Part shown: positions 1-46,252 of the stretch, in pieces
Numbering within the stretch: the stretch's first letter is position 1
Layout: every line of letters starts with the position of its first letter
Origin: Bacillota bacterium
GTDB lineage: Bacteria > Bacillota > Clostridia > Peptostreptococcales > Anaerovoracaceae
DNA length: 46,252 nt
Assembly: GCA_016283945.1 (NCBI GenBank)
Contig: JAEENW010000084.1
Coordinates: 1-46,252 of the forward strand
Direction of reading: 5' to 3'
The notes under the pieces: generated by a model
What the model saw: the letters and a program-made list of their open reading frames with translations, nothing else
What the model was told of the DNA's origin: nothing
Database searches by the model: none
Translations under genes and position numbers: made by a program

Positions 1-1028
1 ACAAGGCTGTCATCTCCTCCGGAGAGCTCAGCGTGGGCGACAGCGTTACCGCCTGCGTGGACGCACAGAGAAGGCACGCCATCGAGCGCAACCACACCGC
101 GACCCATCTGCTGCAGAAGGCGCTTCAGACCGTGCTCGGCGGACACGTCGAGCAGGCCGGCTCCCTCGTCACCGACGAGGGCCTGCGCTTCGACTTCAGG
201 CACTTCGAGGCCGTCTCCGAGGAGGAGAAGGCCCGCATCGAGGAGATCGTCAACGGCGAGATCCTCAAGTTCACCGACGTGAAGACCTCCGTCATGCCCA
301 TCGAGGAGGCCAAGAAGCTCGGAGCCATGATGCTCTTCGGCGAGAAGTACGGCAGCGAGGTCAGGGTCGTCGAGATCCCCGGCTTCTCCATGGAGTTCTG
401 CGGCGGAGCGCACGTCAGGAACATAGGCCAGATCGGCTCCTTCAAGATCAGCTCCGAGGGCGGAGTCGCCGCGGGCATCAGGAGGATCGAGGCCATCACC
501 GGAGACGCCGTAAGAGGCGAGCTCGAAGCCGACGACGCCCTGATCGACGCCGTCTGCGCCGCTCTCAAGACCAACAGGGCAGCCCTCGCCAGAAGGGCTG
601 AGGACCTCAGCGCCGAGCTCAAGGCCGCGCGCAGGGAGATCGAGGAGCTCAAGGCGAAGAGCGCCGAGAGCGGCACCGCCGATCTCATCGCGGGCGCCGA
701 GGATATAGGCGGAGTCAAGCTCATAGTCAAGCAGCTCGAAGGGGCCTCCGTCGACGACATGAGGGGCATCTGCGACGCCGTCAGGAAGGCGGAGAAGAGC
801 GTCATACTCGTCCTCGCTTCCGTGTCCGGAGACAAGGCGACCATCATGACCTGCGTCAGCGACGACCTCACCGGCAGGTACAACGCCGGAAAGCTCATCA
901 AGGAGATCGCCAAGGCCGCGGGAGGCGGCGGAGGCGGAAAGGCCGACATGGCCCAGGCCGGAGCGAAGGACATCTCAAAGCTTCCCGAGGCTCTGGCGCT
1001 CGCCAAAACCCTTGTTGCAAATTGCTGA
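1..1028 (+). CDS. alaS: alanine--tRNA ligase, C-terminal ~340 aa (5' end off the left edge)
   Basis: Frame is open to the window edge. Translation contains HTATHLLQKALQ (editing-domain His motif), FCGGAHV and the C-terminal GGGGGGKADMAQAGAKD DHHA1-type motif. It is followed by ireB-ruvX as in other Firmicutes. Confidence 0.9.
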   Translation, partial: KAVISSGELSVGDSVTACVDAQRRHAIERNHTATHLLQKALQTVLGGHVEQAGSLVTDEGLRFDFRHFEAVSEEEKARIEEIVNGEILKFTDVKTSVMPIEEAKKLGAMMLFGEKYGSEVRVVEIPGFSMEFCGGAHVRNIGQIGSFKISSEGGVAAGIRRIEAITGDAVRGELEADDALIDAVCAALKTNRAALARRAEDLSAELKAARREIEELKAKSAESGTADLIAGAEDIGGVKLIVKQLEGASVDDMRGICDAVRKAEKSVILVLASVSGDKATIMTCVSDDLTGRYNAGKLIKEIAKAAGGGGGGKADMAQAGAKDISKLPEALALAKTLVANC

Positions 1029-1075
1029 CAGCGAGTTTATAATTGAATCATCATAGGGGTCAAGGAGGCGAAAGT

Positions 1076-1324
1076 ATGGAAAGAAAGACGATACTGTTCA
1101 ATAGTCCCGATAACAGCGAGCAGAAGACCACCGAGGAGATCCTCACCCTGGTCCACGACGCGTTGGAGGAGAAGGGCTATGATGCCATTGGCCAGATGGT
1201 AGGGTACATCCTCTCGGGAGACCCTTCATATATAACCGCTCACAACAACGCCCGCAACCTCATCCGCAGGATCGAGAGGGATGACCTCGTCGAGGAGCTC
1301 CTGAGGAACTATCTTAAGAAATGA
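1076..1324 (+). CDS. ireB: IreB-family regulatory phosphoprotein (UPF0297, YrzL-like)
   Basis: 82-aa product MERKTILFNS...GYDAIGQMVGYILSGDPSYITAHNNARNLIRRIERDDLVEELLRNYL is typical of UPF0297. GGAGG lies 7 nt upstream of ATG 1076, so the 1043 start in the ORF track lacks an RBS. Conserved position between alaS and ruvX. Confidence 0.85.
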   Translation: MERKTILFNSPDNSEQKTTEEILTLVHDALEEKGYDAIGQMVGYILSGDPSYITAHNNARNLIRRIERDDLVEELLRNYLKK

Positions 1325-1755
1325 GGTACATGGGCCTGGATATCGGCGATAAGACTATAGGGGTCGCAGTCAGCGACCCCTTGTTTATATCCGCCAACGG
1401 CGTCACCACCATCGAGAGGATAGGCGCCCGCAAGGACGCTGACAAGGTCATCGCGCTCGCGAAGGAGCACGAGGCCGGCCTCATAGTGGCAGGCCTTCCT
1501 CTCATGCTCAGCGGAGAGGACAGCCCCCAGACCGCCAAGGTAAGGGACTTCGTCAGACTGCTCGAGAACAAGATGAGGAGCAGCGGGCTCTCAGGAGTCA
1601 GGGTCGTCTTCCAGGACGAGCGCTTCACCACCAAGATGGCGGAGAGCGTCCTCATAGAGGGCGGCATGCGCCGTGACAAGAGAAAAGAGATCATCGACAG
1701 GCAGGCCGCGGTCATAATACTGCAGTCCTACCTCGACGCGAACAGGAAGCTATAG
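1321..1755 (+). CDS. ruvX: Holliday junction resolvase-like nuclease RuvX (YqgF family)
   Basis: N-terminus MGLDIGDKTIGVAVSD and C-terminal DERFTT...IDRQAAVIILQSYLD are the YqgF signature. ATGA overlap with the ireB stop. ATG 1330 is an alternative start. Confidence 0.9.
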   Translation: MRYMGLDIGDKTIGVAVSDPLFISANGVTTIERIGARKDADKVIALAKEHEAGLIVAGLPLMLSGEDSPQTAKVRDFVRLLENKMRSSGLSGVRVVFQDERFTTKMAESVLIEGGMRRDKRKEIIDRQAAVIILQSYLDANRKL

Positions 1756-1827
1756 GCCGGAGGAAGGCGCCCCGTCAGGGCAGGCGCTTCGCGGCATCAC
1801 AGACCGGAACAGGAGAATACAGCAGAT

Positions 1828-3663
1828 ATGTGCGGTTTCGTAGGCTTTTACGGACAGCTCTCGGATAAGGAGCATATAGTCAGCGATATGGCGGCTCTCA
1901 TCGAGCACAGAGGCCCCGACAGCGGCGGAAGCTTCGTCGAAGGGGACGTCGCTCTGGGCTTCCGCAGGCTCTCGATCATAGACCTCGAGGGCGGCACCCA
2001 GCCTATGCACTCGGTGGACGAGCGCTACGTCATAACCTTCAACGGGGAGATATACAACTACAGAGAGCTCAAGAAGGACCTCATAGAGAAGTTCGGAAGC
2101 CGCTTTTCGACCGATTCCGACACCGAGGTCATAATCGAGACCTACAGGCATTACGGCACGGAGACCGCCTCCATGCTCAGGGGCATGTTCGCCTTCGTCA
2201 TCTACGACCGCGAGCAGGGCACTCTCTACGGCGCCCGCGACTACTTCGGGATCAAGCCCTTCTACTACAGCTTCCAGGAGGGAAGCTTCCTCTTCGGATC
2301 CGAGATCAAGAGCTTCCTGGCCTTCCCCGGCTTCAAAAAGGAGGTCAACCCCGAGGCGCTCAAGATGTACCTCGTGTTCCAGTACTCCCCGCTCGACGAG
2401 ACCATGTTCAAGGGCGTCTACAAGCTCAAGCCCGGCACCTGGTTCACCTACAGCAAGGACGATGGCCTCAAGACCTTCAAGTACTTCGACCCGATGTTCG
2501 ACCGCAAGAGCCGCAGCTTCGAGGAGGCCGTGAACATCATCGACGAGACCGTGCTCTCCTCCGTGGAGTATCACCAGATCGCCGACGTCGAGGTGGGATC
2601 CTTCCTGTCCGGCGGAGTCGACTCCAGCTACATTGCCTCGACCGTTAAGCCCATGAGGACCTACACGGTGGGCTTCGAGGTCCAGGGCTTCGACGAGACC
2701 GAGCTCGCCGCGGAGCTCGCGAAGAGGCTGGGCATGAACCACAGAAAGAAGGAGATCAGCGCCGACGAGTTCTTCGAGGTCCTGCCCAAGGTGCAGTACC
2801 ACTCCGACGAGCCTCACGCGAACCTGAGCTCCGTGCCTCTCTATTTCCTGGCAGGGCTCGCTGCCGAGGACCTCAAGGTAGTGCTCTCGGGAGAGGGCGC
2901 CGACGAGCTCTTCGGAGGCTACGACTGGTACATACAGAGCAACGAATCCATCAGGTACAAGAAGCTGCCCCTGGGGCTCAGGAAGTTCCTCGCGGCCACG
3001 CTCGGGAATATCCCGCAGGCTCACATCAAGCGCTTCTTCAAGTCCAATGCCCAGGAGGTCGAGGACAGCTACATAGGCCAGGCCTACATCATGGACGACT
3101 CCGAGGCAAACAGCCTGCTTCAGCCGGCCTATAAGTGCGCTATCACCCACAAAGACGTGACCGCGCCTTACTACGCCAAGGTCAAGGGAGAGGACGATCT
3201 GACCAAGAAGATGTACCTCGACATGAACCTCTGGCTCCCCGGCGACATACTGCTCAAGGCCGACAAGATGACTATGGCTCACTCCCTCGAGCTCAGGGTG
3301 CCTTACCTCGACAGAGAGGTCTGGAACGTCGCCAGGACCCTCAGCTCGCAGCAGCAGATGGAGGGAAGGGCGACCAAGAGGGCGCTCAGGGCCGCGGCCT
3401 TCAGGCACATCCCCGAGGAGTGGGCGAACAGAAAGAAGGCGGGCTTCCTGGTACCGTTCCGCGAGTGGATCAAGGACGAGAAGTACGGCTCTATGGTCCG
3501 TGAGACCTTCCACAGGGACTATGTCCCGCAGTTCTTCGACCCCGAAAAGCTCGACGCTATGCTCGACGGATACCTCGCCGGCGGTAAGCGCGAGGAGGCC
3601 AGAAAGATCTACACGATCTACTCCTTCCTGATCTGGTACGACGAGTACTTCGTGAAGAGATAG
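1828..3663 (+). CDS. asnB: asparagine synthase (glutamine-hydrolysing)
   Basis: Starts MCGF (N-terminal nucleophile Cys2). Contains the GATase-II block RGPD...GFRRLSIIDL and the PP-loop SFLSGGVDSS. Length 611 aa. Confidence 0.9.
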   Translation: MCGFVGFYGQLSDKEHIVSDMAALIEHRGPDSGGSFVEGDVALGFRRLSIIDLEGGTQPMHSVDERYVITFNGEIYNYRELKKDLIEKFGSRFSTDSDTEVIIETYRHYGTETASMLRGMFAFVIYDREQGTLYGARDYFGIKPFYYSFQEGSFLFGSEIKSFLAFPGFKKEVNPEALKMYLVFQYSPLDETMFKGVYKLKPGTWFTYSKDDGLKTFKYFDPMFDRKSRSFEEAVNIIDETVLSSVEYHQIADVEVGSFLSGGVDSSYIASTVKPMRTYTVGFEVQGFDETELAAELAKRLGMNHRKKEISADEFFEVLPKVQYHSDEPHANLSSVPLYFLAGLAAEDLKVVLSGEGADELFGGYDWYIQSNESIRYKKLPLGLRKFLAATLGNIPQAHIKRFFKSNAQEVEDSYIGQAYIMDDSEANSLLQPAYKCAITHKDVTAPYYAKVKGEDDLTKKMYLDMNLWLPGDILLKADKMTMAHSLELRVPYLDREVWNVARTLSSQQQMEGRATKRALRAAAFRHIPEEWANRKKAGFLVPFREWIKDEKYGSMVRETFHRDYVPQFFDPEKLDAMLDGYLAGGKREEARKIYTIYSFLIWYDEYFVKR

Positions 3664-3703
3664 AGGGCCGCGAAGGTCATATTATATTTTGAAAATGCAG
3701 GGC

Positions 3704-3738
3704 GGATGGGCTATTATATATATAGCTCATCCGTTTTT
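3704..3738 (+). terminator. rho-independent terminator after asnB
   Basis: GGATGGGCTAT / ATAGCTCATCC stem (one G-U pair) with an AT loop, followed by GTTTTTA. Confidence 0.7.
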
Positions 3739-3761
3739 ATGTCCTTAAGGAGAACGATAGC

Positions 3762-4736
3762 ATGAAAGAAACATACAAAGGGCGCAGAGCGCTCATTAAA
3801 AAACTGGCCGCGGCCGCGCTGGCCCTCTGCCTGACGCTGGCATTGGCTGCGTGCGGGGAGAGCAAGCCTCAGGAACCGGCTCCTTCCGAGCCTCCCAAGG
3901 ACCCGGCGCCTGGCGAGATAAGGCAGGCGAGCCTCTCTCTCAGCAAGGAGGAGCTTCCGGTCATAGACGGAGCTACCGCCATGCTGCCTTACTATCAGGC
4001 GGCCGCGGCCAGGATACTCGGAATAAGCGTGGATGAGGCGGCGGCCTACGTGCTCTGCAGCAAGACCGACGGCGCCTACAACAGCCTCACGCAGAAGCGC
4101 TGCGACATGGTATTCTGCGCGCTTCCCTCCGAGCAGCAGATAAAGTGGGCGGCAGATCAGGGCGTCGAGTTCGAGAGCGTGGACATACTCAACTCGGGCT
4201 TCGTCTTCTTCGTGAACAAGGACAATCCCGTAGACGGTCTGACTTCGCAGCAGATCCACGACATCTACGCCGGCAAGATCACCAACTGGAAGGAGCTCGG
4301 CGGAAACGACGAGCCCATCGAGGCGTTCCAGCGCTCCGAGGGCTCCGGAAGCCAGACCGGCCTTTACCTGCACGTCATAAGCCCCGAGGAGCTCATGCCC
4401 GCTCCTACCGAGAAGATGATAGGCGCCATGGAGGGGATCATCGACGTGGTCGCGAACTTCGACTCCGGCAAGGGCGCCATAGGCTATTCGTATTACTATT
4501 ACGTGGTCAACATGCACTACGACGAGGACATCAAGATGATCGCCGTGGACGGGGTCATGCCGACCCCTGAGACCATAGGGCAGGGAAGCTACCCGTACAT
4601 CTCCAGGACCTGCGCAGTCTTCAGGAGCGACGAGCCCGAGGACAGCAACGTCCGGAAGATAGCGGAGTGGTGCCACGGCCCGGAGGGCTGCGCCCTCGCG
4701 GAGGAGCTTGGATATGTTCCCAACAGAGAAGACTAG
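3762..4736 (+). CDS. PstS-like (PBP_like_2) substrate-binding lipoprotein, orphan
   Basis: Signal peptide with lipobox LALAAC. Contains QRSEGSGSQTG and the GAIGYSYYYY block typical of phosphate-binding-protein-like domains. AAGGAG RBS upstream. No pstCAB genes nearby. Confidence 0.7.
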   Translation: MKETYKGRRALIKKLAAAALALCLTLALAACGESKPQEPAPSEPPKDPAPGEIRQASLSLSKEELPVIDGATAMLPYYQAAAARILGISVDEAAAYVLCSKTDGAYNSLTQKRCDMVFCALPSEQQIKWAADQGVEFESVDILNSGFVFFVNKDNPVDGLTSQQIHDIYAGKITNWKELGGNDEPIEAFQRSEGSGSQTGLYLHVISPEELMPAPTEKMIGAMEGIIDVVANFDSGKGAIGYSYYYYVVNMHYDEDIKMIAVDGVMPTPETIGQGSYPYISRTCAVFRSDEPEDSNVRKIAEWCHGPEGCALAEELGYVPNRED

Positions 4737-6333
4737 AGGAGCGGCCCGCCGGCTCGGCGCCAGGGCGGCCGCCGCGCTGCTCTCGCTCGCTCTCGCCGCC
4801 TGCTGCCTCAGCGGCTGCGGCGCGGGAGGCGCAGGACAGGCCGGCCCCGGACCGAAGGGCGCGAACAGCGGCGTCATAAGCGCCCGCGAGAGCTTCGAGC
4901 AGGGAGAGCAGCTCACGCACGTGTACAGCAACCCGCTCGAGACCGAGTTCGTTGACATCTCCATAGGCGGAAACATCACAGGCAACTACATAAAGCTTCA
5001 CGGCTTTGCCGATCCTGCCGTCGAGAAGAAGGTGAACGACCTCATATTCCGCGCCGCCATGGACCTGGCCGCCGATACCGAAACGCCTCCGTACATCGGA
5101 GCGGCAGTCGAGTTCAGGAACAAGGTCCCCACGGACCGCAGCGTCTACAGCCAGCTCGTGGGATCGTTCAACAACATCGCTTCCATATCCATGAACGTAT
5201 ACCAGCAGTTCAAGCCGGCCGACGGTTACGAGTCCGAATGGTGGAGCTCCTATTCCGCCGTAAAGACGCTGAACATAGACCTGAGGACCGGCGAGGAGAT
5301 AAAGCTCCGCGACCTCTTCAAGGAGGGCACGGACGGGATAGCCTTCCTCAACAGCTGCATGGAGCGCTACATAGCCGAGAACGACTGCTACGACGACACG
5401 ACCTGGACCTACATGAACGGCTTCTTTCTCAGGGACAGCTTCCGCGGAGTGGACGAGGACCAGCAGTTCGTGATCTCGAACTGGAACGGCTGCGTATCCC
5501 TCTACTTCGACTGGCGCGACCCCGAGGTCCAGACCGAGTTCTACCCGGTAAGCGTCAGGATCGACGACAACTCCCGCTTCGACTACGACAAGTTCCTCGA
5601 GGGCGGCCCCGTATCCGCCGGGAAGCCGCTCGTCCCGCGGCTGCTCGAGCAGGAGCTGCCCCTCAGCGAGCCCGAAGAGCTCCCGAGGGCCTACAGCTTC
5701 GCGGGAAGGAACATAGATTACCACGGAGAGTTCGCGGGCAGCAGCCTCCTGAGCGACGCGCAGAACAGGGCGCTCACCGAGAGGACCCCGGAGGAGACTG
5801 CGATGGCCGACGGCGCGATCAGGGATTACGACCGCTTCGCGAAGACCTACGGGATGCTCAACGCAAGGGGAAGCTTCTACGAGGAGGGCAGCGCGAGCGC
5901 CATCGGGCCCTTCAGGATCATCAGGCGCTACGTATCCTACTACGTCTACAGCGAGGGAGACAACTACGACAGCGCTTCGGATTACAGCGACAGAGTTATC
6001 GTCTTCAGGGACGGGAACGATGAGCCGCTCTCGATCGAAGATCTCTTCAAGCCCGGAGCTGACTGGAAGTCCGCCGTCAGGGCGGTCGCTCTCAGGAAGC
6101 TCACCGAGACCGACTACATAGGAGTCAGCGATCCCGAGGGCTACGTTGACGAGATGCTGGACAGGATAAGCGGGATCGATCCGGGCAGCGAGGGCGTGCA
6201 GCTCTACTTCAGGGATCACGGGGATATCGACAGCAGATACCTGTCGAACCCCGACTACGAATGGGCCGCGAGCAACGCCGTGGGCTATCTGGAGTACGCC
6301 GATCTCGGAGCCGATATCCTGAACATAATATAA
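4714..6333 (+). CDS. hypothetical lipoprotein (539 aa)
   Basis: Lipobox LSGC after a hydrophobic leader (AAALLSLALAACCLSGCGAGG). GGAGGAG lies 8 nt upstream of ATG 4714; the TTG at 4708 is also possible. Codon usage matches the neighbours. No domain recognised. Overlaps the preceding gene by 23 nt. Confidence 0.6.
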   Translation: MFPTEKTRGAARRLGARAAAALLSLALAACCLSGCGAGGAGQAGPGPKGANSGVISARESFEQGEQLTHVYSNPLETEFVDISIGGNITGNYIKLHGFADPAVEKKVNDLIFRAAMDLAADTETPPYIGAAVEFRNKVPTDRSVYSQLVGSFNNIASISMNVYQQFKPADGYESEWWSSYSAVKTLNIDLRTGEEIKLRDLFKEGTDGIAFLNSCMERYIAENDCYDDTTWTYMNGFFLRDSFRGVDEDQQFVISNWNGCVSLYFDWRDPEVQTEFYPVSVRIDDNSRFDYDKFLEGGPVSAGKPLVPRLLEQELPLSEPEELPRAYSFAGRNIDYHGEFAGSSLLSDAQNRALTERTPEETAMADGAIRDYDRFAKTYGMLNARGSFYEEGSASAIGPFRIIRRYVSYYVYSEGDNYDSASDYSDRVIVFRDGNDEPLSIEDLFKPGADWKSAVRAVALRKLTETDYIGVSDPEGYVDEMLDRISGIDPGSEGVQLYFRDHGDIDSRYLSNPDYEWAASNAVGYLEYADLGADILNII

Positions 6334-6369
6334 GCGGGTCTAAGAACTCAGAACATACGGAAAAGAGCA

Positions 6370-7341
6370 ATGAACTTCACATCCTTTGATTACTTCATCG
6401 AGGTCGAAAAGCACCGCAGCTTCTCAAAAGCCGCGGACGCTCTGCACGTCTCCCAGCAGGCCCTGAGCTCCCACATCTCTTCGCTGGAGAAGGAGCTGGG
6501 CTGCCTGCTCTTCGTGCGGCACATACCGCTCGAGCTCACCTACGCCGGCGAGCATTTCCTGAACTACGCTCACAGCTTCGTGAACGACTACACGAACATG
6601 ATCAGGGAGTTCCAGGACATCTCCGAGGAGCGCAAGGGAAGGCTCAAGATAGGTGTGACGCACACGAGGGGCAGGGCGATACTGCCCGACCTCATCACCA
6701 TGTTCCAGAAGGAATATCCCGGCTTCGAGGTGGAGGTCGTCGAGTCCACGAGCGAGTTCCTCGCGGACAAGCTGCTGTCCCACGAGATAGACGTCGCAAT
6801 AGGATACATAGACGATCAGGACGGCATAGACACGGAGCTCTTCTACGACGAGGAGATGCTGCTCATGATCCCAAGAAGGATGCTTCTGGAGCTCGCGGCC
6901 GAGCGCGCGGGCGAGGACGGGATCTACGAGTTCGACCCCTCGATACTCAACGACTGTCCGATGATGCTCGGAAGCCGCGACGACATGAGCGGCATACTGA
7001 TCAGGAAATACCTCAAGGACAACAGGCTCGATCCTCCCATCAGGGCGAGGGCTGAGAACATCGAGACCCTCATAATGCTCTGTGTAAAGGGCGTCGGAGC
7101 CTGCCTCTGCCCGGAGTCGCTCATCAGGTCGACTCTGACCAAGGAGCAGATCGAAGAGCTGTCGATAATAGCTCCCGACATCCACACTCCGGTCAAGTTC
7201 GCCACGAGGAAGGAAGGCTATCAATGGACCGCGATCGAGGAGTTCAAGAAGCTCGCCCACGATAACATCGAGGCGATCATGAACCTGAACGACCCGGTCA
7301 AGAGGAACAACCGGCTGAGCGTCGCAGCGCAGCAGAGATGA
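6370..7341 (+). CDS. LysR-family transcriptional regulator
   Basis: N-terminal wHTH FSKAADALHVSQQALSSHISSLEKELGCLLFVR followed by a LysR substrate-binding region. Length 323 aa. Confidence 0.9.
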   Translation: MNFTSFDYFIEVEKHRSFSKAADALHVSQQALSSHISSLEKELGCLLFVRHIPLELTYAGEHFLNYAHSFVNDYTNMIREFQDISEERKGRLKIGVTHTRGRAILPDLITMFQKEYPGFEVEVVESTSEFLADKLLSHEIDVAIGYIDDQDGIDTELFYDEEMLLMIPRRMLLELAAERAGEDGIYEFDPSILNDCPMMLGSRDDMSGILIRKYLKDNRLDPPIRARAENIETLIMLCVKGVGACLCPESLIRSTLTKEQIEELSIIAPDIHTPVKFATRKEGYQWTAIEEFKKLAHDNIEAIMNLNDPVKRNNRLSVAAQQR

Positions 7342-7895
7342 TGACAGACGACCAGCTGTATCAAAGCTATCTCGCGGGCGACGCGCCCGCGGGCGACGAG
7401 CTCATGCTCCGCAACAGCGACGCCCTGACGGCCTATCTGGCGGGCTTTCTTGAGCATGCGCAGGACGCGGAGGACCTGATGCTCGACTGCTTCACGGTGA
7501 TACTGGTCGACAAGCCCCGCATAGGGGAAGGGCACTTCCGCTCCTACCTTTTCAAGGTGGCGCGGAACAAGGCAAACAGGCTCTGGAGGATGAGGTACAG
7601 GCGCAGCGAGTTCAGCCTCGACGAGGGACTCATCGAGAGCATGGACGACGGGCTTCCTCCGGACGAGGAGCTCTGGAAGAAGGAGCGCGGCGCCATACTC
7701 AGGAGCTGCATCAACCGCATAGCCCCGCAGTACAGGGAGGCGCTGTGGCTCATATACGACATGGAGATGAGCTACGCGCAGGCCGCTGAGGTCATGTCCT
7801 GCGGGACGAAGAGGATAGAGGATCTGCTCAGAAACGGAAAGAAGAGACTGAGAGCCGAGCTCGAGAAAGAGGGTATAAGCAATGCGGACATCTGA
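7338..7895 (+). CDS. sigma-70 family, ECF-type sigma factor
   Basis: Region 2-like FRSYLFKVARNKANRLWR and region 4 PQYREALWLIYDMEMSYAQAAEVMSCGTKRIEDLLRNGKKRLRAEL. Length 185 aa. ATGA overlap with the LysR stop. Confidence 0.85.
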   Translation: MMTDDQLYQSYLAGDAPAGDELMLRNSDALTAYLAGFLEHAQDAEDLMLDCFTVILVDKPRIGEGHFRSYLFKVARNKANRLWRMRYRRSEFSLDEGLIESMDDGLPPDEELWKKERGAILRSCINRIAPQYREALWLIYDMEMSYAQAAEVMSCGTKRIEDLLRNGKKRLRAELEKEGISNADI

Positions 7896-8244
7896 AGAGA
7901 GAGTCAGAGAACTTCATATGAGGATGGACGCGAGAAGGAAGGCCAAAGCCTCCCGCAGGCTCAGCGCCTCGGTCCTCGCGGTCACGCTCGGCCTCGCCGC
8001 TTCCATCGCGGCGGCGATAAGGATATCGAATATGGCCTATGTTGAAGCAGCCGGCCTCGCGGGAAACGCCGAGGGAAGCATCTTCGCGGAGCGCGGCGCT
8101 CTCGGCGTCATAGTCGTCGCGGTGCTCGCTTTCTGCCTCGGCTCCGCGGTGACCATACTCTGCTACAGACTGCGGACGGAGCGCCGCGACATGCCGAAGA
8201 TGCCGGTACGCCCCGGGGAGGTCAGCGATGGTCTTCGTGAATGA
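7882..8244 (+). CDS. small two-TM membrane protein, putative non-canonical anti-sigma factor
   Basis: Overlaps the sigma gene by 14 nt. Has a basic N-terminal helix (EERVRELHMRMDARRKAKASRR), two predicted TM helices and a basic tail. No HxxxCxxC zinc anti-sigma motif. Paralogue of the product of 9727-10065. Confidence 0.55.
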   Translation: MRTSEERVRELHMRMDARRKAKASRRLSASVLAVTLGLAASIAAAIRISNMAYVEAAGLAGNAEGSIFAERGALGVIVVAVLAFCLGSAVTILCYRLRTERRDMPKMPVRPGEVSDGLRE

Positions 8245-8848
8245 GAACCTCATTCAGTCGGCCGTGCTGATAGCGTGTTCCCTGGTATCGATCAGCAAGG
8301 CAATAAAATACAAGAGCAGGACCTGGTCTCTCCTCAGCTTCTTCTACGGATGCTGGCTGATAGACGACGTCTACTGGATGCTGTACGCCCTGTTCTTTGA
8401 CGGAAAGACGCCGACGCTCAGCGTGCTTTCGGACCTGAACTGGTACGCCTCGTACGTATTCCTGTATTTTCTCATCAGGCAGGTAGCTCCTCCGTATACG
8501 CGCCGTGAGACGCGGGTCATTCCGTGGCTCGCCTTCGTCTTCACCTTCTCCATGGCGGCGTTCTACATGCAGTGGGGAGAGGTCTTAAGCAATCTGATCT
8601 ACGCCAATCTCATAGGGCTGCTCCTGTTTTCGGTCATAAGGAGGCTCATGGACCTCGACGATTACAGGGACATCCTGCTCCTCTGCGCGGTCAGCCTGTT
8701 CTTCGTCGCCTTCGAATACGGGCTCTGGACGGCTTCCTGCTTCTGGAGAGAGGACTCGCTCTTCAACCCGTACTACTGGTTCGACGCGCTCCTGACGCTG
8801 AGCTTTCCTTTCTTCATCGCGGCGACGGCAAAGGCGGTGAGATCATGA
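8228..8848 (+). CDS. polytopic (about 6 TM) membrane protein, unknown function
   Basis: GGGGAGG RBS 6 nt upstream of ATG. Translation is almost entirely hydrophobic helices rich in Trp, Tyr and Phe. Overlaps both neighbours (17 nt and 4 nt). Confidence 0.6.
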   Translation: MVFVNENLIQSAVLIACSLVSISKAIKYKSRTWSLLSFFYGCWLIDDVYWMLYALFFDGKTPTLSVLSDLNWYASYVFLYFLIRQVAPPYTRRETRVIPWLAFVFTFSMAAFYMQWGEVLSNLIYANLIGLLLFSVIRRLMDLDDYRDILLLCAVSLFFVAFEYGLWTASCFWREDSLFNPYYWFDALLTLSFPFFIAATAKAVRS

Positions 8849-9474
8849 GTTATATCGAGAACATATACGTCTGCCTGGCGGCTCCCATCCTCCTTGCTAT
8901 AATGCTGCTGCGAAGAGAGGCGAGGGGATCTCTGGCCTTCACGCTGATGGGGATGACCTCATGCCTGCTCTCCGCGTACGTGAGCTCCTTCGCCGCGGGA
9001 GCGGCAGGGCTGGGGCTCGCGGAGGCGTCCCTCGAGATCGCCCCGGTGGTCGAGGAAGTCATGAAGTCGCTTCCCATACTCTTTTACCTGCTCGTGTTCG
9101 CTCCGCGAAAGGGCGACGCGATAAGGGGGACCATCATGGTCTCGGTGGGCTTCGCCACCTTCGAGAACGTCTGCTTCCTCACCAGCTACGGCACTGAGGA
9201 CCTCCTGAGGCTCCTGATAAGGGGCTTCGGCACGGGGGCCATGCACGTCACCTGCGGAATGGTCGTGGCCATAGGCCTGTTCTTCCTCTGGGACAGAGCC
9301 TGGCTCAGGGTGGTCGGCGGATTCGCTCTGCTCTGCTTCGTCATAAGGTTCCACAGCATCTACAATCTGCTCGTGAACGGCTCAGGACCCGTGTTCTGGA
9401 TAGGCAGCGCCATACCGCTCACGTTCATACTGGTCTACATGATCGCGTTCCGGAGCAGCGTCAGGATATCCTGA
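8845..9474 (+). CDS. PrsW-family glutamic-type intramembrane protease
   Basis: Real start is ATG 8845 (MSYIENIY...), which overlaps the preceding stop as ATGA; the upstream part of the 8524 ORF-track entry runs through the previous gene in another frame. Carries the PrsW motif set APVVEEVMK (EExxK), GFATFEN (FxxxE), GAMHVTCG and FHSIYNLL (HxxxN) in a roughly 7-TM protein. Confidence 0.75.
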   Translation: MSYIENIYVCLAAPILLAIMLLRREARGSLAFTLMGMTSCLLSAYVSSFAAGAAGLGLAEASLEIAPVVEEVMKSLPILFYLLVFAPRKGDAIRGTIMVSVGFATFENVCFLTSYGTEDLLRLLIRGFGTGAMHVTCGMVVAIGLFFLWDRAWLRVVGGFALLCFVIRFHSIYNLLVNGSGPVFWIGSAIPLTFILVYMIAFRSSVRIS

Positions 9475-9497
9475 CAGCTCCCGGACCGATCGAGTTC

Positions 9498-9526
9498 AAA
9501 GCGCCCCGAAGGGGGCGCTTTTTTTA
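9498..9526 (+). terminator. rho-independent terminator ending the sigma/PrsW operon
   Basis: AAAGCGCCCC-GAAG-GGGGCGCTTT stem-loop followed by a T7 run. Confidence 0.85.
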
Positions 9527-9531
9527 TGCGT

Positions 9532-9591
9532 GAAAGGGGAGCCCGCTATTCCGCCGCGCGGGAAAGGGGAGCCCGCTCTTTCGCCGCCCGG
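9532..9591 (+). repeat. two tandem 30-bp direct repeats (27/30 identical), with a degenerate third unit to about 9621
   Basis: Unit 1 is GAAAGGGGAGCCCGCTATTCCGCCGCGCGG and unit 2 is GAAAGGGGAGCCCGCTCTTTCGCCGCCCGG. They sit between the terminator and the giant-gene operon. Confidence 0.9.
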
Positions 9592-9726
9592 AAAAAGGAG
9601 CGGGCGCTCCGCGGCGCAGAGGAGCGCGGCAAGAATTCAAAAAAGTATAAAAACCGCTTCGGGTATTTCCCGCCTGCAGGACACTTATGTGTTGAAAGAC
9701 TGTTTAGAAAGGAGCATACCGCCGTG

Positions 9727-10065
9727 ATGACAAAGGAAGAAAAGATCTCGGCTCTGCACCGGCGCATGAAGACGCGCGTCAAACGGCGCGAAAGGGCAAA
9801 GACAGCCGCTCTGGGCGCGTCCTGCGCCTGCATGACGCTGTGCCTCGCGGTCATGGTCTTCGGATGTGACCCCGCTCATACCGGCGGTCCTGCGGGGATG
9901 TTCAGCGGGGCGACGATGCTCTTCGAGCACGCGGGAGTATACGTACTGACCGCCATCTGCGCCTTCTTCGCAGGCACAGCGGTCACCCTGATCTGCATTC
10001 GAAATCAAAGAAAGCGTCCGGGAAACAGAGGCGCTGAAGTATCTAACAGGGAGGAAAAGCCATGA
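9727..10065 (+). CDS. small two-TM membrane protein, paralogue of the 7882-8244 product
   Basis: AAGGAG lies 11 nt upstream of ATG 9727; the 9526 start in the ORF track runs through the repeat region. Product MTKEEKISALHRRMKTRVKRRERAK..., with TM2 AFFAGTAVTLICIR versus AFCLGSAVTILCYR in the paralogue. Its stop overlaps the ATG of the 2625-aa gene (ATGA). Confidence 0.7.
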   Translation: MTKEEKISALHRRMKTRVKRRERAKTAALGASCACMTLCLAVMVFGCDPAHTGGPAGMFSGATMLFEHAGVYVLTAICAFFAGTAVTLICIRNQRKRPGNRGAEVSNREEKP

Positions 10066-13000
10066 AACTCAAGCGATTGCTGTCGGTCGTTCTGACGGTC
10101 TGCCTGATCATCTGCGCGGTCCCGATGAGCGCGATGCCCGTCTTCGCTGACGACGGTCCGGGAGGCTACGACGAAGATCCCGACCGGCCGCCCGAAACGA
10201 CGAACTATCCCGATCCCGAGTACTCGCTCTTCTGCAGGCCTGAGCTCGCGCTGTTCAACGCTCGGACCAGTGCCAAGGAGGACTATTTCCAGTCCGTCAT
10301 GAGGAGCAGCCACTACAACGCGGTAGCGGCGGGGTACTTCAAGGAGAGGGATTCGGGCAGCGTCCTCAAGTACGACACCGTGCTCAAGGGCTACGACGTC
10401 TATCTCTGGGATGACTTCCGCGACACCGAACTGGCCAGGCTCAGCGACAGCTACGGGCAGCTCAAGGTGGGGCTCGCGGCCACCCTGGACTGCTACGATC
10501 ACAAGCATACCTCCGGCACCCACAAATACGACGTGATCGGCTACAACAAGCTCGAGCTCACGCCTCTCACCGGCGCCATGGGATACGGCTCTATAATCTC
10601 GGCCAGCGGCTATTCCAAGACCGAGACGAGCGTCCGCAGGGGCAGCGCCGAGTTCAGCGACCTTCCCGGCGGAATGTACAGCGTGCCCGGAGACAGCGAC
10701 GCGCCCGGCCACTATCTGGGGCTCGAGTGCTACAGGGAAGCTATCTCCTGGCCGGGCGGGATCTGCGACTGCGGAGGCAAGGCCAAGGAATTCGCCGTCA
10801 CCTTCTGCGACGACAGCGCTCCCAGCCTCGCAGAGGTCAGCATCCTCAACGAGGCCGGCGATCCCTGCACCGATTTCGGAAAGGGCGATAAGATCGTCAT
10901 AAAGCTCAGATACGACGAGCCCGTGCGCTTCGCCGACGACAGGGCCGCGGGCAAGGGCAAGCTCTGCATAGGCCTCATGGTCGAGAACAAGGGGCAGGGG
11001 GACTGGCTTTACGCCCACCTCACGAGCCTCGAGAACGATACACTGACCTTCGAGTACATAGTCGATCCGCGCGACACGAAGCTCTATACCGTAATAGGGC
11101 TCGACTTCGCTTCCGCCGCCGATGACGGCTCCGCTCTCGTCCACAGCAGCGCGGACATAGCGCTCAGGACTATCGAGGAGGACGGATACGTCACCGTGAC
11201 CAAGCCGGGATCCGTCGAGAGCCCGGAGGGCTTCACCAAAGCGAGGAGCTACATCACAGACCTCGCGGGCAACCCCATCAGTAACGAGCAGCCCGTGAAG
11301 CGCTTCTACATCGACTGCGAATCTCCATACGCGGCTAAGGTCAGCTTCGACGCCGAGCTCAACAACGGCGACATCAAGGCGCTGCGCGGGGTTACGGAGC
11401 TCGATCCCAAGGATCCCAAATACGGAGATCCCAGCGACCTGTACCTCGGAGCAGGAGACCTGCTCGGCTTCAATCTCTATTTCAACGAGCAGGTCTTCTG
11501 GGAAGAGTGCGAGGGCTATTTCATCGACAACGCGTACGTGGTGACAAACCTCAGGTACGACAACGGCACATACCTCGAGCTCGATATCGCCGATTTCAGA
11601 TTCCTCGTGCAGGCGAGCAGCCTCGGAAAACAGTTCGGCAGGGGAAGGTCCAACGGCCTCGTGAGCAGGCTCTCGACCTCAAGGCTCCCGCTCCCCGCGG
11701 ACAGCAAGACCCACCTGACGGTAGACGACCCCAGCGGAAAGGACGAGATCAAGATCACCTCTGTCCATCTTGAGGGCAGCGGCATCGCCGACAGCTCGGG
11801 CAACCTGGCCTCGAGCGCCTTCAGCCCGGCTCAGGAGAGCTACAAGCTCGATACCTCCGCGCCGGTCTTCAGACTTGGAGACGCGGTGCAGACCGGAGGA
11901 GCCAACAGCACGTTCACCATACCCTTTATCATCACAGACAACGAGGGCGGTTCGGGAGTCGAGGAGCTTCCCGCGAGCCTCAAGCTCAGCGATCCCAACG
12001 GAAGCTCGGGGCGCATACAGTACGCCGTGAGCGCGTTCGCGGCGCCTCCGGCAAAGGCCTCCGACTGGCACGACGGGATCATGGGAAGCGATATCTCATT
12101 CGTCCAGACCTCCGACTGGCAGTATCTGCACGTTAAGCCGGATCCCGAGGCCCACTTCGACCTCGGCCCGGATCAGGAGCTCGGCATCAGCTTCAAGCTT
12201 CAGGATTACGCTGGAAACAGGGCTGACACCGCAGCGATCGGCGTTGAGGGAGTAGCCCTGGACAGCGCGCCTCCTACCGTCACCTCGGGTGACGTGAGCC
12301 GCAGCTACGACAACAGCGCGGACAGGGGCACCATAAGCGTGGTCCTCAAGGCCGCCGACGCGAGCGGCATCGATTCCATCAAATACCAGTGGCTCGAGCC
12401 GGGCTCCTCCGGGAGCGATATCGACGAGGACGCCTGGATCCAGGCCGTCAGGCAGGGCGGAAAATGGACCGCTTCCGGCACCGTCGATACGGGCGAGGTC
12501 TTCAGACAGGATCTGTGGGTCTACGCCGAGGACGGCGCGGGCAACGCGGGAGTAACCGGGCTCGGCTGCTTCAGCTACAGCCTCGAGAGCACCGATTACG
12601 CGCTCGACTGGTCGCCGGCCATCATGACGGCGGTCAAGGCAGGCGTGAGCTCGCTCGAAAACGGCGGAGCGCTGCTCTTCGACGTCAGGCTGAGCGGGGA
12701 CGGCGCCCATTACATCCACTTCGCGGACAGCGAGGAGTCCGACGTATTCGCCGGAAGCTGGCAGAGCGCGGAGTTCAGCGACGAGGACGGCTATACCTTC
12801 ACAGAGCTCGAAGACGCGGATGATTTCCTCGAAGACTATACGGGCAATGTGAACGTCACCGTATACTCCGGAAGCGCCGACATGTTCGAGGAGCTCGGCG
12901 AAGACGGTGAAGACGGCTTGACAGTCGCGGACAGCGCCGTGACGGAGGAGTTCACGCTGAGGCAGTCCCCGGCGGGAAACACCGCTGAAGACGTCTTCTC

Positions 13001-16000
13001 CGCGGACATCGAAGACATCTTCACCCCGGCAAGCGCCGCGGAGCTCGCGAGGCTGACTAACAAGGTCACGGAGCTCCCCTGGACCGTGGACAGCGAAGAG
13101 AGAAATCCAGCGAACACCGAAGGGCTAAGGGTTACCATAGACCTCGGCAGCGACAGGAACGGCTGGAACTACGAGGACATCGACTGGAAGAACTCGTTTA
13201 TCTCCGTCTACTCCGACAGCGATCCCTACGCTGCGGTCTCCCAATACGACTTGATCACGGACAGAGATTATTGCATGCTCTGCGCCACCGGCAGCGGACC
13301 GGTCCAGACCCTGACCCTGCCGGAAATTGATCTGGAGGGGGAAGGCGTCGATTACGCCAATCTGTTCCTTATACTGGCGAGACACAGCGCGCCAGACGCG
13401 CCCTACGCGATCGAGCTGTACGCGGGAGGCGAGGAGTTCGTCTTCGACGGTACCGAGCCGGGAAAGCTCGAGCTTCAGCATCTCGGCAGACAGTACGAAG
13501 ATGAAGAGGGACGCTACTACGATCTAGCCTTCGACCCCTCATCGACCATCTATATACCGACGGAAAGCACTCCGGTCGCGCTCTCCGTGGAAGCCCTCAG
13601 ACGCTGCACTTCCTACAATGGCGATGAACCGTATACCGAATACAAGTCCTTCGACTTATATGACAAGGACGTCGCCGGAGTCATAGGCGCGGTCGACATC
13701 GTCGCCTGGAACGCTGACGATCCCGACGAGAAGATCAGCCTCGCCTGCTCCTGGTTCGATTACAGCAACAACAACGGTCCCGGAGAGGACGACCCGAGAT
13801 ATATCTACATGTACGAGGACGGCAGCGAGGCCCTCAGGAGCGGAAAGCGCCTGCTCCGCTTCGGAGACGCGACCGACGCGTCCACGGGAACCATAGGCGT
13901 AGAGGCGGGGAAGGACAATACAGTAGCCCTGCAGATAGTCTGCGCCAACGGCAGCAGCTCCGAGATCTGCTACATCACCGTCCATCCGGTGAAGATCGGG
14001 CTGGAAGGGGAGGTCTCGATAGAGACACCCTACGATCTGGATCTCAAGGGAAACGCGAGCGTCGCGACCGTGGGGCCGGACGAAGCGTACATCGTGTTCA
14101 GTCCGGACAGCGGATATAACGCCGAGGGACTCGAGCTCTTCGCCGCCTGGGGATATCTCCGCACTGACGGCAGCTACGGGTTTGATTCGGGGATCCCCAT
14201 GACCATGCAGGGCGACGGCAGCTGGAGGGCGAAGGTCCCGAACGCGGATTTCTGGTCATGTCTGGACCATCCTGATGACTATATGACCTGCGGGATAATA
14301 AATCCCATGTACGACTCGGAGATTGGCCTTACCGGCTACTCGATCCCGATGGATTTCGAAGATGGCTACATCGATCTGACACATCACGGGAACCTGAGCG
14401 ATCCGCCTCCTTACTACGTCGTTTACGCTGCCGATCAGTACGGGAATAAGCATGCGATGGGCATCACCGACTGGGCTGTCGTTGCCGACAGGAGCGCGCC
14501 CCTGTTCACGAGCGATAACATGCGGCCGCTGGGCAGCATAGACACCGCTTCGGACGGCACGTACACCGCGGCCTTCGAGCTGGTCGACGACAGCTTCTAC
14601 TCCTGGGATTCCTACAGCGGAGAGATCATTTCAAGGCCTGTCACCCTCGAGTTCTTCTTCGACTCTAAATACGCCGAGGCAGCCGGGAAGCCGGCAGCGA
14701 GGCTGACCCTGAGCGGGATAGAGGACGGTTTCGTCTGGAAGGACGGAGACGGAAACGGCACGGGCATATACGAGGTGACCGCTGAGATGGTCCGCGAGGG
14801 CACGTTCAACAGCCACAATTACTACGGAGAAATAGCCACATACGCAGGCGGAGCGAAGTTCGCGCGCATGATCGTCACCGTTAAGGGCGCGGTAAGCCCC
14901 GAAGTGACGGCGCCCATGCCCATGACCCTGTTCGCGAAGGCGACGGACGCTCACGGCAATACCAACGGATGGACAATGCCGGACGCGGACTTCCAGTATT
15001 TTGACGATATCATGGACGAGGGAGACTACGCCAGATTTGACAATCCCGGCGTGGTACACGCGAGAAGCGTCTCCGGCGTCAAGCCGAAGGTGACCGGCAC
15101 CGTCTACAAGAGGACCGGTGAAGGTGACGACATGGCACTTTACGTCAACTTCAGTGCTCCCGTGCGTCCGCTCGAGAGCTGGATACGCTCGAGCGACGGA
15201 GAGCCGGAGGGCTACAGCACCGAGTGGCACGACGCCTTCCCGATCTGTAAGGACGGCAGCTGGAACATAAGCTACAGCGACCCCTTCGGCAATACCTACA
15301 CGGAGGAGCTGGCACTCGACGGCGTGTTCGGCGAGTACGGCTACGATCTTTCCTTCTCGACCCTCGACTGGGTCTCCAAGGAGACCGGAGTCACCGTTAC
15401 GGCGGTCGAGGACGACGACAGCGAGAGCCTGAGCGGAAGGGCGCAGTACAGCGAGGGCGGCGCCTTCGAGGATATGCCCGAGGCCACGGCGACCTTCACG
15501 CAGAACGTCCACGAGTATCAGATCGTGCGCAGCGCGAACGGCAAGAATGACATACTGCGCGTACACATAGGAAACATAGTCGACGGAGCTCCGGAGGAGA
15601 CCCTGTACTTCCGCATGGACGAGTTCAGCAGGACCTACAAAGAGGGTACGCAGCCCCGGGGCGAGACCTTCGGAAACGTCACCGTCTCGTACAGGACCGA
15701 CCGCGAGACCAGCCCCGTGGGCGCCACCGAGAAGACCTTCAGGGAGGGCGACGACGACAGCTTCAGCTTCAGATACTATGACGCCGCCACCGATAAGCAA
15801 TACACCATCAACGGAAGCCTCGGAAAGTACGGTATCAGCATTGGCCACTTCGTTCCCTACGAGGACGAGGAGGCCCCCTCGATAGACCTGGTCAGCGTCT
15901 GGAAGCAGAGGGCTGACGGCTTCATACAGGCGGACGCCTTCCCCGGCAGCGCGGACGACGATGCGGTAAAGGCCTCAATTGCCGCCTGCGGCACCGCCCA

Positions 16001-17939
16001 GAGCTACGACTTCGTGGTGAATGCGAGCGACTACTCCAGATGGAAGGTCATCGTCAAGAGCTCTCTGCCGGGCAGCGTGAGCTTCGAAAACACCGGGAAC
16101 GACGACATCGACGGAGTCGCGGTCAGCGGCAACAACGTCCTCGTTACGAATAAGGCCGCGGGCGACTTCTACATCGTGGTCGTCGACAGCGCCTCGGTAG
16201 ACACCGCGGCGGCGGCCGACAACTTCAGCGCGGTGAAGATCCCCTACGGGGCCTACCGCTTCGACAACGAGGCGCCGGAGATCGATACCGTGACCGCTTC
16301 CCTTGATCTCTACACCAAGGTCGTCTACATCGGCGTCAGCGACACCGACGACGCCGGCCACCAGACCGAAGGAGTCACCGTGACCGGAAAGGGCGTCATA
16401 CCGAACAGCGACGCGGGCTACGAGGCATATCCGTACAAGATGGTCTTCTTCGACAACGAGGAGGTCAGCGTGACGGCGACCGACGCGGCCGGCAACATAA
16501 AGGTCAAGAACATCGTCGTCACGGGCATAGATGTCGAGGCGCCCGAACTCACGGTGACCTGGTCGCCGTGCTTCACGGACGGAAACGGCCCGGATCAGTA
16601 CAGCCCGGCTGCGGGCCCGGTCAGGACCAACGTGACCGCTCACATCAGCAGCAGCAAGGATATCCTCAGGGTCAGGGCTAACGACGGCGACGAGCTCGTC
16701 TTCACGGACGGCAGGGCCGAGACGGCCTGGGGTTCGGTGGAATACACCTCGCAGATGGTGACCGTGCGCTTTACGACGGGCGCCGAGGTCTCCCTCGACG
16801 TCACCGTCACCGCCCCCAACAAAAAGAGCAATACCGCCACCGTCAGGCTCGCCGGCGGAGTCATAGACAAGGAGGCTCCGGCCGTGAGCGAGAGCGTGAC
16901 GCCGATGAAGCGCAGCGGGGCTGAGGCTCCGTACGCCGAGAGGCACAGGCTCAGCTTCAGCGAGGAGGTCTTCTGCATGGGCGAAGGCCCCGCGGGCAGG
17001 ATCTACAGCGCCGCGGAGCCCCTCGAGCTCGTGCTCTACAGGACCGACGAGGTCAGAGAGCTCGTGTTCAACGACAGGGCGGGCAACATCACCGTCTACA
17101 CGGTGAAGCCCTCCGCCGGCACAGTGCTGGACAACAGGGCTCCCGAGCTGGAGCTCGAGCTCGACGACGAGGCCAGCGCGACCAGCTCCGACGTCCGCGT
17201 GACTGTTATCTCCGACGAGTACGTCAGGCTCAGCTCCTCCGACAGCTCGGTCTCCTGCGGGACCGTGAGCGAGAGCGGGGACGGAAGCTGGAGCGGTACA
17301 GTCAGCGCCTCCGAGAACGGCACCTTCAGGATCAACGCGGCGGACAGGGCCGGAAACACGGCCTCCGCGGTGTTCACGGTCAACAACATAGACAAGACCC
17401 TGCCCCTGATGAGCTTTGACAAGTCGACCTACGGAGTGCTGCAGGACAGCGATTCGGCGTCTCTCAGGAACCTCCTGGACAGCGGAGTCACCGTCTGGGA
17501 CAACGTCGGAGTAAGGGAAGGATCCCTCAGCTACGACATGTCCGCGGTGGAGCTCGGCAAGCCCGGAGTCTACGAGGTCGTCTACAGCGTCGAGGACCTC
17601 GCGGGCAACACCGGCGAGAAGATCCGCTTCGTCAAGGTCATAGACAAGAACCTGCCCATGCTCACCGTGGACGGAGAGGTGACAGAGGAGGGCGGAACAT
17701 TCTCCCTCAGAGCCGGCACCCACATCCTCGGAGTCAGCGGTCTCAAGGACGGCAGCGAGCCCTACACCGTTCAGGTGGTAAAGGGCAAATACGCCAGAGG
17801 GCAGATGAAGTCGTTCCACGACAGCATCGAGATCGCGTCGGACGGCAGCATCGAGCTGACCCGCGGCGGCTTCTACACCGTACTGGTTACGACCCAGTCC
17901 AGGCAGACATATCGCACGCTTCTCTATGTCGAGCAGTAA
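10062..17939 (+). CDS. giant secreted protein (2625 aa), multi-module Ig-like architecture, no recognisable wall anchor
   Basis: Sec signal MKLKRLLSVVLTVCLIICAVPMSAMPVFA/DD. At least 9 D-x-x-A-P-x-(I/L/V) module boundaries (DTSAPVF, DSAPPTV, DRSAPLF, EEEAPSI, DNEAPEI, DVEAPEL, DKEAPAV, DNRAPEL and others). Acidic composition. GC3-biased codons throughout. No LPXTG, SLH or TM segment at the C-terminus. Confidence 0.85.
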   Translation: MKLKRLLSVVLTVCLIICAVPMSAMPVFADDGPGGYDEDPDRPPETTNYPDPEYSLFCRPELALFNARTSAKEDYFQSVMRSSHYNAVAAGYFKERDSGSVLKYDTVLKGYDVYLWDDFRDTELARLSDSYGQLKVGLAATLDCYDHKHTSGTHKYDVIGYNKLELTPLTGAMGYGSIISASGYSKTETSVRRGSAEFSDLPGGMYSVPGDSDAPGHYLGLECYREAISWPGGICDCGGKAKEFAVTFCDDSAPSLAEVSILNEAGDPCTDFGKGDKIVIKLRYDEPVRFADDRAAGKGKLCIGLMVENKGQGDWLYAHLTSLENDTLTFEYIVDPRDTKLYTVIGLDFASAADDGSALVHSSADIALRTIEEDGYVTVTKPGSVESPEGFTKARSYITDLAGNPISNEQPVKRFYIDCESPYAAKVSFDAELNNGDIKALRGVTELDPKDPKYGDPSDLYLGAGDLLGFNLYFNEQVFWEECEGYFIDNAYVVTNLRYDNGTYLELDIADFRFLVQASSLGKQFGRGRSNGLVSRLSTSRLPLPADSKTHLTVDDPSGKDEIKITSVHLEGSGIADSSGNLASSAFSPAQESYKLDTSAPVFRLGDAVQTGGANSTFTIPFIITDNEGGSGVEELPASLKLSDPNGSSGRIQYAVSAFAAPPAKASDWHDGIMGSDISFVQTSDWQYLHVKPDPEAHFDLGPDQELGISFKLQDYAGNRADTAAIGVEGVALDSAPPTVTSGDVSRSYDNSADRGTISVVLKAADASGIDSIKYQWLEPGSSGSDIDEDAWIQAVRQGGKWTASGTVDTGEVFRQDLWVYAEDGAGNAGVTGLGCFSYSLESTDYALDWSPAIMTAVKAGVSSLENGGALLFDVRLSGDGAHYIHFADSEESDVFAGSWQSAEFSDEDGYTFTELEDADDFLEDYTGNVNVTVYSGSADMFEELGEDGEDGLTVADSAVTEEFTLRQSPAGNTAEDVFSADIEDIFTPASAAELARLTNKVTELPWTVDSEERNPANTEGLRVTIDLGSDRNGWNYEDIDWKNSFISVYSDSDPYAAVSQYDLITDRDYCMLCATGSGPVQTLTLPEIDLEGEGVDYANLFLILARHSAPDAPYAIELYAGGEEFVFDGTEPGKLELQHLGRQYEDEEGRYYDLAFDPSSTIYIPTESTPVALSVEALRRCTSYNGDEPYTEYKSFDLYDKDVAGVIGAVDIVAWNADDPDEKISLACSWFDYSNNNGPGEDDPRYIYMYEDGSEALRSGKRLLRFGDATDASTGTIGVEAGKDNTVALQIVCANGSSSEICYITVHPVKIGLEGEVSIETPYDLDLKGNASVATVGPDEAYIVFSPDSGYNAEGLELFAAWGYLRTDGSYGFDSGIPMTMQGDGSWRAKVPNADFWSCLDHPDDYMTCGIINPMYDSEIGLTGYSIPMDFEDGYIDLTHHGNLSDPPPYYVVYAADQYGNKHAMGITDWAVVADRSAPLFTSDNMRPLGSIDTASDGTYTAAFELVDDSFYSWDSYSGEIISRPVTLEFFFDSKYAEAAGKPAARLTLSGIEDGFVWKDGDGNGTGIYEVTAEMVREGTFNSHNYYGEIATYAGGAKFARMIVTVKGAVSPEVTAPMPMTLFAKATDAHGNTNGWTMPDADFQYFDDIMDEGDYARFDNPGVVHARSVSGVKPKVTGTVYKRTGEGDDMALYVNFSAPVRPLESWIRSSDGEPEGYSTEWHDAFPICKDGSWNISYSDPFGNTYTEELALDGVFGEYGYDLSFSTLDWVSKETGVTVTAVEDDDSESLSGRAQYSEGGAFEDMPEATATFTQNVHEYQIVRSANGKNDILRVHIGNIVDGAPEETLYFRMDEFSRTYKEGTQPRGETFGNVTVSYRTDRETSPVGATEKTFREGDDDSFSFRYYDAATDKQYTINGSLGKYGISIGHFVPYEDEEAPSIDLVSVWKQRADGFIQADAFPGSADDDAVKASIAACGTAQSYDFVVNASDYSRWKVIVKSSLPGSVSFENTGNDDIDGVAVSGNNVLVTNKAAGDFYIVVVDSASVDTAAAADNFSAVKIPYGAYRFDNEAPEIDTVTASLDLYTKVVYIGVSDTDDAGHQTEGVTVTGKGVIPNSDAGYEAYPYKMVFFDNEEVSVTATDAAGNIKVKNIVVTGIDVEAPELTVTWSPCFTDGNGPDQYSPAAGPVRTNVTAHISSSKDILRVRANDGDELVFTDGRAETAWGSVEYTSQMVTVRFTTGAEVSLDVTVTAPNKKSNTATVRLAGGVIDKEAPAVSESVTPMKRSGAEAPYAERHRLSFSEEVFCMGEGPAGRIYSAAEPLELVLYRTDEVRELVFNDRAGNITVYTVKPSAGTVLDNRAPELELELDDEASATSSDVRVTVISDEYVRLSSSDSSVSCGTVSESGDGSWSGTVSASENGTFRINAADRAGNTASAVFTVNNIDKTLPLMSFDKSTYGVLQDSDSASLRNLLDSGVTVWDNVGVREGSLSYDMSAVELGKPGVYEVVYSVEDLAGNTGEKIRFVKVIDKNLPMLTVDGEVTEEGGTFSLRAGTHILGVSGLKDGSEPYTVQVVKGKYARGQMKSFHDSIEIASDGSIELTRGGFYTVLVTTQSRQTYRTLLYVEQ
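17391..17646 (+). other. DUF5011/HYR-like Ig domain near the C-terminus of the 2625-aa protein
   Basis: DKTLPLMSFDKSTYGVLQDSD...VWDNVGVREGSLSYDMSAVELGKPGVYEVVYSVEDLAGNTGEKIRFVKVID matches the D..G......V....G.Y.V.Y...D..GN pattern of that family. Confidence 0.55.
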
Positions 17940-17951
17940 GGAGGCAAGCAA

Positions 17952-20900
17952 ATGAGACTAAGCAAACGGATCCTTTCACTTTTCCTCTGTTTTGCCCTGA
18001 TCCTGCCGATGCTGCAGCTCCCGGCCTTCGCGGCCGAGGATGAGGCCGTCAGCATCGACAACGGATACATAGAGGCCAGCGTGTCGCTCAAGAACGGCGG
18101 TTTCCTCATCAAGACCGTCGAGGGCGACCTCCTGGAGAAGTCCGACAACAACAAGAAGCTGCTCTACCACAACGGGCACTACGACACCTCGTTCGTGTCC
18201 TTCAGGGTGGGCAGCGGCAAGGATGCCAGAGACTATCTCTTCGGAGGCAAGTACCCAGGCTCCAGCGGCGTCACCGTCGCGAAGACCGCCGGCGGCGAGA
18301 TCGCCGCGGTCTGGAGCGTGGACGGCATCACCTTCACCCAGCTCATATCGCTGGCTGAGGACAACTCCAACGAGCACGGAATGGTCTCGATAAGCCTGTC
18401 CGCCCGCAACGACAGCGGCAGGGCGGTCCCCGTCAAGGCGCGCGTCCTGCTGGACACCTGCCTGGGCGACAAGGACTACTCGTACTACCAGTTCACGGGC
18501 ATGGACTACACCCAGACCCTTGACCAGGAGCAGATCATCACCGATCCCGTGACCATCAGGAGCTTCTACTCGATAGACGACGTCGCCGATCCCAGGATCG
18601 CCGCCTACGTGGTCTCCGAGCCTGAGAAGGTCGCGATCGGCCACTGGAACGACCTGGCCTCGAGCCTCTTCGACTTCGCGCCGGACGAGGGGATGGGCTT
18701 CACCAACATATCCAACGAATTCCTCACCGCCGACAGCGCCTGCGCGATGTACTACGACCTCGGCACCGTCGCCAGCGGCGGAGCGGGCTCCGCGCTGCTG
18801 TTCTACGGCATCTACTCGAACAGCAAGGTCAAGCTGCAGAACAGCGTAGCGATCAACGCGGTCGCGCCCATGCGCCTGCAGCTCAACGGCGACAGGAGCG
18901 GCTACGTCAGGGAGAGCAGCGTCGGACAAGCCGACTTCTCCGTGACCGTCAGCGCCGAGAACTACAAGAGCGACAGCTCCCGCAAGCTCAGGGACGTCAA
19001 GCTCGCCGTGACCAGCACGAGCGGCCTGCGCCCCCTGAGCGACAGCGGGCAGCCCGTGAGCGGCCTCGACTTCAGCAGCGCCTCGCCGCTCACCGTTCCC
19101 TACGCCGAGATAGAGGAGGGCGAGACGGTCACCAAGACCGTGCACTTCCAGGCCAAGCCGCTCGAATCCGCGAGCTATGAGCGCATCACCATAGGCATGT
19201 ACGAGGGCGAGATCACAGGCGACAAGCTGCTCGGAGAGAAGGTCATATACCTGCTGCTGCCCGGGAATGACGGAAACATACCCAAGATCGGCTTCATCTC
19301 CATGAAGCCCGACACGGTCTACAACTCCGGCACCAGGCATCTCTACGCCGCCGTGAGCAACGACGTGCTGCTCGACGACTCTCTCTCCGCCGGCAACGCC
19401 GCCTTCAAGGCTTACAGCACCGACGGCAAGAAGTCCTGGAGCATACCCGCGTCGAACATAACCGTCAACGATGGCATCGCGGACATAGTGCTCGACGGCG
19501 AGCTGGAGCTGCCCGTGGGCAACTACTACCTGCAGCTCGAGTGGAGCGACGCCGCGGTTGACAAGGAGATCGTCGAGGCCAGGCATCAGAAGCAGACCGC
19601 CGAGTGCCTGAAGTTCGGCATCTCCGACAACCCGAAGTACAGGAACGACAGCTACGGAGTCCTCGCCGTGGTCAAGTACGGAAAGGGCACGGCGGACGTT
19701 CCATACTACTACCGCATAGAGAGGTTCGCCGACGAGGCGGGCTTCCAGAGCTTCTCCTCCGCGAAGGATCACGCCTGGAAGGAGATACTCATAGTCCTGC
19801 GCGGAGCCTTCACCGCCGACAACCGCTACCTCGTCAAGGAGAACGGCAAGACCACCGGAGGGCTCTACTACTCCGCGGTCAGCAAGAAGGTCGTGGATCC
19901 CAGGACCAGGAAGGAAAAGATCGACAACCCCGTCACGATCAACAACTGCGTCGACTTCGAGGGCGGGACCATCTCCATATACTACGAGAACTACGAGCAG
20001 GGCGTTTCCGGCGCTCTCGGCTCGCCTATACTGGTCGAGATCGACGGCGAGCTCTACACGAGCGGAGCCAGGACCTCGGTGTGGACAGGCAAGGCGGCTC
20101 TGACCAAGATAGAGCAGGGCAACGACTACTCGCTCATCCGCTACACGGCCAACGGAGTGCGCAAGCAGAGCAATTCAACGCCCATAACCCTGATCTGGCC
20201 GAACGTCTTCAGCGTGGCTCAGACCATCGCGGGCATGGTGTTCAAGCTGGCATACGGCCAGTTCGGAGTCATGGAGGTGGACGGCAAGGAGGCCGACAGG
20301 GTCATATCCTTCAGCGCCGGCCTGTCCCTGAGCTTCCTCAGCGTCGCAGATGACGACGATACCGACTACGGCACGGCGAGCTACTTCGGCCGCATGCAGG
20401 AGCTATGGAAGGACTGGCGGGGAGCGAGCATATACCAGTACGCTTACCACGGCAGCCGCTTCGAGAAGCTCACAGACCTGAGCATGAACGACCGCAACGC
20501 GGCGCCTGACACCCAGAAGGGCGCGCAGGCCTCGGTCATGATACAGGACATACTCTTCGGAAAGGAAGGACTGGTCGGGCTCAACTTCGAGGTCGACGTA
20601 ACCATACGCAACGTCATCGAGAACTTCGCCGCCATCGAGGGCAAACTCTCCATCAACACCATCAACGACTGGTCCTTCGGCCTCGCGGGCAACTGCAAGA
20701 TGACCGACAAGATCAAGATGGAGGCGAAGCTCAGCTTCAAGAGCAAGAACGACATACCCATCCCCGACGAGCTCTACTTCTACATAGGCGGGATCAAGCC
20801 GGGACTCAACGCCGACGGCTGCGGCGTCATCTGGATAACCGGAGCCGGCGGAGGCTTCTCCAACCTCTACGACACGATATTCTGCACGAGCGGGCTTCCG

Positions 20901-23900
20901 CCCCTCAAGCTGATAATGACCCTGAGCTTCAGCTTGATCCAGGTCCTCGACGGAACGGGCAAGCTGGAGATGTCCCTGAACGGTTTCACGCTGACCGGCA
21001 CCGACATCAAGGTCGCCGACACGATCGAGGTCATCAAGAAGGTGCAGCTGGGCTTCCAGTGGCTTCCCGACCTCAAGCTCCACGCGGCGATCTCCGTGAG
21101 CATGTTCGAGAAGTGCATCGAGGGCAACGGCTACATCATACTGGTCGGCAAGGATTACAGCGACTGGTTCTTCGAGATGTTCCTCAGAGCCGCGGTGAAG
21201 ATCCCCGCGTCGGTCCCCGCCGTTGGCGGCATGAACATCGCGGCGGCTGACCTGGGCATTAACACCGAGAAGATCTGGGGCGCCGTGGAGGTCGTCAAGA
21301 TCTACACCGGCATCACCTACTACTGGGGCGAGGAGGGAGTCAAGTTCGGCTCCTCCGGAGACAAGGCCTATCCGACCTATCCGAACCTCCTCTTCCAGGG
21401 CACCGGCGAGAAGGAGGGCGGCTATCCCGTAGCCTACGACGAGGAGAACGACCGCACCCTCTACATGAAGGTCGGCACCAACTTCGAGGCGCCGAGCTTC
21501 GCTCAGCCCATGTCCGAAGGCGACCTGATCCTGATGGACGCCAGGGGCATATGGTCTGACGGAGACAAGACCGCCCACAAGTTCAACCTGGGCGACTACA
21601 GAAGCGGGAACACCCAGTCCATGATCCAGATAAGCTTCGACGCCGAAAGCCTCGAGGAGGCCAGGGCGCTCGCCGCGGGCTTCAGCGTGACTGACGCGAA
21701 GGGCGGCGGAAACGAGCTGCCTCTGACCTTCTACGACGGAAGCAACATCGACGAGGCCGACGCGAACGTCACCTGGTACGAGGGTAAGGCGAGCATGGGC
21801 TTCTCCGTGACCGACCCGGCGCACTTCGGAAAGAACTGGTTCATAAGCACCGGAAGCGCCGCAGCGGACGTGCTGATGTACAACGTGCAGCCTCTGCCCG
21901 AGCTCGATTCCGTGTCGGCCGGCGGCGCGCTCGCCGCAGGCGGCAGCGCGGAGATCAGCTGGACCGGAAGTGCCCTTGACGAGCTCGACAGCGTAAGCTT
22001 CTTCCTCGCGGAGAGCGACGATCCCTCGAGCGACGCGGGCTATCCCCTCACCGGGGAGGACGGCTACGGCAGCCTTACCGACAGCGCCGTCATCTGCGGC
22101 GGAAGCGCCTCGCTGACCGTCCCGGCAGACATCCCCGCGGGGGACTACCTCGTGAGGGCGGTCTACTCCAAGGACGACCAGGTCAACGGAGTGATCCACA
22201 GCTCCTCCAGAGTGAGGCTCACCAACGACAACACCCCGGCCGCGATAGACAGCCTGAGCATAGCCTCCGCCGGAGACCTGAAGTTCAGCGTCACCGTGCC
22301 CGAGCCGGCTGACAGCGTGACCACGGTCTACGCGGTCAGCGTCTATGACGAGGACGGAAACGCGACCGACATAACCGATATGACCGTCGAGAAGGCGGAA
22401 GACGGCGCCACCCGCTTCGAGGTGGGCGGAAGCTATACCGCTCCAGTAAAGGCCGACGGCAGCGATCCCGACTCCGCCACCAGAGGCAGCGAGGTCTTCG
22501 GGCTCGAAGGCGGCAGGCGCTACATCATAGGCGTCACCCCCTGCGCGGCCGTTGACAGCGACGGCGACGGCGAGGCCGATACCATGGTGTACGGCAGGGA
22601 ATACCTCAGCCAGGCCGTGCTGCTCCCCGAGGCCGTGACCCCGGAGGTCAGGCTCAGCGCCGGCGGGAAGACCCTCACGTCTATAAGCGGCATGGCTGAC
22701 GGCGCCGCTGAGACCGTATTCGGAGAGAGCAGCCTCGACTTCAGCGCCAGCTTCTCCGAGGCCGTCAGCGGGACCTGGATCCTGGACGACAGCGGAGCCT
22801 TCGGAGAAGGGGAGGAGGGCGCCGGCGGAAGCTTCGGCCCCGCCCAGAGCGCGTCCTTCAGGATAGAAGGCCTGAGCGATGGCACTCACACCCTGACGCT
22901 CAGGGGCAGCGCGCTGGACGGAGACCGCTTCTCCGAGTCCTACAGCTTCACGGTGGATACCGAGGCTCCCAGGCTCATGATAAGCTCCCCGCTGAGCGGC
23001 AGCGCCTTCGGGGAGGGCGGACGCCTGCTCATCGAGGGCATCAGCTCCCCGGACGCCCTGCTTAGCGTAAGCATAGACGGCAGGCCCGTTATAAGCGGCA
23101 AGACCGTCTCTCAGGCCGGAGGAAGCATCGACAGCGAGGGCATCTTCTCCATAGAGCTCTCCATCCCCGAGTACAACAGCCGCGCCTCCCACAGCGTGAC
23201 GATCGCGGCTGAGGACGTAAACGGAAACAGCACCGAGCCCTACGAGGCCTTCGTCGTCAACCCGGCGCTCGGCGACCTCGCCGAGATCGTCATCATGGCT
23301 GACGGCACGGAGCCCCCGGAAGGAAACATCGACACTTCCGCCGCCGGCAGCGCCTCTCTCAGCCTCGCGGGCATCACGTCCAAGGGCATGCGCTTCGCGC
23401 TCGATCCCGACATGGTGCTCTGGAGCGCCAGCGCGGCCGAAGGCGAAGCGGTCGTCAGCAGCGACGGAAAGCTCAGCTACGCCGCGTCCACCAAGGGCTT
23501 CGTGACCGCGATGGTCGAGATCTCGTCCGGAGCTTACCGCAGCGCCTACCTGACGCTCGGCTCCGACAGCGCCGAGGGCTTCGTATCCGTGAGCTCCACC
23601 ATAGGCGGAAGCGCCTCGGGCGGCGGCTACTACGCGCCCGGCTCCGCGGTCGTCCTCAGAGCGTCGGCCGATACCGGCTACGCCTTCAAGGGCTGGCAGA
23701 TCAGCGGCGTCAGCGTCGCAGACAGCTCCGCGGCCGAGATAAGCTTCACCATGCCGGCGGGCAGCGTCAGCGCCAAAGCTCTGTTCGAGAGTGAAGGCGG
23801 TCCCAAGCCCCAGCCCGCGCCTTCGGGCGGCTCGGGCAGCGATTCCGTTCTCGGTTATAAGGACATCCCCGAGGGCGCCGATCCAATGCGCTACGTGGCG

Positions 23901-24569
23901 GTCTACACGGACGCCGGCGGCAGCGTAAAGACAGTGCCGATGTCCGCGGTCGACGGCAGAACGCTCATCTACCTGAAGCCCGAGGGAGATGCGGTGCGCT
24001 TCGAGGAGCGCCCGGCAGCCTTCAGCGACATAGAAGGGCACTGGGCAAAGGACTACGTCATAAGGGCGGCGGCGAGCGGCCTCTTCTCCGGAGTAGGCGA
24101 AGGAAAGTTCGATCCTCAGGGGACCATGACGAGGGCCATGTTCGTCACCGTGCTGTACCGCCTCGCGGGCAGTCCGAAGACGGGCGGAAGCTGCCGCTTC
24201 ACGGACGTCGCGAAGGGCTCCTGGTACGAGATCCCCGTGATCTGGGCTCAGGAGGGCGGCATCGTCAGCGGAGTCAGCGAGACCTCGTTCGACCCGAACG
24301 GAAGCGTGACCAGGGAGCAGATGTGCGCGCTGGTCGCGAGATACATACGCTCCGCGGGCTATAAGCTCGAGCTCGGCGTGAAGAAGAGCTTCACTGACGC
24401 GGCGAGCATCGCCTCCTGGGCAGCCGAAGATGTTGAGTTCTGCCAGAGGGCCGGCATCATCGAAGGAAAGTCCGGCGGCGGCTTCGATCCGAAGGGCTTC
24501 GCGACCCGCGCGGAAAACGCGGCGGTCATGAGGCGTCTGACGGAGGCCGTTATCCGCAGCCTGCGTTGA
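17952..24569 (+). CDS. giant secreted S-layer-homology protein (2205 aa)
   Basis: GGAGG RBS; ATG lies 12 nt after the stop of the previous gene. Signal peptide MRLSKRILSLFLCFALILPMLQLPAFA/AEDE. Three C-terminal SLH repeats. One D-T-E-A-P Ig-type boundary. Confidence 0.9.
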   Translation: MRLSKRILSLFLCFALILPMLQLPAFAAEDEAVSIDNGYIEASVSLKNGGFLIKTVEGDLLEKSDNNKKLLYHNGHYDTSFVSFRVGSGKDARDYLFGGKYPGSSGVTVAKTAGGEIAAVWSVDGITFTQLISLAEDNSNEHGMVSISLSARNDSGRAVPVKARVLLDTCLGDKDYSYYQFTGMDYTQTLDQEQIITDPVTIRSFYSIDDVADPRIAAYVVSEPEKVAIGHWNDLASSLFDFAPDEGMGFTNISNEFLTADSACAMYYDLGTVASGGAGSALLFYGIYSNSKVKLQNSVAINAVAPMRLQLNGDRSGYVRESSVGQADFSVTVSAENYKSDSSRKLRDVKLAVTSTSGLRPLSDSGQPVSGLDFSSASPLTVPYAEIEEGETVTKTVHFQAKPLESASYERITIGMYEGEITGDKLLGEKVIYLLLPGNDGNIPKIGFISMKPDTVYNSGTRHLYAAVSNDVLLDDSLSAGNAAFKAYSTDGKKSWSIPASNITVNDGIADIVLDGELELPVGNYYLQLEWSDAAVDKEIVEARHQKQTAECLKFGISDNPKYRNDSYGVLAVVKYGKGTADVPYYYRIERFADEAGFQSFSSAKDHAWKEILIVLRGAFTADNRYLVKENGKTTGGLYYSAVSKKVVDPRTRKEKIDNPVTINNCVDFEGGTISIYYENYEQGVSGALGSPILVEIDGELYTSGARTSVWTGKAALTKIEQGNDYSLIRYTANGVRKQSNSTPITLIWPNVFSVAQTIAGMVFKLAYGQFGVMEVDGKEADRVISFSAGLSLSFLSVADDDDTDYGTASYFGRMQELWKDWRGASIYQYAYHGSRFEKLTDLSMNDRNAAPDTQKGAQASVMIQDILFGKEGLVGLNFEVDVTIRNVIENFAAIEGKLSINTINDWSFGLAGNCKMTDKIKMEAKLSFKSKNDIPIPDELYFYIGGIKPGLNADGCGVIWITGAGGGFSNLYDTIFCTSGLPPLKLIMTLSFSLIQVLDGTGKLEMSLNGFTLTGTDIKVADTIEVIKKVQLGFQWLPDLKLHAAISVSMFEKCIEGNGYIILVGKDYSDWFFEMFLRAAVKIPASVPAVGGMNIAAADLGINTEKIWGAVEVVKIYTGITYYWGEEGVKFGSSGDKAYPTYPNLLFQGTGEKEGGYPVAYDEENDRTLYMKVGTNFEAPSFAQPMSEGDLILMDARGIWSDGDKTAHKFNLGDYRSGNTQSMIQISFDAESLEEARALAAGFSVTDAKGGGNELPLTFYDGSNIDEADANVTWYEGKASMGFSVTDPAHFGKNWFISTGSAAADVLMYNVQPLPELDSVSAGGALAAGGSAEISWTGSALDELDSVSFFLAESDDPSSDAGYPLTGEDGYGSLTDSAVICGGSASLTVPADIPAGDYLVRAVYSKDDQVNGVIHSSSRVRLTNDNTPAAIDSLSIASAGDLKFSVTVPEPADSVTTVYAVSVYDEDGNATDITDMTVEKAEDGATRFEVGGSYTAPVKADGSDPDSATRGSEVFGLEGGRRYIIGVTPCAAVDSDGDGEADTMVYGREYLSQAVLLPEAVTPEVRLSAGGKTLTSISGMADGAAETVFGESSLDFSASFSEAVSGTWILDDSGAFGEGEEGAGGSFGPAQSASFRIEGLSDGTHTLTLRGSALDGDRFSESYSFTVDTEAPRLMISSPLSGSAFGEGGRLLIEGISSPDALLSVSIDGRPVISGKTVSQAGGSIDSEGIFSIELSIPEYNSRASHSVTIAAEDVNGNSTEPYEAFVVNPALGDLAEIVIMADGTEPPEGNIDTSAAGSASLSLAGITSKGMRFALDPDMVLWSASAAEGEAVVSSDGKLSYAASTKGFVTAMVEISSGAYRSAYLTLGSDSAEGFVSVSSTIGGSASGGGYYAPGSAVVLRASADTGYAFKGWQISGVSVADSSAAEISFTMPAGSVSAKALFESEGGPKPQPAPSGGSGSDSVLGYKDIPEGADPMRYVAVYTDAGGSVKTVPMSAVDGRTLIYLKPEGDAVRFEERPAAFSDIEGHWAKDYVIRAAASGLFSGVGEGKFDPQGTMTRAMFVTVLYRLAGSPKTGGSCRFTDVAKGSWYEIPVIWAQEGGIVSGVSETSFDPNGSVTREQMCALVARYIRSAGYKLELGVKKSFTDAASIASWAAEDVEFCQRAGIIEGKSGGGFDPKGFATRAENAAVMRRLTEAVIRSLR
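23577..23789 (+). other. divergent InlB B-repeat-like domain in the 2205-aa protein
   Basis: GFVSVSSTIGGSASGGGYYAPGSAVVLRASADTGYAFKGWQISGVSV...AKALFE fits the G.V...G.Y..GS.V.L.A....GY.F.GW pattern. Confidence 0.5.
24021..24566 (+). other. three tandem SLH (S-layer homology) domains
   Basis: The three repeats are FSDIEGHWAKDYVIRAAASGLFSGVGEGKFDPQGTMTRAMFVTVLYRL, FTDVAKGSWYEIPVIWAQEGGIVSGVSETSFDPNGSVTREQMCALVARY and FTDAASIASWAAEDVEFCQRAGIIEGKSGGGFDPKGFATRAENAAVMRRL. Confidence 0.9.
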
Positions 24570-24648
24570 TCGGGATCCGCTTATAAACGGGACACGAGCT
24601 GAAAGGCATCCTCCGTGACATACTGCCTGCGCTGATCGGGGATACAGG

Positions 24649-26211
24649 ATGGAAAAAACAACTATCAAAAAATCGATACGGCGCATAGCGCTGCTGCTCA
24701 CAGTGCTTCTGGCGCTGGCGGGGTCCTCCGATGCGGCGTTCGCAGTAAACGCGGACGCCGCTCCCCCGGCATGCCCCCGCGTCCGTATCGCCTTCATAGA
24801 CAGCGGGATCAGCACCAGGCACATAGACGAGAGCCTGGTCGAGCCCGGAAGAAACTACGTTTTCCCTGAAGCGGATACCCGGGACAGGATAGGCCACGGC
24901 ACCGCTGCCGCGAGCCTCGTGCTTGGTTCCGCCGATCAGGGAGTGCCCGGAGCGCCTTGCTTCGCTCCGGAAAACGGCCAGGGGAGCTTCGCTGAAGACT
25001 TCTCCGGCCTGCCTGAAGAGCATCTCCCCGTCCCCCCAGGGGCGATGAAAGCAGCCGCGGCCGTCCCGCTCGTAGTCATCGACGCCTATCCTACGGGCGC
25101 GATAAAAAACGGCGGGACGGAAGCGCTCTGCCGCGCGATCTTCGACGCGGTGGACGAATTCGGCTGCAGCATTATAAACATAAGCCTTTCGACCTCCGAG
25201 GACAGCGAGGAGCTAAGGAGAGCCTGCGCCTACGCGGAGGAGAAGGGCGTAGTCATAGTGAGCGCCGCGGGAAACGACGGAGAAGGCGGACCTGCATACT
25301 ACCCGGCGGCCTACGGCAGCGTGATATCCGTGGGAAGCTCCAGCGGCGGCGCCGCGGCCGGCTTCTCGGGAAACGGAGCGTACGTGCTGGCTGAGGGCGT
25401 CGATCTGACTGCGGCGAGCTGCAGGAACGGGAGCGCTCCCGTGACGGTGAGCGGGACATCTTACTCCTGCGCGATCGTGACCGGCGTCTGCGCCGGGATC
25501 AGGGCGCGTTATCCGGACATGACGCCTGCTGAGGTCCGCGAGGCGCTCGCGCAGCTTGCCGAGGACATGTACGAGCCCGGCTTCGACGCGAGGAGCGGCT
25601 GGGGAAGGGTCTCGAGGGACGCTGAGGTCCCGTATCCCTTCAGGGATCTGCCTGCCGGAAGCCAATATCTGGAAGCGGCTCTGTCCCTGTCCGGGATGGG
25701 CATTATGAACGGCTGCGGCGGGCTCTTCATGCCGGACGCCCCGATGACGAGGGCTATGACGGTCTGCGCTCTGCACAGGCTGGCCGGAAGCCCCGAGCCG
25801 GCGGGGTACGCGAAGCGCGTCGAGGACAGCGAAGCAGATCGGCCCGCTGAGGAAGCGAAATCGGCTGATGCAGGGCATTCTGTGGAAGCCGCGTTGCCGG
25901 ATGAATGGTACTCCGAAGCCGCCATGTGGGCGGCTGAGCAGGGGATAACAGAGAGCGTCGGATCCGCGCCCGGTGAGGCCGTCAGCGCGGAGCAGCTCCG
26001 GGCCGCTCTGAAGAGAATGGCTGAGATACTGAATGTCAGTGCGGTGATAGAAGACGGGGCTGCGGAAGACGAGACTTGTGCAGATCCCGCGGAGCATGAG
26101 ATGCCGGAAGGACCGGCAGATACCGCGGAGCCCGCGGTATCCGGAAAGCCGCTGACGCGCGGTGAAGCCGCGCTGATGATCGAAGCGTTCACGAGGATCA
26201 TGGAACCCTGA
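24649..26211 (+). CDS. secreted S8-family (subtilisin-like) serine protease with C-terminal SLH-type repeats
   Basis: Signal peptide ...LALAGSSDAAFA. Catalytic Asp (IAFIDSGIS), His (GHGTAAASLV), oxyanion Asn (SAAGNDG) and Ser (SGTSYSCAIVTG). C-terminal FRDLPAGSQYLEAALSLSGMGIMNGCGGLFMPDAPMTRAMTVCALHRL is one clear SLH, followed by two degenerate SLH-like units. Confidence 0.85.
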   Translation: MEKTTIKKSIRRIALLLTVLLALAGSSDAAFAVNADAAPPACPRVRIAFIDSGISTRHIDESLVEPGRNYVFPEADTRDRIGHGTAAASLVLGSADQGVPGAPCFAPENGQGSFAEDFSGLPEEHLPVPPGAMKAAAAVPLVVIDAYPTGAIKNGGTEALCRAIFDAVDEFGCSIINISLSTSEDSEELRRACAYAEEKGVVIVSAAGNDGEGGPAYYPAAYGSVISVGSSSGGAAAGFSGNGAYVLAEGVDLTAASCRNGSAPVTVSGTSYSCAIVTGVCAGIRARYPDMTPAEVREALAQLAEDMYEPGFDARSGWGRVSRDAEVPYPFRDLPAGSQYLEAALSLSGMGIMNGCGGLFMPDAPMTRAMTVCALHRLAGSPEPAGYAKRVEDSEADRPAEEAKSADAGHSVEAALPDEWYSEAAMWAAEQGITESVGSAPGEAVSAEQLRAALKRMAEILNVSAVIEDGAAEDETCADPAEHEMPEGPADTAEPAVSGKPLTRGEAALMIEAFTRIMEP

Positions 26212-26294
26212 GAACGGCAAGACGTTGTGAACACACCCGGACCTGCCCAAGGCGGCCGTTTCAGGCCTCCGGCGGCGGCAGGGGATAAGAAGAG

Positions 26295-26329
26295 CCGGGG
26301 CGCTGAAGGACGGCGCTCCGGTTGTGTTT
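26295..26329 (+). terminator. rho-independent terminator after the S8 protease gene
   Basis: CCGGGGCGC / GCGCTCCGG 9-bp stem (one G-U pair) followed by TTGTGTTT. The complementary side is followed by a T-rich CTCTTCTTAT, so it may act in both directions. Confidence 0.6.
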
Positions 26330-26333
26330 AAAA

Positions 26334-26373
26334 CCGATAACTATTCCTAAAATCATAATTTTCGGTATAGTTA
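26334..26373 (+). repeat. AT-rich 40-nt motif, copy A (second copy at 39317-39355)
   Basis: CCGATAACTATTCCTAAAATCATAATTTTCGGTATAGTTA versus CCGATATATTCCTAAAATATCATATTTTCGGTATTCTTA. The two are collinear, with only three short indels and two substitutions. Confidence 0.8.
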
Positions 26374-27075
26374 TAGCGGACAGGGGGTGTCATAACGGTT
26401 CTCCGGGTCCCCCGAAGTCCCCCGGAGCCTCAAAGTCCCCCGGGCGGCTCTGGGGCGCTCTGGAGGACTCACATCGATTAAACAGTATTCTTCTGTTACT
26501 GAACGGCGCGCTTGCCTCGGCGTCATCCGCTGCGCGCCGCATACGCTTTAATGGATCCCGCGGTGGTAATCGATATGAGCTTCATCATGCCCGGCAGTCT
26601 GTATATCCCGCAGGCATCGTCAGCTCCGAGGGTCTGCATCTCCTCCGGAGCCTTTTCGGCGCTCCGCAAGCTGCTTATAAGCACGAGGCTCTGAGAGCCG
26701 TTTTAAGCGACTTTAATACCCCTCGTCGATATATGATACCTCCGCGCTCAAAGTCCTCTCAGACGAAGTCTCAGTTCTCTGAGGCTGAACGCCGGATAAT
26801 GCGCTCGGATGGACCGGCTGCCTGGCTCCTCCGCGGACTTGCGCAAGCTCCGCCGGCACTTCCCGGGATCAGCCGGCGCATAAGGCTTCTGACCGGTCCC
26901 GCGCACGGCAGCCTGCCCGGTTTGGACGTCAGTTCACACATTCACTCAGGGCTGAGCGCCGTGAACCGCTGACATGCTGAAACAGCAAAGTGCTTAACCG
27001 TATACTGTTACAGTCAATATCTTGTATCGGCCCGGATCCATGGCTTCAGGGGCCGTTTTGCGCCCGTACCCTGCG

Positions 27076-27089
27076 CGAACATTTGTTCT
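27076..27089. promoter_or_regulatory. LexA (Cheo-type SOS) box 4
   Basis: CGAACATTTGTTCT fits GAAC-N4-GTTC and is 13/14 identical to box 2 at 28754. It overlaps the stop codon of the SprT-like gene. Confidence 0.65.
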
Positions 27090-27615
27090 AACGGGGTAGG
27101 AGCTTTCTGGTCGCCATGGGTTCGCAGCCGACCTCCAGACAGGCTGCCTTCCAGACCCGGTCGTGCCCGTGCCGGACGCTTCCGTCCCTCAGGTACACCA
27201 GCATGTGCGCGTACTCATGCCTGATGACGTCGGTGAACAGCCCGGCGTCTCCGAGTATGCGCGCCGACACCGCTATCTCCATGCCGCCCCAGGATGCCCC
27301 TTCCCTCCTCAGGGTAAAGGTCCCGAGGCGCCTCACCATGCGGGTGGAGATCCTGACGGAGCAGGAGCTGCTGTCGACGCCGCAGAGCGCGTCTAGCCTG
27401 CGGTATTCTTCCCTTATAAGGGCAATCGCGCGCTCCTTTTCCTCTTTTGTGACGCTTACAGGAGGCGCCGGAGGACGGCGCGATGAGCGGCGGGACGAGG
27501 GACGCCCCGGCCCGCCGGCTTTACCGGGCTTCGCGCCGCGGCCGGAGCTTCTGGATCTGCCGCGCTGAGGGAGCCCGAACAGGCCTTTTCCGAAGAGGCT
27601 CAGCGTATGGACCAT
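27088..27615 (-). CDS. SprT-like zinc metalloprotease domain protein with a basic N-terminal tail
   Basis: C-terminal VIRHEYAHMLVYL...HGHDRVWKAACLEVG (HExxH then HG..W) and RISTRMVRRLGTF are SprT-family signatures. The N-terminal ~55 aa are Arg/Ser/Pro/Gly-rich. The 5' end overlaps the SIMPL gene by 16 nt; the start codon is uncertain. Confidence 0.7.
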   Translation of the reverse strand: MVHTLSLFGKGLFGLPQRGRSRSSGRGAKPGKAGGPGRPSSRRSSRRPPAPPVSVTKEEKERAIALIREEYRRLDALCGVDSSSCSVRISTRMVRRLGTFTLRREGASWGGMEIAVSARILGDAGLFTDVIRHEYAHMLVYLRDGSVRHGHDRVWKAACLEVGCEPMATRKLLPR

Positions 27616-28259
27616 ACGGCGACCAGGCTGCAGTCCGCGTTCACGTCCGCGGGGGTGATGTCCATGGCGAAGGACTCCTCAGCAACGGCGTCGTTCATCT
27701 TGGCCATGCGAAGGCTCATCGGCCTGACCGTGAGATCTGAGCCTATCTCAGAGGAATCCACGCTGACGAGCCTGTCGAGATCGACTCCGCCTGCGGTAGC
27801 CAGCACCTCGGCTCTCTCGCGGGCGTCGGCGAGAGCTGCCTTCAGGAGCTCGTCCCTGACCCCGTCACGGTTCTTTACGGTATAGGCGATGTGGAACTCC
27901 GGATCGGCCTCGCAGGACGCCAGAGACGCCAGGCAGCGGCCCAGGAGCTCGTTCTCTATGGAGAAGCTCACGCTCATCTGATGGTCGAACCTGTAGCCGG
28001 CGAAGCGCTGCCTGTACTCGCCGTTCTCGTCCCTGTAGGACTCGTAGCGGTCGGATATGTTGAAGGAGCCGGTCTTGACGTCCTCGGGATCGAAGCCGAG
28101 CCCGGTGAATATGGCCTTGACCGAGGCCGACTTCTCAGAGGCCATCTTTATGGTCTCCCTGTAGTCGGAGCACTCGCCGCTGATGTTCATATTGAGCACT
28201 GTGGTGTCCGGCGCGAGGCTGAGCCTGCTCCTGCCGGTCACTCTGATGTACCTGTCCAT
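27600..28259 (-). CDS. SIMPL-domain (DUF541) protein without a signal peptide
   Basis: AGGAGG lies 6 nt upstream of ATG 28259 (MDRYIRVTG...). The product's overall pattern matches the SIMPL/26-kDa immunogenic protein family, but no hydrophobic leader is present. Confidence 0.6.
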   Translation of the reverse strand: MDRYIRVTGRSRLSLAPDTTVLNMNISGECSDYRETIKMASEKSASVKAIFTGLGFDPEDVKTGSFNISDRYESYRDENGEYRQRFAGYRFDHQMSVSFSIENELLGRCLASLASCEADPEFHIAYTVKNRDGVRDELLKAALADARERAEVLATAGGVDLDRLVSVDSSEIGSDLTVRPMSLRMAKMNDAVAEESFAMDITPADVNADCSLVAVWSIR

Positions 28260-28274
28260 TTCGTTCCTCCTGTG

Positions 28275-28302
28275 AATAAACGGCGGCAGTTTGCCTGCCG
28301 CC
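28275..28302 (-). terminator. stem-loop plus U-tract between the YneA-like gene and the SIMPL gene (terminator or attenuator)
   Basis: Minus strand reads GGCGGCAG-GCAAA-CTGCCGCC followed by GTTTATT, only about 15 nt before the SIMPL RBS. Confidence 0.5.
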
Positions 28303-28388
28303 ATCTATGATACCACACGCTGATGGAGTTTTCGAGTTTTACGCCTTCAGGGCTGCCCCGCCGGGAGCCAGCCAGCGACGCGCCGGCT

Positions 28389-28685
28389 CTAGCTCTGAGG
28401 GATGAGGAGGTTCTGCCCGGGGACCAGAGTATAAGCGCTGACGTCGTTGATGGCGCAGATGTCCTTTATGACGAGGCGAACGTCCTTGTCCGAGGGTCCG
28501 TAGGTCCTGGCGAGATCCCAGAGCGTGTCGCCGCTGACGACCTCGACGCTGACGTAGGTCTTCTCGGGATCGCTGTAGGCGCGGTCCATGCCGGTGAGAT
28601 TGCCGATGATGAGGCTCAGCGCCAGCAGGACGCAGGCCGTGAATACCGTGAATCTGAACTTGTTGGCTATCCTGTATCTCTTCAT
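28389..28685 (-). CDS. YneA-like SOS cell-division inhibitor (N-terminal TM helix plus LysM domain)
   Basis: The 98-aa product is MKRYRIANKFRFTVFTACVLLALSLIIGNL..., followed by a LysM domain (VEVVSGDTLWDLARTY...INDVSAYTLVPGQNLLIP). GAGG lies 7 nt upstream of ATG 28685. Preceded by a LexA-box-covered promoter. The longer ORF-track start (28775) runs through the promoter. Confidence 0.8.
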   Translation of the reverse strand: MKRYRIANKFRFTVFTACVLLALSLIIGNLTGMDRAYSDPEKTYVSVEVVSGDTLWDLARTYGPSDKDVRLVIKDICAINDVSAYTLVPGQNLLIPQS

Positions 28686-28724
28686 GTCTGTACCTCGCTT
28701 TCGAAGTGAGCATGGGGGCGTCAA

Positions 28725-28738
28725 AGAACGTTTGTTCG
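28725..28738. promoter_or_regulatory. LexA (Cheo-type SOS) box 1
   Basis: AGAACGTTTGTTCG (GAAC-N4-GTTC), just downstream of the -10 element on the minus strand. Confidence 0.8.
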
Positions 28739-28745
28739 CAGTGCT

Positions 28746-28775
28746 ATAATAGCAGAACATTTGTTCTTTTGTCAA
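28746..28775 (-). promoter_or_regulatory. sigma-A type promoter of the YneA-like operon
   Basis: Minus strand reads TTGACA (28775-28770), an 18-nt spacer, then TATTAT (28751-28746). Confidence 0.7.
28754..28767. promoter_or_regulatory. LexA (Cheo-type SOS) box 2
   Basis: AGAACATTTGTTCT lies inside the -35/-10 spacer of the minus-strand promoter. Confidence 0.8.
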
Positions 28776-28785
28776 TGATCAATTT

Positions 28786-28799
28786 CGAACATTCGTTCT
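28786..28799. promoter_or_regulatory. LexA (Cheo-type SOS) box 3
   Basis: CGAACATTCGTTCT lies upstream of the -35. A perfect TATAAT (plus strand 28829-28834, read on the minus strand) sits about 30 nt further upstream and may be a second promoter. Confidence 0.75.
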
Positions 28800-28848
28800 T
28801 TTTTTGTTTCCCGCCTCTTTACGGTACCATTATATCAGGATGCCTGTA

Positions 28849-28877
28849 CAAAAATAGCGACAGCCAAAGCTGCCGCT
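28849..28877 (-). terminator. rho-independent terminator after the ynbB-like gene
   Basis: Minus strand reads AGCGGCAGC-TTTG-GCTGTCGCT followed by ATTTTTG. Confidence 0.6.
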
Positions 28878-28983
28878 TTAGATCGGTATAAGCGTTGATA
28901 TCTCAACGTTTTTCAGAGTGCGCGCCCTGTCGGATATCGAGATCCCGGCACGCAGGGCTTCCGCAGGCCGCCTCTCCGCTGCC

Positions 28984-30270
28984 CTACAGGAGTCCCCTGT
29001 CCTTCAGGGACTGGAGCACCTTCATGAGCCCGAACTTGGCGTGGTCGTAGCTCAGCGCCCCCTGGAAGTACGCGGTATAGGGCTCCCTGAGTGGAGCGTC
29101 CGCAGAGAGCTCCATGGTGCTGCCCTGGACGAAGGAACCGGAGGCCATGATGATGCTGTCCTCGTAGCCGGCCATCTCGCCGGCCTCGGGAGCGTAATGG
29201 GCGTTTATAGGAGCCGCGGCCTGCACGCCCTCGCAGAAGGCGGTGAGCTGCTCCTCGGACTTCATGCGTATCGCGGTGACGACATCGTTCCTCGGATCCT
29301 CGGCTCTGGGGCTGACCTCGTAGCCGAGCTTCTCGAAGGCCTTGGCGAAGAGAGCGGCGCCCTTGATCGCCTCGCAGACGGTGCGCGGAGCCATGAATAT
29401 GCCCTGGAGTATCCTCCTGGTCTGGTCGTACATGAGGCCGGCGTCGGTGCCGATCCCGGGCGCGATGACCCTGTAGGAGACGGTCTCGACGAGATCAGCT
29501 CTTCCGGCGACGTAGCCGCCTCCCATGGCGATGCCGCCGCCGGGGTTCTTCATCAGGGAGCCCGCCATTATGTCGGCGCCGACGGCCACAGGCTCCTTCG
29601 TGTCGAGGAACTCGCCGTAGCAGTTGTCGACCATGCATATGATACCGGGCTTCACGGACTTGCAGGCGGCCGCCCACTCGCGTATCTCGGGAATGCTGAA
29701 GGCGTACCTGAAGGAGTAGCCTATGGACCTCTGAAGCACGGCGACCCTGGTGTTATCCTTTATCGCGGCCTTGACGCCCTCGATATCGATCTTCATATCC
29801 GCGGTGAGCTCGACCTTGTTGAAGCTAACGCCGTAGCTCCTGAGAGAGCCGTTGCCGTCGCCCTTGAGGCCGATGACGGTCTCCATGGTGTCGTAGGGCT
29901 CGCCCGTGCAGTACAGGAGCTCATCGCCTGGGCGCAGCAGCCCCAGATAGCAGCACGCCAGAGCGTGGGTCCCGTCGCAGATAAAGGGACCGACTATGCA
30001 GCTCTCGGTCTCAAAGGCGGAGGCGAACACCTTGCCGCAGACGGCGCGGCCCGGATCGTCGTGCCCGTAGCCGTTCGCCCAGGCGAAGTGAGTGTCGCTG
30101 ACGTAGTTGTCGTGAAACGCCCTGAGCACCTTGTACTGGTTGTATTCCGCTGTGCGCTCGTAGCGGGCGAAGACCTCCGCGATCTCCCTCTCGGCCTCGT
30201 CGGCCATAGCTGAGACCTCATGATCGATCCCGTAGTTCCTCTTAAGAAAATCCTTTGTAAGCTGATCCAT
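28984..30270 (-). CDS. methionine gamma-lyase family / aluminium-resistance family PLP enzyme (YnbB-like)
   Basis: Roughly 428-aa product with blocks typical of this family: FHDNYVSDTHFAWANGYGHDDPGR, ICDGTHALA and SLMKNPGGGIA (PLP-Lys region). Start set at ATG 30270; the TTG at 30297 has no RBS. Confidence 0.7.
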   Translation of the reverse strand: MDQLTKDFLKRNYGIDHEVSAMADEAEREIAEVFARYERTAEYNQYKVLRAFHDNYVSDTHFAWANGYGHDDPGRAVCGKVFASAFETESCIVGPFICDGTHALACCYLGLLRPGDELLYCTGEPYDTMETVIGLKGDGNGSLRSYGVSFNKVELTADMKIDIEGVKAAIKDNTRVAVLQRSIGYSFRYAFSIPEIREWAAACKSVKPGIICMVDNCYGEFLDTKEPVAVGADIMAGSLMKNPGGGIAMGGGYVAGRADLVETVSYRVIAPGIGTDAGLMYDQTRRILQGIFMAPRTVCEAIKGAALFAKAFEKLGYEVSPRAEDPRNDVVTAIRMKSEEQLTAFCEGVQAAAPINAHYAPEAGEMAGYEDSIIMASGSFVQGSTMELSADAPLREPYTAYFQGALSYDHAKFGLMKVLQSLKDRGLL

Positions 30271-30347
30271 ACTGCTGAAACTGTCCTTTGTCCTCAATGG
30301 TTATAACATAATATTTTTACGGTCGATTACGCGCGTGCGTCCCGTCT

Positions 30348-31757
30348 TCAGCCTCTGCGGGCCTCGAAGGCGTGCTTCCACTTGCCGCTGCGGTACCTGT
30401 GGGTCATGAGCGCGCAGCGCACGACCCAGTCCACCGCCATAGGGATCCATACCCCGTTGAGCCCGAGCCCGACGACCCTCACCAGGACGATCGCGAGCGG
30501 GATCCTGACGACCCACATGCCGACTATCGAGGAGAAGGTGCTGTAGCGCACGTCTCCGGCGCCCCTCAGTATGCCCGAGATGCACATGGTCGCCGCGCTG
30601 AAGACCTCGGCGAAGCACTGTATCCTCAGCGCCTCGGAGCCCATGTCTATTACGCTCCGGTCGTTCGTGAAGACGTCTATGACGTAGGGGCAGATGAAAT
30701 AGAGTATGAAGGCCACGCAGCCCATGACGGTTATGGAGTACTTGATGCACTTGGTCGCGAGCTCCTCGGCCCTCTCGTGGTCGCCGGCGCCGAGCCACTG
30801 CGCGACGAGCGTCGTCGCGGCCGTGCCGAAGCCCATGACGGAGATGAAGCAGACCGATTCGGCGTTGCCCGCGAGGTTGTGAGCCGCGAGGGTCGAGGTG
30901 CCGACGTCGGCGAGCATGCTGGTGATGATGATCTGCCCGAAGGAGATGATGGCGCGCTCGAGGGCGACGGGGATGCCGAGGCGGAACACCGACGCGTAGA
31001 CGTGCGGCTCGAACTTCGGGAAGCCGTCGAAGCTCAGCGGGATCTCCTTCTTCTTATCAAAGAGCTTGCTGAACGAGATGACGAACGAGACTATGTTCGC
31101 GATCGAGGTCGCGATGGCGGCTCCGGTGACGCCCTTGCCCCAGCCTATCATGGTGAAGCTCATGCCAAGGACCGTAAGCGTCCTGGTCGGATAGATGAAC
31201 AGGAAATTCAGCACGCAGTTGCAGATGTTCGCGGAGACGTTTGCGACCATGGCGGTGTGGGTGTCGCCCTGGCTGCGGTGTATCGCGTTGGCGGTGAAGC
31301 TTCCGATTATGAATATCCTGGACCAGCCTATGTGGAAGAGATAGCTGCTTGAGCTCTCCCAGATCTCGGGCTTGGCCCTCATGAGCTGCGGCAGGTACGG
31401 CGTGAAGAAGAACGCGTAGAGCAGGTTCATGAACACTCCGAAGACCAGGACCAGGTACACCGTCTGGCGCATGATCCTCAGGCCCTCGTCCTTTCTGCCC
31501 TCGCCTATGCTGTGCCCGACGAGCACCGAAAAGCCCATCGAAAGGCCCATCATGAAGCCGTTGGTCAGCATCATTATGGGCGAGCCGAGCGCGACCGAAG
31601 CCGTGGCGTTGACTCCGACGCTGCCGACCATGGCCGTATCCACGAAGCCGACGAGTATCATCATGAACTCCTCGATCAGGCACGGCCACACTATGGACAT
31701 GATCACCGTCCTCGCGGGCAGGCTCCTGTCCAGTATATCCACTCTCCCCCTTGCCAT
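30348..31757 (-). CDS. MATE-family efflux transporter
   Basis: AAGGAGG lies 5 nt upstream of ATG 31757. The 469-aa, 12-TM product has the MATE-typical N-terminus (IVWPCLIEEFMMILVGFVDTAMVGSVG) and a second-half repeat. Confidence 0.85.
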   Translation of the reverse strand: MARGRVDILDRSLPARTVIMSIVWPCLIEEFMMILVGFVDTAMVGSVGVNATASVALGSPIMMLTNGFMMGLSMGFSVLVGHSIGEGRKDEGLRIMRQTVYLVLVFGVFMNLLYAFFFTPYLPQLMRAKPEIWESSSSYLFHIGWSRIFIIGSFTANAIHRSQGDTHTAMVANVSANICNCVLNFLFIYPTRTLTVLGMSFTMIGWGKGVTGAAIATSIANIVSFVISFSKLFDKKKEIPLSFDGFPKFEPHVYASVFRLGIPVALERAIISFGQIIITSMLADVGTSTLAAHNLAGNAESVCFISVMGFGTAATTLVAQWLGAGDHERAEELATKCIKYSITVMGCVAFILYFICPYVIDVFTNDRSVIDMGSEALRIQCFAEVFSAATMCISGILRGAGDVRYSTFSSIVGMWVVRIPLAIVLVRVVGLGLNGVWIPMAVDWVVRCALMTHRYRSGKWKHAFEARRG

Positions 31758-31803
31758 GTTACCTCCTTGCTCTGAATGCGCCCGGCGTCCAGGGACGCGG
31801 CGC

Positions 31804-32943
31804 TCACTTTCCCTCATCCGGCTTGATCATGTCGTCGCCCCACTCGAAGCCCTTTATGAGCTCGCGCTTGGTGTTGAGCCTGTGCGCGGCGTAGAGCTGG
31901 GTGGTGGTGACGTTGTCGTGATCGAGCAGCTCCTGAACGTCGTAGACCGAGTTGCCGCGGCCGATGAGGCTGGTGGCGGCGGTAGCTCTGAGCTTGTGCG
32001 GACTGTAGCCGCGGTCTCTCGAGGTCCCGAGCGATATAGAAGTGTATTTCTTGACTATCTGCCTGAGCTGCCTGTCCGTGAGGCGCGTGCCCCTAAGGCT
32101 CAGCAGCAGCGCGTCCCTGCTCTCCGGCGGGAGCTCTTCCTCGGGCGCGCGCTCGAGGCTCACGTATTCCGAGAAGGCCTCGCTTATGGTGCGGTTGACG
32201 GGCATGATGGATTCCTTGCCTCTCTTGCGGTAGATCTTGAACTCGCCGCGCTCGAAGTTGAAGGAGCTCACGTTGAGCTGCTGAAGCTCCGAGAGCCTGA
32301 GCCCGTAGGTCAGAAGCAGCAACAGTATGAGCTTGTCCCTGAGCTTGGTCTTCTCCCAGTAGTCCTTCTCGTGCTCAGTAAGCCCGTCGCCGGTGACCAC
32401 GGCGTCGAGCATGCGCATGACCTCGTCGTCCTGCAGGGCCTTGATCTCCCTTTCGCCGGGCTTGGGCAGCCTTATGGGATCGAAGCCGTCGGTAATGTTG
32501 GAGCTTATGACCCCGTCCCTGTAGAGGAACTTGAACATGACCGAGAGCGAGGACTTCTTGCGGCTCAGCGAGGCGTTGCTGTTCTCGTAGACCGTCTCTA
32601 TGCCGTCCTCGTCCTTCACCGAGTAATGCCTGCAGTAATCGATGAAGTAGTTGACATCGCGGGCCTTCAGGGCGTCTATGTCCTCAGCCCTGATCTCCTT
32701 TATATCCTTCCTATCGGAGCCGAGCGGGGTCTCCGAGAGCAGATACGAGAAGAAGAAGCGTATGTCCCTCAGGTACGAGAGCCTCGTGAGAGGCAGCGAG
32801 TTGCCGTTTAAGTAGACATAAAATCCTTTCAGAAAACCCGGCAGCTGTTCCTGCAGCTTCCGGTATTCGTCCAGGACCTTCGCCTCTCTCTCGACTACGT
32901 TGTCCGGCTTATCTGTCTTGTTCTGGATCTTCAGCTGAGGCAT
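31804..32943 (-). CDS. tyrosine-type site-specific recombinase (XerC/XerD/phage-integrase family)
   Basis: C-terminal catalytic region: LRLSEL (Arg I), SPHKLRATAATSLI (HxxR) and LDHDNVTTTQLYA (His then the nucleophile Tyr). N-terminal SAM-like core-binding domain. The start (32943 or 32973) overlaps the miaA 3' end. Confidence 0.8.
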   Translation of the reverse strand: MPQLKIQNKTDKPDNVVEREAKVLDEYRKLQEQLPGFLKGFYVYLNGNSLPLTRLSYLRDIRFFFSYLLSETPLGSDRKDIKEIRAEDIDALKARDVNYFIDYCRHYSVKDEDGIETVYENSNASLSRKKSSLSVMFKFLYRDGVISSNITDGFDPIRLPKPGEREIKALQDDEVMRMLDAVVTGDGLTEHEKDYWEKTKLRDKLILLLLLTYGLRLSELQQLNVSSFNFERGEFKIYRKRGKESIMPVNRTISEAFSEYVSLERAPEEELPPESRDALLLSLRGTRLTDRQLRQIVKKYTSISLGTSRDRGYSPHKLRATAATSLIGRGNSVYDVQELLDHDNVTTTQLYAAHRLNTKRELIKGFEWGDDMIKPDEGK

Positions 32944-33847
32944 ATCTCCTGATCTCCCCGTATGTATCCTCATCGAATCCGCTGCCGCGCAGCGTGAACC
33001 ATCTCATGCCCTCTATTCGCCTGAGCCAGGTGTACTGCCGCTTGGCGAGGTGCCTGGTGTTGAGCTTGATCTGCTCCGCGGCGTCCGACGCGGGACGCCC
33101 CTCCCTGAGGCAGGCGATGACCTCCTTGTAGCCTATGCCCTTCATGGAGATCTCGTCCCCGCTGAGGCCCATGTCCAGGAGACATCTGACCTCGTCCTCG
33201 AGGCCGGCTTCGAGCATGAGCTCGACCCTGCGGTCGCAGCGGCTGTATAGCTCCTCCCTGTCCCGCGTGAGCCCTATGAGCACCGGCTCATAGGAAGCCG
33301 ACGGCCTGAAGCTCTCGCTGAATGGGCGGAGGCGCCCCTCGCCCTTCTCGAGCCTCTCGACAGCCCTCAGGACGCGCTTGACGTTGTTAGGATGTATCTG
33401 CGCGGCCGCCCCGGGATCTAGCCCGGCGAGCCTCGCATGCAGGGCTTCGGCGCTTCCGCAGCGCTCGAGCAGCTCCCTGCGGTACTCCTCGTCCCCCTCC
33501 GGAGATGAGAAGTCCATGTCGTAGATGACGCTGTTGATGTAGAGCCCCGTGCCGCCGCAGAGTATGGGAAGCCTGCCGCGCGAACTGACCTCGGCTATGC
33601 GCTCCCTCGCCAGCGCGCTGTAATCGGCCGCGCTGAAGCTGCGCCTCGGGTCGATCTCGCCTATGAGGTGATGCCTCACGGCGGCGAGCTCCTCCGCGGA
33701 GGGCTTGGCGCTCCCTATGTCCATGTGCTCGTAGATCTGCATGGAATCGGCGGAGATTATCTCGCCGCCCAGGTCCCGCGCGAGCCTTATGGAGTATTCG
33801 GTCTTCCCGACGGCGGTCGGTCCCGCTATGACTATGAGCCTGATCAT
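32909..33847 (-). CDS. miaA: tRNA dimethylallyltransferase
   Basis: MIRLIVIAGPTAVGKTEYSI (P-loop) then ISADSMQIYEHMDIGSAKP. ATGA overlap with the mutL stop. The longer ORF-track N-terminus is an Arg-rich read-through of mutL. Confidence 0.9.
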   Translation of the reverse strand: MIRLIVIAGPTAVGKTEYSIRLARDLGGEIISADSMQIYEHMDIGSAKPSAEELAAVRHHLIGEIDPRRSFSAADYSALARERIAEVSSRGRLPILCGGTGLYINSVIYDMDFSSPEGDEEYRRELLERCGSAEALHARLAGLDPGAAAQIHPNNVKRVLRAVERLEKGEGRLRPFSESFRPSASYEPVLIGLTRDREELYSRCDRRVELMLEAGLEDEVRCLLDMGLSGDEISMKGIGYKEVIACLREGRPASDAAEQIKLNTRHLAKRQYTWLRRIEGMRWFTLRGSGFDEDTYGEIRRYASAEDPEQDR

Positions 33848-35697
33848 CTTCTCTTGAAGAGCCTTTCGAACTCGTAGCGCGAGAAGCGCAGCATGGTCGG
33901 CCTGCCGTGCGGGCAGGACATCGGGTTCTCGCAGCGGTCGAGGTCCGCGAGCAGAGCCCTGACCTCGCCTTCGCTTATCCTGTCGCCGCCCTTGACGGCG
34001 GCCTTGCAGGAGTTGGATACGATCTCGTCCCTCTTGAGCTCGAAGTTCCTGAGCTCTGAGACGTCGCTGTCGAAGAGCTCCGCGAGGAAGCTCTCGGCCT
34101 CGGAGAGATCCATGCACGAGGGAACGGCCCTGAGCAGCAGCTCGCCGGGCCCGAAATCCTCCAGCTCGAAGCCCATCTCCGAGAGCTGAGGCATGGCAGC
34201 CTCGAGAGCCTGCTTGACGGCCGCTCCGGGGCTCAGAAGCTCGGGAGCGAGCAGGATCTGCGACCCGCTCTCGGCGCCGGAAAAGCGCCTGGTGAGCTTC
34301 TCGTAGAGCACTCTCTCGTGCGCCGCGTGCTGGTCTATGAAGTACAGGAAGGAGTCGTCCTTCGCTATGATGTAGGTGCTGAATACTATGTCCACGGTCT
34401 CGAGGGACGAGAAGCTGAAGCGCTCTTCGCCGTCCGCGCCGTATGCCCCTATCTCCTCCTGGATCTCGACCACGTGGGCCTCGCTTCCGGAGGATCTGCT
34501 GCTCTCGCGCAGCCGGGCGAGCTCGCCGAGCGCGTCCGCGCGCGAGGGAAGGCTCACAGCGGGGATATAGGTAGCGGCGCCCGTCCCTGCGGAAGAGGCT
34601 GGTGCTGAAGCACCGGCAGCGTCCAGGACGGAGCCGGCTTCCGCGCCGGATACCGCGGGATCCGCCCCGCTTCCGAGCTCCTCATCCCTGACCGCGAGCG
34701 CGGCGGGATCCATCAGAGCCGACCTCACCGCGAGTATGACGGCGTCCCTTAAGGGCTGCTCGTCGAAGAAGCGTATCTCAGTCTTGCTGGGGTGTATGTT
34801 CACGTCGACGCTCTCAGGCGGGACGCTTATGAACAGGAAGGCCGCGGGGTATCTCCCCTCGAACATCTTGTCCCTGTAGGCGTAGTCTAGAGCGCCTTCT
34901 ATGAGCCTGCTCCTGATGAGCCTGCCGTTGACGAAGAAGATCTGGTAGCGGCGGCTCGTGCGCCCGCTCAGGGGGTCGCTGACGAAGCCGCTCACGCGGA
35001 TCCCGCCCTCGCTCCTGTCCACGGGGAGCAGGCTGTCGGAGACCGCCCTGCTGTAGACCGTGAGTATGGCCTGGCGCAGGTCGCCCTTACCGGTGGTGGA
35101 GAAGAGTATGGTGCCGTTGGAGATGAGCCTCACCCTTATCGAGGGATAGGCTATCGCGAGCTTGGAGACGAAGTCGGTGATGAGCGAGGTCTCCGCGTTG
35201 TCCGCCCTGAGGAACTTGCGCCTCGCGGGCAGGTTGTAGAAGAGGTCGCGTACTATGACGGTGGTGCCGTTCTCGCAGGCGGCGTCGTAGGGCTCGCTCT
35301 CGGCGCCTCCCTCGACCCTGATCCCCGCGCCGCGGCTCTGGGCAGTCGGCTTGGAGACTATCTCGAGAGCCGATACCGCGCCTATGCTGGCGAGCGCCTC
35401 GCCCCTGAAGCCGAGGGTCTCTATGCTCGAGAGGTCCTCCTCGGTGTAGATCTTTGAGCTGGCGTAGCGCCTGACAGCCAGGGCGAGCTGGTCCTTGGGT
35501 ATTCCCTTTCCGTTGTCGGATACCCTGATGTACTCCTTGCCGCCCCTGGATATCTCGACCGTTATGAAGCTCGCTCCCGCGTCGACCGCGTTCTCCGCGA
35601 GCTCCTTGACTATCGAAAGAGGCCTCTCGACGACCTCTCCGGCGGCTATCTTATCGGCTATATCCTTCGGAAGCTGCCTTATCTTCTCGTAGGTCAT
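33844..35697 (-). CDS. mutL: DNA mismatch repair protein MutL
   Basis: N-terminal GHKL ATPase motifs IAAGEVVERPLSIVKELAENAVDAGAS and DNGKGI. C-terminal dimerisation/endonuclease region with FIDQHAAHERVLYE and CPHGRP. Confidence 0.95.
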   Translation of the reverse strand: MTYEKIRQLPKDIADKIAAGEVVERPLSIVKELAENAVDAGASFITVEISRGGKEYIRVSDNGKGIPKDQLALAVRRYASSKIYTEEDLSSIETLGFRGEALASIGAVSALEIVSKPTAQSRGAGIRVEGGAESEPYDAACENGTTVIVRDLFYNLPARRKFLRADNAETSLITDFVSKLAIAYPSIRVRLISNGTILFSTTGKGDLRQAILTVYSRAVSDSLLPVDRSEGGIRVSGFVSDPLSGRTSRRYQIFFVNGRLIRSRLIEGALDYAYRDKMFEGRYPAAFLFISVPPESVDVNIHPSKTEIRFFDEQPLRDAVILAVRSALMDPAALAVRDEELGSGADPAVSGAEAGSVLDAAGASAPASSAGTGAATYIPAVSLPSRADALGELARLRESSRSSGSEAHVVEIQEEIGAYGADGEERFSFSSLETVDIVFSTYIIAKDDSFLYFIDQHAAHERVLYEKLTRRFSGAESGSQILLAPELLSPGAAVKQALEAAMPQLSEMGFELEDFGPGELLLRAVPSCMDLSEAESFLAELFDSDVSELRNFELKRDEIVSNSCKAAVKGGDRISEGEVRALLADLDRCENPMSCPHGRPTMLRFSRYEFERLFKRR

Positions 35698-38384
35698 CTG
35701 TCGGCCTCCTCCTTGAGCTCCTCGATCAGCCTTATGGCCATCGACGGCGTGATCTCCATGAGGTCTATTGAGCGTATCTTCTCAATGAGCGCGCTGCCCC
35801 GGTCGGTTATGAAGCTGAGCTGCACGCCGTCCGCGGGCTCCGCTTCTGGAGACTCACCGGGCGACGTCCGGCCCTTCGCGGGCGAAAGCGCGGTCTCCCG
35901 GACGGACGCGTATCCTCCGTCCAGGCTCTCCTCGACGGCCGCGGCGGCTCCGGCGCCGTCCTCCAGCGCGGCGAGCTTCTCCTCGGCGTCCTCGAGCAGC
36001 TTCCTGGGCACTCCGGCGAGCCTGGCGACGTGTATGCCGTAGCTGCGGCTCGCGCTGCCCTCGACTATCTTGTGCAGGAACAGTATGTTGCCGTTCTCCT
36101 CCGAGACCTCTACGTTGAGGTTCCTCACGCCGGGGACCCTTCCCGCCAGCGCGGTGAGCTCGTGGTAGTGGGTCGCGAAGAGCGTCCTGGCCATGAGCGC
36201 GGGATCCGTGAGGAAGTCGACCGCGGCCCAGGCTATGGAGAGACCGTCGTAGGTGCTCGTTCCCCTTCCTATCTCGTCGAGTATGACGAGGCTCCTCGGG
36301 GAGGCGGTGTTCAGTATGTAGGCGAGCTCGGACATCTCGACGAAGAAGGTCGACTGGCCCATTGCCAGGTTGTCCGAGGCTCCTATCCTCGTGTATATGC
36401 GGTCGCAGACGCCTATGACGGCACTGTCGGCGGGCACGAAGCTCCCTGCCTGGGCCATCAGCACGGTCAGCGCGACCTGGCGCATGTAGGTGGATTTGCC
36501 CGACATGTTAGGGCCGGTGATCAGCAGCATCGAGGCGTCCTTCCTGTTGAGGTAGACGTCGTTCGAGACGTAGATCCCGTCCCTTATGGTGTTCTCTATG
36601 ACCGGATGGCGGCCCCTGATGATGACTATCTCGTCCCCGTCCGTCATCTCGGGCCTGACGTAGCCGTACCTCACGGCGCACTCCGCGAAGCTCACGAGCA
36701 CGTCGCAGGAGGCGACGGCGGCTGAGCTCCTCTTGATGGAGCTGATGTGGTCGACCGCCCTGAGCCTGAGCTCGCTGAAGATCCTGTACTCGAGGTCGTT
36801 GATCTTCAGCCTCGCGTTCATCACGAGGTCCTCCTTCTCCTTGAGCTCGGAGGTGATGAAGCGCTCGGCGTTCACGAGGGTCTGCTTGCGTATGTAATCC
36901 TCAGGGACCTGGTCCCTGGAGGAATTGGGCACCTCGATCGAGTAGCCGAAGACCTTGTTGTAGCGGACCTTGAGGCCCTTGATCCCGGTCCTGGCGCGCT
37001 CCGAGGCCTCGAGGCCGGATATCCACTCCCTCGCCTCGCGGCTGCCCTCGGTGAGGGCGTCGAGCTCTTCGCTGTAGCCGGGCATGATCATGCCGCCCTC
37101 CCTCACGGAGAAGGGGGCGTCCTCGCTCACCGCGGCGGATATCTCCCCGTAGAGCTCCGTCAGCGGATCGATCTCGGCGCTCAGGGAGCTGAGCAGCGGG
37201 TCGTCCGCGTCGAGCAGCCTGGACTTGATGTCGGGCAGGCAGGCGAGGCTCTGCTTAAGCGCCAGCAGGTCGCGGGCGTTGGCCGTTCCGAGGGAGATCC
37301 TCCCGCACAGCCTCTCGAGGTCGTAAACGGCCTTCAGAGAGCTTTTCAGGTCGTTTCTGAGAAGTATATCGTCCGCGAGCTTTTCGACGCTCATATGGCG
37401 TTTTTTGATCTCGGAGAGCTCCGTGAGCGGAGCGGTGAGCCACTGCTTGAGCCTGCGGCTCCCCATGGCGGTCCCGCAGAGGTCGAGGAGCCCGAAGAGC
37501 GAGCCCTGGGTCCTCCTCTCGAAGAGGGTCTCGGTTATCTCGAGGTTCCTTATGGTCGAGCGGTCGAGGCTCATGGCGGAGCCCGTCTCGCGTATGTCGA
37601 GCTTCTCCAGATGGAGCACGTCCTGCTTCTGGGTCTCCTTCAGATAGCCGAGGAGAGCGCCGACACTGTGGAAGAGCTCCGGCCTGTCGAGCCTCGAGAG
37701 CCCCACGGAAGCGGGCTCAGAGGTCGAGAAGTGCTCCTCTATCCTGTCGGCGCAGGCCTCGTCGGAGAATATCCTCCCCGCGGGGTCGGAGATGTAGAGG
37801 TCGCCGCCCTGATCCGCGAGCTCCCAGATATAGGGAGCCTCCTCGGGGCCGCGGTTTATTATCAGCTCGCGCGGGTCTATCGCGGCGAGCTGTCCGAGCA
37901 GCTTTCCCTGAAGCGAGCTTCCGGAGAGGCTCACGGCGGCGAATTCACCTGTGGATATGTCCGCCCAGGCGAGGCCGGCCCTGTCCTCGTCCAGCCACAC
38001 GGAGGCGAGGAAGTTGTTCTTCTTCTCGTCGAGCATGTTCTGGCTGATGACGGTGCCCGGGGTGATGATCCTTATGACCTCGCGGGCGACTATGCCCTTG
38101 GCGGTCGCCGGATCCTCCATCTGCTCGGCGACCGCGACCTTGTGGCCGTGCGCGAGCAGCCTCGCGATATAGACCTCGACGGAGTGGTACGGGACCCCGC
38201 ACATCGGGGACTTCTCGTTGTCGCCGCAGCCCTTGGAGGTCAGGACCACGTCCATGTCCCTGGCCGCGACGACCGCGTCGTCGAAGTACATCTCGTAAAA
38301 ATCGCCCACCCTAAAGAAAAGAAGGCAGTCCTGATACTGCTTCTTCATCTCCAAGTATTGAACGATCATCGGTGTGTAAGCCAT
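35694..38384 (-). CDS. mutS: DNA mismatch repair protein MutS
   Basis: MAYTPMIVQYLEMKKQYQDCLLFFRVGDFYEMYFDDA (mismatch-binding domain), Walker A GPNMSGKST, and DEIGRGTSTYDG. Start set at ATG 38384, 1 nt after the tlyA stop. Confidence 0.95.
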   Translation of the reverse strand: MAYTPMIVQYLEMKKQYQDCLLFFRVGDFYEMYFDDAVVAARDMDVVLTSKGCGDNEKSPMCGVPYHSVEVYIARLLAHGHKVAVAEQMEDPATAKGIVAREVIRIITPGTVISQNMLDEKKNNFLASVWLDEDRAGLAWADISTGEFAAVSLSGSSLQGKLLGQLAAIDPRELIINRGPEEAPYIWELADQGGDLYISDPAGRIFSDEACADRIEEHFSTSEPASVGLSRLDRPELFHSVGALLGYLKETQKQDVLHLEKLDIRETGSAMSLDRSTIRNLEITETLFERRTQGSLFGLLDLCGTAMGSRRLKQWLTAPLTELSEIKKRHMSVEKLADDILLRNDLKSSLKAVYDLERLCGRISLGTANARDLLALKQSLACLPDIKSRLLDADDPLLSSLSAEIDPLTELYGEISAAVSEDAPFSVREGGMIMPGYSEELDALTEGSREAREWISGLEASERARTGIKGLKVRYNKVFGYSIEVPNSSRDQVPEDYIRKQTLVNAERFITSELKEKEDLVMNARLKINDLEYRIFSELRLRAVDHISSIKRSSAAVASCDVLVSFAECAVRYGYVRPEMTDGDEIVIIRGRHPVIENTIRDGIYVSNDVYLNRKDASMLLITGPNMSGKSTYMRQVALTVLMAQAGSFVPADSAVIGVCDRIYTRIGASDNLAMGQSTFFVEMSELAYILNTASPRSLVILDEIGRGTSTYDGLSIAWAAVDFLTDPALMARTLFATHYHELTALAGRVPGVRNLNVEVSEENGNILFLHKIVEGSASRSYGIHVARLAGVPRKLLEDAEEKLAALEDGAGAAAAVEESLDGGYASVRETALSPAKGRTSPGESPEAEPADGVQLSFITDRGSALIEKIRSIDLMEITPSMAIRLIEELKEEADR

Positions 38385-38385
38385 C

Positions 38386-39288
38386 TTAAGCTTGCCTTTC
38401 GTCAAGAGCCGCGTGGGCCTCGCTGACTGCCTTACGGGCCATATCTTCGAGGCTGAGATTCGAGGCGTCCGCGCACCCGCGAGCACCCGCGGCTTCGTCA
38501 GCGCCCGAGCGCGGGCTCCCGCCCTCGGGCGCTTCCTCGAGGGAGCCCGCCTCCCCAGGCTCCTTCTCCAGGAACGCGAGGAACTCTATATTGCCCTTCC
38601 CTCCCTTTACAGGAGAGTAACTTAAATCTTTTACTGTAAATCCGTTCTCCGCGGCGTATCCGAAGACCCTGAGTATGACCTCGAGGTGAACGGCCGGATC
38701 TCTGACGATGCCGTTCTTCCCGACCTGCTCCCTGCCCGCCTCGAACTGCGGCTTGATGAGGCAGACCATGCCGCCTCCGTCCCTCAGCAGCAGCCACGCC
38801 GGCGGGAGTATGTGCTTCAGGGAGATGAAGGATACGTCCGTGCACGCGAAATACACGCGCTCAGGAATCAGGCTCCCGTCCGCGTAGCGGAAGTTGGTCT
38901 TCTCCATGCAGACGACCCTGGGGTCGCTGCGGAGCTTCCAGTCGAGCTGGTTCGTGCCTACGTCCACGGCGTAGACCCTCGCAGCCCCTCTCTGCAGCAT
39001 GCAGTCCGTGAAGCCGCCGGTGGAGGCGCCTATGTCGAGGCAGCTCATGCCGCTCACGTCTATGCCGAAGACATCCAGAGCCTTCTCCAGCTTGAAGCCG
39101 CCCCTGCTTACGTAGGGACAGTCGCTGCCGCGGACCTCGATCTCCTCGTCTCCGGTGACCTGCGTCCCGGCCTTGTCGGCGATCTGCCCGTCCATATACA
39201 CGAGGCCTGCCATTATGGCCGCCTGAGCCTTTTGCCTCGAGGGGAAATCGCCCCTCTCGGTGAGAAAAACGTCGAGTCTGATCTTCAA
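38386..39288 (-). CDS. tlyA: TlyA-family rRNA 2'-O-methyltransferase with an acidic C-terminal extension
   Basis: S4 domain (RLDVFLTERGDFPSRQKAQAAIMAGLVYMDG), FtsJ-like SAM motif (LDIGASTGGFTDC). TTG start with GGAG 4 nt upstream. About 60 extra Glu/Ala/Gly-rich residues at the C-terminus. Confidence 0.85.
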   Translation of the reverse strand: MKIRLDVFLTERGDFPSRQKAQAAIMAGLVYMDGQIADKAGTQVTGDEEIEVRGSDCPYVSRGGFKLEKALDVFGIDVSGMSCLDIGASTGGFTDCMLQRGAARVYAVDVGTNQLDWKLRSDPRVVCMEKTNFRYADGSLIPERVYFACTDVSFISLKHILPPAWLLLRDGGGMVCLIKPQFEAGREQVGKNGIVRDPAVHLEVILRVFGYAAENGFTVKDLSYSPVKGGKGNIEFLAFLEKEPGEAGSLEEAPEGGSPRSGADEAAGARGCADASNLSLEDMARKAVSEAHAALDERQA

Positions 39289-39316
39289 TGCGCTCCGCGG
39301 AGGGAGCTCCTTCCCT

Positions 39317-39355
39317 CCGATATATTCCTAAAATATCATATTTTCGGTATTCTTA
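39317..39355 (+). repeat. AT-rich motif, copy B (partner of 26334-26373)
   Basis: CCGATATATTCCTAAAATATCATATTTTCGGTATTCTTA lies in the dxs-tlyA intergenic spacer. It contains the imperfect palindrome CCTAAAATAT-C-ATATTTTCGG. Confidence 0.8.
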
Positions 39356-39395
39356 AAAGGGCTTTTCACGCGGCAACGGAGCCGGACGGGACCGC

Positions 39396-41210
39396 TCAGC
39401 GCCCCGCGAAGCTCCTTATCTTCTCGGCTATCGACTCCGGATCCATGCCGTAGATGCGCCTCAGCTCCTCAGGGCTCCCGTGCTCTATGAAGCGGTCGGG
39501 CCAGGCCAGGCCGAGCACCCTCTCCGGTCCGTAGAACGAGGCTATCCTCATGCCTATGCCGCCCTCGCAGCTCCCGTCCTCGAGCACGGCGCAGCGGCCG
39601 TATCTGCCCATCAGCGAGTCCAGACGCTCCCTGTCCAGGGGCTTGAGCCTCGTGAGCTTCCTCGCGTCGCAGGGAAGCCCGCTCTCCGAGAGCAGCCTCG
39701 CCGCCTCGTTCGCCGTCTTCAGCGACGCCCCGTCGCAGAGCAGCAGGAAGGCGTCCTCAGAGCCGCTCGAATACTCCTCGAGCTCGTCCTCGGCCTTTCC
39801 CCTCGGATAGCGCAGCGCGCAGGGGCTGCCGAGCGACAGCGCCTCGTGCAGCAGCTCCTTCAGGTCCTTCGCGTCAGCCGGCGAATACAGCGTCATGTTG
39901 GGCATGGAACTCAGGTAAGCTATGTCGAATACGCCCTGATGGGTCTCGCCGTCCCTGCCGGTGACTCCGGCGCGGTCGACGCCGAAGACCACGGGAAGGT
40001 CCATGAGGCAGACCTCGGTGATGACCTGATCGTAGGCTCTCTGCAGGAAGGTCGAGTATATCGCAGCTACGGGCTTCATGCCGTTGAGCGCGAGCCCAGC
40101 GGAGAAGCTCACCGCGTGCTGCTCGGCTATACCCGCGTCGAAGACCCTCTCCGGGAGCTCCGACTTCATGATGCAGAGCCCCGTGCCCTCCGCCATCGCG
40201 GCGTGCACGGCGACTATCCTCTCATCCGCCCTCGCCTCCTCGAGCAGGGCCTGCCCGAAGCGGTCGGACCAGCTCCTCGGATCCCTGACCGAGTCGGGGC
40301 TCGCGGCGGCCACGTCGAAGGAGCTCACCCCATGGAACTTCTCGGGATTGCGTTCGGCGGGCTCGAAGCCCCTGCCCTTCTTCGTGACCACGTGGATCAG
40401 GACCGGGCGGTCCATCTCCCTGGCGCTCTCGAAGAAGCGGCACATGGTCGATATGTCGTGCCCGTCTATGGGGCCGTAGTACTTGAGCCCGAGCTCCTCG
40501 AAGAGCTGCTCGGGGATGAACAGTGCCTTGATCCTGTCCCTGAAGCGGCTGAGGAAGCTCCTCAGCCCGGGATGCGGGTCTGCCGCTCCCTTGATCCCCT
40601 TCTTGAAGCGCTGATAGGAGCGCGACATCCTGAGGCGCTGCAGGTAGACCGACATGCCTCCGACGTTGCGCCCTATGGACATGGTGTTGTCGTTGAGGAC
40701 GACTATGAGCGGGGTCCTGGAGGAGCCCGCGCTGTTGAGAGCCTCGAAGGCTACGCCGCCGGTCATGGCTCCGTCGCCTATGACGGCTATGCAGCTGTAG
40801 TCCTCTCCCTTCAGGTCCCTCGCCGTGGCGTAGCCGAGCGCAGCTGAGACCGAGGTCCCGCTGTGGCCGCTGTCGTACATGTCGTGCTCCGACTCCGCCC
40901 TCTTCGGGAAGCCGCTGAGGCCTCCGTGCTGCCTGAGCGTGTCCATGGCGTCCCACCTTCCGGTGAGCATCTTGTGGACGTAGCTCTGGTGGCCGACGTC
41001 CCAGACTATCTTGTCCTTAGGGGTGTCAAAGACCCTGTGCAGCGCGACGGTGAGCTCCACGACGCCGAGATTCGACGCGAGGTGCCCTCCGTTGGCGGAG
41101 ACCGTCTCGATGAGCCTCTTCCTTATATCCCCGCAGAGCTCCGTGAGCTCGGCGGGACTCATGTCCTTGAGCCTGTCCTTTATCATGGCAGGCGGGTTTT
41201 CGTGATCCAT
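39396..41210 (-). CDS. dxs: 1-deoxy-D-xylulose-5-phosphate synthase
   Basis: GGHLASNLGVVELTVALHRVFDTPKDKIVWDVGHQSYVHKMLTGR and the ThDP motif GDGAMTGGVAFEALN. Length 604 aa. Confidence 0.95.
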   Translation of the reverse strand: MDHENPPAMIKDRLKDMSPAELTELCGDIRKRLIETVSANGGHLASNLGVVELTVALHRVFDTPKDKIVWDVGHQSYVHKMLTGRWDAMDTLRQHGGLSGFPKRAESEHDMYDSGHSGTSVSAALGYATARDLKGEDYSCIAVIGDGAMTGGVAFEALNSAGSSRTPLIVVLNDNTMSIGRNVGGMSVYLQRLRMSRSYQRFKKGIKGAADPHPGLRSFLSRFRDRIKALFIPEQLFEELGLKYYGPIDGHDISTMCRFFESAREMDRPVLIHVVTKKGRGFEPAERNPEKFHGVSSFDVAAASPDSVRDPRSWSDRFGQALLEEARADERIVAVHAAMAEGTGLCIMKSELPERVFDAGIAEQHAVSFSAGLALNGMKPVAAIYSTFLQRAYDQVITEVCLMDLPVVFGVDRAGVTGRDGETHQGVFDIAYLSSMPNMTLYSPADAKDLKELLHEALSLGSPCALRYPRGKAEDELEEYSSGSEDAFLLLCDGASLKTANEAARLLSESGLPCDARKLTRLKPLDRERLDSLMGRYGRCAVLEDGSCEGGIGMRIASFYGPERVLGLAWPDRFIEHGSPEELRRIYGMDPESIAEKIRSFAGR

Positions 41211-41241
41211 AGTATTGCCTTTGAGCCGGGCGGGCGCTTTT

Positions 41242-42144
41242 CTAGGCTATCTGGGATTCCAGATAGTCCAGCACGAAGTTGAATACCTCAGCCTCGTCGT
41301 AGTACTTCTCCATGGCTCCCCTGGCCTTCGCGAGCAGCTCCCTGGCCCTCTCCTTGGACCTTTCGATGCCGTAGATCGAGATGTAGGTGTTCTTGCCCAT
41401 CTCGGCGTCCTGGCCGGTGCTCTTTCCCATCTCCTTCACGTCCCCGATGACGTCGAGTATGTCGTCGACGACCTGGAAGGCGAGCCCGAGGTTGTTTCCG
41501 TAGACCCTGAGGTCCTCCATCATGGCGCTGTCCGCGCCGCCGAGATAGCCTCCCGCTAGCACGCAGGCGGTAATGAAGGCCGCTGTCTTGTTGTCGTGTA
41601 TGAAGTCGAGCATCTCGGCCGAGCACTCCTTGTTCTCAGACTCGAGGTCGGCGACCTGCCCCGCGATCATGCCGCGGACTCCGGTCCCCTTGGTCAGGGC
41701 GTAGGCAGCCCTCACCCTCCTGTTAAGGGCGTCGGGATCGTCGAGGAACATGAGCATGTTCTTGAACATGACCTCGTAGGCAGCGGAGAGCAGCCCGTCG
41801 CCGGCGAGCACAGCTATGCCCTCGCCGTAGACCTTGTGGTTGGTAGGGACGCCGCGCCTGAGATCGTCGTCGTCCATGGCCGGAAGGTCGTCGTGTATGA
41901 GGGAATAGGTCTGTATGTACTCCGCCGCGCAGGCGAAGGCGAGAGCCTGCGACGCGTCCCCGTGGCAGAGCTCCACTGCAGCCAGTATGAGCGCCGGCCT
42001 GATCCTCTTGCCGCCAGCGGTGAGGCTGTATTTCATGGACTCGTAGAGGGTCTTGCTCTTGGGGTCTATGTTTGGAATGAAGTCGAGTATGTGCTCGTCA
42101 ACGAGCTTCCTGAGCCTGTTGAATTCAGGATCGCTAAGCTTCAT
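41242..42144 (-). CDS. ispA: polyprenyl (farnesyl/geranyl) diphosphate synthase
   Basis: First DDxxD motif (LIHDDLPAMDDDDLRRG) and second (FQVVDDILD). Conserved xseB-ispA-dxs order. Confidence 0.9.
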   Translation of the reverse strand: MKLSDPEFNRLRKLVDEHILDFIPNIDPKSKTLYESMKYSLTAGGKRIRPALILAAVELCHGDASQALAFACAAEYIQTYSLIHDDLPAMDDDDLRRGVPTNHKVYGEGIAVLAGDGLLSAAYEVMFKNMLMFLDDPDALNRRVRAAYALTKGTGVRGMIAGQVADLESENKECSAEMLDFIHDNKTAAFITACVLAGGYLGGADSAMMEDLRVYGNNLGLAFQVVDDILDVIGDVKEMGKSTGQDAEMGKNTYISIYGIERSKERARELLAKARGAMEKYYDEAEVFNFVLDYLESQIA

Positions 42145-42361
42145 CGAACTCCTCCGTTTCTCCCGTCCCGGGCCTGTACAACTCTATCTTCTGCCTTGCC
42201 TCGGCGAGGAAGCCGGCGCAGATATCGTGATACCTGACGCATTCCTCGTATAGCTTGAGGCTCTCCTCCAGCGGGAGCTCCCCGGATCTGAGCCTCGCGC
42301 TCTTCTCCTCGAGCCTCGCGAGGGCCTCCTCAAAGCTGAGCTTTTCAACACTCATCGTCAT
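42134..42361 (-). CDS. xseB: exodeoxyribonuclease VII small subunit
   Basis: 75-aa product with LSFEEALARLEEKSARLRSGELPLEESLKLYEE. Overlaps xseA and ispA. Confidence 0.9.
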   Translation of the reverse strand: MTMSVEKLSFEEALARLEEKSARLRSGELPLEESLKLYEECVRYHDICAGFLAEARQKIELYRPGTGETEEFDEA

Positions 42362-43511
42362 CCTCCTTTGCCCCTTCCGCGGCTCCGCGTGAGACCGCGC
42401 CTATCTCTCCGCCGCTGAAGCGCACGCGAAGCAGCGTCCCCTCTGGAGCGGCTTCGGGCGAGCTTATGTGCCTCCCGTCCGTGTCCGTGACGTACGCGAA
42501 GCCCCTCGCGAGCACCGCGAGAGGATCGGAAGCCTCGAGGCTCCTGAGATCAGCCAGAAGCCTGGCGGACAGCGCCGCTATCCTGTCATTAGCCGCAGAA
42601 TAAGCCGCGCTGAGCGCGTGCTCCGTCCTGAGCTCCGCCATGGAGATCCGACTGAGCAGCCTCTCGCTGAGCCTCTCGGGTGAACACTGCGCCACGCGGT
42701 CCTTCAGATCGAGCACGTGCGGCACCGCGAGCTCCGCTGCCGCCGTGGGCGTTGCCGCCCTGACGTCCGCTGCGAGGTCGCATATGACCGTGTCTATCTC
42801 GTGGCCGACGGCCGAGATCACCGGGATCTCGGACTCGTACACGGCCCTCGCGACCGCCTCCTCGTTGAAGCACCACAGGTCCTCGGCGCTGCCGCCTCCC
42901 CTGCCGACTATCATGAGGTCGAGCTCCGGGAAACGCTCGTTGAGCGTCTTTATGCCTTCGGCTATCTGCGCGGCCGCCCCGTCGCCCTGCACCAGGCAGG
43001 GATAGATCAGAACGTCCACGAAGGGGTACCTTCGCTTCAGCGTGGTGAGTATATCCCTTATGGCGGCTCCGGTCGGAGAGGTCACGACTCCTATCCTCTT
43101 CGGGAAAGGCGGAAGCGGCTTCTTGTGCCGCGGATCGAAGAGTCCCTCGGCCTCGAGCCTGCGCTTGAGAGCCTCGAAGGCCGCGCTCAGAGCGCCCTCT
43201 CCCTCGACCTCGACGGATCTGACGTTCAGGGAGTAGTAGCCTCCCTTCTCGTAGAGGGAGACGCTTCCTATGGCTATGATCTCCATCCCGTCCTCGAGCT
43301 CGTACCTGAGCAGGGGGACGCGGTCCGCGGGCAGGAAGCAGCTTATCCTGCTGCCGCTGTCCTTCAGCGTGAAGTATACGTGCCCCGAGCTGTGCCTCGT
43401 GAGCTTGGAGATCTCTCCCTTTACTATGACTCCGCTGAGGATGGGATCCCCCGCGATGAGCCTCTTAATATACGCGCTGAGCTGCGTGACGCTTATAGAC
43501 CTCAGAGCCAC
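42345..43511 (-). CDS. xseA: exodeoxyribonuclease VII large subunit
   Basis: An OB-fold N-terminus follows the GTG start at 43511 (ALRSISVTQLSAYIKRLIAGDPILSGVIVKGEISK). Catalytic-domain blocks GVVTSPTGAAIRD and RGGGSAEDLW. The upstream part of the ORF-track entry overlaps the preceding gene. Confidence 0.85.
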   Translation of the reverse strand: MALRSISVTQLSAYIKRLIAGDPILSGVIVKGEISKLTRHSSGHVYFTLKDSGSRISCFLPADRVPLLRYELEDGMEIIAIGSVSLYEKGGYYSLNVRSVEVEGEGALSAAFEALKRRLEAEGLFDPRHKKPLPPFPKRIGVVTSPTGAAIRDILTTLKRRYPFVDVLIYPCLVQGDGAAAQIAEGIKTLNERFPELDLMIVGRGGGSAEDLWCFNEEAVARAVYESEIPVISAVGHEIDTVICDLAADVRAATPTAAAELAVPHVLDLKDRVAQCSPERLSERLLSRISMAELRTEHALSAAYSAANDRIAALSARLLADLRSLEASDPLAVLARGFAYVTDTDGRHISSPEAAPEGTLLRVRFSGGEIGAVSRGAAEGAKEDDDEC

Positions 43512-44461
43512 GGCGCCCTCCCCGCTATGAGGGCGCAGCCCGCGGCGTTGTCGGAGCAGAGCTCCGGTCTGCCGTAGAAATAGGGGCGGTCCGACAGGTA
43601 CTCCCTGAGGAAGGCGCTCGAGGCGACTCCCCCGCAGAGCAGGACCTGCGATACGCCGGTCCCGGAGCATATCCCGTCCGCGAGCTCTCTGAAGCTCTCC
43701 GCTATCCTCTCCATGAGGAAGAAGCAGAGCTCGGGGAGAGGTATCCCCTCGCCCAGCAGCTTTTCGAACTGGTTCTCGAGCCCCGAGAGATTTAGCCTGC
43801 CGCCTTTGTAGATCCTGGCGAAGGGATTCCTCCCGGCGGACGCGGCGCTTCCGCCCGCGCCTGAGACTCCGCCCCTCAGGGCCTCAAGCCTCTCCATCGC
43901 GAGCGCGTCCACGTATTTTCCTCCCGGAAACGGGAAGCCCGCCATGACCGCGCAGCGGTCCAGCAGCTGTCCGTAGGATATGTCGGAGCCCTCGGCCGCG
44001 ATCTCAAAGCTTCCGCGGCTCACCCTGACTATCTCGAGCGTCCCGCCCGAGAGATGGGCGAAGAGAAACGGGGACGACAGATCGAGCCCGCTCCCCAGAG
44101 CCGCCGCGGCGAGATGTCCCTCCTGGTGGCTGCACTCGTAGAGAGGCACTCCAAGAGCGGACGCTGTCATGCGCGCAGCCGCCTGCCCAGCGGTGAATAC
44201 CGGCATGTAGGAGCCCTCGACCGGGCGCGGCCTTACCGAGACCGTGACCGAGCCTATCTCTCCCCTGTACTTCTCAAGTATGGGATCCAGCACTCCGGGA
44301 AGGTTCTTCCAATGCTGAAAAAGGGCGTCAGACTGCCTTAAGCCCCTTTCGCCGGGCTTTACTGACAGCAGCACCCTGTTATCCTCTAGGATCTGCCCTT
44401 CGGGATCCGCCAGCGCGGCCGAAGTAGTATAGTTGCTCGTGTCTATCCCAAGGGACAGCAT
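43502..44461 (-). CDS. TsaD/Kae1-like (peptidase M22, ASKHA fold) protein
   Basis: MLSLGIDTSNYTTSAAL (phosphate-1 motif) and CSHQEGHLAAA (HxEGH metal motif of the Kae1/TsaD family). Length 319 aa. Confidence 0.65.
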   Translation of the reverse strand: MLSLGIDTSNYTTSAALADPEGQILEDNRVLLSVKPGERGLRQSDALFQHWKNLPGVLDPILEKYRGEIGSVTVSVRPRPVEGSYMPVFTAGQAAARMTASALGVPLYECSHQEGHLAAAALGSGLDLSSPFLFAHLSGGTLEIVRVSRGSFEIAAEGSDISYGQLLDRCAVMAGFPFPGGKYVDALAMERLEALRGGVSGAGGSAASAGRNPFARIYKGGRLNLSGLENQFEKLLGEGIPLPELCFFLMERIAESFRELADGICSGTGVSQVLLCGGVASSAFLREYLSDRPYFYGRPELCSDNAAGCALIAGRAPWL

Positions 44462-44862
44462 CAGAGCCTTGAGACCTTGCCCAGAAGGCCGTTGACGAAC
44501 CTCGCGGAGCTTTCGTCGCCGTACTTCTTGGCGAGCTCCACGGCCTCGTTGATAGCCGCGGCGTCCGGGACGTCCTCCTCGTCGAGATACTTCATCTCGG
44601 CGACCGCGAGCCTCAGTATGGCGAGGTCCACCCTCGCGAGGCGGCTGAGCTTCCAGCCGTTCGCGTTCTCCTCGATGAGCCTGTCTATCTCCGCGGCGTT
44701 GTCCACGTAGGCGCGGCAGGCGCGGTCGAAGTACTCGCGCTGCTCGTCGTCGCCTATCGCCTCGTCCGCGAAGCGCCTTATCATGAACTCGCTTTTGTCC
44801 TTTTGAGCCTGCATCTCGAATACGAGCTGCATGAGAAGCTCTCTGGCCTGTGTCCTCTTCAT
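44461..44862 (-). CDS. nusB: transcription antitermination factor NusB
   Basis: 133-aa product with RTQARELLMQLVFEM...LARVDLAILRLAVAEMKY...INEAVELAKKYGDESSARFVNGLLG. Confidence 0.9.
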   Translation of the reverse strand: MKRTQARELLMQLVFEMQAQKDKSEFMIRRFADEAIGDDEQREYFDRACRAYVDNAAEIDRLIEENANGWKLSRLARVDLAILRLAVAEMKYLDEEDVPDAAAINEAVELAKKYGDESSARFVNGLLGKVSRL

Positions 44863-44865
44863 GTC

Positions 44866-45204
44866 TTACTCCGTGTCTTTGAAGCTCACGCCCTGAACGT
44901 GGATGTTCACGGCCTCTACGGACCTGCCCGTGAGCTCCTCGACTTCCCTCTTCACGTTCTCCTGCACGTCCCAGGCGATCTGCGGGATCTTGTGCCCGTA
45001 GAGCGCGTTGAGATAGACGTCGACGCGTATCTTCTCCCTGTCCTGGGCGACCCTGATGCCCTTGCTCGTTCCGGTCAGAAGCTGCGAGATATCGTAGGAT
45101 ATCGCCGCCTCCGCCATGGACGCCACCCCTTCGGTGGCCAGCGCCGCCTCCATCGCGCAGAGCGCTATGGCGTCGCCGGGAACGTTCCTGTCCTTCTTAG
45201 CCAT
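44866..45204 (-). CDS. Asp23/Gls24-family envelope stress protein
   Basis: 112-aa product with GVASMAEA...GIRV...V.VDVYLNALYGHKIPQIAWDVQENVKREVEELTG...VNIHVQGV. Conserved position upstream of nusB. Confidence 0.85.
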   Translation of the reverse strand: MAKKDRNVPGDAIALCAMEAALATEGVASMAEAAISYDISQLLTGTSKGIRVAQDREKIRVDVYLNALYGHKIPQIAWDVQENVKREVEELTGRSVEAVNIHVQGVSFKDTE

Positions 45205-45209
45205 GGCTC

Positions 45210-46252
45210 CTACTTGATGGTCTTCTGATAGGCTGCCTTGTAGGCGAGGAACTCGTCGTAGCTGACGGCGAAGTTGTGCTCGCTGCCGCCGAAGGACTTG
45301 AGAACGTAGTATACGTAGTCGTGCTCCTCGGGCTCAAGGGCGGCCTTGATGGAGGCTATTCCCGGGCTCGCGATGGGCCCCGGGGGAAGCCCCTTGTTCG
45401 TGTAGCTGTTGTAGGGAGAGCTTATGAGCGTGTCCTCGTTCGTGAGCAGCGCCTTGGCCTCCCCCAGTATGTACTGCTGGGTGGCGTCGATCTGAAGCGG
45501 CATGCCGATCTCGAGCCTGTTCATGATGACGCCGGCGACCCTCGCCCTCTCGGAGTCCTCCCTGGTCTCGCGCTCGACGAGGCTGGCTATCGTGAGTATC
45601 TCCCTGAGGCTCTTTCCGGAGTCCCTGAGCTTCGCCCTCATCTCCTCGTCGAAGACCTTCTCGAACTGCCCGAGCATGCGCTTCACCGCGCCCTCGGCCC
45701 CGCTCCCCGCGTAGATCTCGTAGGTCTCGGGATAGAGGAAGCCCTCGAAGCGGTTGGCTTTGGCGCTGACCGCGCCGGTGGGATCCCCGTATTCGGAGCG
45801 CAGCTCGTCCGCGAAGAAGTACTCCGAGGCGTCAAAGCTCTCGAGGCAGCTGTAGAGCTCGCTCTCGGACGCGATGATCCCGTCCTGCACTAGCTTCTCC
45901 GCGGTGCCCTTGACGCTGAGCCCTTCGGGTATGGTAAATCTGGCGGTCTCCCTCCTGGCGTCCTGGAGCTCCGCCATTATCTCCTCCATGGTCATGGACG
46001 GCGAGAGCAGGAAGGTGCCCGCCTGATAGCTCGGCCCGAGGCCGAGGAGCTTGGTCTTCTTCGCGAAGACGTCGCCGCTCTCTATGAGGCCGGCGGCCTC
46101 GAGATCCCGCCCTATGGTGTTGTAGCCGCTGCCGCGCTCTACGGTGAACTCGACGACCGACTTATCGCCCGGTCTGAAGGCCTCGTTGAAGTTCTTCCAC
46201 GAGTTGACCTTGTAGAAGGCGAAGCCTCCCGCGGCCAGCGCGAACATTATAA
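45210..46252 (-). CDS. mltG: endolytic murein transglycosylase MltG (YceG-like); the frame is open to the right edge, so the start may lie off the window
   Basis: N-terminal TM helix. YceG blocks FLYPETYEIY, ILTIASLVERET, VIMNRLEIGMPLQIDATQQY and YNSYTNKGLPPGPIASPG. Confidence 0.9.
   Translation of the reverse strand, partial: IMFALAAGGFAFYKVNSWKNFNEAFRPGDKSVVEFTVERGSGYNTIGRDLEAAGLIESGDVFAKKTKLLGLGPSYQAGTFLLSPSMTMEEIMAELQDARRETARFTIPEGLSVKGTAEKLVQDGIIASESELYSCLESFDASEYFFADELRSEYGDPTGAVSAKANRFEGFLYPETYEIYAGSGAEGAVKRMLGQFEKVFDEEMRAKLRDSGKSLREILTIASLVERETREDSERARVAGVIMNRLEIGMPLQIDATQQYILGEAKALLTNEDTLISSPYNSYTNKGLPPGPIASPGIASIKAALEPEEHDYVYYVLKSFGGSEHNFAVSYDEFLAYKAAYQKTIK

Follow-up and report, generated by a model that had tools for sequence, protein, structure and literature searches.

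Clostridia of the gut and rumen share a conserved gene module that has no name so far. It is made up of an ECF-type sigma factor, two-TM proteins, a 7-TM membrane protein and a PrsW-family intramembrane protease, and it very probably switches on the operon for giant surface proteins that follows it, as judged from gene order and upstream motifs. In the window, by which we mean the whole 46,252-nucleotide stretch of DNA that was analysed, the layout shows two separate predicted transcription units, the second with a dedicated promoter-like motif (Table 1). Every ORF, overlap and gap that an earlier note had reported here, as well as both terminators, was found again at its position.

Table 1. 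Genes and predicted signals of the locus (window coordinates).
Feature	Position	Strand	Annotation
Sigma-A-like promoter candidate	3689..3717	+	TTGAAA-17-TATTAT; precedes PBP_like_2 gene
lysR, LysR-family regulator	6370..7341	+	HTH_1 + LysR_substrate
ECF-type sigma factor, 185 aa	7338..7895	+	Sigma70_r2 + r4_2 (Pfam), TIGR02937
tm2a, two-TM hairpin protein, 120 aa	7882..8244	+	candidate anti-sigma factor
7-TM membrane protein	8228..8848	+	unannotated family; candidate sensor or PrsW partner
prsW, PrsW-family intramembrane protease, 209 aa	8845..9474	+	PF13367
Intrinsic terminator closing sigma/PrsW operon	9498..9526	+	hairpin 9498-9521 plus T-run
30-nt tandem repeat, 2.3 copies	9528..9595	+	between terminator and promoter
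Putative ECF-dependent promoter	9656..9691	+	bipartite motif upstream of tm2b
tm2b, 112-aa tm2a paralogue	9727..10065	+	first gene of proposed sigma-dependent unit
giant1, 2625-aa secreted protein	10062..17939	+	signal peptide, acidic, all-beta
giant2, 2205-aa secreted protein	17952..24569	+	Flg_new_2 + three C-terminal SLH
S8 subtilase, secreted, SLH-bearing	24649..26211	+	Peptidase_S8 + one SLH; last cassette gene
Terminator closing cargo operon	26293..26333	+	hairpin with U-rich tail; folding energy

The genes of each unit are tightly packed. The lysR stop and the sigma ATG overlap as ATGA, and overlaps of 14, 17 and 4 nt join sigma to tm2a, tm2a to the 7-TM gene and the latter to prsW. In the second unit the tm2b stop overlaps the giant1 ATG, and gaps of 12 nt and 79 nt separate giant1 from giant2 and giant2 from the S8 gene. 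The terminator pattern scan gave no match at the end of this unit; positions 26293-26323 fold at -25.7 kcal/mol (z = -5.2) and are followed by UUGUGUUU, and collinearity with a close relative (L072) stops at 26358. On the upstream side, a co-directional lipoprotein gene (4708-6333) ends just 36 nt before lysR. No sigma-A-like site was found immediately upstream of lysR or sigma, the sole such candidate being that at 3689-3717, and the five-gene unit possibly begins further upstream, as one operon running from this promoter through lysR and sigma to prsW.

Profile searches agreed with the ECF-type classification proposed for the sigma factor: TIGR02937 (ECF) scored 62.3 bits, above its cut-off of 42.9 bits, and the protein contains sigma-2 and sigma-4 regions only. 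Its sequence matches in the PDB were weak throughout (AlgU/SigH, CnrH, SigE, SigW). The PrsW-type identity of the protease likewise stood, with PF13367 at 43.8 bits against a cut-off of 23.5; across 59 orthologues conservation is at least 95% at E70, E71, F103..E107 N108, H134 and H170..N174, and the window's protein keeps the predicted catalytic motifs intact. The gene between tm2a and prsW does encode a multi-TM protein, but its helix count had been put at six and the AlphaFold2 model has seven (pLDDT 85.8). Its family comprises 116 clusters at 45-61% identity with invariant aromatic motifs in the alignment; none of the 116 matched Pfam, no NCBIfam model was found for the family, and Foldseek returned generic 7-TM matches only (best E = 0.04). 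As for LysR, its ATGA coupling to sigma is real, but its membership in the conserved system did not stand: it is retained in L077, from the same species (7-TM protein 95% identical to the window's), and missing from L074 and all other loci compared. On this distribution, LysR is a species-specific addition upstream of sigma, outside the conserved system.

Synteny was compared in 59 loci of Clostridia genomes that carry a 7-TM gene homologue, the denominators varying by feature. prsW follows the 7-TM gene in 59/59 loci, sigma lies upstream of it in 51/55 and tm2b comes after prsW in 41/50. The next gene after tm2b encodes a protein of at least 600 aa in 23/32 loci; the remaining 9/32 are without one, and two of these (L013 and L030) have other secreted proteins at that place. 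If the contig reaches further, tm2b is followed by a gene for a large protein with a signal peptide, often with an ATGA overlap between the two. The same gene order was seen in the metagenome contigs L006, L010, L011, L074, L078 and L079, with tandem modules in L078, while L001-L004 carry the tm2-7TM-PrsW trio without an adjacent sigma. This neighbourhood comparison, which the earlier note had proposed, shows sigma/PrsW modules repeatedly preceding tm2b and large secreted proteins, and its central idea of one regulator-plus-cargo system is supported by synteny in at least 59 loci and by the terminator and motif between prsW and tm2b. No description of the 7-TM and two-TM families, or of the system, was found in the literature and no models were found for either family, in keeping with the first impression that the combination is not a recognised one.

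Taken as a whole, we consider the following mechanism moderately probable: tm2a holds sigma, PrsW cleaves tm2a, sigma drives the tm2b-cargo unit and tm2b feeds back. The first unit (sigma, tm2a, 7-TM, PrsW) would be transcribed constitutively by a sigma-A-driven promoter, here behind lysR and possibly from 3689. tm2a would tether the ECF sigma at the membrane via its short basic N-terminal helix; the 7-TM protein would presumably receive a signal or take part in its reception, and the PrsW-type protease would cut tm2a within or close to the outer loop. The fragment that binds sigma would then be cleared, probably by site-2 and cytoplasmic proteases encoded elsewhere (no site-2 protease gene was found within the window); for RsiW of sigma-W, PrsW is the site-1 and RasP the site-2 protease (PMC3498285). 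Freed sigma would start transcription of tm2b, giant1, giant2 and the S8 gene at the 9656-9691 promoter, and tm2b would recapture sigma, a loop with negative feedback and no positive autoregulation. Export of the giant proteins would be by Sec, with giant2 and the S8 protease bound to the wall through SLH; giant1 is probably carried by giant2, and the S8 protease may trim it. Gene order, the two transcription units, the dedicated promoter-like motif, the intact PrsW motifs, predicted hairpin topology and variable cargo come directly out of the sequence and the comparison of loci; we infer that tm2a and tm2b bind sigma and that PrsW cleaves, and likewise what the 7-TM protein does, which signal is received (envelope sensing in the earlier note) and that there is feedback.

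The part assigned to the two-TM proteins is the one for which an alternative deserves most attention. The paralogy proposed for the 9727-10065 gene is borne out, tm2b being 31% identical to tm2a (BLASTP 2e-9). tm2a is predicted to be a hairpin with both termini cytoplasmic, its charge distribution obeying the positive-inside rule, with an outer loop of 21-25 residues and a short, basic, conserved N-terminal helix; tm2b has a helix of the same kind. No Pfam or NCBIfam family matched these proteins and no anti-sigma domain was detectable in 16 family members, and the cytoplasmic N-terminal part of tm2a and tm2b, at ~26 residues, is shorter than classical anti-sigma domains. It is gene position together with the conserved helix that makes tm2a a candidate anti-sigma factor. 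We weighed a reading in which sigma does drive the tm2b-cargo promoter, yet neither two-TM protein acts as an anti-sigma factor: control of sigma would fall to the 7-TM protein or to a factor encoded elsewhere, and tm2a and tm2b would be small membrane proteins of other function, for example PrsW substrates reporting membrane state, or insertion or export helpers for very large proteins. Besides the missing domain and the very short segment, this would suit the translational coupling of tm2b to the exported giant in many loci (ATGA) and the seven loci that lack tm2a entirely. We nevertheless consider it unlikely, if worth keeping in mind. tm2a overlaps the sigma stop codon, the classical position of an anti-sigma gene, and the two N-terminal helices shift together between clades (H/H versus K/K at position 12, M/M versus A/A at position 15), which fits a shared, co-evolving partner, although gene conversion could also be the source of the parallel change. 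Moreover, tm2b heads its unit irrespective of cargo type, also with unrelated cargo or none, occurs without tm2a in one sub-clade, and is absent from L080, where the giant1-giant2-S8 cassette stands under a LytTR two-component system without the sigma module. Because of this arrangement we assign tm2b to the regulator and not to the cargo, which on the evidence of L080 needs no tm2b; its earlier grouping with the cargo unit holds for its place as first gene of that unit but not for its affiliation.

Sigma-driven expression of the second unit, as the proposed mechanism has it, rests on the motif upstream of tm2b. In the window it consists of a -35-like GCTTCGGG (9656-9663), a 16-nt spacer and a -10-like GACAC (9680-9684) followed by TTATG, and lies 71 nt upstream of the tm2b ATG; across loci the bipartite motif keeps a 23-24-nt register ~50-150 nt upstream of tm2b, mostly ~70 nt. 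Scored with a model from 11 other loci of the same class, the window excluded, the site reaches 23.0 bits against a shuffle maximum of 7.5, and it is the only one of at least 15 bits in the window. When 944 kb were scanned on both strands, all matches of at least 15 bits fell before tm2b on the + strand, with a model trained on these same tm2b-upstream sites; the motif was also recovered in loci outside training (L010, L022, L045, L048, L057, L060 and L074). It is absent in 9/10 loci without tm2b, the exception being L045, where an ORF resembling a degenerate tm2b is preceded by a weak site of 16.8 bits. A single-clade model finds the same position in other clades, but with scores within the shuffle range; cross-clade similarity of the motif is modest, and the case there is made by position and within-clade conservation. 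Of the 39 motif-bearing loci, 28 have a hairpin with a T-run in the stretch from prsW to the motif. Counting as sigma-A-like any promoter with at least 10/12 consensus matches, we found one in the 200 nt before sigma in 32/54 loci versus 1/45 for tm2b (shuffles, ~1.1 each). Judged by its letters the motif does not resemble a sigma-A promoter, and no sigma-A-type promoter was found upstream of the cargo unit; the earlier note had named such a promoter, alone driving 9727 onward and with no change on sigma deletion or overexpression, as one case against its proposal.

The motif might instead be an operator, in the window perhaps for LysR, or the promoter of another alternative sigma factor, which would make the two units mere neighbours. 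It does lack the AAC -35 core typical of many ECF promoters, an RRGAC-TTT element is conserved further downstream, and the 30-nt tandem repeat and lysR are additional features of the window. However, all other loci lack LysR yet keep the motif, which accompanies tm2b, is bipartite with a single orientation and fixed spacing, has a T-rich tract after its first block and, in several clades, CGTC/TGTC as its second, as in ECF promoters. Its blocks vary by clade while position and spacing stay constant, as expected of a promoter co-evolving with its own sigma, and we regard the operator or foreign-sigma reading as quite unlikely.

The giant1 family comprises 37 clusters of 2487-2781 aa, conserved over their full length at 24-55% identity. 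Residues 31-1000 of giant1 are modelled as all beta (AF2 pLDDT 83.8), a chain of beta-sandwich domains whose Foldseek matches are macroglobulin-domain arrays and the giant adhesins SiiE and GhpA. Apart from one weak Ig-like match no Pfam model was hit; neither a thioester motif nor LPXTG was found, and giant1 is without a wall anchor. It is always accompanied by giant2 and the S8 protease (L078, L079, L080), with giant2 after it in these loci and in L019 and the S8 gene after giant2 in the same three. The SLH domains described earlier were all recovered, three stretches in giant2 and one beside Peptidase_S8 in the protease, and match B. anthracis Sap. Triad and oxyanion residues of the S8 protease, read from motif positions, are present (D51, H83, N209, S271); mycosin, its best NCBIfam match, scored under the cut-off. 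On gene order the trio is a separable cassette. Other loci carry collagen-repeat, Flg_new, beta-helix, Calx-beta/SLH or RiPP-like genes in the cargo position. The view of the giants and the S8 protease as cargo of one system thus stands as regards conserved adjacency to the regulator but not as a fixed set, the trio being separable and cargo interchangeable between loci.

With such cargo, PrsW and the 7-TM protein could be thought to process, release or help export the giants rather than act on an anti-sigma factor. Comparative genomics ties PrsW-family domains to secreted-toxin processing (PMC3482391), and prsW adjoins giant exoprotein genes in most loci. We hold this to be very unlikely: PrsW is encoded on its own in the sigma operon, with a terminator between prsW and cargo, the cargo proteins are mutually unrelated and have ordinary Sec signal peptides, L080 has the cassette without PrsW, and some modules lack large cargo. 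That the adjacency in the window is fortuitous is hardly credible: a strong terminator and ~200 nt do lie between the units and the cassette also occurs with another regulator, but dozens of loci show the arrangement again with 7-TM proteins only 29-61% identical to the window's, and it also recurs with giant1 orthologues at 40-55% identity.

Among known systems, B. subtilis has prsW unlinked to sigW. PrsW of Clostridioides difficile is reportedly needed for ECF sigma factor expression, and there prsW is said to lie outside the sigma operon, with antimicrobial-peptide resistance as the output; a 7-TM partner, paralogous hairpin proteins or giant SLH cargo are not known to have been described for it. 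The present module resembles the B. subtilis sigma-W/RsiW/PrsW/RasP system (PMC3498285) in having an ECF sigma with a candidate membrane inhibitor encoded directly after it, a PrsW that shares the conserved Glu-Glu and His motifs and, as its inferred logic, sigma release by proteolysis. RsiW, however, spans the membrane once and has a classical anti-sigma domain at its N-terminus and a sizeable domain outside, whereas the candidate here is a 110-120-aa two-TM hairpin without a recognisable anti-sigma domain. Here, too, prsW lies inside the sigma operon with an additional 7-TM gene, and that operon, with sigma-A-like promoters and no ECF motif, appears not to be autoregulated; a hairpin-protein paralogue heads the target operon, and in place of a broad stress regulon there would be one dedicated target, the giant surface proteins. 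A further parallel is Sigma-I/RsgI of cellulolytic clostridia (PMC6056542, PMC6582324), where one genome holds several paralogous sigma/anti-sigma pairs, each linked to genes whose large products are secreted or wall-bound, much as tandem modules occur here in L078; but in Sigma-I a sigma-I-C domain replaces sigma-4, where the window's sigma has Sigma70_r4_2, RsgI crosses the membrane once and senses carbohydrate through an outer domain, and those systems are not known to have a PrsW or a 7-TM protein. PrsW-toxin fusions (PMC3482391) likewise associate a PrsW-family protease with large Gram-positive secreted proteins; there the protease is the toxin's N-terminal domain, whereas here a gene of its own within the sigma operon encodes it, and the cargo proteins carry Sec signal peptides and gave no toxin-domain match. 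Finally, the SLH domains of giant2 and the S8 protease recall SLH S-layer-associated proteins such as B. anthracis Sap, and the modelled beta-sandwich chain of giant1 recalls the giant adhesins SiiE and GhpA; set against these known proteins, giant1 stands out as a length-conserved family of ~2,600 aa that is accompanied by giant2 and an S8 protease.

We re-derived the ORF coordinates of the window, and the ORFs, overlaps and gaps matched exactly those of the earlier note, which had described a sigma factor/protease operon directly in front of an operon of giant secreted proteins. The five genes from lysR to prsW overlap one another by 4 to 17 nt and end at a strong terminator, while the cargo unit ends in a hairpin (-25.7 kcal/mol, z = -5.2). 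The overlaps and the terminator of the proposed five-gene unit were thus as described, but its start may lie further upstream, because a co-directional lipoprotein gene, itself preceded by a PBP-like gene, ends 36 nt before lysR and because a single sigma-A-like promoter was found upstream of lysR/sigma, at the far end of this stretch. The 541-aa lipoprotein carries an LSGC lipobox and also a stretch with weak similarity to RsiV (E = 0.006); judging from the gene layout, PBP_like_2, lipoprotein, lysR and the sigma module may form one seven-gene operon. The rest of the window is ordinary clostridial chromosome (asnB, mutS, mutL, miaA, dxs and others; ~61% GC), where a tyrosine recombinase gene of the Phage_integrase family lies between a MatE transporter gene and miaA, amid housekeeping genes.

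Features of the window and their coordinates (module and cargo genes are all on the + strand)
Feature	Coordinates	Remarks
Sigma-A-like promoter	3689-3717	only one upstream of lysR/sigma
PBP_like_2 gene	3762-4736	
Lipoprotein gene	4708-6333	directly upstream of lysR
LysR	6370-7341	HTH_1 + LysR_substrate
ECF sigma	7338-7895	Sigma70_r2 + Sigma70_r4_2; TIGR02937 above cut-off
tm2a	7882-8244	two-TM protein
Multi-TM (7-TM) protein	8228-8848	no family
PrsW-family protein	8845-9474	PF13367 above cut-off
Terminator	9498-9526	closes the five-gene unit
Tandem repeat	9528-9595	30-nt unit
Bipartite motif	9656-9691	
tm2b	9727-10065	31% identity to tm2a
giant1	10062-17939	2625 aa; ATG overlaps tm2b stop
giant2	17952-24569	2205 aa; three SLH + Flg_new_2
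S8 protease	24649-26211	Peptidase_S8 + SLH
Indel against L071, L072	26066-26127	in S8
Hairpin	26293-26323	closes the cargo unit
Stretch without credible ORF	26330-27087	~750 nt
Tyrosine recombinase gene	31804-32973	- strand

The 7-TM protein is a member of a tight family that lacks annotation (116 clusters, 45-61% identity plus outliers, nearly all ~200-220 aa), and a genome scan with its alignment yielded 59 loci. These are nearly all labelled Clostridia or Bacillota, mostly from rumen and gut MAGs, and include Dysosmobacter segnis BX15, Oscillibacter sp. MSJ-31, a Tepidanaerobacteraceae MAG and a Saccharofermentanales MAG. We searched the six-frame ORFs neighbouring each 7-TM gene with the window proteins and counted each feature over the loci in which it was visible. 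A PrsW gene lies directly after the 7-TM gene in 59/59 loci, the sigma gene lies upstream in 51 of 55, a tm2b-type gene follows PrsW in 41 of 50, and the gene directly after tm2b encodes a protein of at least 600 aa in 23 of 32; in loci L013 and L030, tm2b is followed by secreted proteins of other kinds. The ATGA overlap of the tm2b stop with the cargo start is frequent among the loci, the window included, and six metagenome contigs (L006, L010, L011, L074, L078 and L079) display the identical gene order. This conserved order, together with a dedicated promoter-like motif, supports the core of the regulator-plus-cargo system that the earlier note had proposed; LysR membership, the placement of tm2b with the cargo and a fixed cargo did not stand.

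LysR retains its overlap with sigma in L077, whose 7-TM protein is 95% identical, and was found in no other compared locus; in L074 (61%) a GAPDH gene lies upstream. We rejected LysR as a component of the system because it is absent outside the window's species. Seven loci (L056, L059, L061, L062 and L064-L066) have sigma followed directly by the 7-TM gene without tm2a and keep the promoter motif and tm2b; a second sigma paralogue lies ~2 kb upstream in L056, L061 and L062. Module-plus-cargo units can also stand in tandem: in L078 a second sigma-tm2-7TM-PrsW module (24535-26245) sits right after the S8 gene, so that a tandem array of units is possible, and a contig of GCA_016648615.1 provides a further example. 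Loci L001-L004 carry a tm2-7TM-PrsW trio with no adjacent sigma, no tm2b and no cargo. The gene before the trio encodes a protein of 801 aa that has a zinc-ribbon-like CxxC motif at its N-terminus, a single TM segment and a linker rich in Pro and Thr. In the cultured Oscillibacter sp. MSJ-31 (L070, 9379-11000) the sigma and 7-TM genes look split into short ORFs and neither tm2b nor the motif is present, a possible sign of decay of the module.

Alignment of the DNA upstream of tm2b at its start codon brought out a bipartite motif ~50-150 nt, mostly ~70 nt, before the gene. Its form varies by clade: the first block GGTTCGGG or GGTTAGGA is paired with the second block GACAC, GGTGCGTA with (C/T)GTCCC or GTACC, GGTGGGGA with GTATT, and GGGGA(A/G) with GTATC. 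All forms share a fixed 23-24-nt register filled by T-rich sequence and a TAT-rich sequence after the second block; the window carries GCTTCGGG and GACAC. We scanned both strands of 944 kb with a weight matrix built from the motif sites, and every match of at least 15 bits, the training sites among them, fell in a PrsW-tm2b spacer, on the coding strand, once per locus. The motif was recovered in loci outside matrix training (L010, L022, L045, L048, L057 and L060, and L074 at 23.0 bits), and the window motif reached 23.0 bits with a matrix from 11 further loci that share its promoter class, compared with a maximum of 7.5 in 200 shuffles. Of the ten loci without tm2b, nine are also without the motif, and L045, the remaining one, shows a weak site (16.8 bits) ahead of an ORF resembling a degenerate tm2b. 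Likeness across clades is modest, as a single-clade model picks the same position elsewhere with scores inside the shuffle range, and the cross-clade case therefore rests on position, spacing and within-clade conservation.

The two units are further set apart by a hairpin and T-run between the prsW stop and the motif in 28 of the 39 motif-bearing loci. Sigma-A-type promoters (at least 10 of 12 matches within 200 nt upstream, counted in non-redundant loci) precede sigma in 32/54 loci and tm2b in 1/45, with a shuffling expectation of ~1.1 in each set, and the 944-kb matrix scan found the motif at 15 bits or more upstream of sigma in no locus. Because sigma-A-type promoters precede sigma and tm2b is nearly without them, the sensor operon looks constitutive and not autoregulated, and the cargo unit looks to have its own promoter, unlike the sigma-A type. 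As far as promoter predictions go, the comparison establishes that the first unit has, in most loci, a promoter of constitutive type, and that the second has one dedicated alternative promoter and always tm2b as its predicted first gene. In our view, expression of the tm2b-cargo operon very probably depends on the sigma module acting at the mapped motif. In the window, the spacer between the PrsW terminator and the motif also holds 2.3 copies of a 30-nt tandem repeat (86% matches), each unit containing a GCGGG...CCCGC inverted repeat, which sets the motif 181 nt past the prsW stop, against ~25-140 nt in most other loci.

The paralogous two-TM proteins tm2a and tm2b each have 10-11 Lys+Arg on the N-terminal side of TM1, 0-2 in the 21-25-residue loop and 7 beyond TM2, a charge distribution that predicts an N-in/C-in hairpin for both. 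An exhaustive profile search of the family returned 1,723 representatives of clusters formed at 50% identity, and the best-scoring 150 of the 1,723 are ~90-190 aa long. None of the 16 members scanned has a Pfam model, and no anti-sigma Pfam model was matched by any of them even at E <= 1; for tm2a and tm2b, NCBIfam and Pfam alike gave only TM noise. Throughout the tree the two subfamilies stay separate: tm2a has the loop motif ASIFA...LGY and an acidic tail, and tm2b has the loop motif GATLLFE.AGGYVL. Their N-terminal helices carry the same residue at position 12 (His in both proteins at 13 loci, Lys in both at 8) and at position 15 (Met/Met in 9 loci, Ala/Ala in 10). Such parallel change between clades could reflect a shared, co-evolving partner, and gene conversion could yield the same pattern.

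The sigma factor is a 185-aa protein with Sigma70_r2 and Sigma70_r4_2 only, and it matched the ECF superfamily model (TIGR02937, 62.3 bits against a cut-off of 42.9), confirming the earlier reading of the gene. Its PDB relatives AlgU/SigH, CnrH, SigE and SigW are only weakly alike (E of 5e-6 or weaker), no NCBIfam equivalog reached its cut-off, and the main text of the ECF reclassification paper holds nothing relevant to its ECF group. PrsW scored 43.8 bits with PF13367 (cut-off 23.5), and E70, E71, F103xxxE107-N108, H134 and H170xxxN174 are at least 95% conserved among 59 orthologues, so far as motifs can tell an intact catalytic apparatus. With the equivalog of B. subtilis PrsW (NF033739) it reached 24.7 bits against a cut-off of 225, and we regard it as a family member and not an orthologue because it lies far under that score. 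The protein that the earlier note took for six-TM is instead predicted to be a seven-helix bundle, in a confident model (pLDDT 85.8, pTM 0.85). Pfam and NCBIfam gave only TM noise for it, and Foldseek returned generic bundles only (rhodopsins and class B GPCRs, best E = 0.04); since its structural neighbours are generic, it was assigned to no family.

Cargo is modular. Some loci carry Calx-beta/SLH proteins of 3,700-4,000 aa, others collagen-repeat, Flg_new/YDG or beta-helix proteins, one encodes several secreted proteins that are small and acidic, and at a few no cargo is evident. We found no domain shared across the loci's cargo proteins besides SLH ends, which led us to abandon the hypothesis of a common cargo domain recognised by PrsW or tm2b. 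In L036 (11420-19439), no giant gene comes after tm2b; its place is taken by a radical-SAM-like gene, small ORFs and ABC exporter genes, of which one has an N-terminus like that of a C39 peptidase. Going by these domains, judged by eye on N-terminal sequences, a RiPP or bacteriocin-like cluster may also be under the module's control.

The window's own cargo is a cassette in its own right. The 37 orthologue clusters of giant1 (2,487-2,781 aa) are conserved over the full length, and in L078, L079 and L080 the next genes after giant1 encode a giant2 orthologue (Flg_new_2 + SLH) and an S8 protease. In L078 and L079 a complete sigma module, tm2b included, precedes giant1. In L080 (8613-27902), which holds the most distant giant1 (24% identity), the sigma module is absent and giant1 is preceded by a LytTR response regulator, a non-membrane 82-aa ORF and TTTCCAATTTCGG-type direct repeats, with a HATPase_c_5 kinase downstream; by gene context the same cargo is apparently wired there to an Agr/LytTR-like system. 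Because the cassette in L080, devoid of the sigma module, has no tm2b either, tm2b goes with the regulator and not with the cargo.

Residues 31-1000 of giant1 are predicted to form an all-beta chain of sandwich domains (pLDDT 83.8) resembling, by Foldseek, macroglobulin-domain arrays and the giant adhesins SiiE and GhpA. An alpha2-macroglobulin assignment, favoured by the top matches to MG-domain arrays, was rejected: CxEQ is absent and TM-scores are low, and we therefore take the likeness as generic beta-sandwich similarity. Giant1 has no thioester motif, LPXTG motif or SLH, and a PDB sequence search returned nothing for giant1 and only the SLH for giant2, which matches the Sap SLH region. 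With the Pfam SLH model giant2 scored 113.2 bits, in three stretches. The S8 protease has one SLH stretch (23.8 bits against a cut-off of 20.8), a PF00082 domain (107.2 bits) and the triad D51, H83 and S271 (motif positions). It scored 132.6 bits with the mycosin model TIGR03921 (cut-off 278.75), and no T7SS genes were found in the window. A metagenome scan with S8 gave only three close relatives, so its linkage rests on the contexts of giant1 orthologues. Against L071 and L072 (relatives 96-98% identical), its acidic C-terminal linker shows an in-frame indel of ~72 nt. Beyond the cargo terminator, the stretch without a credible ORF has a fold z of -2.6 and no Rfam match at gathering score or E <= 1; Rfam gave no match for 26250-27150 or the whole window either, and an ORF at 26322-26972 (216 aa, TTG start) looks like noise. 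The close relative L072 is collinear to 26358 and continues in unrelated DNA with a run of small + strand ORFs, indicating a strain-level breakpoint just past the terminator.

At the level of sequence, our comparison establishes two insulated units, interchangeable cargo, a predicted hairpin topology and a protease with intact motifs. We propose that tm2a would tether the sigma factor and that PrsW, gated by or together with the 7-TM protein, would cleave the hairpin. B. subtilis PrsW is reported, in work by Heinrich and colleagues from 2009, to cut RsiW between Ala168 and Ser169, and a candidate site of cleavage in tm2a is the conserved Ala-Ser within its loop motif ASIF, only a lead at this stage. 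A site-2 protease encoded elsewhere (the window contains no such gene) would complete cleavage, as RasP finishes that of RsiW (PMC3498285). The released sigma would fire the tm2b-cargo promoter, and tm2b would re-bind sigma and damp the response; in the window's species the sensor operon may receive additional transcriptional input from LysR and perhaps also from the lipoprotein and PBP-like genes that lie upstream. We slightly favour this full proteolytic anti-sigma and feedback mechanism. A cargo-coupled switch, in which two-TM anti-sigmas are cut in the outer loop by PrsW gated by a 7-TM receptor and the tm2b:giant ratio is fixed by translational coupling, is a speculative and rather unlikely extension; if true, sigma activity would be tuned to the amount of giant protein made, exported or wall-assembled, a built-in dosage or quality control for very costly proteins.

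In gut and rumen Clostridia, the genes for giant surface proteins rank with the largest and most poorly understood, and to our knowledge almost nothing is known about the timing of their production. The module offers a concrete, widely distributed candidate switch made of one sigma, one clade-specific promoter, one protease with known catalytic residues and two unnamed membrane-protein families. Its presence in at least one cultured species, Dysosmobacter segnis BX15, makes experiments feasible, and since sigma/promoter pairs differ between clades they could serve as orthogonal parts for engineering anaerobes.

Our full-text literature search found nothing linking PrsW, an ECF sigma and SLH/giant cargo, in agreement with the earlier impression of an undescribed combination; the ECF Hub group tables were outside this search, so the neighbourhood may have an existing catalogue entry. 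In PrsW-fused polymorphic toxins the PrsW domain is N-terminal in an exported protein with a C-terminal toxin domain (PMC3482391), whereas here PrsW is a separate 209-aa protein and the giants have signal peptides and no toxin domain. The sigma-I/RsgI pair, in which sigma-I-C replaces sigma-4 and the partner carries an RsgI N-terminal domain, is also a poor match, because the window's sigma has a canonical Sigma70_r4_2 and its partner, with no Pfam match, lacks an RsgI_N domain. The closest parallel is sigma-W/RsiW/PrsW, which would work alike with its ECF sigma and PrsW-family protease. However, its inhibitor is single-pass with an N-terminal anti-sigma domain, while tm2a and tm2b are predicted two-TM hairpins with no recognisable such domain; its sigma operon is autoregulated, while here no ECF motif precedes sigma; and the two PrsW proteins are not orthologous. 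An apparently constitutive sensor operon, no positive autoregulation and a paralogue of the putative inhibitor heading the target operon make the design unusual for ECF systems. The system thus appears to combine familiar parts, an ECF sigma and PrsW, with new partners and wiring, and to be widespread in gut and rumen Clostridia.

Follow-up and report, generated by a model that had tools for sequence, protein, structure and literature searches.

The locus described here holds a new form of the sigma/anti-sigma/PrsW theme, a widespread, unnamed cassette of six genes that appears to control the production of giant cell-surface proteins in gut and rumen Clostridia. We favor, with moderate confidence, a two-operon arrangement in which copy A of a small membrane protein is a minimal anti-sigma factor opened by PrsW, and its paralogue B, made from a sigma-dependent operon, is a feedback regulator. 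We found no description of the cassette in the literature, and the main text of the ECF classification paper contains no relevant group. The window, i.e., the whole stretch of DNA that was analyzed (46,252 nt), contains the following features.

6370 to 7341, + strand: LysR-family regulator gene (Pfam HTH_1 and LysR_substrate)
7338 to 7895, + strand: ECF-type sigma factor of 185 aa, with sigma2 and sigma4 only (Pfam, NCBIfam)
7882 to 8244, + strand: copy A, a 120-aa two-TM hairpin and putative membrane anti-sigma factor (homology, gene position)
8228 to 8848, + strand: polytopic membrane protein of 206 aa with ~7 predicted helices, of an unannotated family conserved in the cassette
8845 to 9474, + strand: PrsW-family intramembrane protease of 209 aa (Pfam PF13367)
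9498 to 9527, + strand: intrinsic terminator with a 10-bp stem (7 G-C pairs) and a T-run, which ends the sigma-A-7TM-PrsW operon
9650 to 9711, + strand: bipartite promoter-like element, a motif conserved at a fixed distance from the B start
9727 to 10065, + strand: copy B, a 112-aa two-TM hairpin paralogue, first gene of the cargo operon
10062 to 17939, + strand: cargo 1, a secreted giant protein of 2625 aa (Sec-type signal peptide; weak match to an Ig-like domain)
17952 to 24569, + strand: cargo 2, a surface protein of 2205 aa with an InlB B-repeat and three SLH anchor domains
24649 to 26211, + strand: SLH-bearing S8 subtilase, which may be where the cargo operon ends

Gene coupling in the window and across genomes

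Within the window, the stop codon of LysR and the start codon of sigma overlap in an ATGA, the sigma gene (ending at 7895) overlaps A (starting at 7882) by 14 nt, and A overlaps the gene of the 7-helix protein by 17 nt. The stop of the latter and the PrsW start (ATG 8845) again share an ATGA, as do the stop of B at 10065 and the ATG of the 2625-aa ORF at 10062. Two of these overlaps, that of A with sigma and that of B with the giant gene, had been pointed out in an earlier note on this DNA, and the coordinates agree with both. The LysR-sigma coupling is specific to this window, and a phmmer search of all related loci found no LysR counterpart. An alternative start of B is GTG 9724, which may be the true one rather than ATG 9727; an RBS, AGAAAGGAG, lies at 9706-9714. 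A 179-aa gene call for B from 9526 (P0001) was rejected as an over-extension that crosses the terminator tail and the promoter-like motif.

The earlier note saw in the split of a paralogue pair between regulator and cargo an unusual wiring. When GTDB genomes were scanned, blind to gene context, with a hand-made degenerate DNA pattern of the N-terminal motif of the pair, 32 family-bearing loci were obtained; 17 of them carry both A and B, 1.7-1.9 kb apart, with the order of sigma, 7-helix protein, and PrsW kept. The full order of sigma, A, 7-helix protein, PrsW, terminator, B, and large secreted protein recurs in ~30 loci of Lachnospiraceae, Solobacterium, Eubacteriaceae, and MAGs of further Clostridia; at family level, the cassette spans Lachnospiraceae, Erysipelotrichaceae, and Eubacteriaceae besides other Clostridia that are uncultured. 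All five B-type or divergent proteins that were picked regardless of neighborhood sit in the cassette. Copies in the A position (n = 27) and in the B position (n = 31) form two pure, reciprocally monophyletic clades. Identity is 46% inside either clade and 28% from one clade to the other, and pairs from the same locus likewise share 28%. The duplication is old, and the arrangement is not peculiar to this locus: the cassette is conserved, and each copy belongs to an ancient orthologous group of its own.

All 27 members of the A-type clade lie directly 3' of a sigma gene, overlapping it by 14 nt in most related loci and by 35 nt in a few, with a 20-nt gap in L050. The position typical of anti-sigma factors, 3' of the sigma gene and translationally coupled to it, is occupied by A only, while nearly all B-type copies with enough flanking sequence stand just downstream of the sigma-A-7TM-PrsW unit. 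The classic anti-sigma position first proposed for A in this window therefore extends to every A-type copy found, and the concern that relatives elsewhere might never adjoin sigma genes did not materialize. Three loci (L015, L029, and L052) have neither PrsW nor the 7-helix protein, so cleavage by PrsW cannot be obligatory everywhere.

The hairpin proteins A and B

BLASTP aligns A and B over nearly their full length (E=2e-9, 31% identity), and both match one family HMM (1.5e-35 and 3.8e-36). Written as a DNA pattern, the N-terminal motif T.EE[RK][IV]..LH.RM matches exactly two sites in the window, where zero are expected, and these are the starts of A and B. A and B are anciently diverged paralogues, in line with the homology claimed from the first inspection. 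The two segments conserved across the A and B subfamilies are the N-terminal helix and TM2; the description of TM2 as nearly identical went too far for this pair (8 of 14 residues are identical), while its conservation in both subfamilies stands. The outer loops and tails differ by subfamily, with a conserved ASIF motif in A-type loops and YSGxxMLFE in B-type loops. In an AF2 model of B, built from a 112-sequence alignment (mean pLDDT 66), the N-terminal helix runs on into TM1 (residues 3-46) and is followed by a disordered loop, a short helix, TM2 (residues 70-96), and the tail. The model supports an architecture in which a long N-terminal helix is joined to a TM hairpin, and it agrees with the earlier structural description. 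The dN/dS values of the A and B ORFs are 0.25-0.31 (0.26 for B), and both ORFs are under purifying selection; for this reason and because of the conserved motifs, we rejected the idea that B is a mere leader ORF.

The HxxxCxxC motif is absent from both sequences, and neither zf-HC2 nor any other Pfam or NCBIfam model matches A or B, as had been stated for the anti-sigma domain of this type; the two proteins are not of the zinc-binding class I (RsiW, RsrA, ChrR type). Compared with anti-sigma domains in general, their cytoplasmic part is unusually short, and it fits no known anti-sigma family, which speaks against the anti-sigma reading; sequence and fold searches of the PDB with B returned only noise. 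The family, which at 50% identity comprises >1500 clusters, has no source name and no Pfam or NCBIfam model. When A or B alone was the query, word-indexed protein searches retrieved only 2-4 relatives, and a profile search was required.

The typical class II holin spans the membrane twice, keeps both termini in the cytoplasm, and finishes in a charged tail. A and B have this topology and are found next to giant exported proteins, which could make them holin-like proteins of export or lysis after the fashion of the clostridial toxin locus. We consider this extremely improbable, since neither protein matches a PHROGs family, although PHROGs contains many holin families, or a Pfam family; the cargo carries Sec signal peptides, so a holin would be unneeded; and the N-terminal helix motif and the strict coupling of A to sigma are atypical of holins. 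PADLOC and PHROGs revealed no link to defense or phage. In the Clostridioides difficile toxin locus, a dedicated small sigma factor (TcdR) is likewise grouped with small membrane proteins (the holin-like TcdE and the anti-sigma factor TcdC) and with giant toxins of >2000 aa, but these toxins have no signal peptides, TcdE is a phage-type holin, and its proteins are unrelated to A, B, the 7-helix protein, or PrsW.

Sigma factor, PrsW, and the promoter-like element

The sigma factor has the domains and size of the ECF type (group 4), i.e., 185 aa with sigma2 and sigma4 (Sigma70_r2, 29.7 bits against a cut-off of 24; Sigma70_r4_2, 34.2 against 25.7) and neither sigma3 nor sigma1.1, and it matches TIGR02937 sigma70-ECF with 62.3 bits (cut-off 42.9). 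It falls into no named ECF group or equivalog, the NCBIfam models being far under their cut-offs (best PRK05602, 81.6 against 208 bits), and the closest solved structures, CnrH among them, are reached with E=5e-6 at best. Sigma orthologues of the cassette have a mean identity of 66%. The 7-helix protein is 40-53% identical over 19 loci, bears no source name, and has no credible Pfam, NCBIfam, or PDB match; its single-sequence AF2 model contains 7 helices at low confidence (pLDDT 49), and hhalign detected no relation to PrsW.

By its sequence, the cassette PrsW is a member of the PF13367 family (43.8 bits against a gathering cut-off of 23.5, profile positions 17-191 of 196) with intact catalytic motifs, though not an orthologue of Bacillus subtilis PrsW (NF033739, 24.9 bits against a cut-off of 225). 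In 17 cassette copies, the motifs EExxK, FATFEN, H133, and HxxxN show no variation (residues E69, E70, K73, F102-E106, H133, and H169-N173). The analysis supports the view that PrsW is part of the same system. PrsW is also the best conserved protein of the cassette (62-68% identity), which would suit a role of PrsW and the 7-helix protein in the processing or release of surface proteins, acting on the cargo or on B and not on A; PrsW-type peptidases, found as domains fused to polymorphic toxins, have been proposed to release large secreted toxins (PMC3482391). We judge this very unlikely, as the cassette PrsW is a stand-alone protein of 209 aa encoded in the sigma operon, neither fused to nor cotranscribed with the cargo, ordinary Sec signal peptides are found on cargo proteins of diverse sequence, and stand-alone PrsW has been established experimentally to cut an anti-sigma factor (PMC3482391).

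Close parallels are the regulated intramembrane proteolysis system σW/RsiW/PrsW of B. subtilis and CsfT-RsiT with PrsW of C. difficile, in which a membrane-protein gene also follows the ECF sigma gene. As in the σW system, a PrsW-family protease with intact motifs is present, and an extracytoplasmic site-1 cut would presumably free sigma. RsiW, however, is a single-pass anti-sigma factor that binds zinc (HxxxCxxC), has a cytoplasmic domain of ~85 aa, and carries a large domain outside the membrane, whereas A and B are two-TM hairpins with an ~25-aa helix and no zinc motif. The cassette further differs in that the PrsW gene is inside the sigma operon, an extra 7-helix protein is encoded, the sigma operon is seemingly not autoregulated, and a paralogue of the presumed anti-sigma factor heads the target operon.

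Hairpin and T-run equivalents of the terminator were also found 3' of PrsW in related loci. An RNA element in the intergenic region was considered and is not supported, because the Rfam match at 9462-9527 is subthreshold (E=0.022, 27.9 bits against a gathering cut-off of 55) and overlaps the terminator. Farther downstream, a −35-like box, GCTTCGGG, at 9656-9663 and a −10-like box, GACACTTAT, at 9680-9688 are separated by a 16-nt spacer and followed by GTTGAAAG. Across loci, this bipartite, non-sigma-A motif takes the form GGTTAGG/GCTTCGGG, 15-16 nt, GACACnTAT, and the distance from GACAC to the B start is 44-48 nt in ~27 loci. It is present once per locus, ahead of B, except in L030, where it also precedes one cargo gene that has no B; it occurs nowhere else in the window and in none of the shuffles. 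The common ECF promoter pattern is GGAAC...CGTC, which the cassette motif does not resemble. We presume that the element at 9650-9711 is the target of the cassette sigma, the basis being that motif and cassette co-occur. No B-type motif was detected upstream of sigma across the loci, and several sigma operons have strong sigma-A-like promoters, such as a perfect TTGACA-17-TATAAT in L009 and L051. Hence, the sigma operon seems to lack autoregulation and is probably driven by a housekeeping promoter.

Cargo genes and the proposed feedback by B

B and the gene of a secreted protein of 850 to >2500 aa share 4 or 17 nt in most loci, and all of these proteins have classical signal peptides; the tie between B and the giant gene, first noticed here, is supported. 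The surface proteins after B contain Flg_new, Ig, FG-GAP, choline-binding, SLH, or LRR domains. L055 has a 2597-aa orthologue of cargo 1 in the equivalent position and a 2463-aa gene product in which Flg_new_2, SLH, and Peptidase_S8 domains are joined. In the window, the gap between cargo 1 and cargo 2 is 13 nt, no terminator-like site lies between the cargo genes on the + strand, and cargo 2 is probably in the same operon as cargo 1.

The near-universal overlap could instead signify a cargo-related role. B, synthesized along with the giant protein by translational coupling, would then help to target this very long Sec substrate, to retain it at the translocon, or to set it free, and A would be a derived copy recruited as the anti-sigma factor. 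We rate this as rather unlikely. The same motif and B also precede genes for a cytoplasmic AMP-binding enzyme (L006) and a polytopic Bac_transf sugar transferase (L021) and, at a distance of 660 nt, Tat-exported flavoproteins (L027), and L048 has B without any cargo gene after it, while the L030 cargo gene mentioned above has the motif without B. Moreover, the cargo proteins are mutually unrelated and diverse in sequence, yet the outer loop of B is conserved, and its cytoplasmic helix is common to A. The genes in L006, L021, and L027 and the conserved loop equally weaken the earlier suggestion that B is a chaperone-like partner of the giant protein.

The feedback proposed for B is probably negative, and B probably does not chaperone the cargo. 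In the two-operon model that we prefer, operon 1 would supply the ECF-type sigma, A, the 7-helix protein, and the catalytically intact PrsW, here also fused to the LysR gene. The ~25-residue N-terminal cytoplasmic helix of A (MRTSEERVxELHxRM) would hold sigma at the membrane, and an envelope signal, possibly sensed or relayed by the 7-helix protein as a sensor or adaptor, would lead PrsW to cut the short outer loop of A. The breakdown of A would be completed by cytoplasmic proteases and a site-2 protease whose gene is unlinked, and the freed sigma would read the single conserved promoter (9656-9688), giving rise to operon 2 with B and the giant surface proteins. Since the N-terminal helix and TM2 are common to both copies, B is proposed to bind the partner of A; its level would rise with the cargo and in turn modulate sigma activity, in all likelihood through resequestering of sigma, and limit or pulse the output of these very costly proteins. 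A strong terminator before B and a conserved promoter-like element of its own fit a feedback regulator on a sigma-dependent transcript. With efficient resequestering, the system could scarcely switch on, which calls for extra assumptions such as a lower affinity of B or its degradation as well.

The common helix and TM2 could equally serve pairing of A with B as recognition of a common partner. B might then act as a decoy that competes with A for PrsW or the 7-helix protein, or pair with A and displace sigma, so that expression locks on, and a further amplifying step would be useful to a sigma operon that is seemingly not autoregulated. Such positive feedback seems unlikely to us; negative feedback is equally compatible with the computations, and a PrsW decoy would slow the cleavage of A, which is negative feedback again. 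It is also tempting, if speculative and no likelier, to regard the ~25-residue helix on a two-TM hairpin as a new class of minimal anti-sigma factors in which A is the gate, opened by the signal, and B a load sensor. One B would be made for every giant Sec substrate, and its stability, via PrsW and the 7-helix protein, would report export success or surface coverage, and sigma activity would follow secretion. If so, the cassette would be a membrane-embedded Gram-positive analogue of the FlgM checkpoint, by which thousands of gut and rumen Firmicutes would control their adhesin-like giants.

FlgM/σ28 of flagellar regulons resembles our preferred feedback model in that an anti-sigma factor is made from a promoter of the sigma it inhibits, with negative feedback tied to the export of a large surface structure, but FlgM is soluble, secreted, and unrelated and has no paralogue pair, protease, or membrane anchor. 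In CnrH/CnrY (class II, with a minimal anti-sigma domain), a small membrane protein likewise needs only a very short stretch in the cytoplasm to block an ECF sigma, although CnrY is single-pass, is partnered by the periplasmic sensor CnrX, and has no sequence similarity to A or B. The σM/YhdL/YhdK operon of B. subtilis also encodes an anti-sigma factor and an extra small multipass membrane protein; YhdL, however, is a conventional anti-sigma factor, and PrsW, a target-operon paralogue, and dedicated giant cargo are absent.

With the A/B hairpin and its 7-helix partner, the cassette brings in two protein families that lack annotation, and it predicts a very short anti-sigma element of a new kind and feedback by a diverged paralogue instead of autoregulation. 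Its sigma-promoter pair may be of use as an orthogonal expression switch for Clostridia. Giant surface proteins shape the attachment of gut and rumen Clostridia to fiber, to mucus, and to each other, and the cassette would provide for their production a compact, recurrent control unit built from a single sigma, promoter motif, and protease together with a pair of small membrane proteins.

Gene layout and the paired two-helix proteins

The genes from LysR to PrsW form a tightly packed run on the + strand, as seen in the ORF map and the sequence, and ~200 nt of noncoding DNA lie between the terminator that follows them and the gene for B, the homolog of the sigma-adjacent two-transmembrane (TM) protein A.

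Features of the sigma operon and the B-cargo region
6370-7341, + strand: LysR regulator (ORF map)
7338-7895, + strand: ECF-type sigma factor; ATGA overlap with the LysR gene
7882-8244, + strand: A (120 aa); 14-nt overlap with the sigma gene
8228-8848, + strand: 206-aa polytopic membrane protein; 17-nt overlap with A
8845-9474, + strand: PrsW-family protease; ATGA overlap with the 206-aa protein gene
9498-9527: strong intrinsic terminator, 3' of the PrsW gene
9727-10065: B; ribosome-binding site AGAAAGGAG at 9706-9714; alternative GTG start at 9724
10062-17939: 2625-aa ORF; its start is overlapped by the stop codon of B

Genes for a 2205-aa SLH-anchored protein and then an S8 subtilase with an SLH domain lie 3' of the 2625-aa ORF. 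The public gene call for B (P0001, 179 aa, start at 9526) is an annotation artifact, because all homologs begin at M(M/R)T.EER; its start falls within the terminator's T-run, and the added stretch spans direct repeats and a promoter-like motif. Elsewhere in the window, a 541-aa putative lipoprotein (4708-6333, just upstream of the LysR gene) has a signal peptide with a Cys-rich lipobox region and a weak DUF3298 match. A phage-integrase-family gene (31804-32973, - strand), flanked by a MatE transporter gene on one side and by mutL/mutS on the other, may indicate an integrated element or its remnant.

A and B share 31% identity across nearly their full length (BLASTP, E=2e-9), and the DNA pattern for their N-terminal motif has exactly two matches in the window, at the starts of A and B, with zero expected. 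Together with the gene overlaps, these results uphold the homology and layout described in the earlier note, as well as its remark that neither copy carries an HxxxCxxC motif; no Pfam or NCBIfam match was found for either protein. Its description of TM2 as nearly identical was exaggerated, since 8 of 14 residues are identical. Both genes are translated and constrained, given dN/dS values of 0.25 to 0.31 against orthologs. An AF2 model of B (112-sequence alignment, mean pLDDT 66) has a long N-terminal helix running into TM1 (residues 3-46); a disordered loop and a short helix then lead to TM2 (70-96), and the tail beyond it is charged. By the positive-inside rule, the Lys/Arg clusters flanking both TM helices should place both termini in the cytoplasm, with an outer loop of ~25 residues.

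A profile built from A, B, and the five first hits matched 1558 representative proteins (one per 50%-identity cluster) at E<=1e-3, of which 470 reach E<=1e-10; nearly all have 100 to 130 aa. A second family search gave 268 proteins at E<=1e-5; among the best 120, none has a Pfam domain, and "hypothetical protein" is the only name. A and B thus belong to a large, unnamed family.

A conserved cassette with two types of two-TM protein

One genome per GTDB species was scanned with a degenerate N-terminal motif that holds no information on neighboring genes. The scan yielded 47 loci (numbered L), 32 of them with family members; of the other 15, which have none, most are from unrelated phyla and look like chance matches. 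Both copies are on the same strand in 17 loci, typically spaced 1.7 to 1.9 kb apart, as in the window. When the loci were mapped by ORF comparison with the family HMM and the window's own proteins, one order recurred: sigma factor, A-type protein, seven-helix (206-aa) membrane protein, PrsW, B-type protein, and a very large ORF encoding a signal peptide. The same six-gene arrangement was found, in independent gene calls, around five further B-type or divergent proteins (L053, L055, L056, L058, and L060), which had been picked blind to their neighborhood, three for long contigs and two for divergence. The hosts, mostly from rumen and gut, are metagenome-assembled genomes (MAGs) labeled Lachnospiraceae, Blautia, Butyrivibrio, Anaerobutyricum, Solobacterium, Eubacteriaceae, Mageeibacillus, and "Clostridiales." Variants also occur: L015 reads sigma-A-B-cargo and is missing the seven-helix protein and PrsW, A is truncated in L029, and in L030 a further cargo gene separates PrsW from B. 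In L034 and L052, the sigma factor and A occur with no B nearby; L051 is similar, its contig ending ~650 nt past PrsW. B has no sigma gene in reach in L027 and L048.

In a neighbor-joining tree of 58 copies, the 27 located next to sigma genes and the 31 located next to cargo fall into two pure clades. Within either clade, members share 46% identity on average; across clades the mean is 28%, equal to that of same-locus pairs. We regard it as nearly certain that the pairing is a conserved cassette and that the A-type and B-type proteins are two ancient orthologous groups. The family search for gene coupling that the earlier note had proposed places A-type copies next to sigma genes and B-type copies next to cargo across the related loci. 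The observation of the note is confirmed and is much stronger than could be known from one sequence. No paper describing the cassette was found in a literature search.

Two segments are kept in both clades: the N-terminal helix (M.T.EERV..LH.RM, then Arg/Lys), whose conserved face comprises E5/E6, L11, H12, R14, and M15, and TM2 (GY...A..AF..G...T....R). The outer loop is clade specific (ASIFA.H..LGY in A; G..H.GG.AG.YSGA.MLFE.AGGYVL in B), and the tail also differs. Because helix and TM2 are conserved in both clades while loop and tail differ, A and B probably have one common cytoplasmic or intramembrane partner and present unlike faces outside the cell. Most A-type proteins (e.g., L010, 2350-2688; L034, 3938-4276) end in a conserved acidic/basic motif, ..E.K.DDR[KND][LH], which might tag the protein for degradation or provide a second site of contact; the window's A is without it and ends in ...PGEVSDGLRE.

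A promoter-like element ahead of B

When the sequences preceding B were aligned, a long bipartite motif proved conserved: AAAAC(A/C)GGTT(A/C)GG.GTTTT ... TTTC.GACAC.TATA..GTGAA(A/G), with 15 to 16 nt from the TT[AC]G[GT]N box to GACAC and 44 to 48 nt from GACAC to the start codon of B. The motif is unlike sigma-A promoters, and no RNA family (Rfam) was found in the region. A two-block weight matrix found exactly one site per locus, except for two in L030; no sigma gene has a site upstream of it, and shuffled sequence gave no match. Training on the same sites inflates the site scores and leaves exclusivity and the fixed geometry across divergent genomes unaffected. The window has a single site in 46 kb, at 9650-9711. 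In L030, one site precedes B and a cargo gene, and the second, which has no B, immediately precedes the gene for a 1310-aa choline-binding protein (1024-7876 region).

Upstream of the sigma gene, L009 and L051 have a perfect TTGACA-17-TATAAT, and L015 and L055 have an 11/12 sigma-A-type match. The simplest reading of these sequences is that the sigma-to-PrsW operon would be driven by a housekeeping promoter and not autoregulated, and that, as co-occurrence suggests, the sigma factor would have the B-cargo operon as its only local target. The mean identity of 66% among the cassette sigma factors fits a conserved cognate promoter. GACAC and GCTTCGGG would be expected to be needed for promoter activity, and the B transcript to start 6 to 10 nt past GACACTTAT and read through into the giant gene.

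The LysR gene at sigma is found in none of the related loci, and its fusion to the operon is unique to the window; through it, the organism may have gained a second, small-molecule-dependent input to the cassette. Between terminator and promoter-like motif, the window also contains a 30-nt tandem direct repeat (9528-9610; GCG[T/G]GAAAGGGGAGCCCGCT.TT.CGCCGC, two copies, 90% identical) with a partial inverted copy at 9595-9610, which could be a binding site for this LysR regulator. The closest related locus, L055, is without the repeat and has a spacer of just ~60 nt.

Cargo genes, PrsW, and possible roles of A and B

The genes after B mostly encode huge surface proteins of mutually unrelated architectures (InlB B-repeats, Ig, FG-GAP, choline-binding repeats, SLH, LRR), all with ordinary Sec signal peptides. 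B and the motif also precede an AMP-binding enzyme in L006, a Bac_transf sugar transferase in L021, and, in L027 (2588-7998; a MAG labeled Coriobacteriales), three tandem Tat-signal flavoprotein paralogs, with the sigma gene missing within 2.6 kb. L048 has B without any cargo after it. Since such genes also follow B and the motif, and the B loop is invariant to cargo type, the earlier suggestion of B as a chaperone-like partner of the giant protein is weakened; B behaves as one element of a regulatory unit made up of the promoter and B, rather than as a helper for a particular cargo. The window's InlB B-repeat protein with three SLH domains and S8 subtilase with SLH are separate genes (17952-26211), and L055 (12788-14984) has Flg_new_2, SLH, and Peptidase_S8 within one 2463-aa gene; the difference is fission, fusion, or a frameshift in one of them.

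PrsW scores above the Pfam threshold, with EExxK, FxxxE, H, and HxxxN invariant, and far under the NCBIfam equivalog cutoff for Bacillus subtilis PrsW; it falls in a distinct subgroup of the family. PrsW domains also occur fused to toxins, where they are proposed to be releasing peptidases (PMC3482391), which suggests that PrsW might act on the cargo, but the cassette PrsW is a stand-alone protein in the sigma operon, a better fit to anti-sigma cleavage. The 206-aa protein, 40 to 53% identical across families of Clostridia, has ~7 helices (AF2, low confidence), and searches revealed no Pfam, NCBIfam, or PDB relative and no relation to PrsW. Invariant polar residues (N7, Q10, D186, and an NPYYW.D motif) lie within its helices. 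That it serves as sensor or adaptor is a guess.

Because B keeps the cytoplasmic helix shared with A, and sigma is the sole cytoplasmic protein of the cassette, we propose that the helices of both would bind sigma, with A forming the gate and B, once induced, exerting feedback inhibition. We give this mechanism an even chance. The feedback may be of either sign, and that B instead pairs with A or competes for PrsW is a live alternative. The earlier interpretation, which linked the second copy to sigma activity, is partly supported.

The logic of the cassette resembles that of sigmaW/RsiW/PrsW, from which it differs in that the presumed anti-sigma factor has a two-TM hairpin, a cytoplasmic helix of ~25 residues, and no zinc motif, the sigma operon encodes PrsW and an extra membrane protein, and a diverged paralog of the presumed anti-sigma factor leads the target operon. 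Feedback by an anti-sigma factor whose promoter requires its cognate sigma factor is known from FlgM/sigma28, and a very short anti-sigma domain is known from CnrY. The cassette, built from two unannotated protein families, is widespread and readily testable.

Follow-up and report, generated by a model that had tools for sequence, protein, structure and literature searches.

Organization of the gene-free stretch

The window analyzed here, 46,252 nucleotides of an Anaerovoracaceae genome, contains one stretch in which codon-biased open reading frames are missing over an unusual length. This stretch spans 26212-27087 (876 nt), the runner-up being 208 nt, in agreement with an earlier reading of the letters alone (the sequence-only reading), which had called it by far the longest non-coding stretch of the window. 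The left-arm genes stop at 26211 and the right-arm genes at 27088, such that both arms converge on it. Its codon log-likelihood is below 0 in all six frames. The features in and around the stretch, among them every motif listed by the sequence-only reading, each found where that reading had placed it, are as follows.

26322..26972, plus strand: 216-aa open frame with a TTG start that runs through the putative dif site; judged not to be a gene
26337..26374, no strand: putative dif site (copy A), ATAACTATTCCTAAAA + TCATAA + TTTTCGGTATAGTTAT, with its core at 26342-26369
26375..26596, no strand: left variable spacer, from dif to the conserved block, with the GTCCCCCG triple and a 14-bp inverted repeat at ~26470-26580
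26473 and 26567: ATCGATTA and TAATCGAT, outer motifs of the first nest, with AACAG at 26481, CTGTT at 26493, GGCGCGC at 26505 and GCGCGCC at 26532
26597..26828, minus strand: invariant block of 232 nt, with 0 differences between the window and its closest relative, L089, and flanks that are ~14% different; holds the conserved element
26667..26750, minus strand: conserved element of ~85 nt, GGTAT..ATCGAC..A-run..GTCGCTTAAAACG..GAGCCTCG
26829..27075, no strand: right variable spacer, from the conserved block to the LexA box, with the second and third nested helices
26814 and 26870: CCGGCTG and CAGCCGG, second nest
26932 and 26961: GTTCAC and GTGAAC, third nest
Repeats within the stretch: GTCCCCCG, three times; CTCAAAGTCC, twice
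27076..27089, no strand: LexA-type box, CGAACATTTGTTCT, which overlaps the SprT-like gene at its stop and is identical in L089
27088..28775, minus strand: SOS operon ending at the stretch, with Pfam LysM, SIMPL and SprT-like matches
27088-27615, minus strand: SprT-like protease gene (Pfam SprT-like)
27600-28304, minus strand: SIMPL/DUF541 protein gene (Pfam SIMPL)
28389-28775, minus strand: YneA-like LysM protein gene (Pfam LysM)
31804..32973, minus strand: XerS-like tyrosine recombinase of 389 aa (Pfam PF00589; XerS NF003462 is the best NCBIfam match)
39323..39350, same orientation as copy A: second dif-like site (copy B), TATTCCTAAAA + TATCATA + TTTTCGGTAT, with a 7-bp center

A putative dif site at the probable replication terminus

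The AT-rich 38-bp palindrome at the left edge of the stretch (26337-26374) is a putative chromosome dimer resolution site (dif). It has the architecture of such sites, in which inverted arms of ~11 bp, bound by the recombinase, enclose a center of 6-8 bp; it reads TATTCCTAAAA + TCATAA + TTTTCGGTATA, and the palindrome extends further, to 16-6-16. In a PWM scan of its own genome site A scores 54 bits and the next best site 3.6, so the site is single copy apart from the 7-bp-center variant at 39323. Of 41 relatives, 25 likewise have the dif pattern at a single place in the genome, with a reversed-pattern control near zero.

The location of the site was assessed from strand asymmetries. The complete genome G009 has a GC skew between +0.14 and +0.21 as far as 544 kb and of -0.14 beyond 564 kb, and this flip falls within the same 20-kb piece as the dif site at 554,062. 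Skew also turns at dif in the loci of 27 out of 30 further relatives (+0.068 to -0.093), compared with 1 of 28 when a point at a distance of 5 kb is taken as control. In the window both gene strand and AT skew flip at site A; the window's own GC skew is weak there (+0.049 to -0.016), so the terminus call rests mainly on the relatives, the gene strand and the AT skew.

Terminus location (G009 and the 27 of 30 loci) is accompanied by a second property of dif sites, conserved arms around a free center: the arms carry 2.0 bits per position and the center 0.4-1.5 bits, with 14 center variants among 37 sites. One outer arm position covaries in both arms in 30 of the 37 sites, and one inner position is asymmetric in all of them, which implies a fixed polarity of dif. 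That the arms are near-identical and change in concert suggests that one protein acts on both. The palindrome would thus be the dif at which joined daughter chromosomes are separated, with inverted arms of 11 to 16 bp and a 6-bp center where strand exchange would presumably be carried out by the linked 389-aa XerS-like recombinase, judging from the family to which that protein belongs.

The sequence-only reading had noted that the AT-rich motif is repeated, and this is correct: copy A lies at 26337-26374 and copy B at 39323-39350, with centers of 6 and 7 bp. It did not recognize the motif as dif, nor the stretch as the replication terminus. Copy B, a species-specific second dif-like site 13 kb from A, counts against the dif explanation. 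No second site of this kind was found in any relative of the genus or family, and no GC-skew flip was found at copy B. The 13 kb between the two copies hold housekeeping genes (mutS, mutL, miaA and xer) whose synteny is shared by relatives without copy B.

A XerS-like recombinase linked to dif

The presumed enzyme acting at dif is the 389-aa XerS-like recombinase, which is encoded 5.4 kb from the site in the window. An orthologue lies between 26 bp and 9 kb from dif in nearly every relative. Of 33 Anaerovoracaceae loci with enough sequence, 30 have it 1.9-6.9 kb upstream of dif; in four sister families (G027, G029, G038 and G040) the distance is only 26-67 bp. The protein scores 144.1 bits against XerS NF003462, which does not reach the curated cut-off of 267. 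An XerC/D-type recombinase of 292 aa, below both equivalog cut-offs, is also present and is the sole such gene found in this 95%-complete genome; it could act at dif instead of, or besides, the 389-aa protein.

The XerS recombinase of streptococci and lactococci has 356 aa and is linked to its site (Le Bourgeois 2007, PMC1914069; review PMC5357621), difSL, a 31-bp site with an 11-bp center (PMC5357621). The present pair resembles it in having a single long recombinase, a linked site, a terminus location and XerS as best NCBIfam match, and the arms TTCCTAAAA and TTCCGAAAA are similar to the left arm of difSL, TTTCCGAAAA. In contrast to XerS/difSL, the recombinase score of 144 bits is far below the cut-off of 267, the center has 6 rather than 11 bp, the palindrome reaches 16 bp per arm, and the Anaerovoracaceae gene lies 2-7 kb from the site, adjacency (26-67 bp) being confined to the four sister families. 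XerH/difH of Helicobacter and Campylobacter also comprises a single recombinase, of 354-362 aa, near its site (PMC3325230, PMC5241119). The left arm of difH, AGTTATGAAAA, resembles the outer and inner parts of the arm here (AGTTAT...AAAA), and in both cases asymmetric arms give the site polarity; however, the 389-aa protein matches the XerH structure 5jjv weakly (E 4e-9), less well than it matches XerA or XerD, and the phylum is different.

With XerCD (CodV/RipX)/dif of Bacillus subtilis and E. coli, the site shares the 28-bp geometry, in which arms of 11 bp enclose a center of 6 bp, the single copy, the location at the GC-skew shift and the conserved arms. The dif arm of B. subtilis is ACTTCCTAGAA, which the left arm TATTCCTAAAA here resembles. 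Unlike those of XerCD/dif, the arms here have nearly the same sequence and change in concert, and the genome has yielded only the one XerC/D-type gene mentioned above. Considered together, these comparisons indicate that the dif of these Clostridia is of the XerS/XerH-like single-recombinase type, a description of which for this group was not found in a full-text search of the literature. The finding would locate both the terminus of replication and the site of dimer resolution in an uncultured Clostridia group of the rumen and gut, and it yields an enzyme and site pair that can be tested.

Rapidly diverging spacers around an invariant block

Compared with L089, the stretch has 81 differing alignment columns (68 substitutions and 13 indel positions), ~80 of which lie within 26376-27085, while the adjacent genes have 11 differences in 2.5 kb (0.45%). 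The left spacer contributes 44 differing columns (34 substitutions and 10 deleted positions, including a 10-nt indel) and the right spacer ~35 differences. The DNA flanking the 232-nt block therefore diverges ~30 times faster than the adjacent genes. The left spacer could not be aligned with other species of the genus, and the right spacer has no similarity to relatives, phages or plasmids. Among relatives the gene-free interval as a whole ranges from ~200 to 900 bp, and its dif-side part, of 50-590 bp, carries different cargo or none.

This variability could be taken to mean that the spacers are eroded DNA inserted at dif, either by an integrase-less IMEX that uses the host Xer or as small cargo cassettes, which we regard as unlikely. 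The cargo between element and dif does differ: five loci have a DUF6054 gene, others encode a Cys-rich or a membrane protein, and many are empty. In addition, similarity between the window and L089 ends exactly at dif, the left flank of L089 being unmatched anywhere in the genome from which the window comes, and a ~30-fold divergence is as expected of separately acquired or recombined DNA. An IMEX, however, is flanked by dif and another, often degenerate, dif-like site, and none was found in 26375-27110, where all PWM scores are below -34; copy B at 39323 instead brackets the syntenic housekeeping genes described above. Neither similarity of the stretch to phages, plasmids or viral contigs nor a coding remnant was detected, only two viral contigs carry a dif-type site, and the right spacer (26829-27075) is not adjacent to dif.

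Coding potential and RNA structure of the stretch

The plus-strand frame at 26322-26972, starting at TTG, was described by the sequence-only reading as lacking the GC3 bias of its neighbors, and its composition is indeed flat (GC1/2/3 of 0.61/0.55/0.57, compared with 0.55-0.66/0.44-0.57/0.74-0.84 in neighboring genes). Also in line with that reading, no minus-strand frame of at least 60 aa is present in the stretch, the longest being 56 aa. The 216-aa frame is mildly longer than those in dinucleotide shuffles (P 0.004-0.02) and is split into pieces of 70 and 112 aa in L089. No homologue of it was found in 151 family genomes, a collection of 5.8 billion proteins or viral contigs, and a Pfam search with eight frames of the stretch gave no match.

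Searches for a decayed gene, which the sequence-only reading had offered as one option, gave no positive evidence either. Tblastn with the PNPOx-like gene that G002 carries at the corresponding place revealed no remnant in the stretch, tblastx and blastn of the stretch against its own genome revealed none of the neighboring genes, and the cargo proteins of relatives and a YneA profile, applied in six frames, revealed none of those. The stretch thus appears to have neither the codon bias, nor the homologues, nor the maintained frame by which a protein-coding gene or pseudogene would be recognized, leaving a gene eroded beyond recognition as a conceivable origin. For annotation, the 216-aa frame should not be called a gene, nor the gap a large RNA.

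The leading idea of the sequence-only reading was that all or most of the stretch is one large structured non-coding RNA, and this we consider highly improbable. The stretch as a whole does fold better than shuffled sequence (z of -3.3 and -2.9 on the two strands, from only 20 shuffles). The complementary segments that were proposed to nest are exact, the first nest (26465-26582) is marginally better than shuffles (z of -1.9 on the plus and -3.2 on the minus strand), and two of the changes in L089 turn first-nest pairs into G-U on the plus strand. However, the excess folding is equal on both strands, and the second and third nests are no better than shuffles and are broken in L089. Rfam covariance models, including ROOL, GOLLD, OLE, raiA, RNase P, tmRNA, 6S and SRP, gave zero matches at the gathering score over the whole window, and at E<=10 there were only four chance-level matches in 26150-27200, all left of 26424. 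Across 40 relatives, DNA similarity to the stretch is confined to two short islands; even within the genus no alignment extends beyond the element, and the ~200-900 bp range of the interval among relatives also counts against a large RNA. It is this lack of conservation that already largely refutes a large RNA.

We therefore read the stretch, with a probability of roughly 0.8, as the intergenic zone of the replication terminus, with dif at its left edge and the rest fast-changing, non-coding DNA in which one short conserved element lies. The 0.7 kb beyond dif is non-coding and does not form a single functional unit; it would consist of the 85-nt element within the 232-nt invariant block, two fast-diverging, unconstrained spacers and the LexA box at the right edge. 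In this chromosome, of a rumen member of the Clostridia, the gene-free 0.75 kb would be where the two replication arms meet, and a long gene-free gap would lie exactly here because the stretch is the replication terminus beside dif. As to the interpretation offered by the sequence-only reading, the large RNA fell away and the decayed gene went without positive evidence, while the link to the SOS response is partly in line with the data that follow.

The SOS operon upstream of the stretch

The right boundary proposed earlier, a LexA box, was confirmed: CGAACATTTGTTCT at 27076-27089 is predicted from its sequence match to be a box of the Firmicutes palindrome type CGAAC-N4-GTTCG. No convincing promoter overlapping it was found. 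The operon that ends here is reminiscent of the yneA SOS operon of B. subtilis, which encodes a LexA-controlled division inhibitor with a LysM domain. Both have a LexA-boxed promoter, and in both a small protein combines a transmembrane segment with a LysM domain. In contrast to the B. subtilis operon, the one here is, family-wide, the final transcription unit ahead of dif, and a conserved non-coding element follows it; we know of no such link between operon, element and dif in B. subtilis.

Across the family the order is fixed, with LexA boxes followed by the yneA-type SOS operon, the element, a variable spacer and dif, and the element points toward dif. LexA-like boxes lie upstream of the element in all 31 relatives compared, and the yneA-like gene usually ends 36-210 nt before it. 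In four relatives (L129, L131, L133 and L140) a GAACATTTGTTC box is found just past the stop of the preceding gene, which in L129, L131 and L133 places it 358-436 nt upstream of the element, as located by a box-finding script.

Given this layout, the 335 nt between LexA box and element in the window could be a yneA-type gene decayed beyond recognition, with the box as the remnant of its promoter, although we hold this to be quite improbable. In the family, the LexA boxes are 350-600 nt upstream of the element and a yneA-like gene of ~100 aa lies between, whereas here the box is 335 nt upstream and nothing lies between; the four relatives named above likewise have a GAACATTTGTTC box right after the preceding stop, and the longest open frame of the stretch is, as noted, somewhat longer than chance (P 0.004-0.02). 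However, that frame is on the opposite strand, the codon-position composition is flat, and a profile of 23 YneA-like proteins scores negative in all six frames, compared with 139 bits for the true gene. The divergence from L089 is also far above the ~1% expected of neutral decay, judged from the adjacent genes.

A conserved element between the SOS operon and dif

The element at 26667-26750 is conserved across the family Anaerovoracaceae and is single copy in its own genome. A profile HMM of it identified at least 37 loci, in all of which it precedes dif by 114-592 bp, lies on the side of the recombinase and keeps a single orientation, and a covariance model gave single matches in 12 further genera. 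The element is one-sided relative to dif in 36 of 37 loci; in the exception, L147, a second, inverted copy is present 1.85 kb away on the other side of dif. In most relatives the element is followed by a long hairpin centered on TTGAAATTTCAA, which is degenerate in the window. The analysis thereby exposes a short non-coding element locked, family-wide, between an SOS division-inhibitor operon and dif, as well as the ~30-fold local divergence on either side of it.

In 26 of 31 loci the strand running toward dif gives the more stable hairpin segment, compared with 14-20 of 31 at control offsets, a count that overstates independence because the 31 loci are phylogenetically related. The outer stems vary between genomes yet remain complementary, reaching 19 bp in L131 and 18 bp in L147. 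This retained pairing of the stems, together with the strand preference, argues for a single-stranded form. A U-run follows the hairpin in only 4 of 31 genomes. Our preferred reading, held tentatively and at somewhat below even odds, is that the element is an RNA feature that ends an SOS-induced transcript, either as a 3'-UTR or as a short RNA. In RNA form it would comprise a conserved unpaired segment and then a stable hairpin; that it acts as RNA is suggested only by its orientation and the strand asymmetry of the hairpin. An SOS-linked transcript had been among the proposals of the sequence-only reading, and what stands of it is that LexA boxes precede the element in 31 of 31 relatives and that the strand leading from the SOS operon toward dif gives the more stable hairpin.

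Several candidate signals within the element were considered and set aside. No canonical sigma-70 promoter was found on either strand; readings as a sigma-70 or sigma-D promoter, on both strands, gave a TATAAT-like box that lacks the last T in most genera, with no conserved -35. A promoter reading of the form TAAG-N16/17-GTCGATAT has a spacing that exceeds the required length by 1-2 nt and is not kept. An intrinsic terminator on the plus strand, at GGCTCTGAGAGCC and the T-run, has a stem that is not kept in genera that keep GAGCCTCG.

Rather than RNA, the element may be a double-stranded, protein-binding DNA site tied to terminus functions, a possibility that we find doubtful. It could be a polar barrier that stops forks which have passed dif, or a site with an accessory or insulator role in Xer/FtsK action. 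Most of the conservation lies in the primary sequence: blocks are conserved at a spacing of ~10 bp, an A-tract is invariant, and the palindromic core TTGAAATTTCAA is conserved as sequence; RNAalifold on 30 element copies returned no consensus structure. The single copy, with fixed polarity and always just beyond dif for a fork from the other arm, fits such a role, and the inverted second copy across dif in L147 has the geometry of a fork trap. The cer/psi accessory sequences and the RTP/Tus Ter sites are comparable in being conserved, polar, non-coding DNA beside an Xer site or at the terminus. The element differs from them, however, in having no sequence resemblance, a distance to dif that varies over 114-592 bp, unlike the fixed position of cer/psi accessory sequences, and one copy on one side of dif in 36 of 37 loci. 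A fold that favors one strand and outer stems that vary while staying complementary also run counter to a double-stranded site; no candidate binding protein was identified, and we know of no cognate protein for the element.

Whether as RNA or as DNA, the element could conceivably be a dedicated, undescribed terminus feature of the Anaerovoracaceae through which chromosome dimer resolution is coupled to the SOS response, although we consider this improbable. It could then take the form of an SOS-induced RNA directed toward dif, or of a polar DNA site that halts forks or transcription before dif. If so, the order of LexA boxes, division inhibitor, element and dif would be a functional unit and not an accident of synteny.

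A metagenome scan with a 21-mer from the island gave 51 matches, of which only four are true (L061, L089, L103 and L110).

A gene-free gap at the replication terminus

Codon-biased open reading frames are absent over 26212–27087. Under a crude gene call that accepts a frame only if it reaches 80 aa and its GC3 clearly exceeds its GC2, no other gap in the window comes near these 876 nt (the runner-up is 208 nt). The sequence-only reading had singled it out as the window's longest non-coding stretch, and all the sequence features that it listed are in place. As that reading held, the GC3 bias of the neighbors is lacking: GC at the three codon positions is flat (0.57–0.62), in contrast to the adjacent genes (GC2 0.44–0.57, GC3 0.74–0.84), and the codon log-likelihood is negative in all six frames. 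No minus-strand frame within the stretch exceeds 56 aa, consistent with its count of none of 60 aa or more. A 216-aa plus-strand frame with a TTG start (26322–26972) is present and is somewhat longer than in shuffles (P 0.004–0.02). Neither it nor seven other frames of the stretch have a Pfam match, and the 216-aa frame has no homologs in 151 genomes of the family, a 5.8-billion-protein collection, or viral contigs. In L089, a metagenome contig and the closest relative found, one 10-nt and two 1-nt indels break it up, leaving 70-aa and 112-aa fragments. All six frames score negatively against a profile built from 23 YneA-like proteins (the true gene scores 139 bits), and no remnants were found of the PNPOx-like gene present at the same place in G002, a genome of the same genus, or of other relatives' cargo genes. 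The stretch is not a recognizable gene, and these searches gave no positive sign of the decayed gene that had been proposed.

The gap is explained by its location, at the replication terminus with a dif site at its edge. A DNA search of 26300–27100 against 40 relatives, a BLASTN comparison that the sequence-only reading had advised, recovered two conserved pieces only, the rest of the interval being without a match.

Features of the gap and its surroundings
26337–26374: AT-rich palindrome (dif, copy A; core 26342–26369), ATAACTATTCCTAAAA and TTTTCGGTATAGTTAT around the center TCATAA; first conserved piece
About 26684–26741, minus strand: conserved island, second conserved piece in the search of 40 relatives; single copy in the genome
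27076–27089: LexA-type box CGAACATTTGTTCT, an extra box 335 nt upstream of the conserved element
31804–32973: gene for a 389-aa XerS-like recombinase; best NCBIfam match XerS, 144 bits against a cut-off of 267
39323–39350: dif-like site (copy B), TATTCCTAAAA and TTTTCGGTAT around the 7-bp center TATCATA; lacks the outer palindrome

The palindrome retains 88%–95% identity across genera with G+C contents of about 35% to 62%, and the sequence flanking it is unconserved. Its two-arm pattern, with a free 6-bp center, is confined to one location in the genome in 25 of the 41 relatives, and a reversed-pattern control is near zero. In G009, a complete relative genome of 1.816 Mb, the site lies at 554,062 and GC skew changes sign at about 554–556 kb (within 544–564 kb), from +0.14 to +0.21 at 1, 285, 475, and 524 kb to −0.07 to −0.16 at 564, 620, 810, 1140, and 1420 kb, returning to +0.17 at 1600 kb. 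Across 30 further Anaerovoracaceae loci, mean GC skew is +0.068 in the 4 kb before the site and −0.093 in the 4 kb after it; the sign flips at the site in 27 of the 30, versus 1 of 28 at a control point 5 kb upstream. Within the window, gene orientation switches from plus (through 26211) to minus (27088 onward), AT skew shifts from about +0.15 to −0.12 at the stretch, and GC skew flips weakly at the site (+0.049 to −0.016).

Information content in the arms is 2 bits per position over 37 distinct sites, whose centers come in 14 variants. One outer arm position is two-state and concerted between the arms in 30 of the 37. One inner position always differs between the arms (C/G on the recombinase-proximal side, T on the distal side), giving the site a fixed polarity. 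Judged from sequence, the palindrome at 26337–26374 has the copy number, skew, and arm conservation that define a dif site.

A linked XerS-like recombinase

The genome encodes three tyrosine recombinases: a phage-type integrase, a 292-aa XerC/D-type protein that falls below both equivalog cut-offs, and the 389-aa protein of the window, whose solved relatives are XerA, XerD, and XerH. An ortholog of the last shares a contig with a dif-like site in nearly every relative, 1.9–9 kb apart in Anaerovoracaceae. In 33 Anaerovoracaceae loci the sequence extends 8 kb or more past the recombinase gene; 30 of these have the site 1.9–6.9 kb downstream, with constant side and polarity, the gene being read toward the site. 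In four genomes from other families of the order (G027, G029, G038, and G040), the site is 26–67 bp upstream of the recombinase start, in the likely promoter region, a spacing that resembles xerS/difSL. Gene-site linkage is described as characteristic of systems that use one recombinase, XerS/difSL and XerH/difH (PMC5357621), whose arms (TTTCCGAAAA and AGTTATGAAAA) are similar to those of the window's site. However, difSL has an 11-bp center rather than the 6-bp center found here; given this and the score under the XerS cut-off, we call the protein XerS-like, not XerS. From the linkage and the near-identical arms, we infer that the 389-aa protein, not the 292-aa one, would act at dif. The ortholog in G002 (C53:129632–130765) has two in-frame stops, one TGA and one TAA; possible reasons are pseudogenization, faulty assembly, or a match overrunning the gene ends.

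The repeated AT-rich motif pointed out from the sequence is real, copy A at 26337–26374 being accompanied by copy B at 39323–39350. Copy B has the same orientation as the dif at 26342, forming a direct repeat with it, and sits between a dxs-like gene and the next minus-strand gene, ∼35 nt upstream of the latter's start. There is no GC-skew flip at copy B, no site of this type in the 40 relatives searched, and the 13 kb between the copies consists of housekeeping genes syntenic in relatives. Both copies have a species-specific CGGTAT arm variant, which suggests that one may recently have been copied from the other.

Divergence of the spacers

The SprT-like and SIMPL proteins of L089 are identical to those of the window, and the genes at 27086–29580 (2.5 kb) differ at 11 positions (0.45%). 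Over 26376–27085, about 80 alignment columns differ; the changes in the stretch comprise 42 transitions, 26 transversions, and 13 indel columns, with no base-specific mutational signature. A block at 26597–26828 has zero differences, and 26376–26596 and 26829–27085 diverge by about 14%. Relaxed constraint alone is rejected as the cause, since neighboring synonymous sites differ by about 1%. Two causes are likelier: divergent DNA imported by recombination, with an end point near 27085, or DNA that was repeatedly inserted at dif and then eroded. The spacer divergence may stem from mosaic recombination or from rapid evolution confined to this region. Insertion at dif as the source of the spacers stays a minority reading, because no pseudo-dif lies inside the stretch and comparisons with phages, plasmids, and viral contigs gave no match. 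The invariant block may reflect either strong constraint or a recombination mosaic, as two sequences were compared.

Similarity to L089 ends exactly at the outer edge of dif (L089 1–121 versus window 26200–26335). The sequences to the left are unrelated, so one of the two lineages has different left-arm DNA next to dif. L089's left flank matches nothing in the window's genome; the DNA left of dif in the window is a giant-exoprotein/S8 peptidase operon.

Folding of the stretch

The 700-nt stretch is more stable than dinucleotide shuffles on both strands equally (z −3.3 and −2.9; 20 shuffles), a sign of inverted DNA repeats rather than of a strand-specific RNA. The complementary segments described as nested helices exist, but only the first (26465–26582) is even marginal against shuffles (z −1.9 plus, −3.2 minus); the second (26806–26884) and third (26926–26972) are no better than shuffles. 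A 14-bp inverted repeat, CTCA(C/T)ATCGATTA, with arms ∼75 bp apart at 26470–26580, is unique in the genome and belongs to the sole nested helix with a marginal fold score. The Rfam scan suggested for a large RNA returned zero families across the window at gathering score and, at E ≤ 10, four chance-level matches only, all left of 26424. With no Rfam family, two conserved pieces only, and strand-neutral folding, the gene-free gap is not one large structured RNA.

A conserved element between the SOS operon and dif

The second conserved piece belongs to an ∼85-nt element (26667–26750, minus strand): throughout a bacterial family, this one short conserved element keeps its place between an SOS operon and dif. 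A covariance model built on seven sequences gives single matches in 12 further genera, and a profile HMM places the element in at least 37 recombinase loci, with a constant orientation and always on the side of dif that faces the recombinase, 114–592 bp ahead of dif. On the minus strand of the window it reads GGTAT..ATCGAC..(A)7-8..RTCGCTTAAAWCG..AGAGCCTCG. It is followed, in most genomes, by a long hairpin centered on TTGAAATTTCAA, which is degenerate in the window.

A yneA-like LysM gene (∼100 aa) usually ends 36–210 nt before the element; in the window, YneA-like, SIMPL, and SprT-like genes (Pfam) precede it. LexA-like boxes lie upstream of the element in 31 of 31 loci. In the relatives' loci L129, L131, L133, and L140, a GAACATTTGTTC box directly follows the stop of the preceding gene, and in the first three a box-finding script places it 358–436 nt upstream of the element. 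Genomes differ in what separates the element from dif: five loci have a DUF6054 gene there, two have other small genes, and the remainder show nothing recognizable.

We tentatively favor, at a probability of roughly 0.4, that the element works as RNA. Its outer hairpin stems vary in sequence yet remain complementary (19 bp in L131, 18 bp in L147), and the 62-nt segment after the core is stabler on the toward-dif strand in 26 of 31 loci (mean −2.7 kcal/mol), compared with 14–20 of 31 and mean differences of −1.1 to +0.4 when eight other offsets in these loci served as controls. Together, the strand-asymmetric hairpin and the complementary, varying stems would favor a form with the same reading direction as the SOS operon, a modest effect among 31 mutually related loci. 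Against a structured RNA, no consensus fold emerged when RNAalifold was run on 30 element copies, and a promoter holding across genera was found on neither strand. A double-stranded protein-binding site is a candidate that we consider rather unlikely: the hairpin evidence favors an RNA or single-stranded form. The SOS-linked transcript proposed earlier agrees in part with these results, through the LexA-like boxes and the hairpin's preference for the SOS-operon strand.

Several loci differ in detail. L147 has a second, inverted copy of the element at 15238–15314, 1.85 kb beyond dif (E 3e-8), the sole dif-flanking pair among 37 loci. The DUF6054 gene (115–116 aa; L129, L130, L131, L133, and L140) comes directly after the hairpin of the element, with no further gene between it and dif; the same place encodes a Cys-rich 125-aa protein in L150 and a 102-aa membrane protein in L180. 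In other species of the genus, the dif-adjacent spacers of L007 (G002; 1660–1800) and L026 (G001; 1421–1433) have their own short direct repeats, GACGTTCGC three times and GCRAAGATCCA twice, and G001 has a LexA-like box 70 nt from dif.

Follow-up and report, generated by a model that had tools for sequence, protein, structure and literature searches.

A probably LexA-controlled yneA-like gene and a downstream SIMPL-SprT gene pair, read as two head-to-tail units, in a family of gut Clostridia

The window analyzed here, a whole stretch of 46,252 nucleotides of DNA from a member of the Clostridia, carries a gene for a YneA-like protein followed on the same strand by genes for a SIMPL/DUF541 protein and a SprT-like protease. 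We favor reading the locus as two head-to-tail units, an SOS-controlled yneA and then a SIMPL-SprT pair with a promoter of its own, at a probability of roughly 0.55. The features that bear on this reading are given below, following the minus strand from upstream to downstream.

28856..28877, minus strand: terminator hairpin and T-run of the upstream ynbB-like gene (28984-30297), kept in the related loci L109 and L068
28829..28837, minus strand: candidate second promoter, extended -10 TGaTATAAT (TATAAT at 28834-28829)
28787..28798, no strand: distal LexA (Cheo-type) box GAACGAATGTTC, 12 nt upstream of the -35; PWM score 19.9; kept in L109, L068 and G098
28746..28775, minus strand: main yneA promoter, TTGACA-18 nt-TGcTATTAT (TTGACA at 28775-28770, TATTAT at 28751-28746)
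28755..28766, no strand: central LexA box GAACAAATGTTC, within the promoter spacer; PWM score 25.6, the top-scoring site in the genome
28726..28737, no strand: proximal LexA box GAACAAACGTTC, 9 nt downstream of the -10, around the predicted transcription start; found by box search and by PWM
28389..28685, minus strand: yneA-like gene, 98 aa, N-terminal TM (residues 12-30) and C-terminal LysM; RBS GAGG at 28696-28693
28307..28335, minus strand: internal promoter-like element TCGAAA-17 nt-TGTGgTATCAT, without a LexA box; extended -10 at 28317-28307
28274..28306, minus strand: GC-rich hairpin GGCGGCAG / CUGCCGCC (28306-28278), then GUUUAUUC; probable yneA terminator
27600..28259, minus strand: SIMPL/DUF541 gene, 219 aa, without a signal peptide; RBS AGGAGG at 28271-28266
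27088..27615, minus strand: SprT-like zincin gene, 175 aa, overlapping SIMPL by 16 nt; HEYAH at 27219-27205, H149/H151
27077..27088, no strand: fourth LexA box GAACAAATGTTC, sharing sequence with the sprT stop codon; ranked third in the genome by PWM

The four boxes listed are the only perfect GAAC-N4-GTTC matches in the window, packed into 1.7 kb, against an expectation of 0.39 per window by chance; none of 100 shuffles reached four, and the genome-wide total is just 16 in 1.82 Mb. An earlier note on this DNA, made from the letters alone, had described three such boxes over a TTGACA-N18-TATTAT promoter, and the sequence confirms this, with the coordinates given there one base off the 12-mer cores. 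The promoter matches consensus at 11 of 12 positions, carries the TG extension and is invariant across four species, within an operator-promoter block that is nearly invariant in the same comparison. Between strains, the operator spacer of yneA shows no differences in 298 nt, versus about 2% in neighboring genes. The second perfect TATAAT seen in the earlier reading is likewise real and TG-extended; it aligns with TGcTATACT in L109 and TGtTATCAT in L068, two sister species, and the distal LexA box lies about 24-35 nt downstream of its predicted start.

The first gene product has a hydrophobic segment at residues 12-30 (KD hydropathy 2.21) and LysM at residues 48-96 (Pfam LysM, E = 3.5e-9). Its best match is the NCBIfam YneA model NF010723, at 46.2 bits over profile positions 8-86 of 87, which falls under the curated cut-off of 60 bits yet still makes YneA the top-scoring family. 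The identification as YneA-like made from sequence earlier thus holds up, and the same triple-operator promoter recurs across the family. A yneA-like gene is present in 122 of 151 family genomes, and LexA boxes lie upstream of it at all 29 family loci surveyed, 19 of them with three boxes at a spacing of about 29-31 nt, as scored by a LexA PWM that was trained on boxes from those same loci. In relatives examined outside the clade that carries all three genes, yneA is monocistronic and away from lexA, and in relatives alaS-ruvX faces yneA, with no SIMPL or SprT at that locus. The gene for LexA is on a separate contig here (C191:956-1597), with its own one-mismatch box, in agreement with the adjacent lexA reported missing before, and among the 29 relatives none has lexA within 1.5 kb of yneA. 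To judge from these genomes, the unit of triple boxes and YneA-like gene is family-wide in these gut Clostridia. Because box statistics, promoter geometry, a lexA with its own box, family-wide upstream boxes, conservation of the operator block, strain invariance and a best family match to YneA all point the same way, we regard a LexA-controlled YneA-like inhibitor at this locus as supported; LexA would be expected to bind these operators, and the division block itself would follow by analogy.

YneA of Bacillus subtilis, a protein with a transmembrane segment and LysM, blocks FtsW-dependent septal peptidoglycan synthesis (PMC13396833). The B. subtilis lexA / yneA-yneB-ynzC arrangement shares with the present locus a small bitopic TM and LysM protein and Cheo-type GAAC-N4-GTTC operators over the promoter. 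It differs in that lexA is unlinked here, that neither yneB nor ynzC was found, SIMPL and SprT lying downstream instead, and that almost every relative has the gene as a monocistronic unit; the present unit also has three operators at regular intervals and, probably, a second promoter. LexA-controlled YneA-like genes have already been described in Clostridia (PMC8457756). Among these, Clo1313_1450 of Clostridium thermocellum, under LexA_1449 (PMC8457756), similarly encodes a LysM protein with a conserved upstream LexA site, but it is divergent from lexA, which is unlinked in the present family.

By the favored account, LexA dimers on the three operators, 29 and 32 nt apart, would shut the strong TTGACA-18-TGcTATTAT promoter, and probably the second, upstream extended -10 promoter too. 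DNA damage, through LexA self-cleavage, would then allow the 98-aa protein to be made, and this protein, if it acts as B. subtilis YneA does, would block septal wall synthesis. The transcript is predicted to stop for the most part at the GC hairpin with its U-rich tail, 85 nt past the yneA stop codon.

The interval between yneA and SIMPL is where the two units would be separated. Its hairpin has a free energy of -21.7 kcal/mol (z = -6.0), and in L068 the corresponding position has a hairpin whose sequence differs (-18.5 kcal/mol); all three species with the trio of genes keep such a hairpin followed by a U-rich tail, conserved in structure and not in sequence. Transcription from the internal promoter is predicted to start in the 5' arm of the window's hairpin; the extended -10 block of this promoter is kept as TGTGtTATCAT in L109 and, within TAGAAA-17-TGTGaTAAAAT, in L068, while the rest of the spacer is unalignable. 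No LexA box with a PWM score of 12 or more occurs in 28260-28388 or in the aligned regions of L109 and L068. Rfam families at gathering thresholds are lacking in 24000-30000, and at E of 1 or less the segment 26200-27100 gives only a chance-level HgcE match. A constitutive promoter serving SIMPL and SprT by itself was the scenario that the earlier note had set against its own proposal of an operon; the corresponding arrangement, a conserved hairpin and a LexA-free extended -10, is seen in three species, and at the level of transcription it is predicted. The U-tracts behind the hairpins are interrupted (GUUUAUUC, CUUUGUGC and CAUUUUCA), and termination may therefore be weak. A large share of yneA transcripts may run past the terminator, and the internal promoter may be inactive.

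The SIMPL protein matches Pfam PF04402 over residues 5-211 (E = 1.6e-29; 104.1 bits versus a gathering score of 25.2). In having the SIMPL domain across the whole protein it resembles E. coli YggE and Brucella BP26, but it scores far under the YggE cut-off (29.7 versus 249 bits), and those proteins are periplasmic, with signal peptides, whereas the present protein and the family homologs checked are cytoplasmic. The missing signal peptide had been singled out earlier; it is truly absent, but this is the norm among the family homologs checked rather than something unusual. Another 16 family genomes carry SIMPL at a different site, which in no case adjoins yneA, and a scan of 69 kb at 18 loci found no LexA box adjacent to a SIMPL homolog outside the trio clade.

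The overlap of 16 nt with SIMPL and the HExxH motif described before are both present in the SprT-like gene. Its product matches Pfam PF10263 at 40.6 bits versus a cut-off of 25.6, with H133, E134, H137 and H151 invariant in homolog alignments. Residues 56-175 make up the protease domain and residues 1-55 a basic tail rich in Gly, Ser, Arg and Pro (net charge +12), whose reading frame is open in L109 too; a role for this tail as a DNA-binding module is only suggestive. The C-terminal zinc ribbon of most homologs is missing. In an AF2 model (pLDDT 81) the tail is disordered, and the best fold match in the PDB is SPRTN, 6mdx_A (probability 1.0, E = 2.4e-3, rmsd 5.6 Å), with a TMq of 0.38 over the whole model and only 14% sequence identity. 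The protein shares with the DNA-protein-crosslink proteases SPRTN and Wss1 the Pfam SprT-like domain and HExxH with a downstream His, but is without their ZBD, SHP, PIP and UBZ modules. The literature searched holds no report of a LexA-regulated or functionally characterized bacterial SprT of this type, and no activity data for bacterial members of the subfamily. Operons of nrdR and sprT account for 14 of 29 SprT homolog loci, and many of the SprT homologs in Oscillospiraceae belong to such operons. The Oscillospiraceae proteins belong to the same subfamily (45-56% identity) and are linked to a regulator of DNA metabolism; they differ in carrying a CxxC...CxxC ribbon and in having no SIMPL partner and no LexA boxes nearby. 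Outside the trio clade, no LexA box was found adjacent to SprT homologs (28 loci, 267 kb scanned).

Only three species of one genus have SIMPL-SprT directly downstream of yneA: the survey for this linkage suggested by the earlier note found it in two further species, L068 and L109, both close relatives. In a fourth lineage the SIMPL-SprT junction alone is visible; in L066 just 64 C-terminal aa of SIMPL precede sprT, and its remaining contig has no SIMPL match. Among 29 SprT loci from a scan of genome contigs, a single further species had the trio, and a scan of metagenome contigs for further lineages returned only the window's own species again. An apparent independent LysM-SprT linkage in L094 proved to be a false tblastn match, the upstream ORF encoding a hydrophobic membrane protein that, by eye, we take to be TspO-like. 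Of the 151 family genomes 148 lack SprT, as do 5 of 7 genomes of the genus. The SIMPL stop and SprT start overlap in four lineages, an arrangement by which we take the pair to be translationally coupled. From its distribution the pair appears to be a recent add-on in three or four close species. Trio proteins are 52-61% identical between species versus 84-86% for flanking genes, with the trio still together and co-oriented; at this level of protein identity, synonymous sites between species are saturated. Compared with strain L010, 10 of 13 differences in SIMPL are at third codon positions, and this bias shows purifying selection on the pair.

The fourth LexA box, just past sprT, has a counterpart in both lineages with sequence beyond the sprT stop, perfect in L067 and with one mismatch in L068. 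It is unchanged between strains, while the following 250 nt differ by 13%. As an operator for the PNPOx-like gene that comes next in a sister species it was rejected: none of 30 family PNPOx loci carries a LexA box, so the fourth box is not generally that gene's. The SIMPL-SprT pair is bracketed by LexA sites, and the two-unit explanation leaves this bracketing unaccounted for.

The main rival reading is a single SOS operon, yneA-SIMPL-sprT, in which the hairpin would be an attenuator or stabilizer, SIMPL and SprT would be damage-induced effectors that, for example, clear DNA-trapped proteins, and the fourth box would close the module. We hold this to be a substantial possibility, though short of an even chance. 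Boxes flank the pair on both sides, one of them the strain-invariant third-strongest site, the U-tracts behind the hairpins are weak, the protease combines a SPRTN fold match with a basic tail, and its homologs show a link to nrdR, which regulates the supply of DNA precursors. The trio is also conserved and co-oriented in three species, but with flanking genes so similar these are close relatives, in which descent by itself could account for the common gene order, so that synteny is weak evidence of function, and most species of the genus lack the pair. SIMPL-SprT is best taken as a separate unit because it is absent beside yneA in relatives, where yneA is monocistronic, because its distribution is patchy, because a conserved hairpin and a LexA-free extended -10 stand between it and yneA, and because no LexA boxes accompany its homologs. 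For the same reasons, the new composition of an SOS operon proposed in the earlier note stands as a real and recurring linkage, but the place of SIMPL-SprT in the damage response is unproven. It would be a bolder step, and an unlikely one in our estimate, to call the pair a damage-inducible bacterial counterpart of SPRTN: a LexA-bracketed cassette, induced by read-through from yneA, whose protease, binding DNA through its basic tail, would remove DNA-trapped or crosslinked proteins with SIMPL as adaptor or inhibitor, the nrdR-sprT form being its housekeeping version.

SprT-like zincins occur in phage and plasmid genomes, ArdC-type anti-restriction proteases being an example. ArdC is an ssDNA-binding SprT-type protease (PMC7213743), and this, together with SprT homologs on phage-like contigs of many small unannotated genes (L005, L008), matches of both proteins to PHROG families of unknown function and the patchy distribution, would fit a remnant cassette of mobile-element or phage cargo, beside yneA by chance and unlinked to chromosome repair. 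We consider that origin very improbable: the pair has no integrase, repeat or further mobile-element gene at its borders, the tyrosine recombinase close by belongs to family-wide synteny, PADLOC finds no defense-system match for the three proteins, both genes are under purifying selection, and about half of the SprT homologs sit in core chromosomal nrdR-sprT operons.

For the second of the two units, then, we envisage that a small sub-clade within one genus gained SIMPL-SprT by insertion between yneA and a non-coding element that is itself conserved. The pair would be transcribed mainly from the TRTG-extended -10, which has no LexA box, starting inside the hairpin 5' arm, and SOS would raise its expression only via read-through of a moderate terminator. 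The SprT-like protein would be an intact cytoplasmic zinc protease of SPRTN fold in a lineage that swapped the C-terminal ribbon for a basic disordered N-tail, most likely acting on a nucleic-acid-associated substrate, and SIMPL probably its partner or regulator.

The locus shows how an SOS division checkpoint is built in an uncultured family of rumen and gut Clostridia, with three LexA operators at even spacing, a conserved promoter and lexA unlinked, and the yneA operators offer a clean set from which the LexA regulons of these genomes can be defined. The locus also provides a lead on SprT-like proteases of bacteria, to which the searched literature assigns no function: one subfamily is found in nrdR operons and, in a few species, beside an SOS inhibitor, where its partner is a cytoplasmic SIMPL protein. 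If the pair is not damage-induced, the locus is a caution against reading an operon from mere tandem position behind an SOS promoter; if it is, the SprT-like protein would be a candidate bacterial protease for DNA-trapped proteins.

The genes and sites discussed here lie in the window as follows.

28685-28389, minus strand: yneA-like gene, Pfam LysM on its 98-aa product
28259-27600, minus strand: SIMPL gene (Pfam)
27615-27088, minus strand: SprT-like gene (Pfam), its 16-nt overlap with the SIMPL gene confirmed
28775-70 and 28751-46, minus strand: yneA promoter, TTGACA, 18-nt spacer and TATTAT with TG extension (consensus scan)
28726-37, 28755-66, 28787-98 and 27077-88: perfect LexA boxes, GAAC-N4-GTTC (pattern search and reading of the minus strand over 26900-29100)

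Besides LysM, the 98-aa protein has a single hydrophobic segment (residues 12-30), which bears out the TM-plus-LysM architecture described in the earlier note. Among NCBIfam models it matches YneA best, over profile positions 8-86 of 87, with a score of 46.2 bits, under the cut-off of 60. Homologues occur in 122 of the 151 family genomes sampled and in 90 of 100 of good quality. Three boxes cover the promoter, as first read: 12 nt upstream of the -35, in the spacer, and 9 nt downstream of the -10. The four boxes are the only ones in the 46-kb window, against 0.39 expected, and none of 100 shuffles reaches four. Across the 1.82-Mb draft genome (61% G+C), the pattern matches 16 times where base composition predicts about 23; an A/T-rich centre is present in just five matches, four of them at this locus. 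The only other perfect A/T-centred box of the genome (GAACATATGTTC, contig C102:6806-6817, weight-matrix score 23.4) stands directly ahead of a TGATATCAT -10 and an 87-aa ORF (MKLLAKPIDAVVIFVDREQP...) without assigned function, a candidate further SOS gene. The lexA gene, correctly noted as not adjacent, is on a separate contig (C191) with a one-mismatch box of its own, CGAACAAATGTTT, ahead of it, and the organism therefore has a Cheo-box SOS system.

Perfect boxes, one to three in number, lie directly upstream of the yneA homologue in 23 of 29 fetched loci. A weight matrix, somewhat circular in that it was built from the boxes of those same loci, finds at least one site in 29 of 29, at least two in 27 and at least three in 19, typically 29-31 nt apart, with imperfect sites at the expected spacing. 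When the control regions of the window, two sister species (L068 and L109) and a more distant member of the genus are aligned, a near-invariant order emerges: box, TTGAC/TTTAC -35, box, TGCTAT at the start of the -10, box. In this alignment the upstream TATAAT that had been pointed out is part of a TG-extended -10 shared by the three closest species, and since its predicted start is followed about 24-35 nt further on by the distal box, two yneA promoters are probably under LexA control. Two strains of the window species are identical over this 298-nt control spacer, against a divergence of 0.8-2% in neighbouring genes. It is very likely that LexA controls the YneA-like gene. LexA-controlled YneA-like LysM proteins have already been described in Clostridia, in C. 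thermocellum (PMC8457756), and YneA is known to act through an FtsW-dependent block of septal wall synthesis (PMC13396833), so the SOS part of the locus is not new in kind. Unlike the units described, that of the window's family is unlinked from lexA and has a regular triple operator.

Neither lexA nor SIMPL nor SprT lies within 1.5 kb of the yneA homologue in any of the 29 family loci. Relatives, one congeneric species among them, have alaS-ruvX oriented towards yneA, followed by ynbB, a tyrosine recombinase, miaA and mutL. The SprT-like gene was not found in 148 of 151 family genomes or in five of the seven species of the genus; SIMPL is present in 16 other family genomes, in none of them adjoining yneA or accompanied by a LexA box. 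When 185,579 species representatives were scanned, this SprT subfamily was found at 29 loci. L068 (MAG RGIG1629, the same genome as G153) is the only one of them with the trio, and has two perfect boxes, one near-perfect box and a promoter as in the window upstream of yneA. Its YneA-like, SIMPL and SprT proteins are 61%, 52% and 61% identical to the window's, and its flanking MATE and YnbB genes 84-86%; L068 therefore represents a sister species whose module genes, all three, evolve faster than those flanking them. In L109, a third species, SIMPL is 80% identical and the layout the same up to the contig end. The linkage thus recurs, within three closely related species, and the pair is apparently a recent insert in a narrow clade.

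The same site differs on a larger scale between species (compared in L062-L064 and L068). In distant relatives (G098, G071 and G128) ruvX directly faces yneA; in the window about 26 kb (1828-26211) lie between them. L068 keeps homologues of 4708-7341 and is without the roughly 19-kb part 7338-26211, which holds a sigma/PrsW module, giant surface-protein genes and an S8 subtilase.

A TRTG-extended -10, preceded at 17 nt by a weak -35, is found in the yneA-SIMPL spacer of all three trio species:

Window: TGTGgTATCAT
L109: TGTGtTATCAT
L068: TGTGaTAAAAT

A GC-rich hairpin with a U-rich tail follows 2-5 nt later (-21.7, -16.8 and -18.5 kcal/mol in the window, L109 and L068). The hairpins of the window and L068 differ wholly in sequence yet share structure and position, and the remaining spacer is unalignable; between strains the 129-nt spacer shows no differences. 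The weight-matrix scan found no LexA site overlapping this promoter. On the simplest reading the hairpin would terminate most yneA transcripts, as expected because yneA is monocistronic everywhere else, and the internal promoter, with its start in the hairpin's 5' arm, would drive SIMPL-SprT independently.

We accordingly weigh two accounts of the pair. The earlier note placed SIMPL and SprT in the damage response, as a new composition for the operon. Its observation of genes and boxes stands, and the U-tracts after the hairpins are interrupted, so that some read-through, and hence some SOS input to the pair, is plausible; the conserved terminator and promoter between yneA and SIMPL argue in part against the model, and substantial induction by read-through seems possible but somewhat doubtful. 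We favour, at a probability of about 0.55, a pair that was acquired recently, has its own promoter and stands outside the core SOS set. Strain differences fall at third codon positions in 10 of 13 cases in SIMPL and six of eight in the SprT domain (frame recomputed), pointing to purifying selection on both; that the pair is a mobile-element remnant is very improbable.

The main fact that a separately promoted pair leaves unexplained is the fourth box, GAACAAATGTTC, which ranks third in strength among the sites of the genome and overlaps the stop codon of sprT. At the equivalent place in the sister species the box is perfect (L067) or has one mismatch (L068), and a PNPOx-like gene has its TTGAAA-17-TATTTA promoter about 15 nt further downstream. 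That gene is missing from the window, its sole homologue in the genome being on contig C6. A role as this gene's operator was rejected: none of 30 PNPOx-like homologues in the family has a LexA site, so the box belongs with the 3' end of sprT. It is identical between strains, against a 13% difference over the 250 nt that follow, and may serve as an operator for downstream sequence, as a roadblock or in the pair's regulation.

Behind sprT, strain comparison reveals a sharp edge within 26228-27073, between 600 nt without differences (26228-26828) and a hypervariable segment (26829-27073; 33 differences and two indels, 13%, neighbouring genes being at about 2%). The gene-free 0.86 kb here (26212-27076) contains a 31-nt block, AAAGTCGCTTAAAACGGCTCTCAGAGCCTCG (26684-26714, minus strand), 100% identical in the sister species (L068:4991-5021), and, at its far end, an AT-rich palindromic block of about 44 nt kept in both (26337-26380; L068:5472-5515). 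About 16 of 29 family loci (listed among L062 and L014-L042) carry the same element (AAGGTAT, about 20 nt, AAAAAGTCGCTTAAA(A/T)CG ... AGAGCCTCG) on the yneA strand, 20-250 nt downstream of that gene. It has no Rfam match and could represent a non-coding RNA of the whole family or a 3' element of yneA; SIMPL-SprT is inserted between yneA and it.

SIMPL has no hydrophobic segment; the missing signal peptide was rightly remarked on, but cytoplasmic SIMPL is the rule in the family. SIMPL/sprT junctions are TAATG, TGATG or the 16-nt overlap, the SIMPL 3' end abuts the sprT start on the short contigs L066 and L067, and the two genes are predicted to be translationally coupled in every lineage. Homologues of the SprT-like protein have their N-termini at window residue 55-60. 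Since the window and L109 no longer have the canonical ATG, the start must be an ATG within the last SIMPL codons, giving an N-tail of 55-66 residues rich in Gly, Ser, Arg, Pro and Lys (net charge +12 and +9), in the only frame open in both. An in-frame ATG at a Val-Trp codon junction near the SIMPL C-terminus (27613-27615; L068:3980-4001) encodes a leader, MGDKRPV-MDKYEKER, in L068 and the 55-aa tail in the window, so that the basic tail looks like an expansion of a pre-existing short leader.

HExxH and the downstream His residues are invariant among the aligned homologues; the C-terminal CxxC...CxxC ribbon of most is missing in the window and sister species. The AF2 model is confident over residues 56-170, with the tail disordered, and its best PDB match is human SPRTN (6mdx_A; probability 1.0, E = 2.4e-3, TM 0.38 over the whole model). 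The literature searched holds no characterised bacterial member of this subfamily and no report of a conserved nrdR-sprT operon. Such operons, with the SprT-like gene immediately behind nrdR, account for 14 of the 29 SprT loci, all in Oscillospiraceae MAGs (L076, L080, L081, L083, L085-L092, L095 and L096; 4-nt overlap in L006/L090), and other homologues lie in phage-like contigs. Fold, charge and neighbours together suggest that the SprT-like protein would act on DNA-associated substrates.
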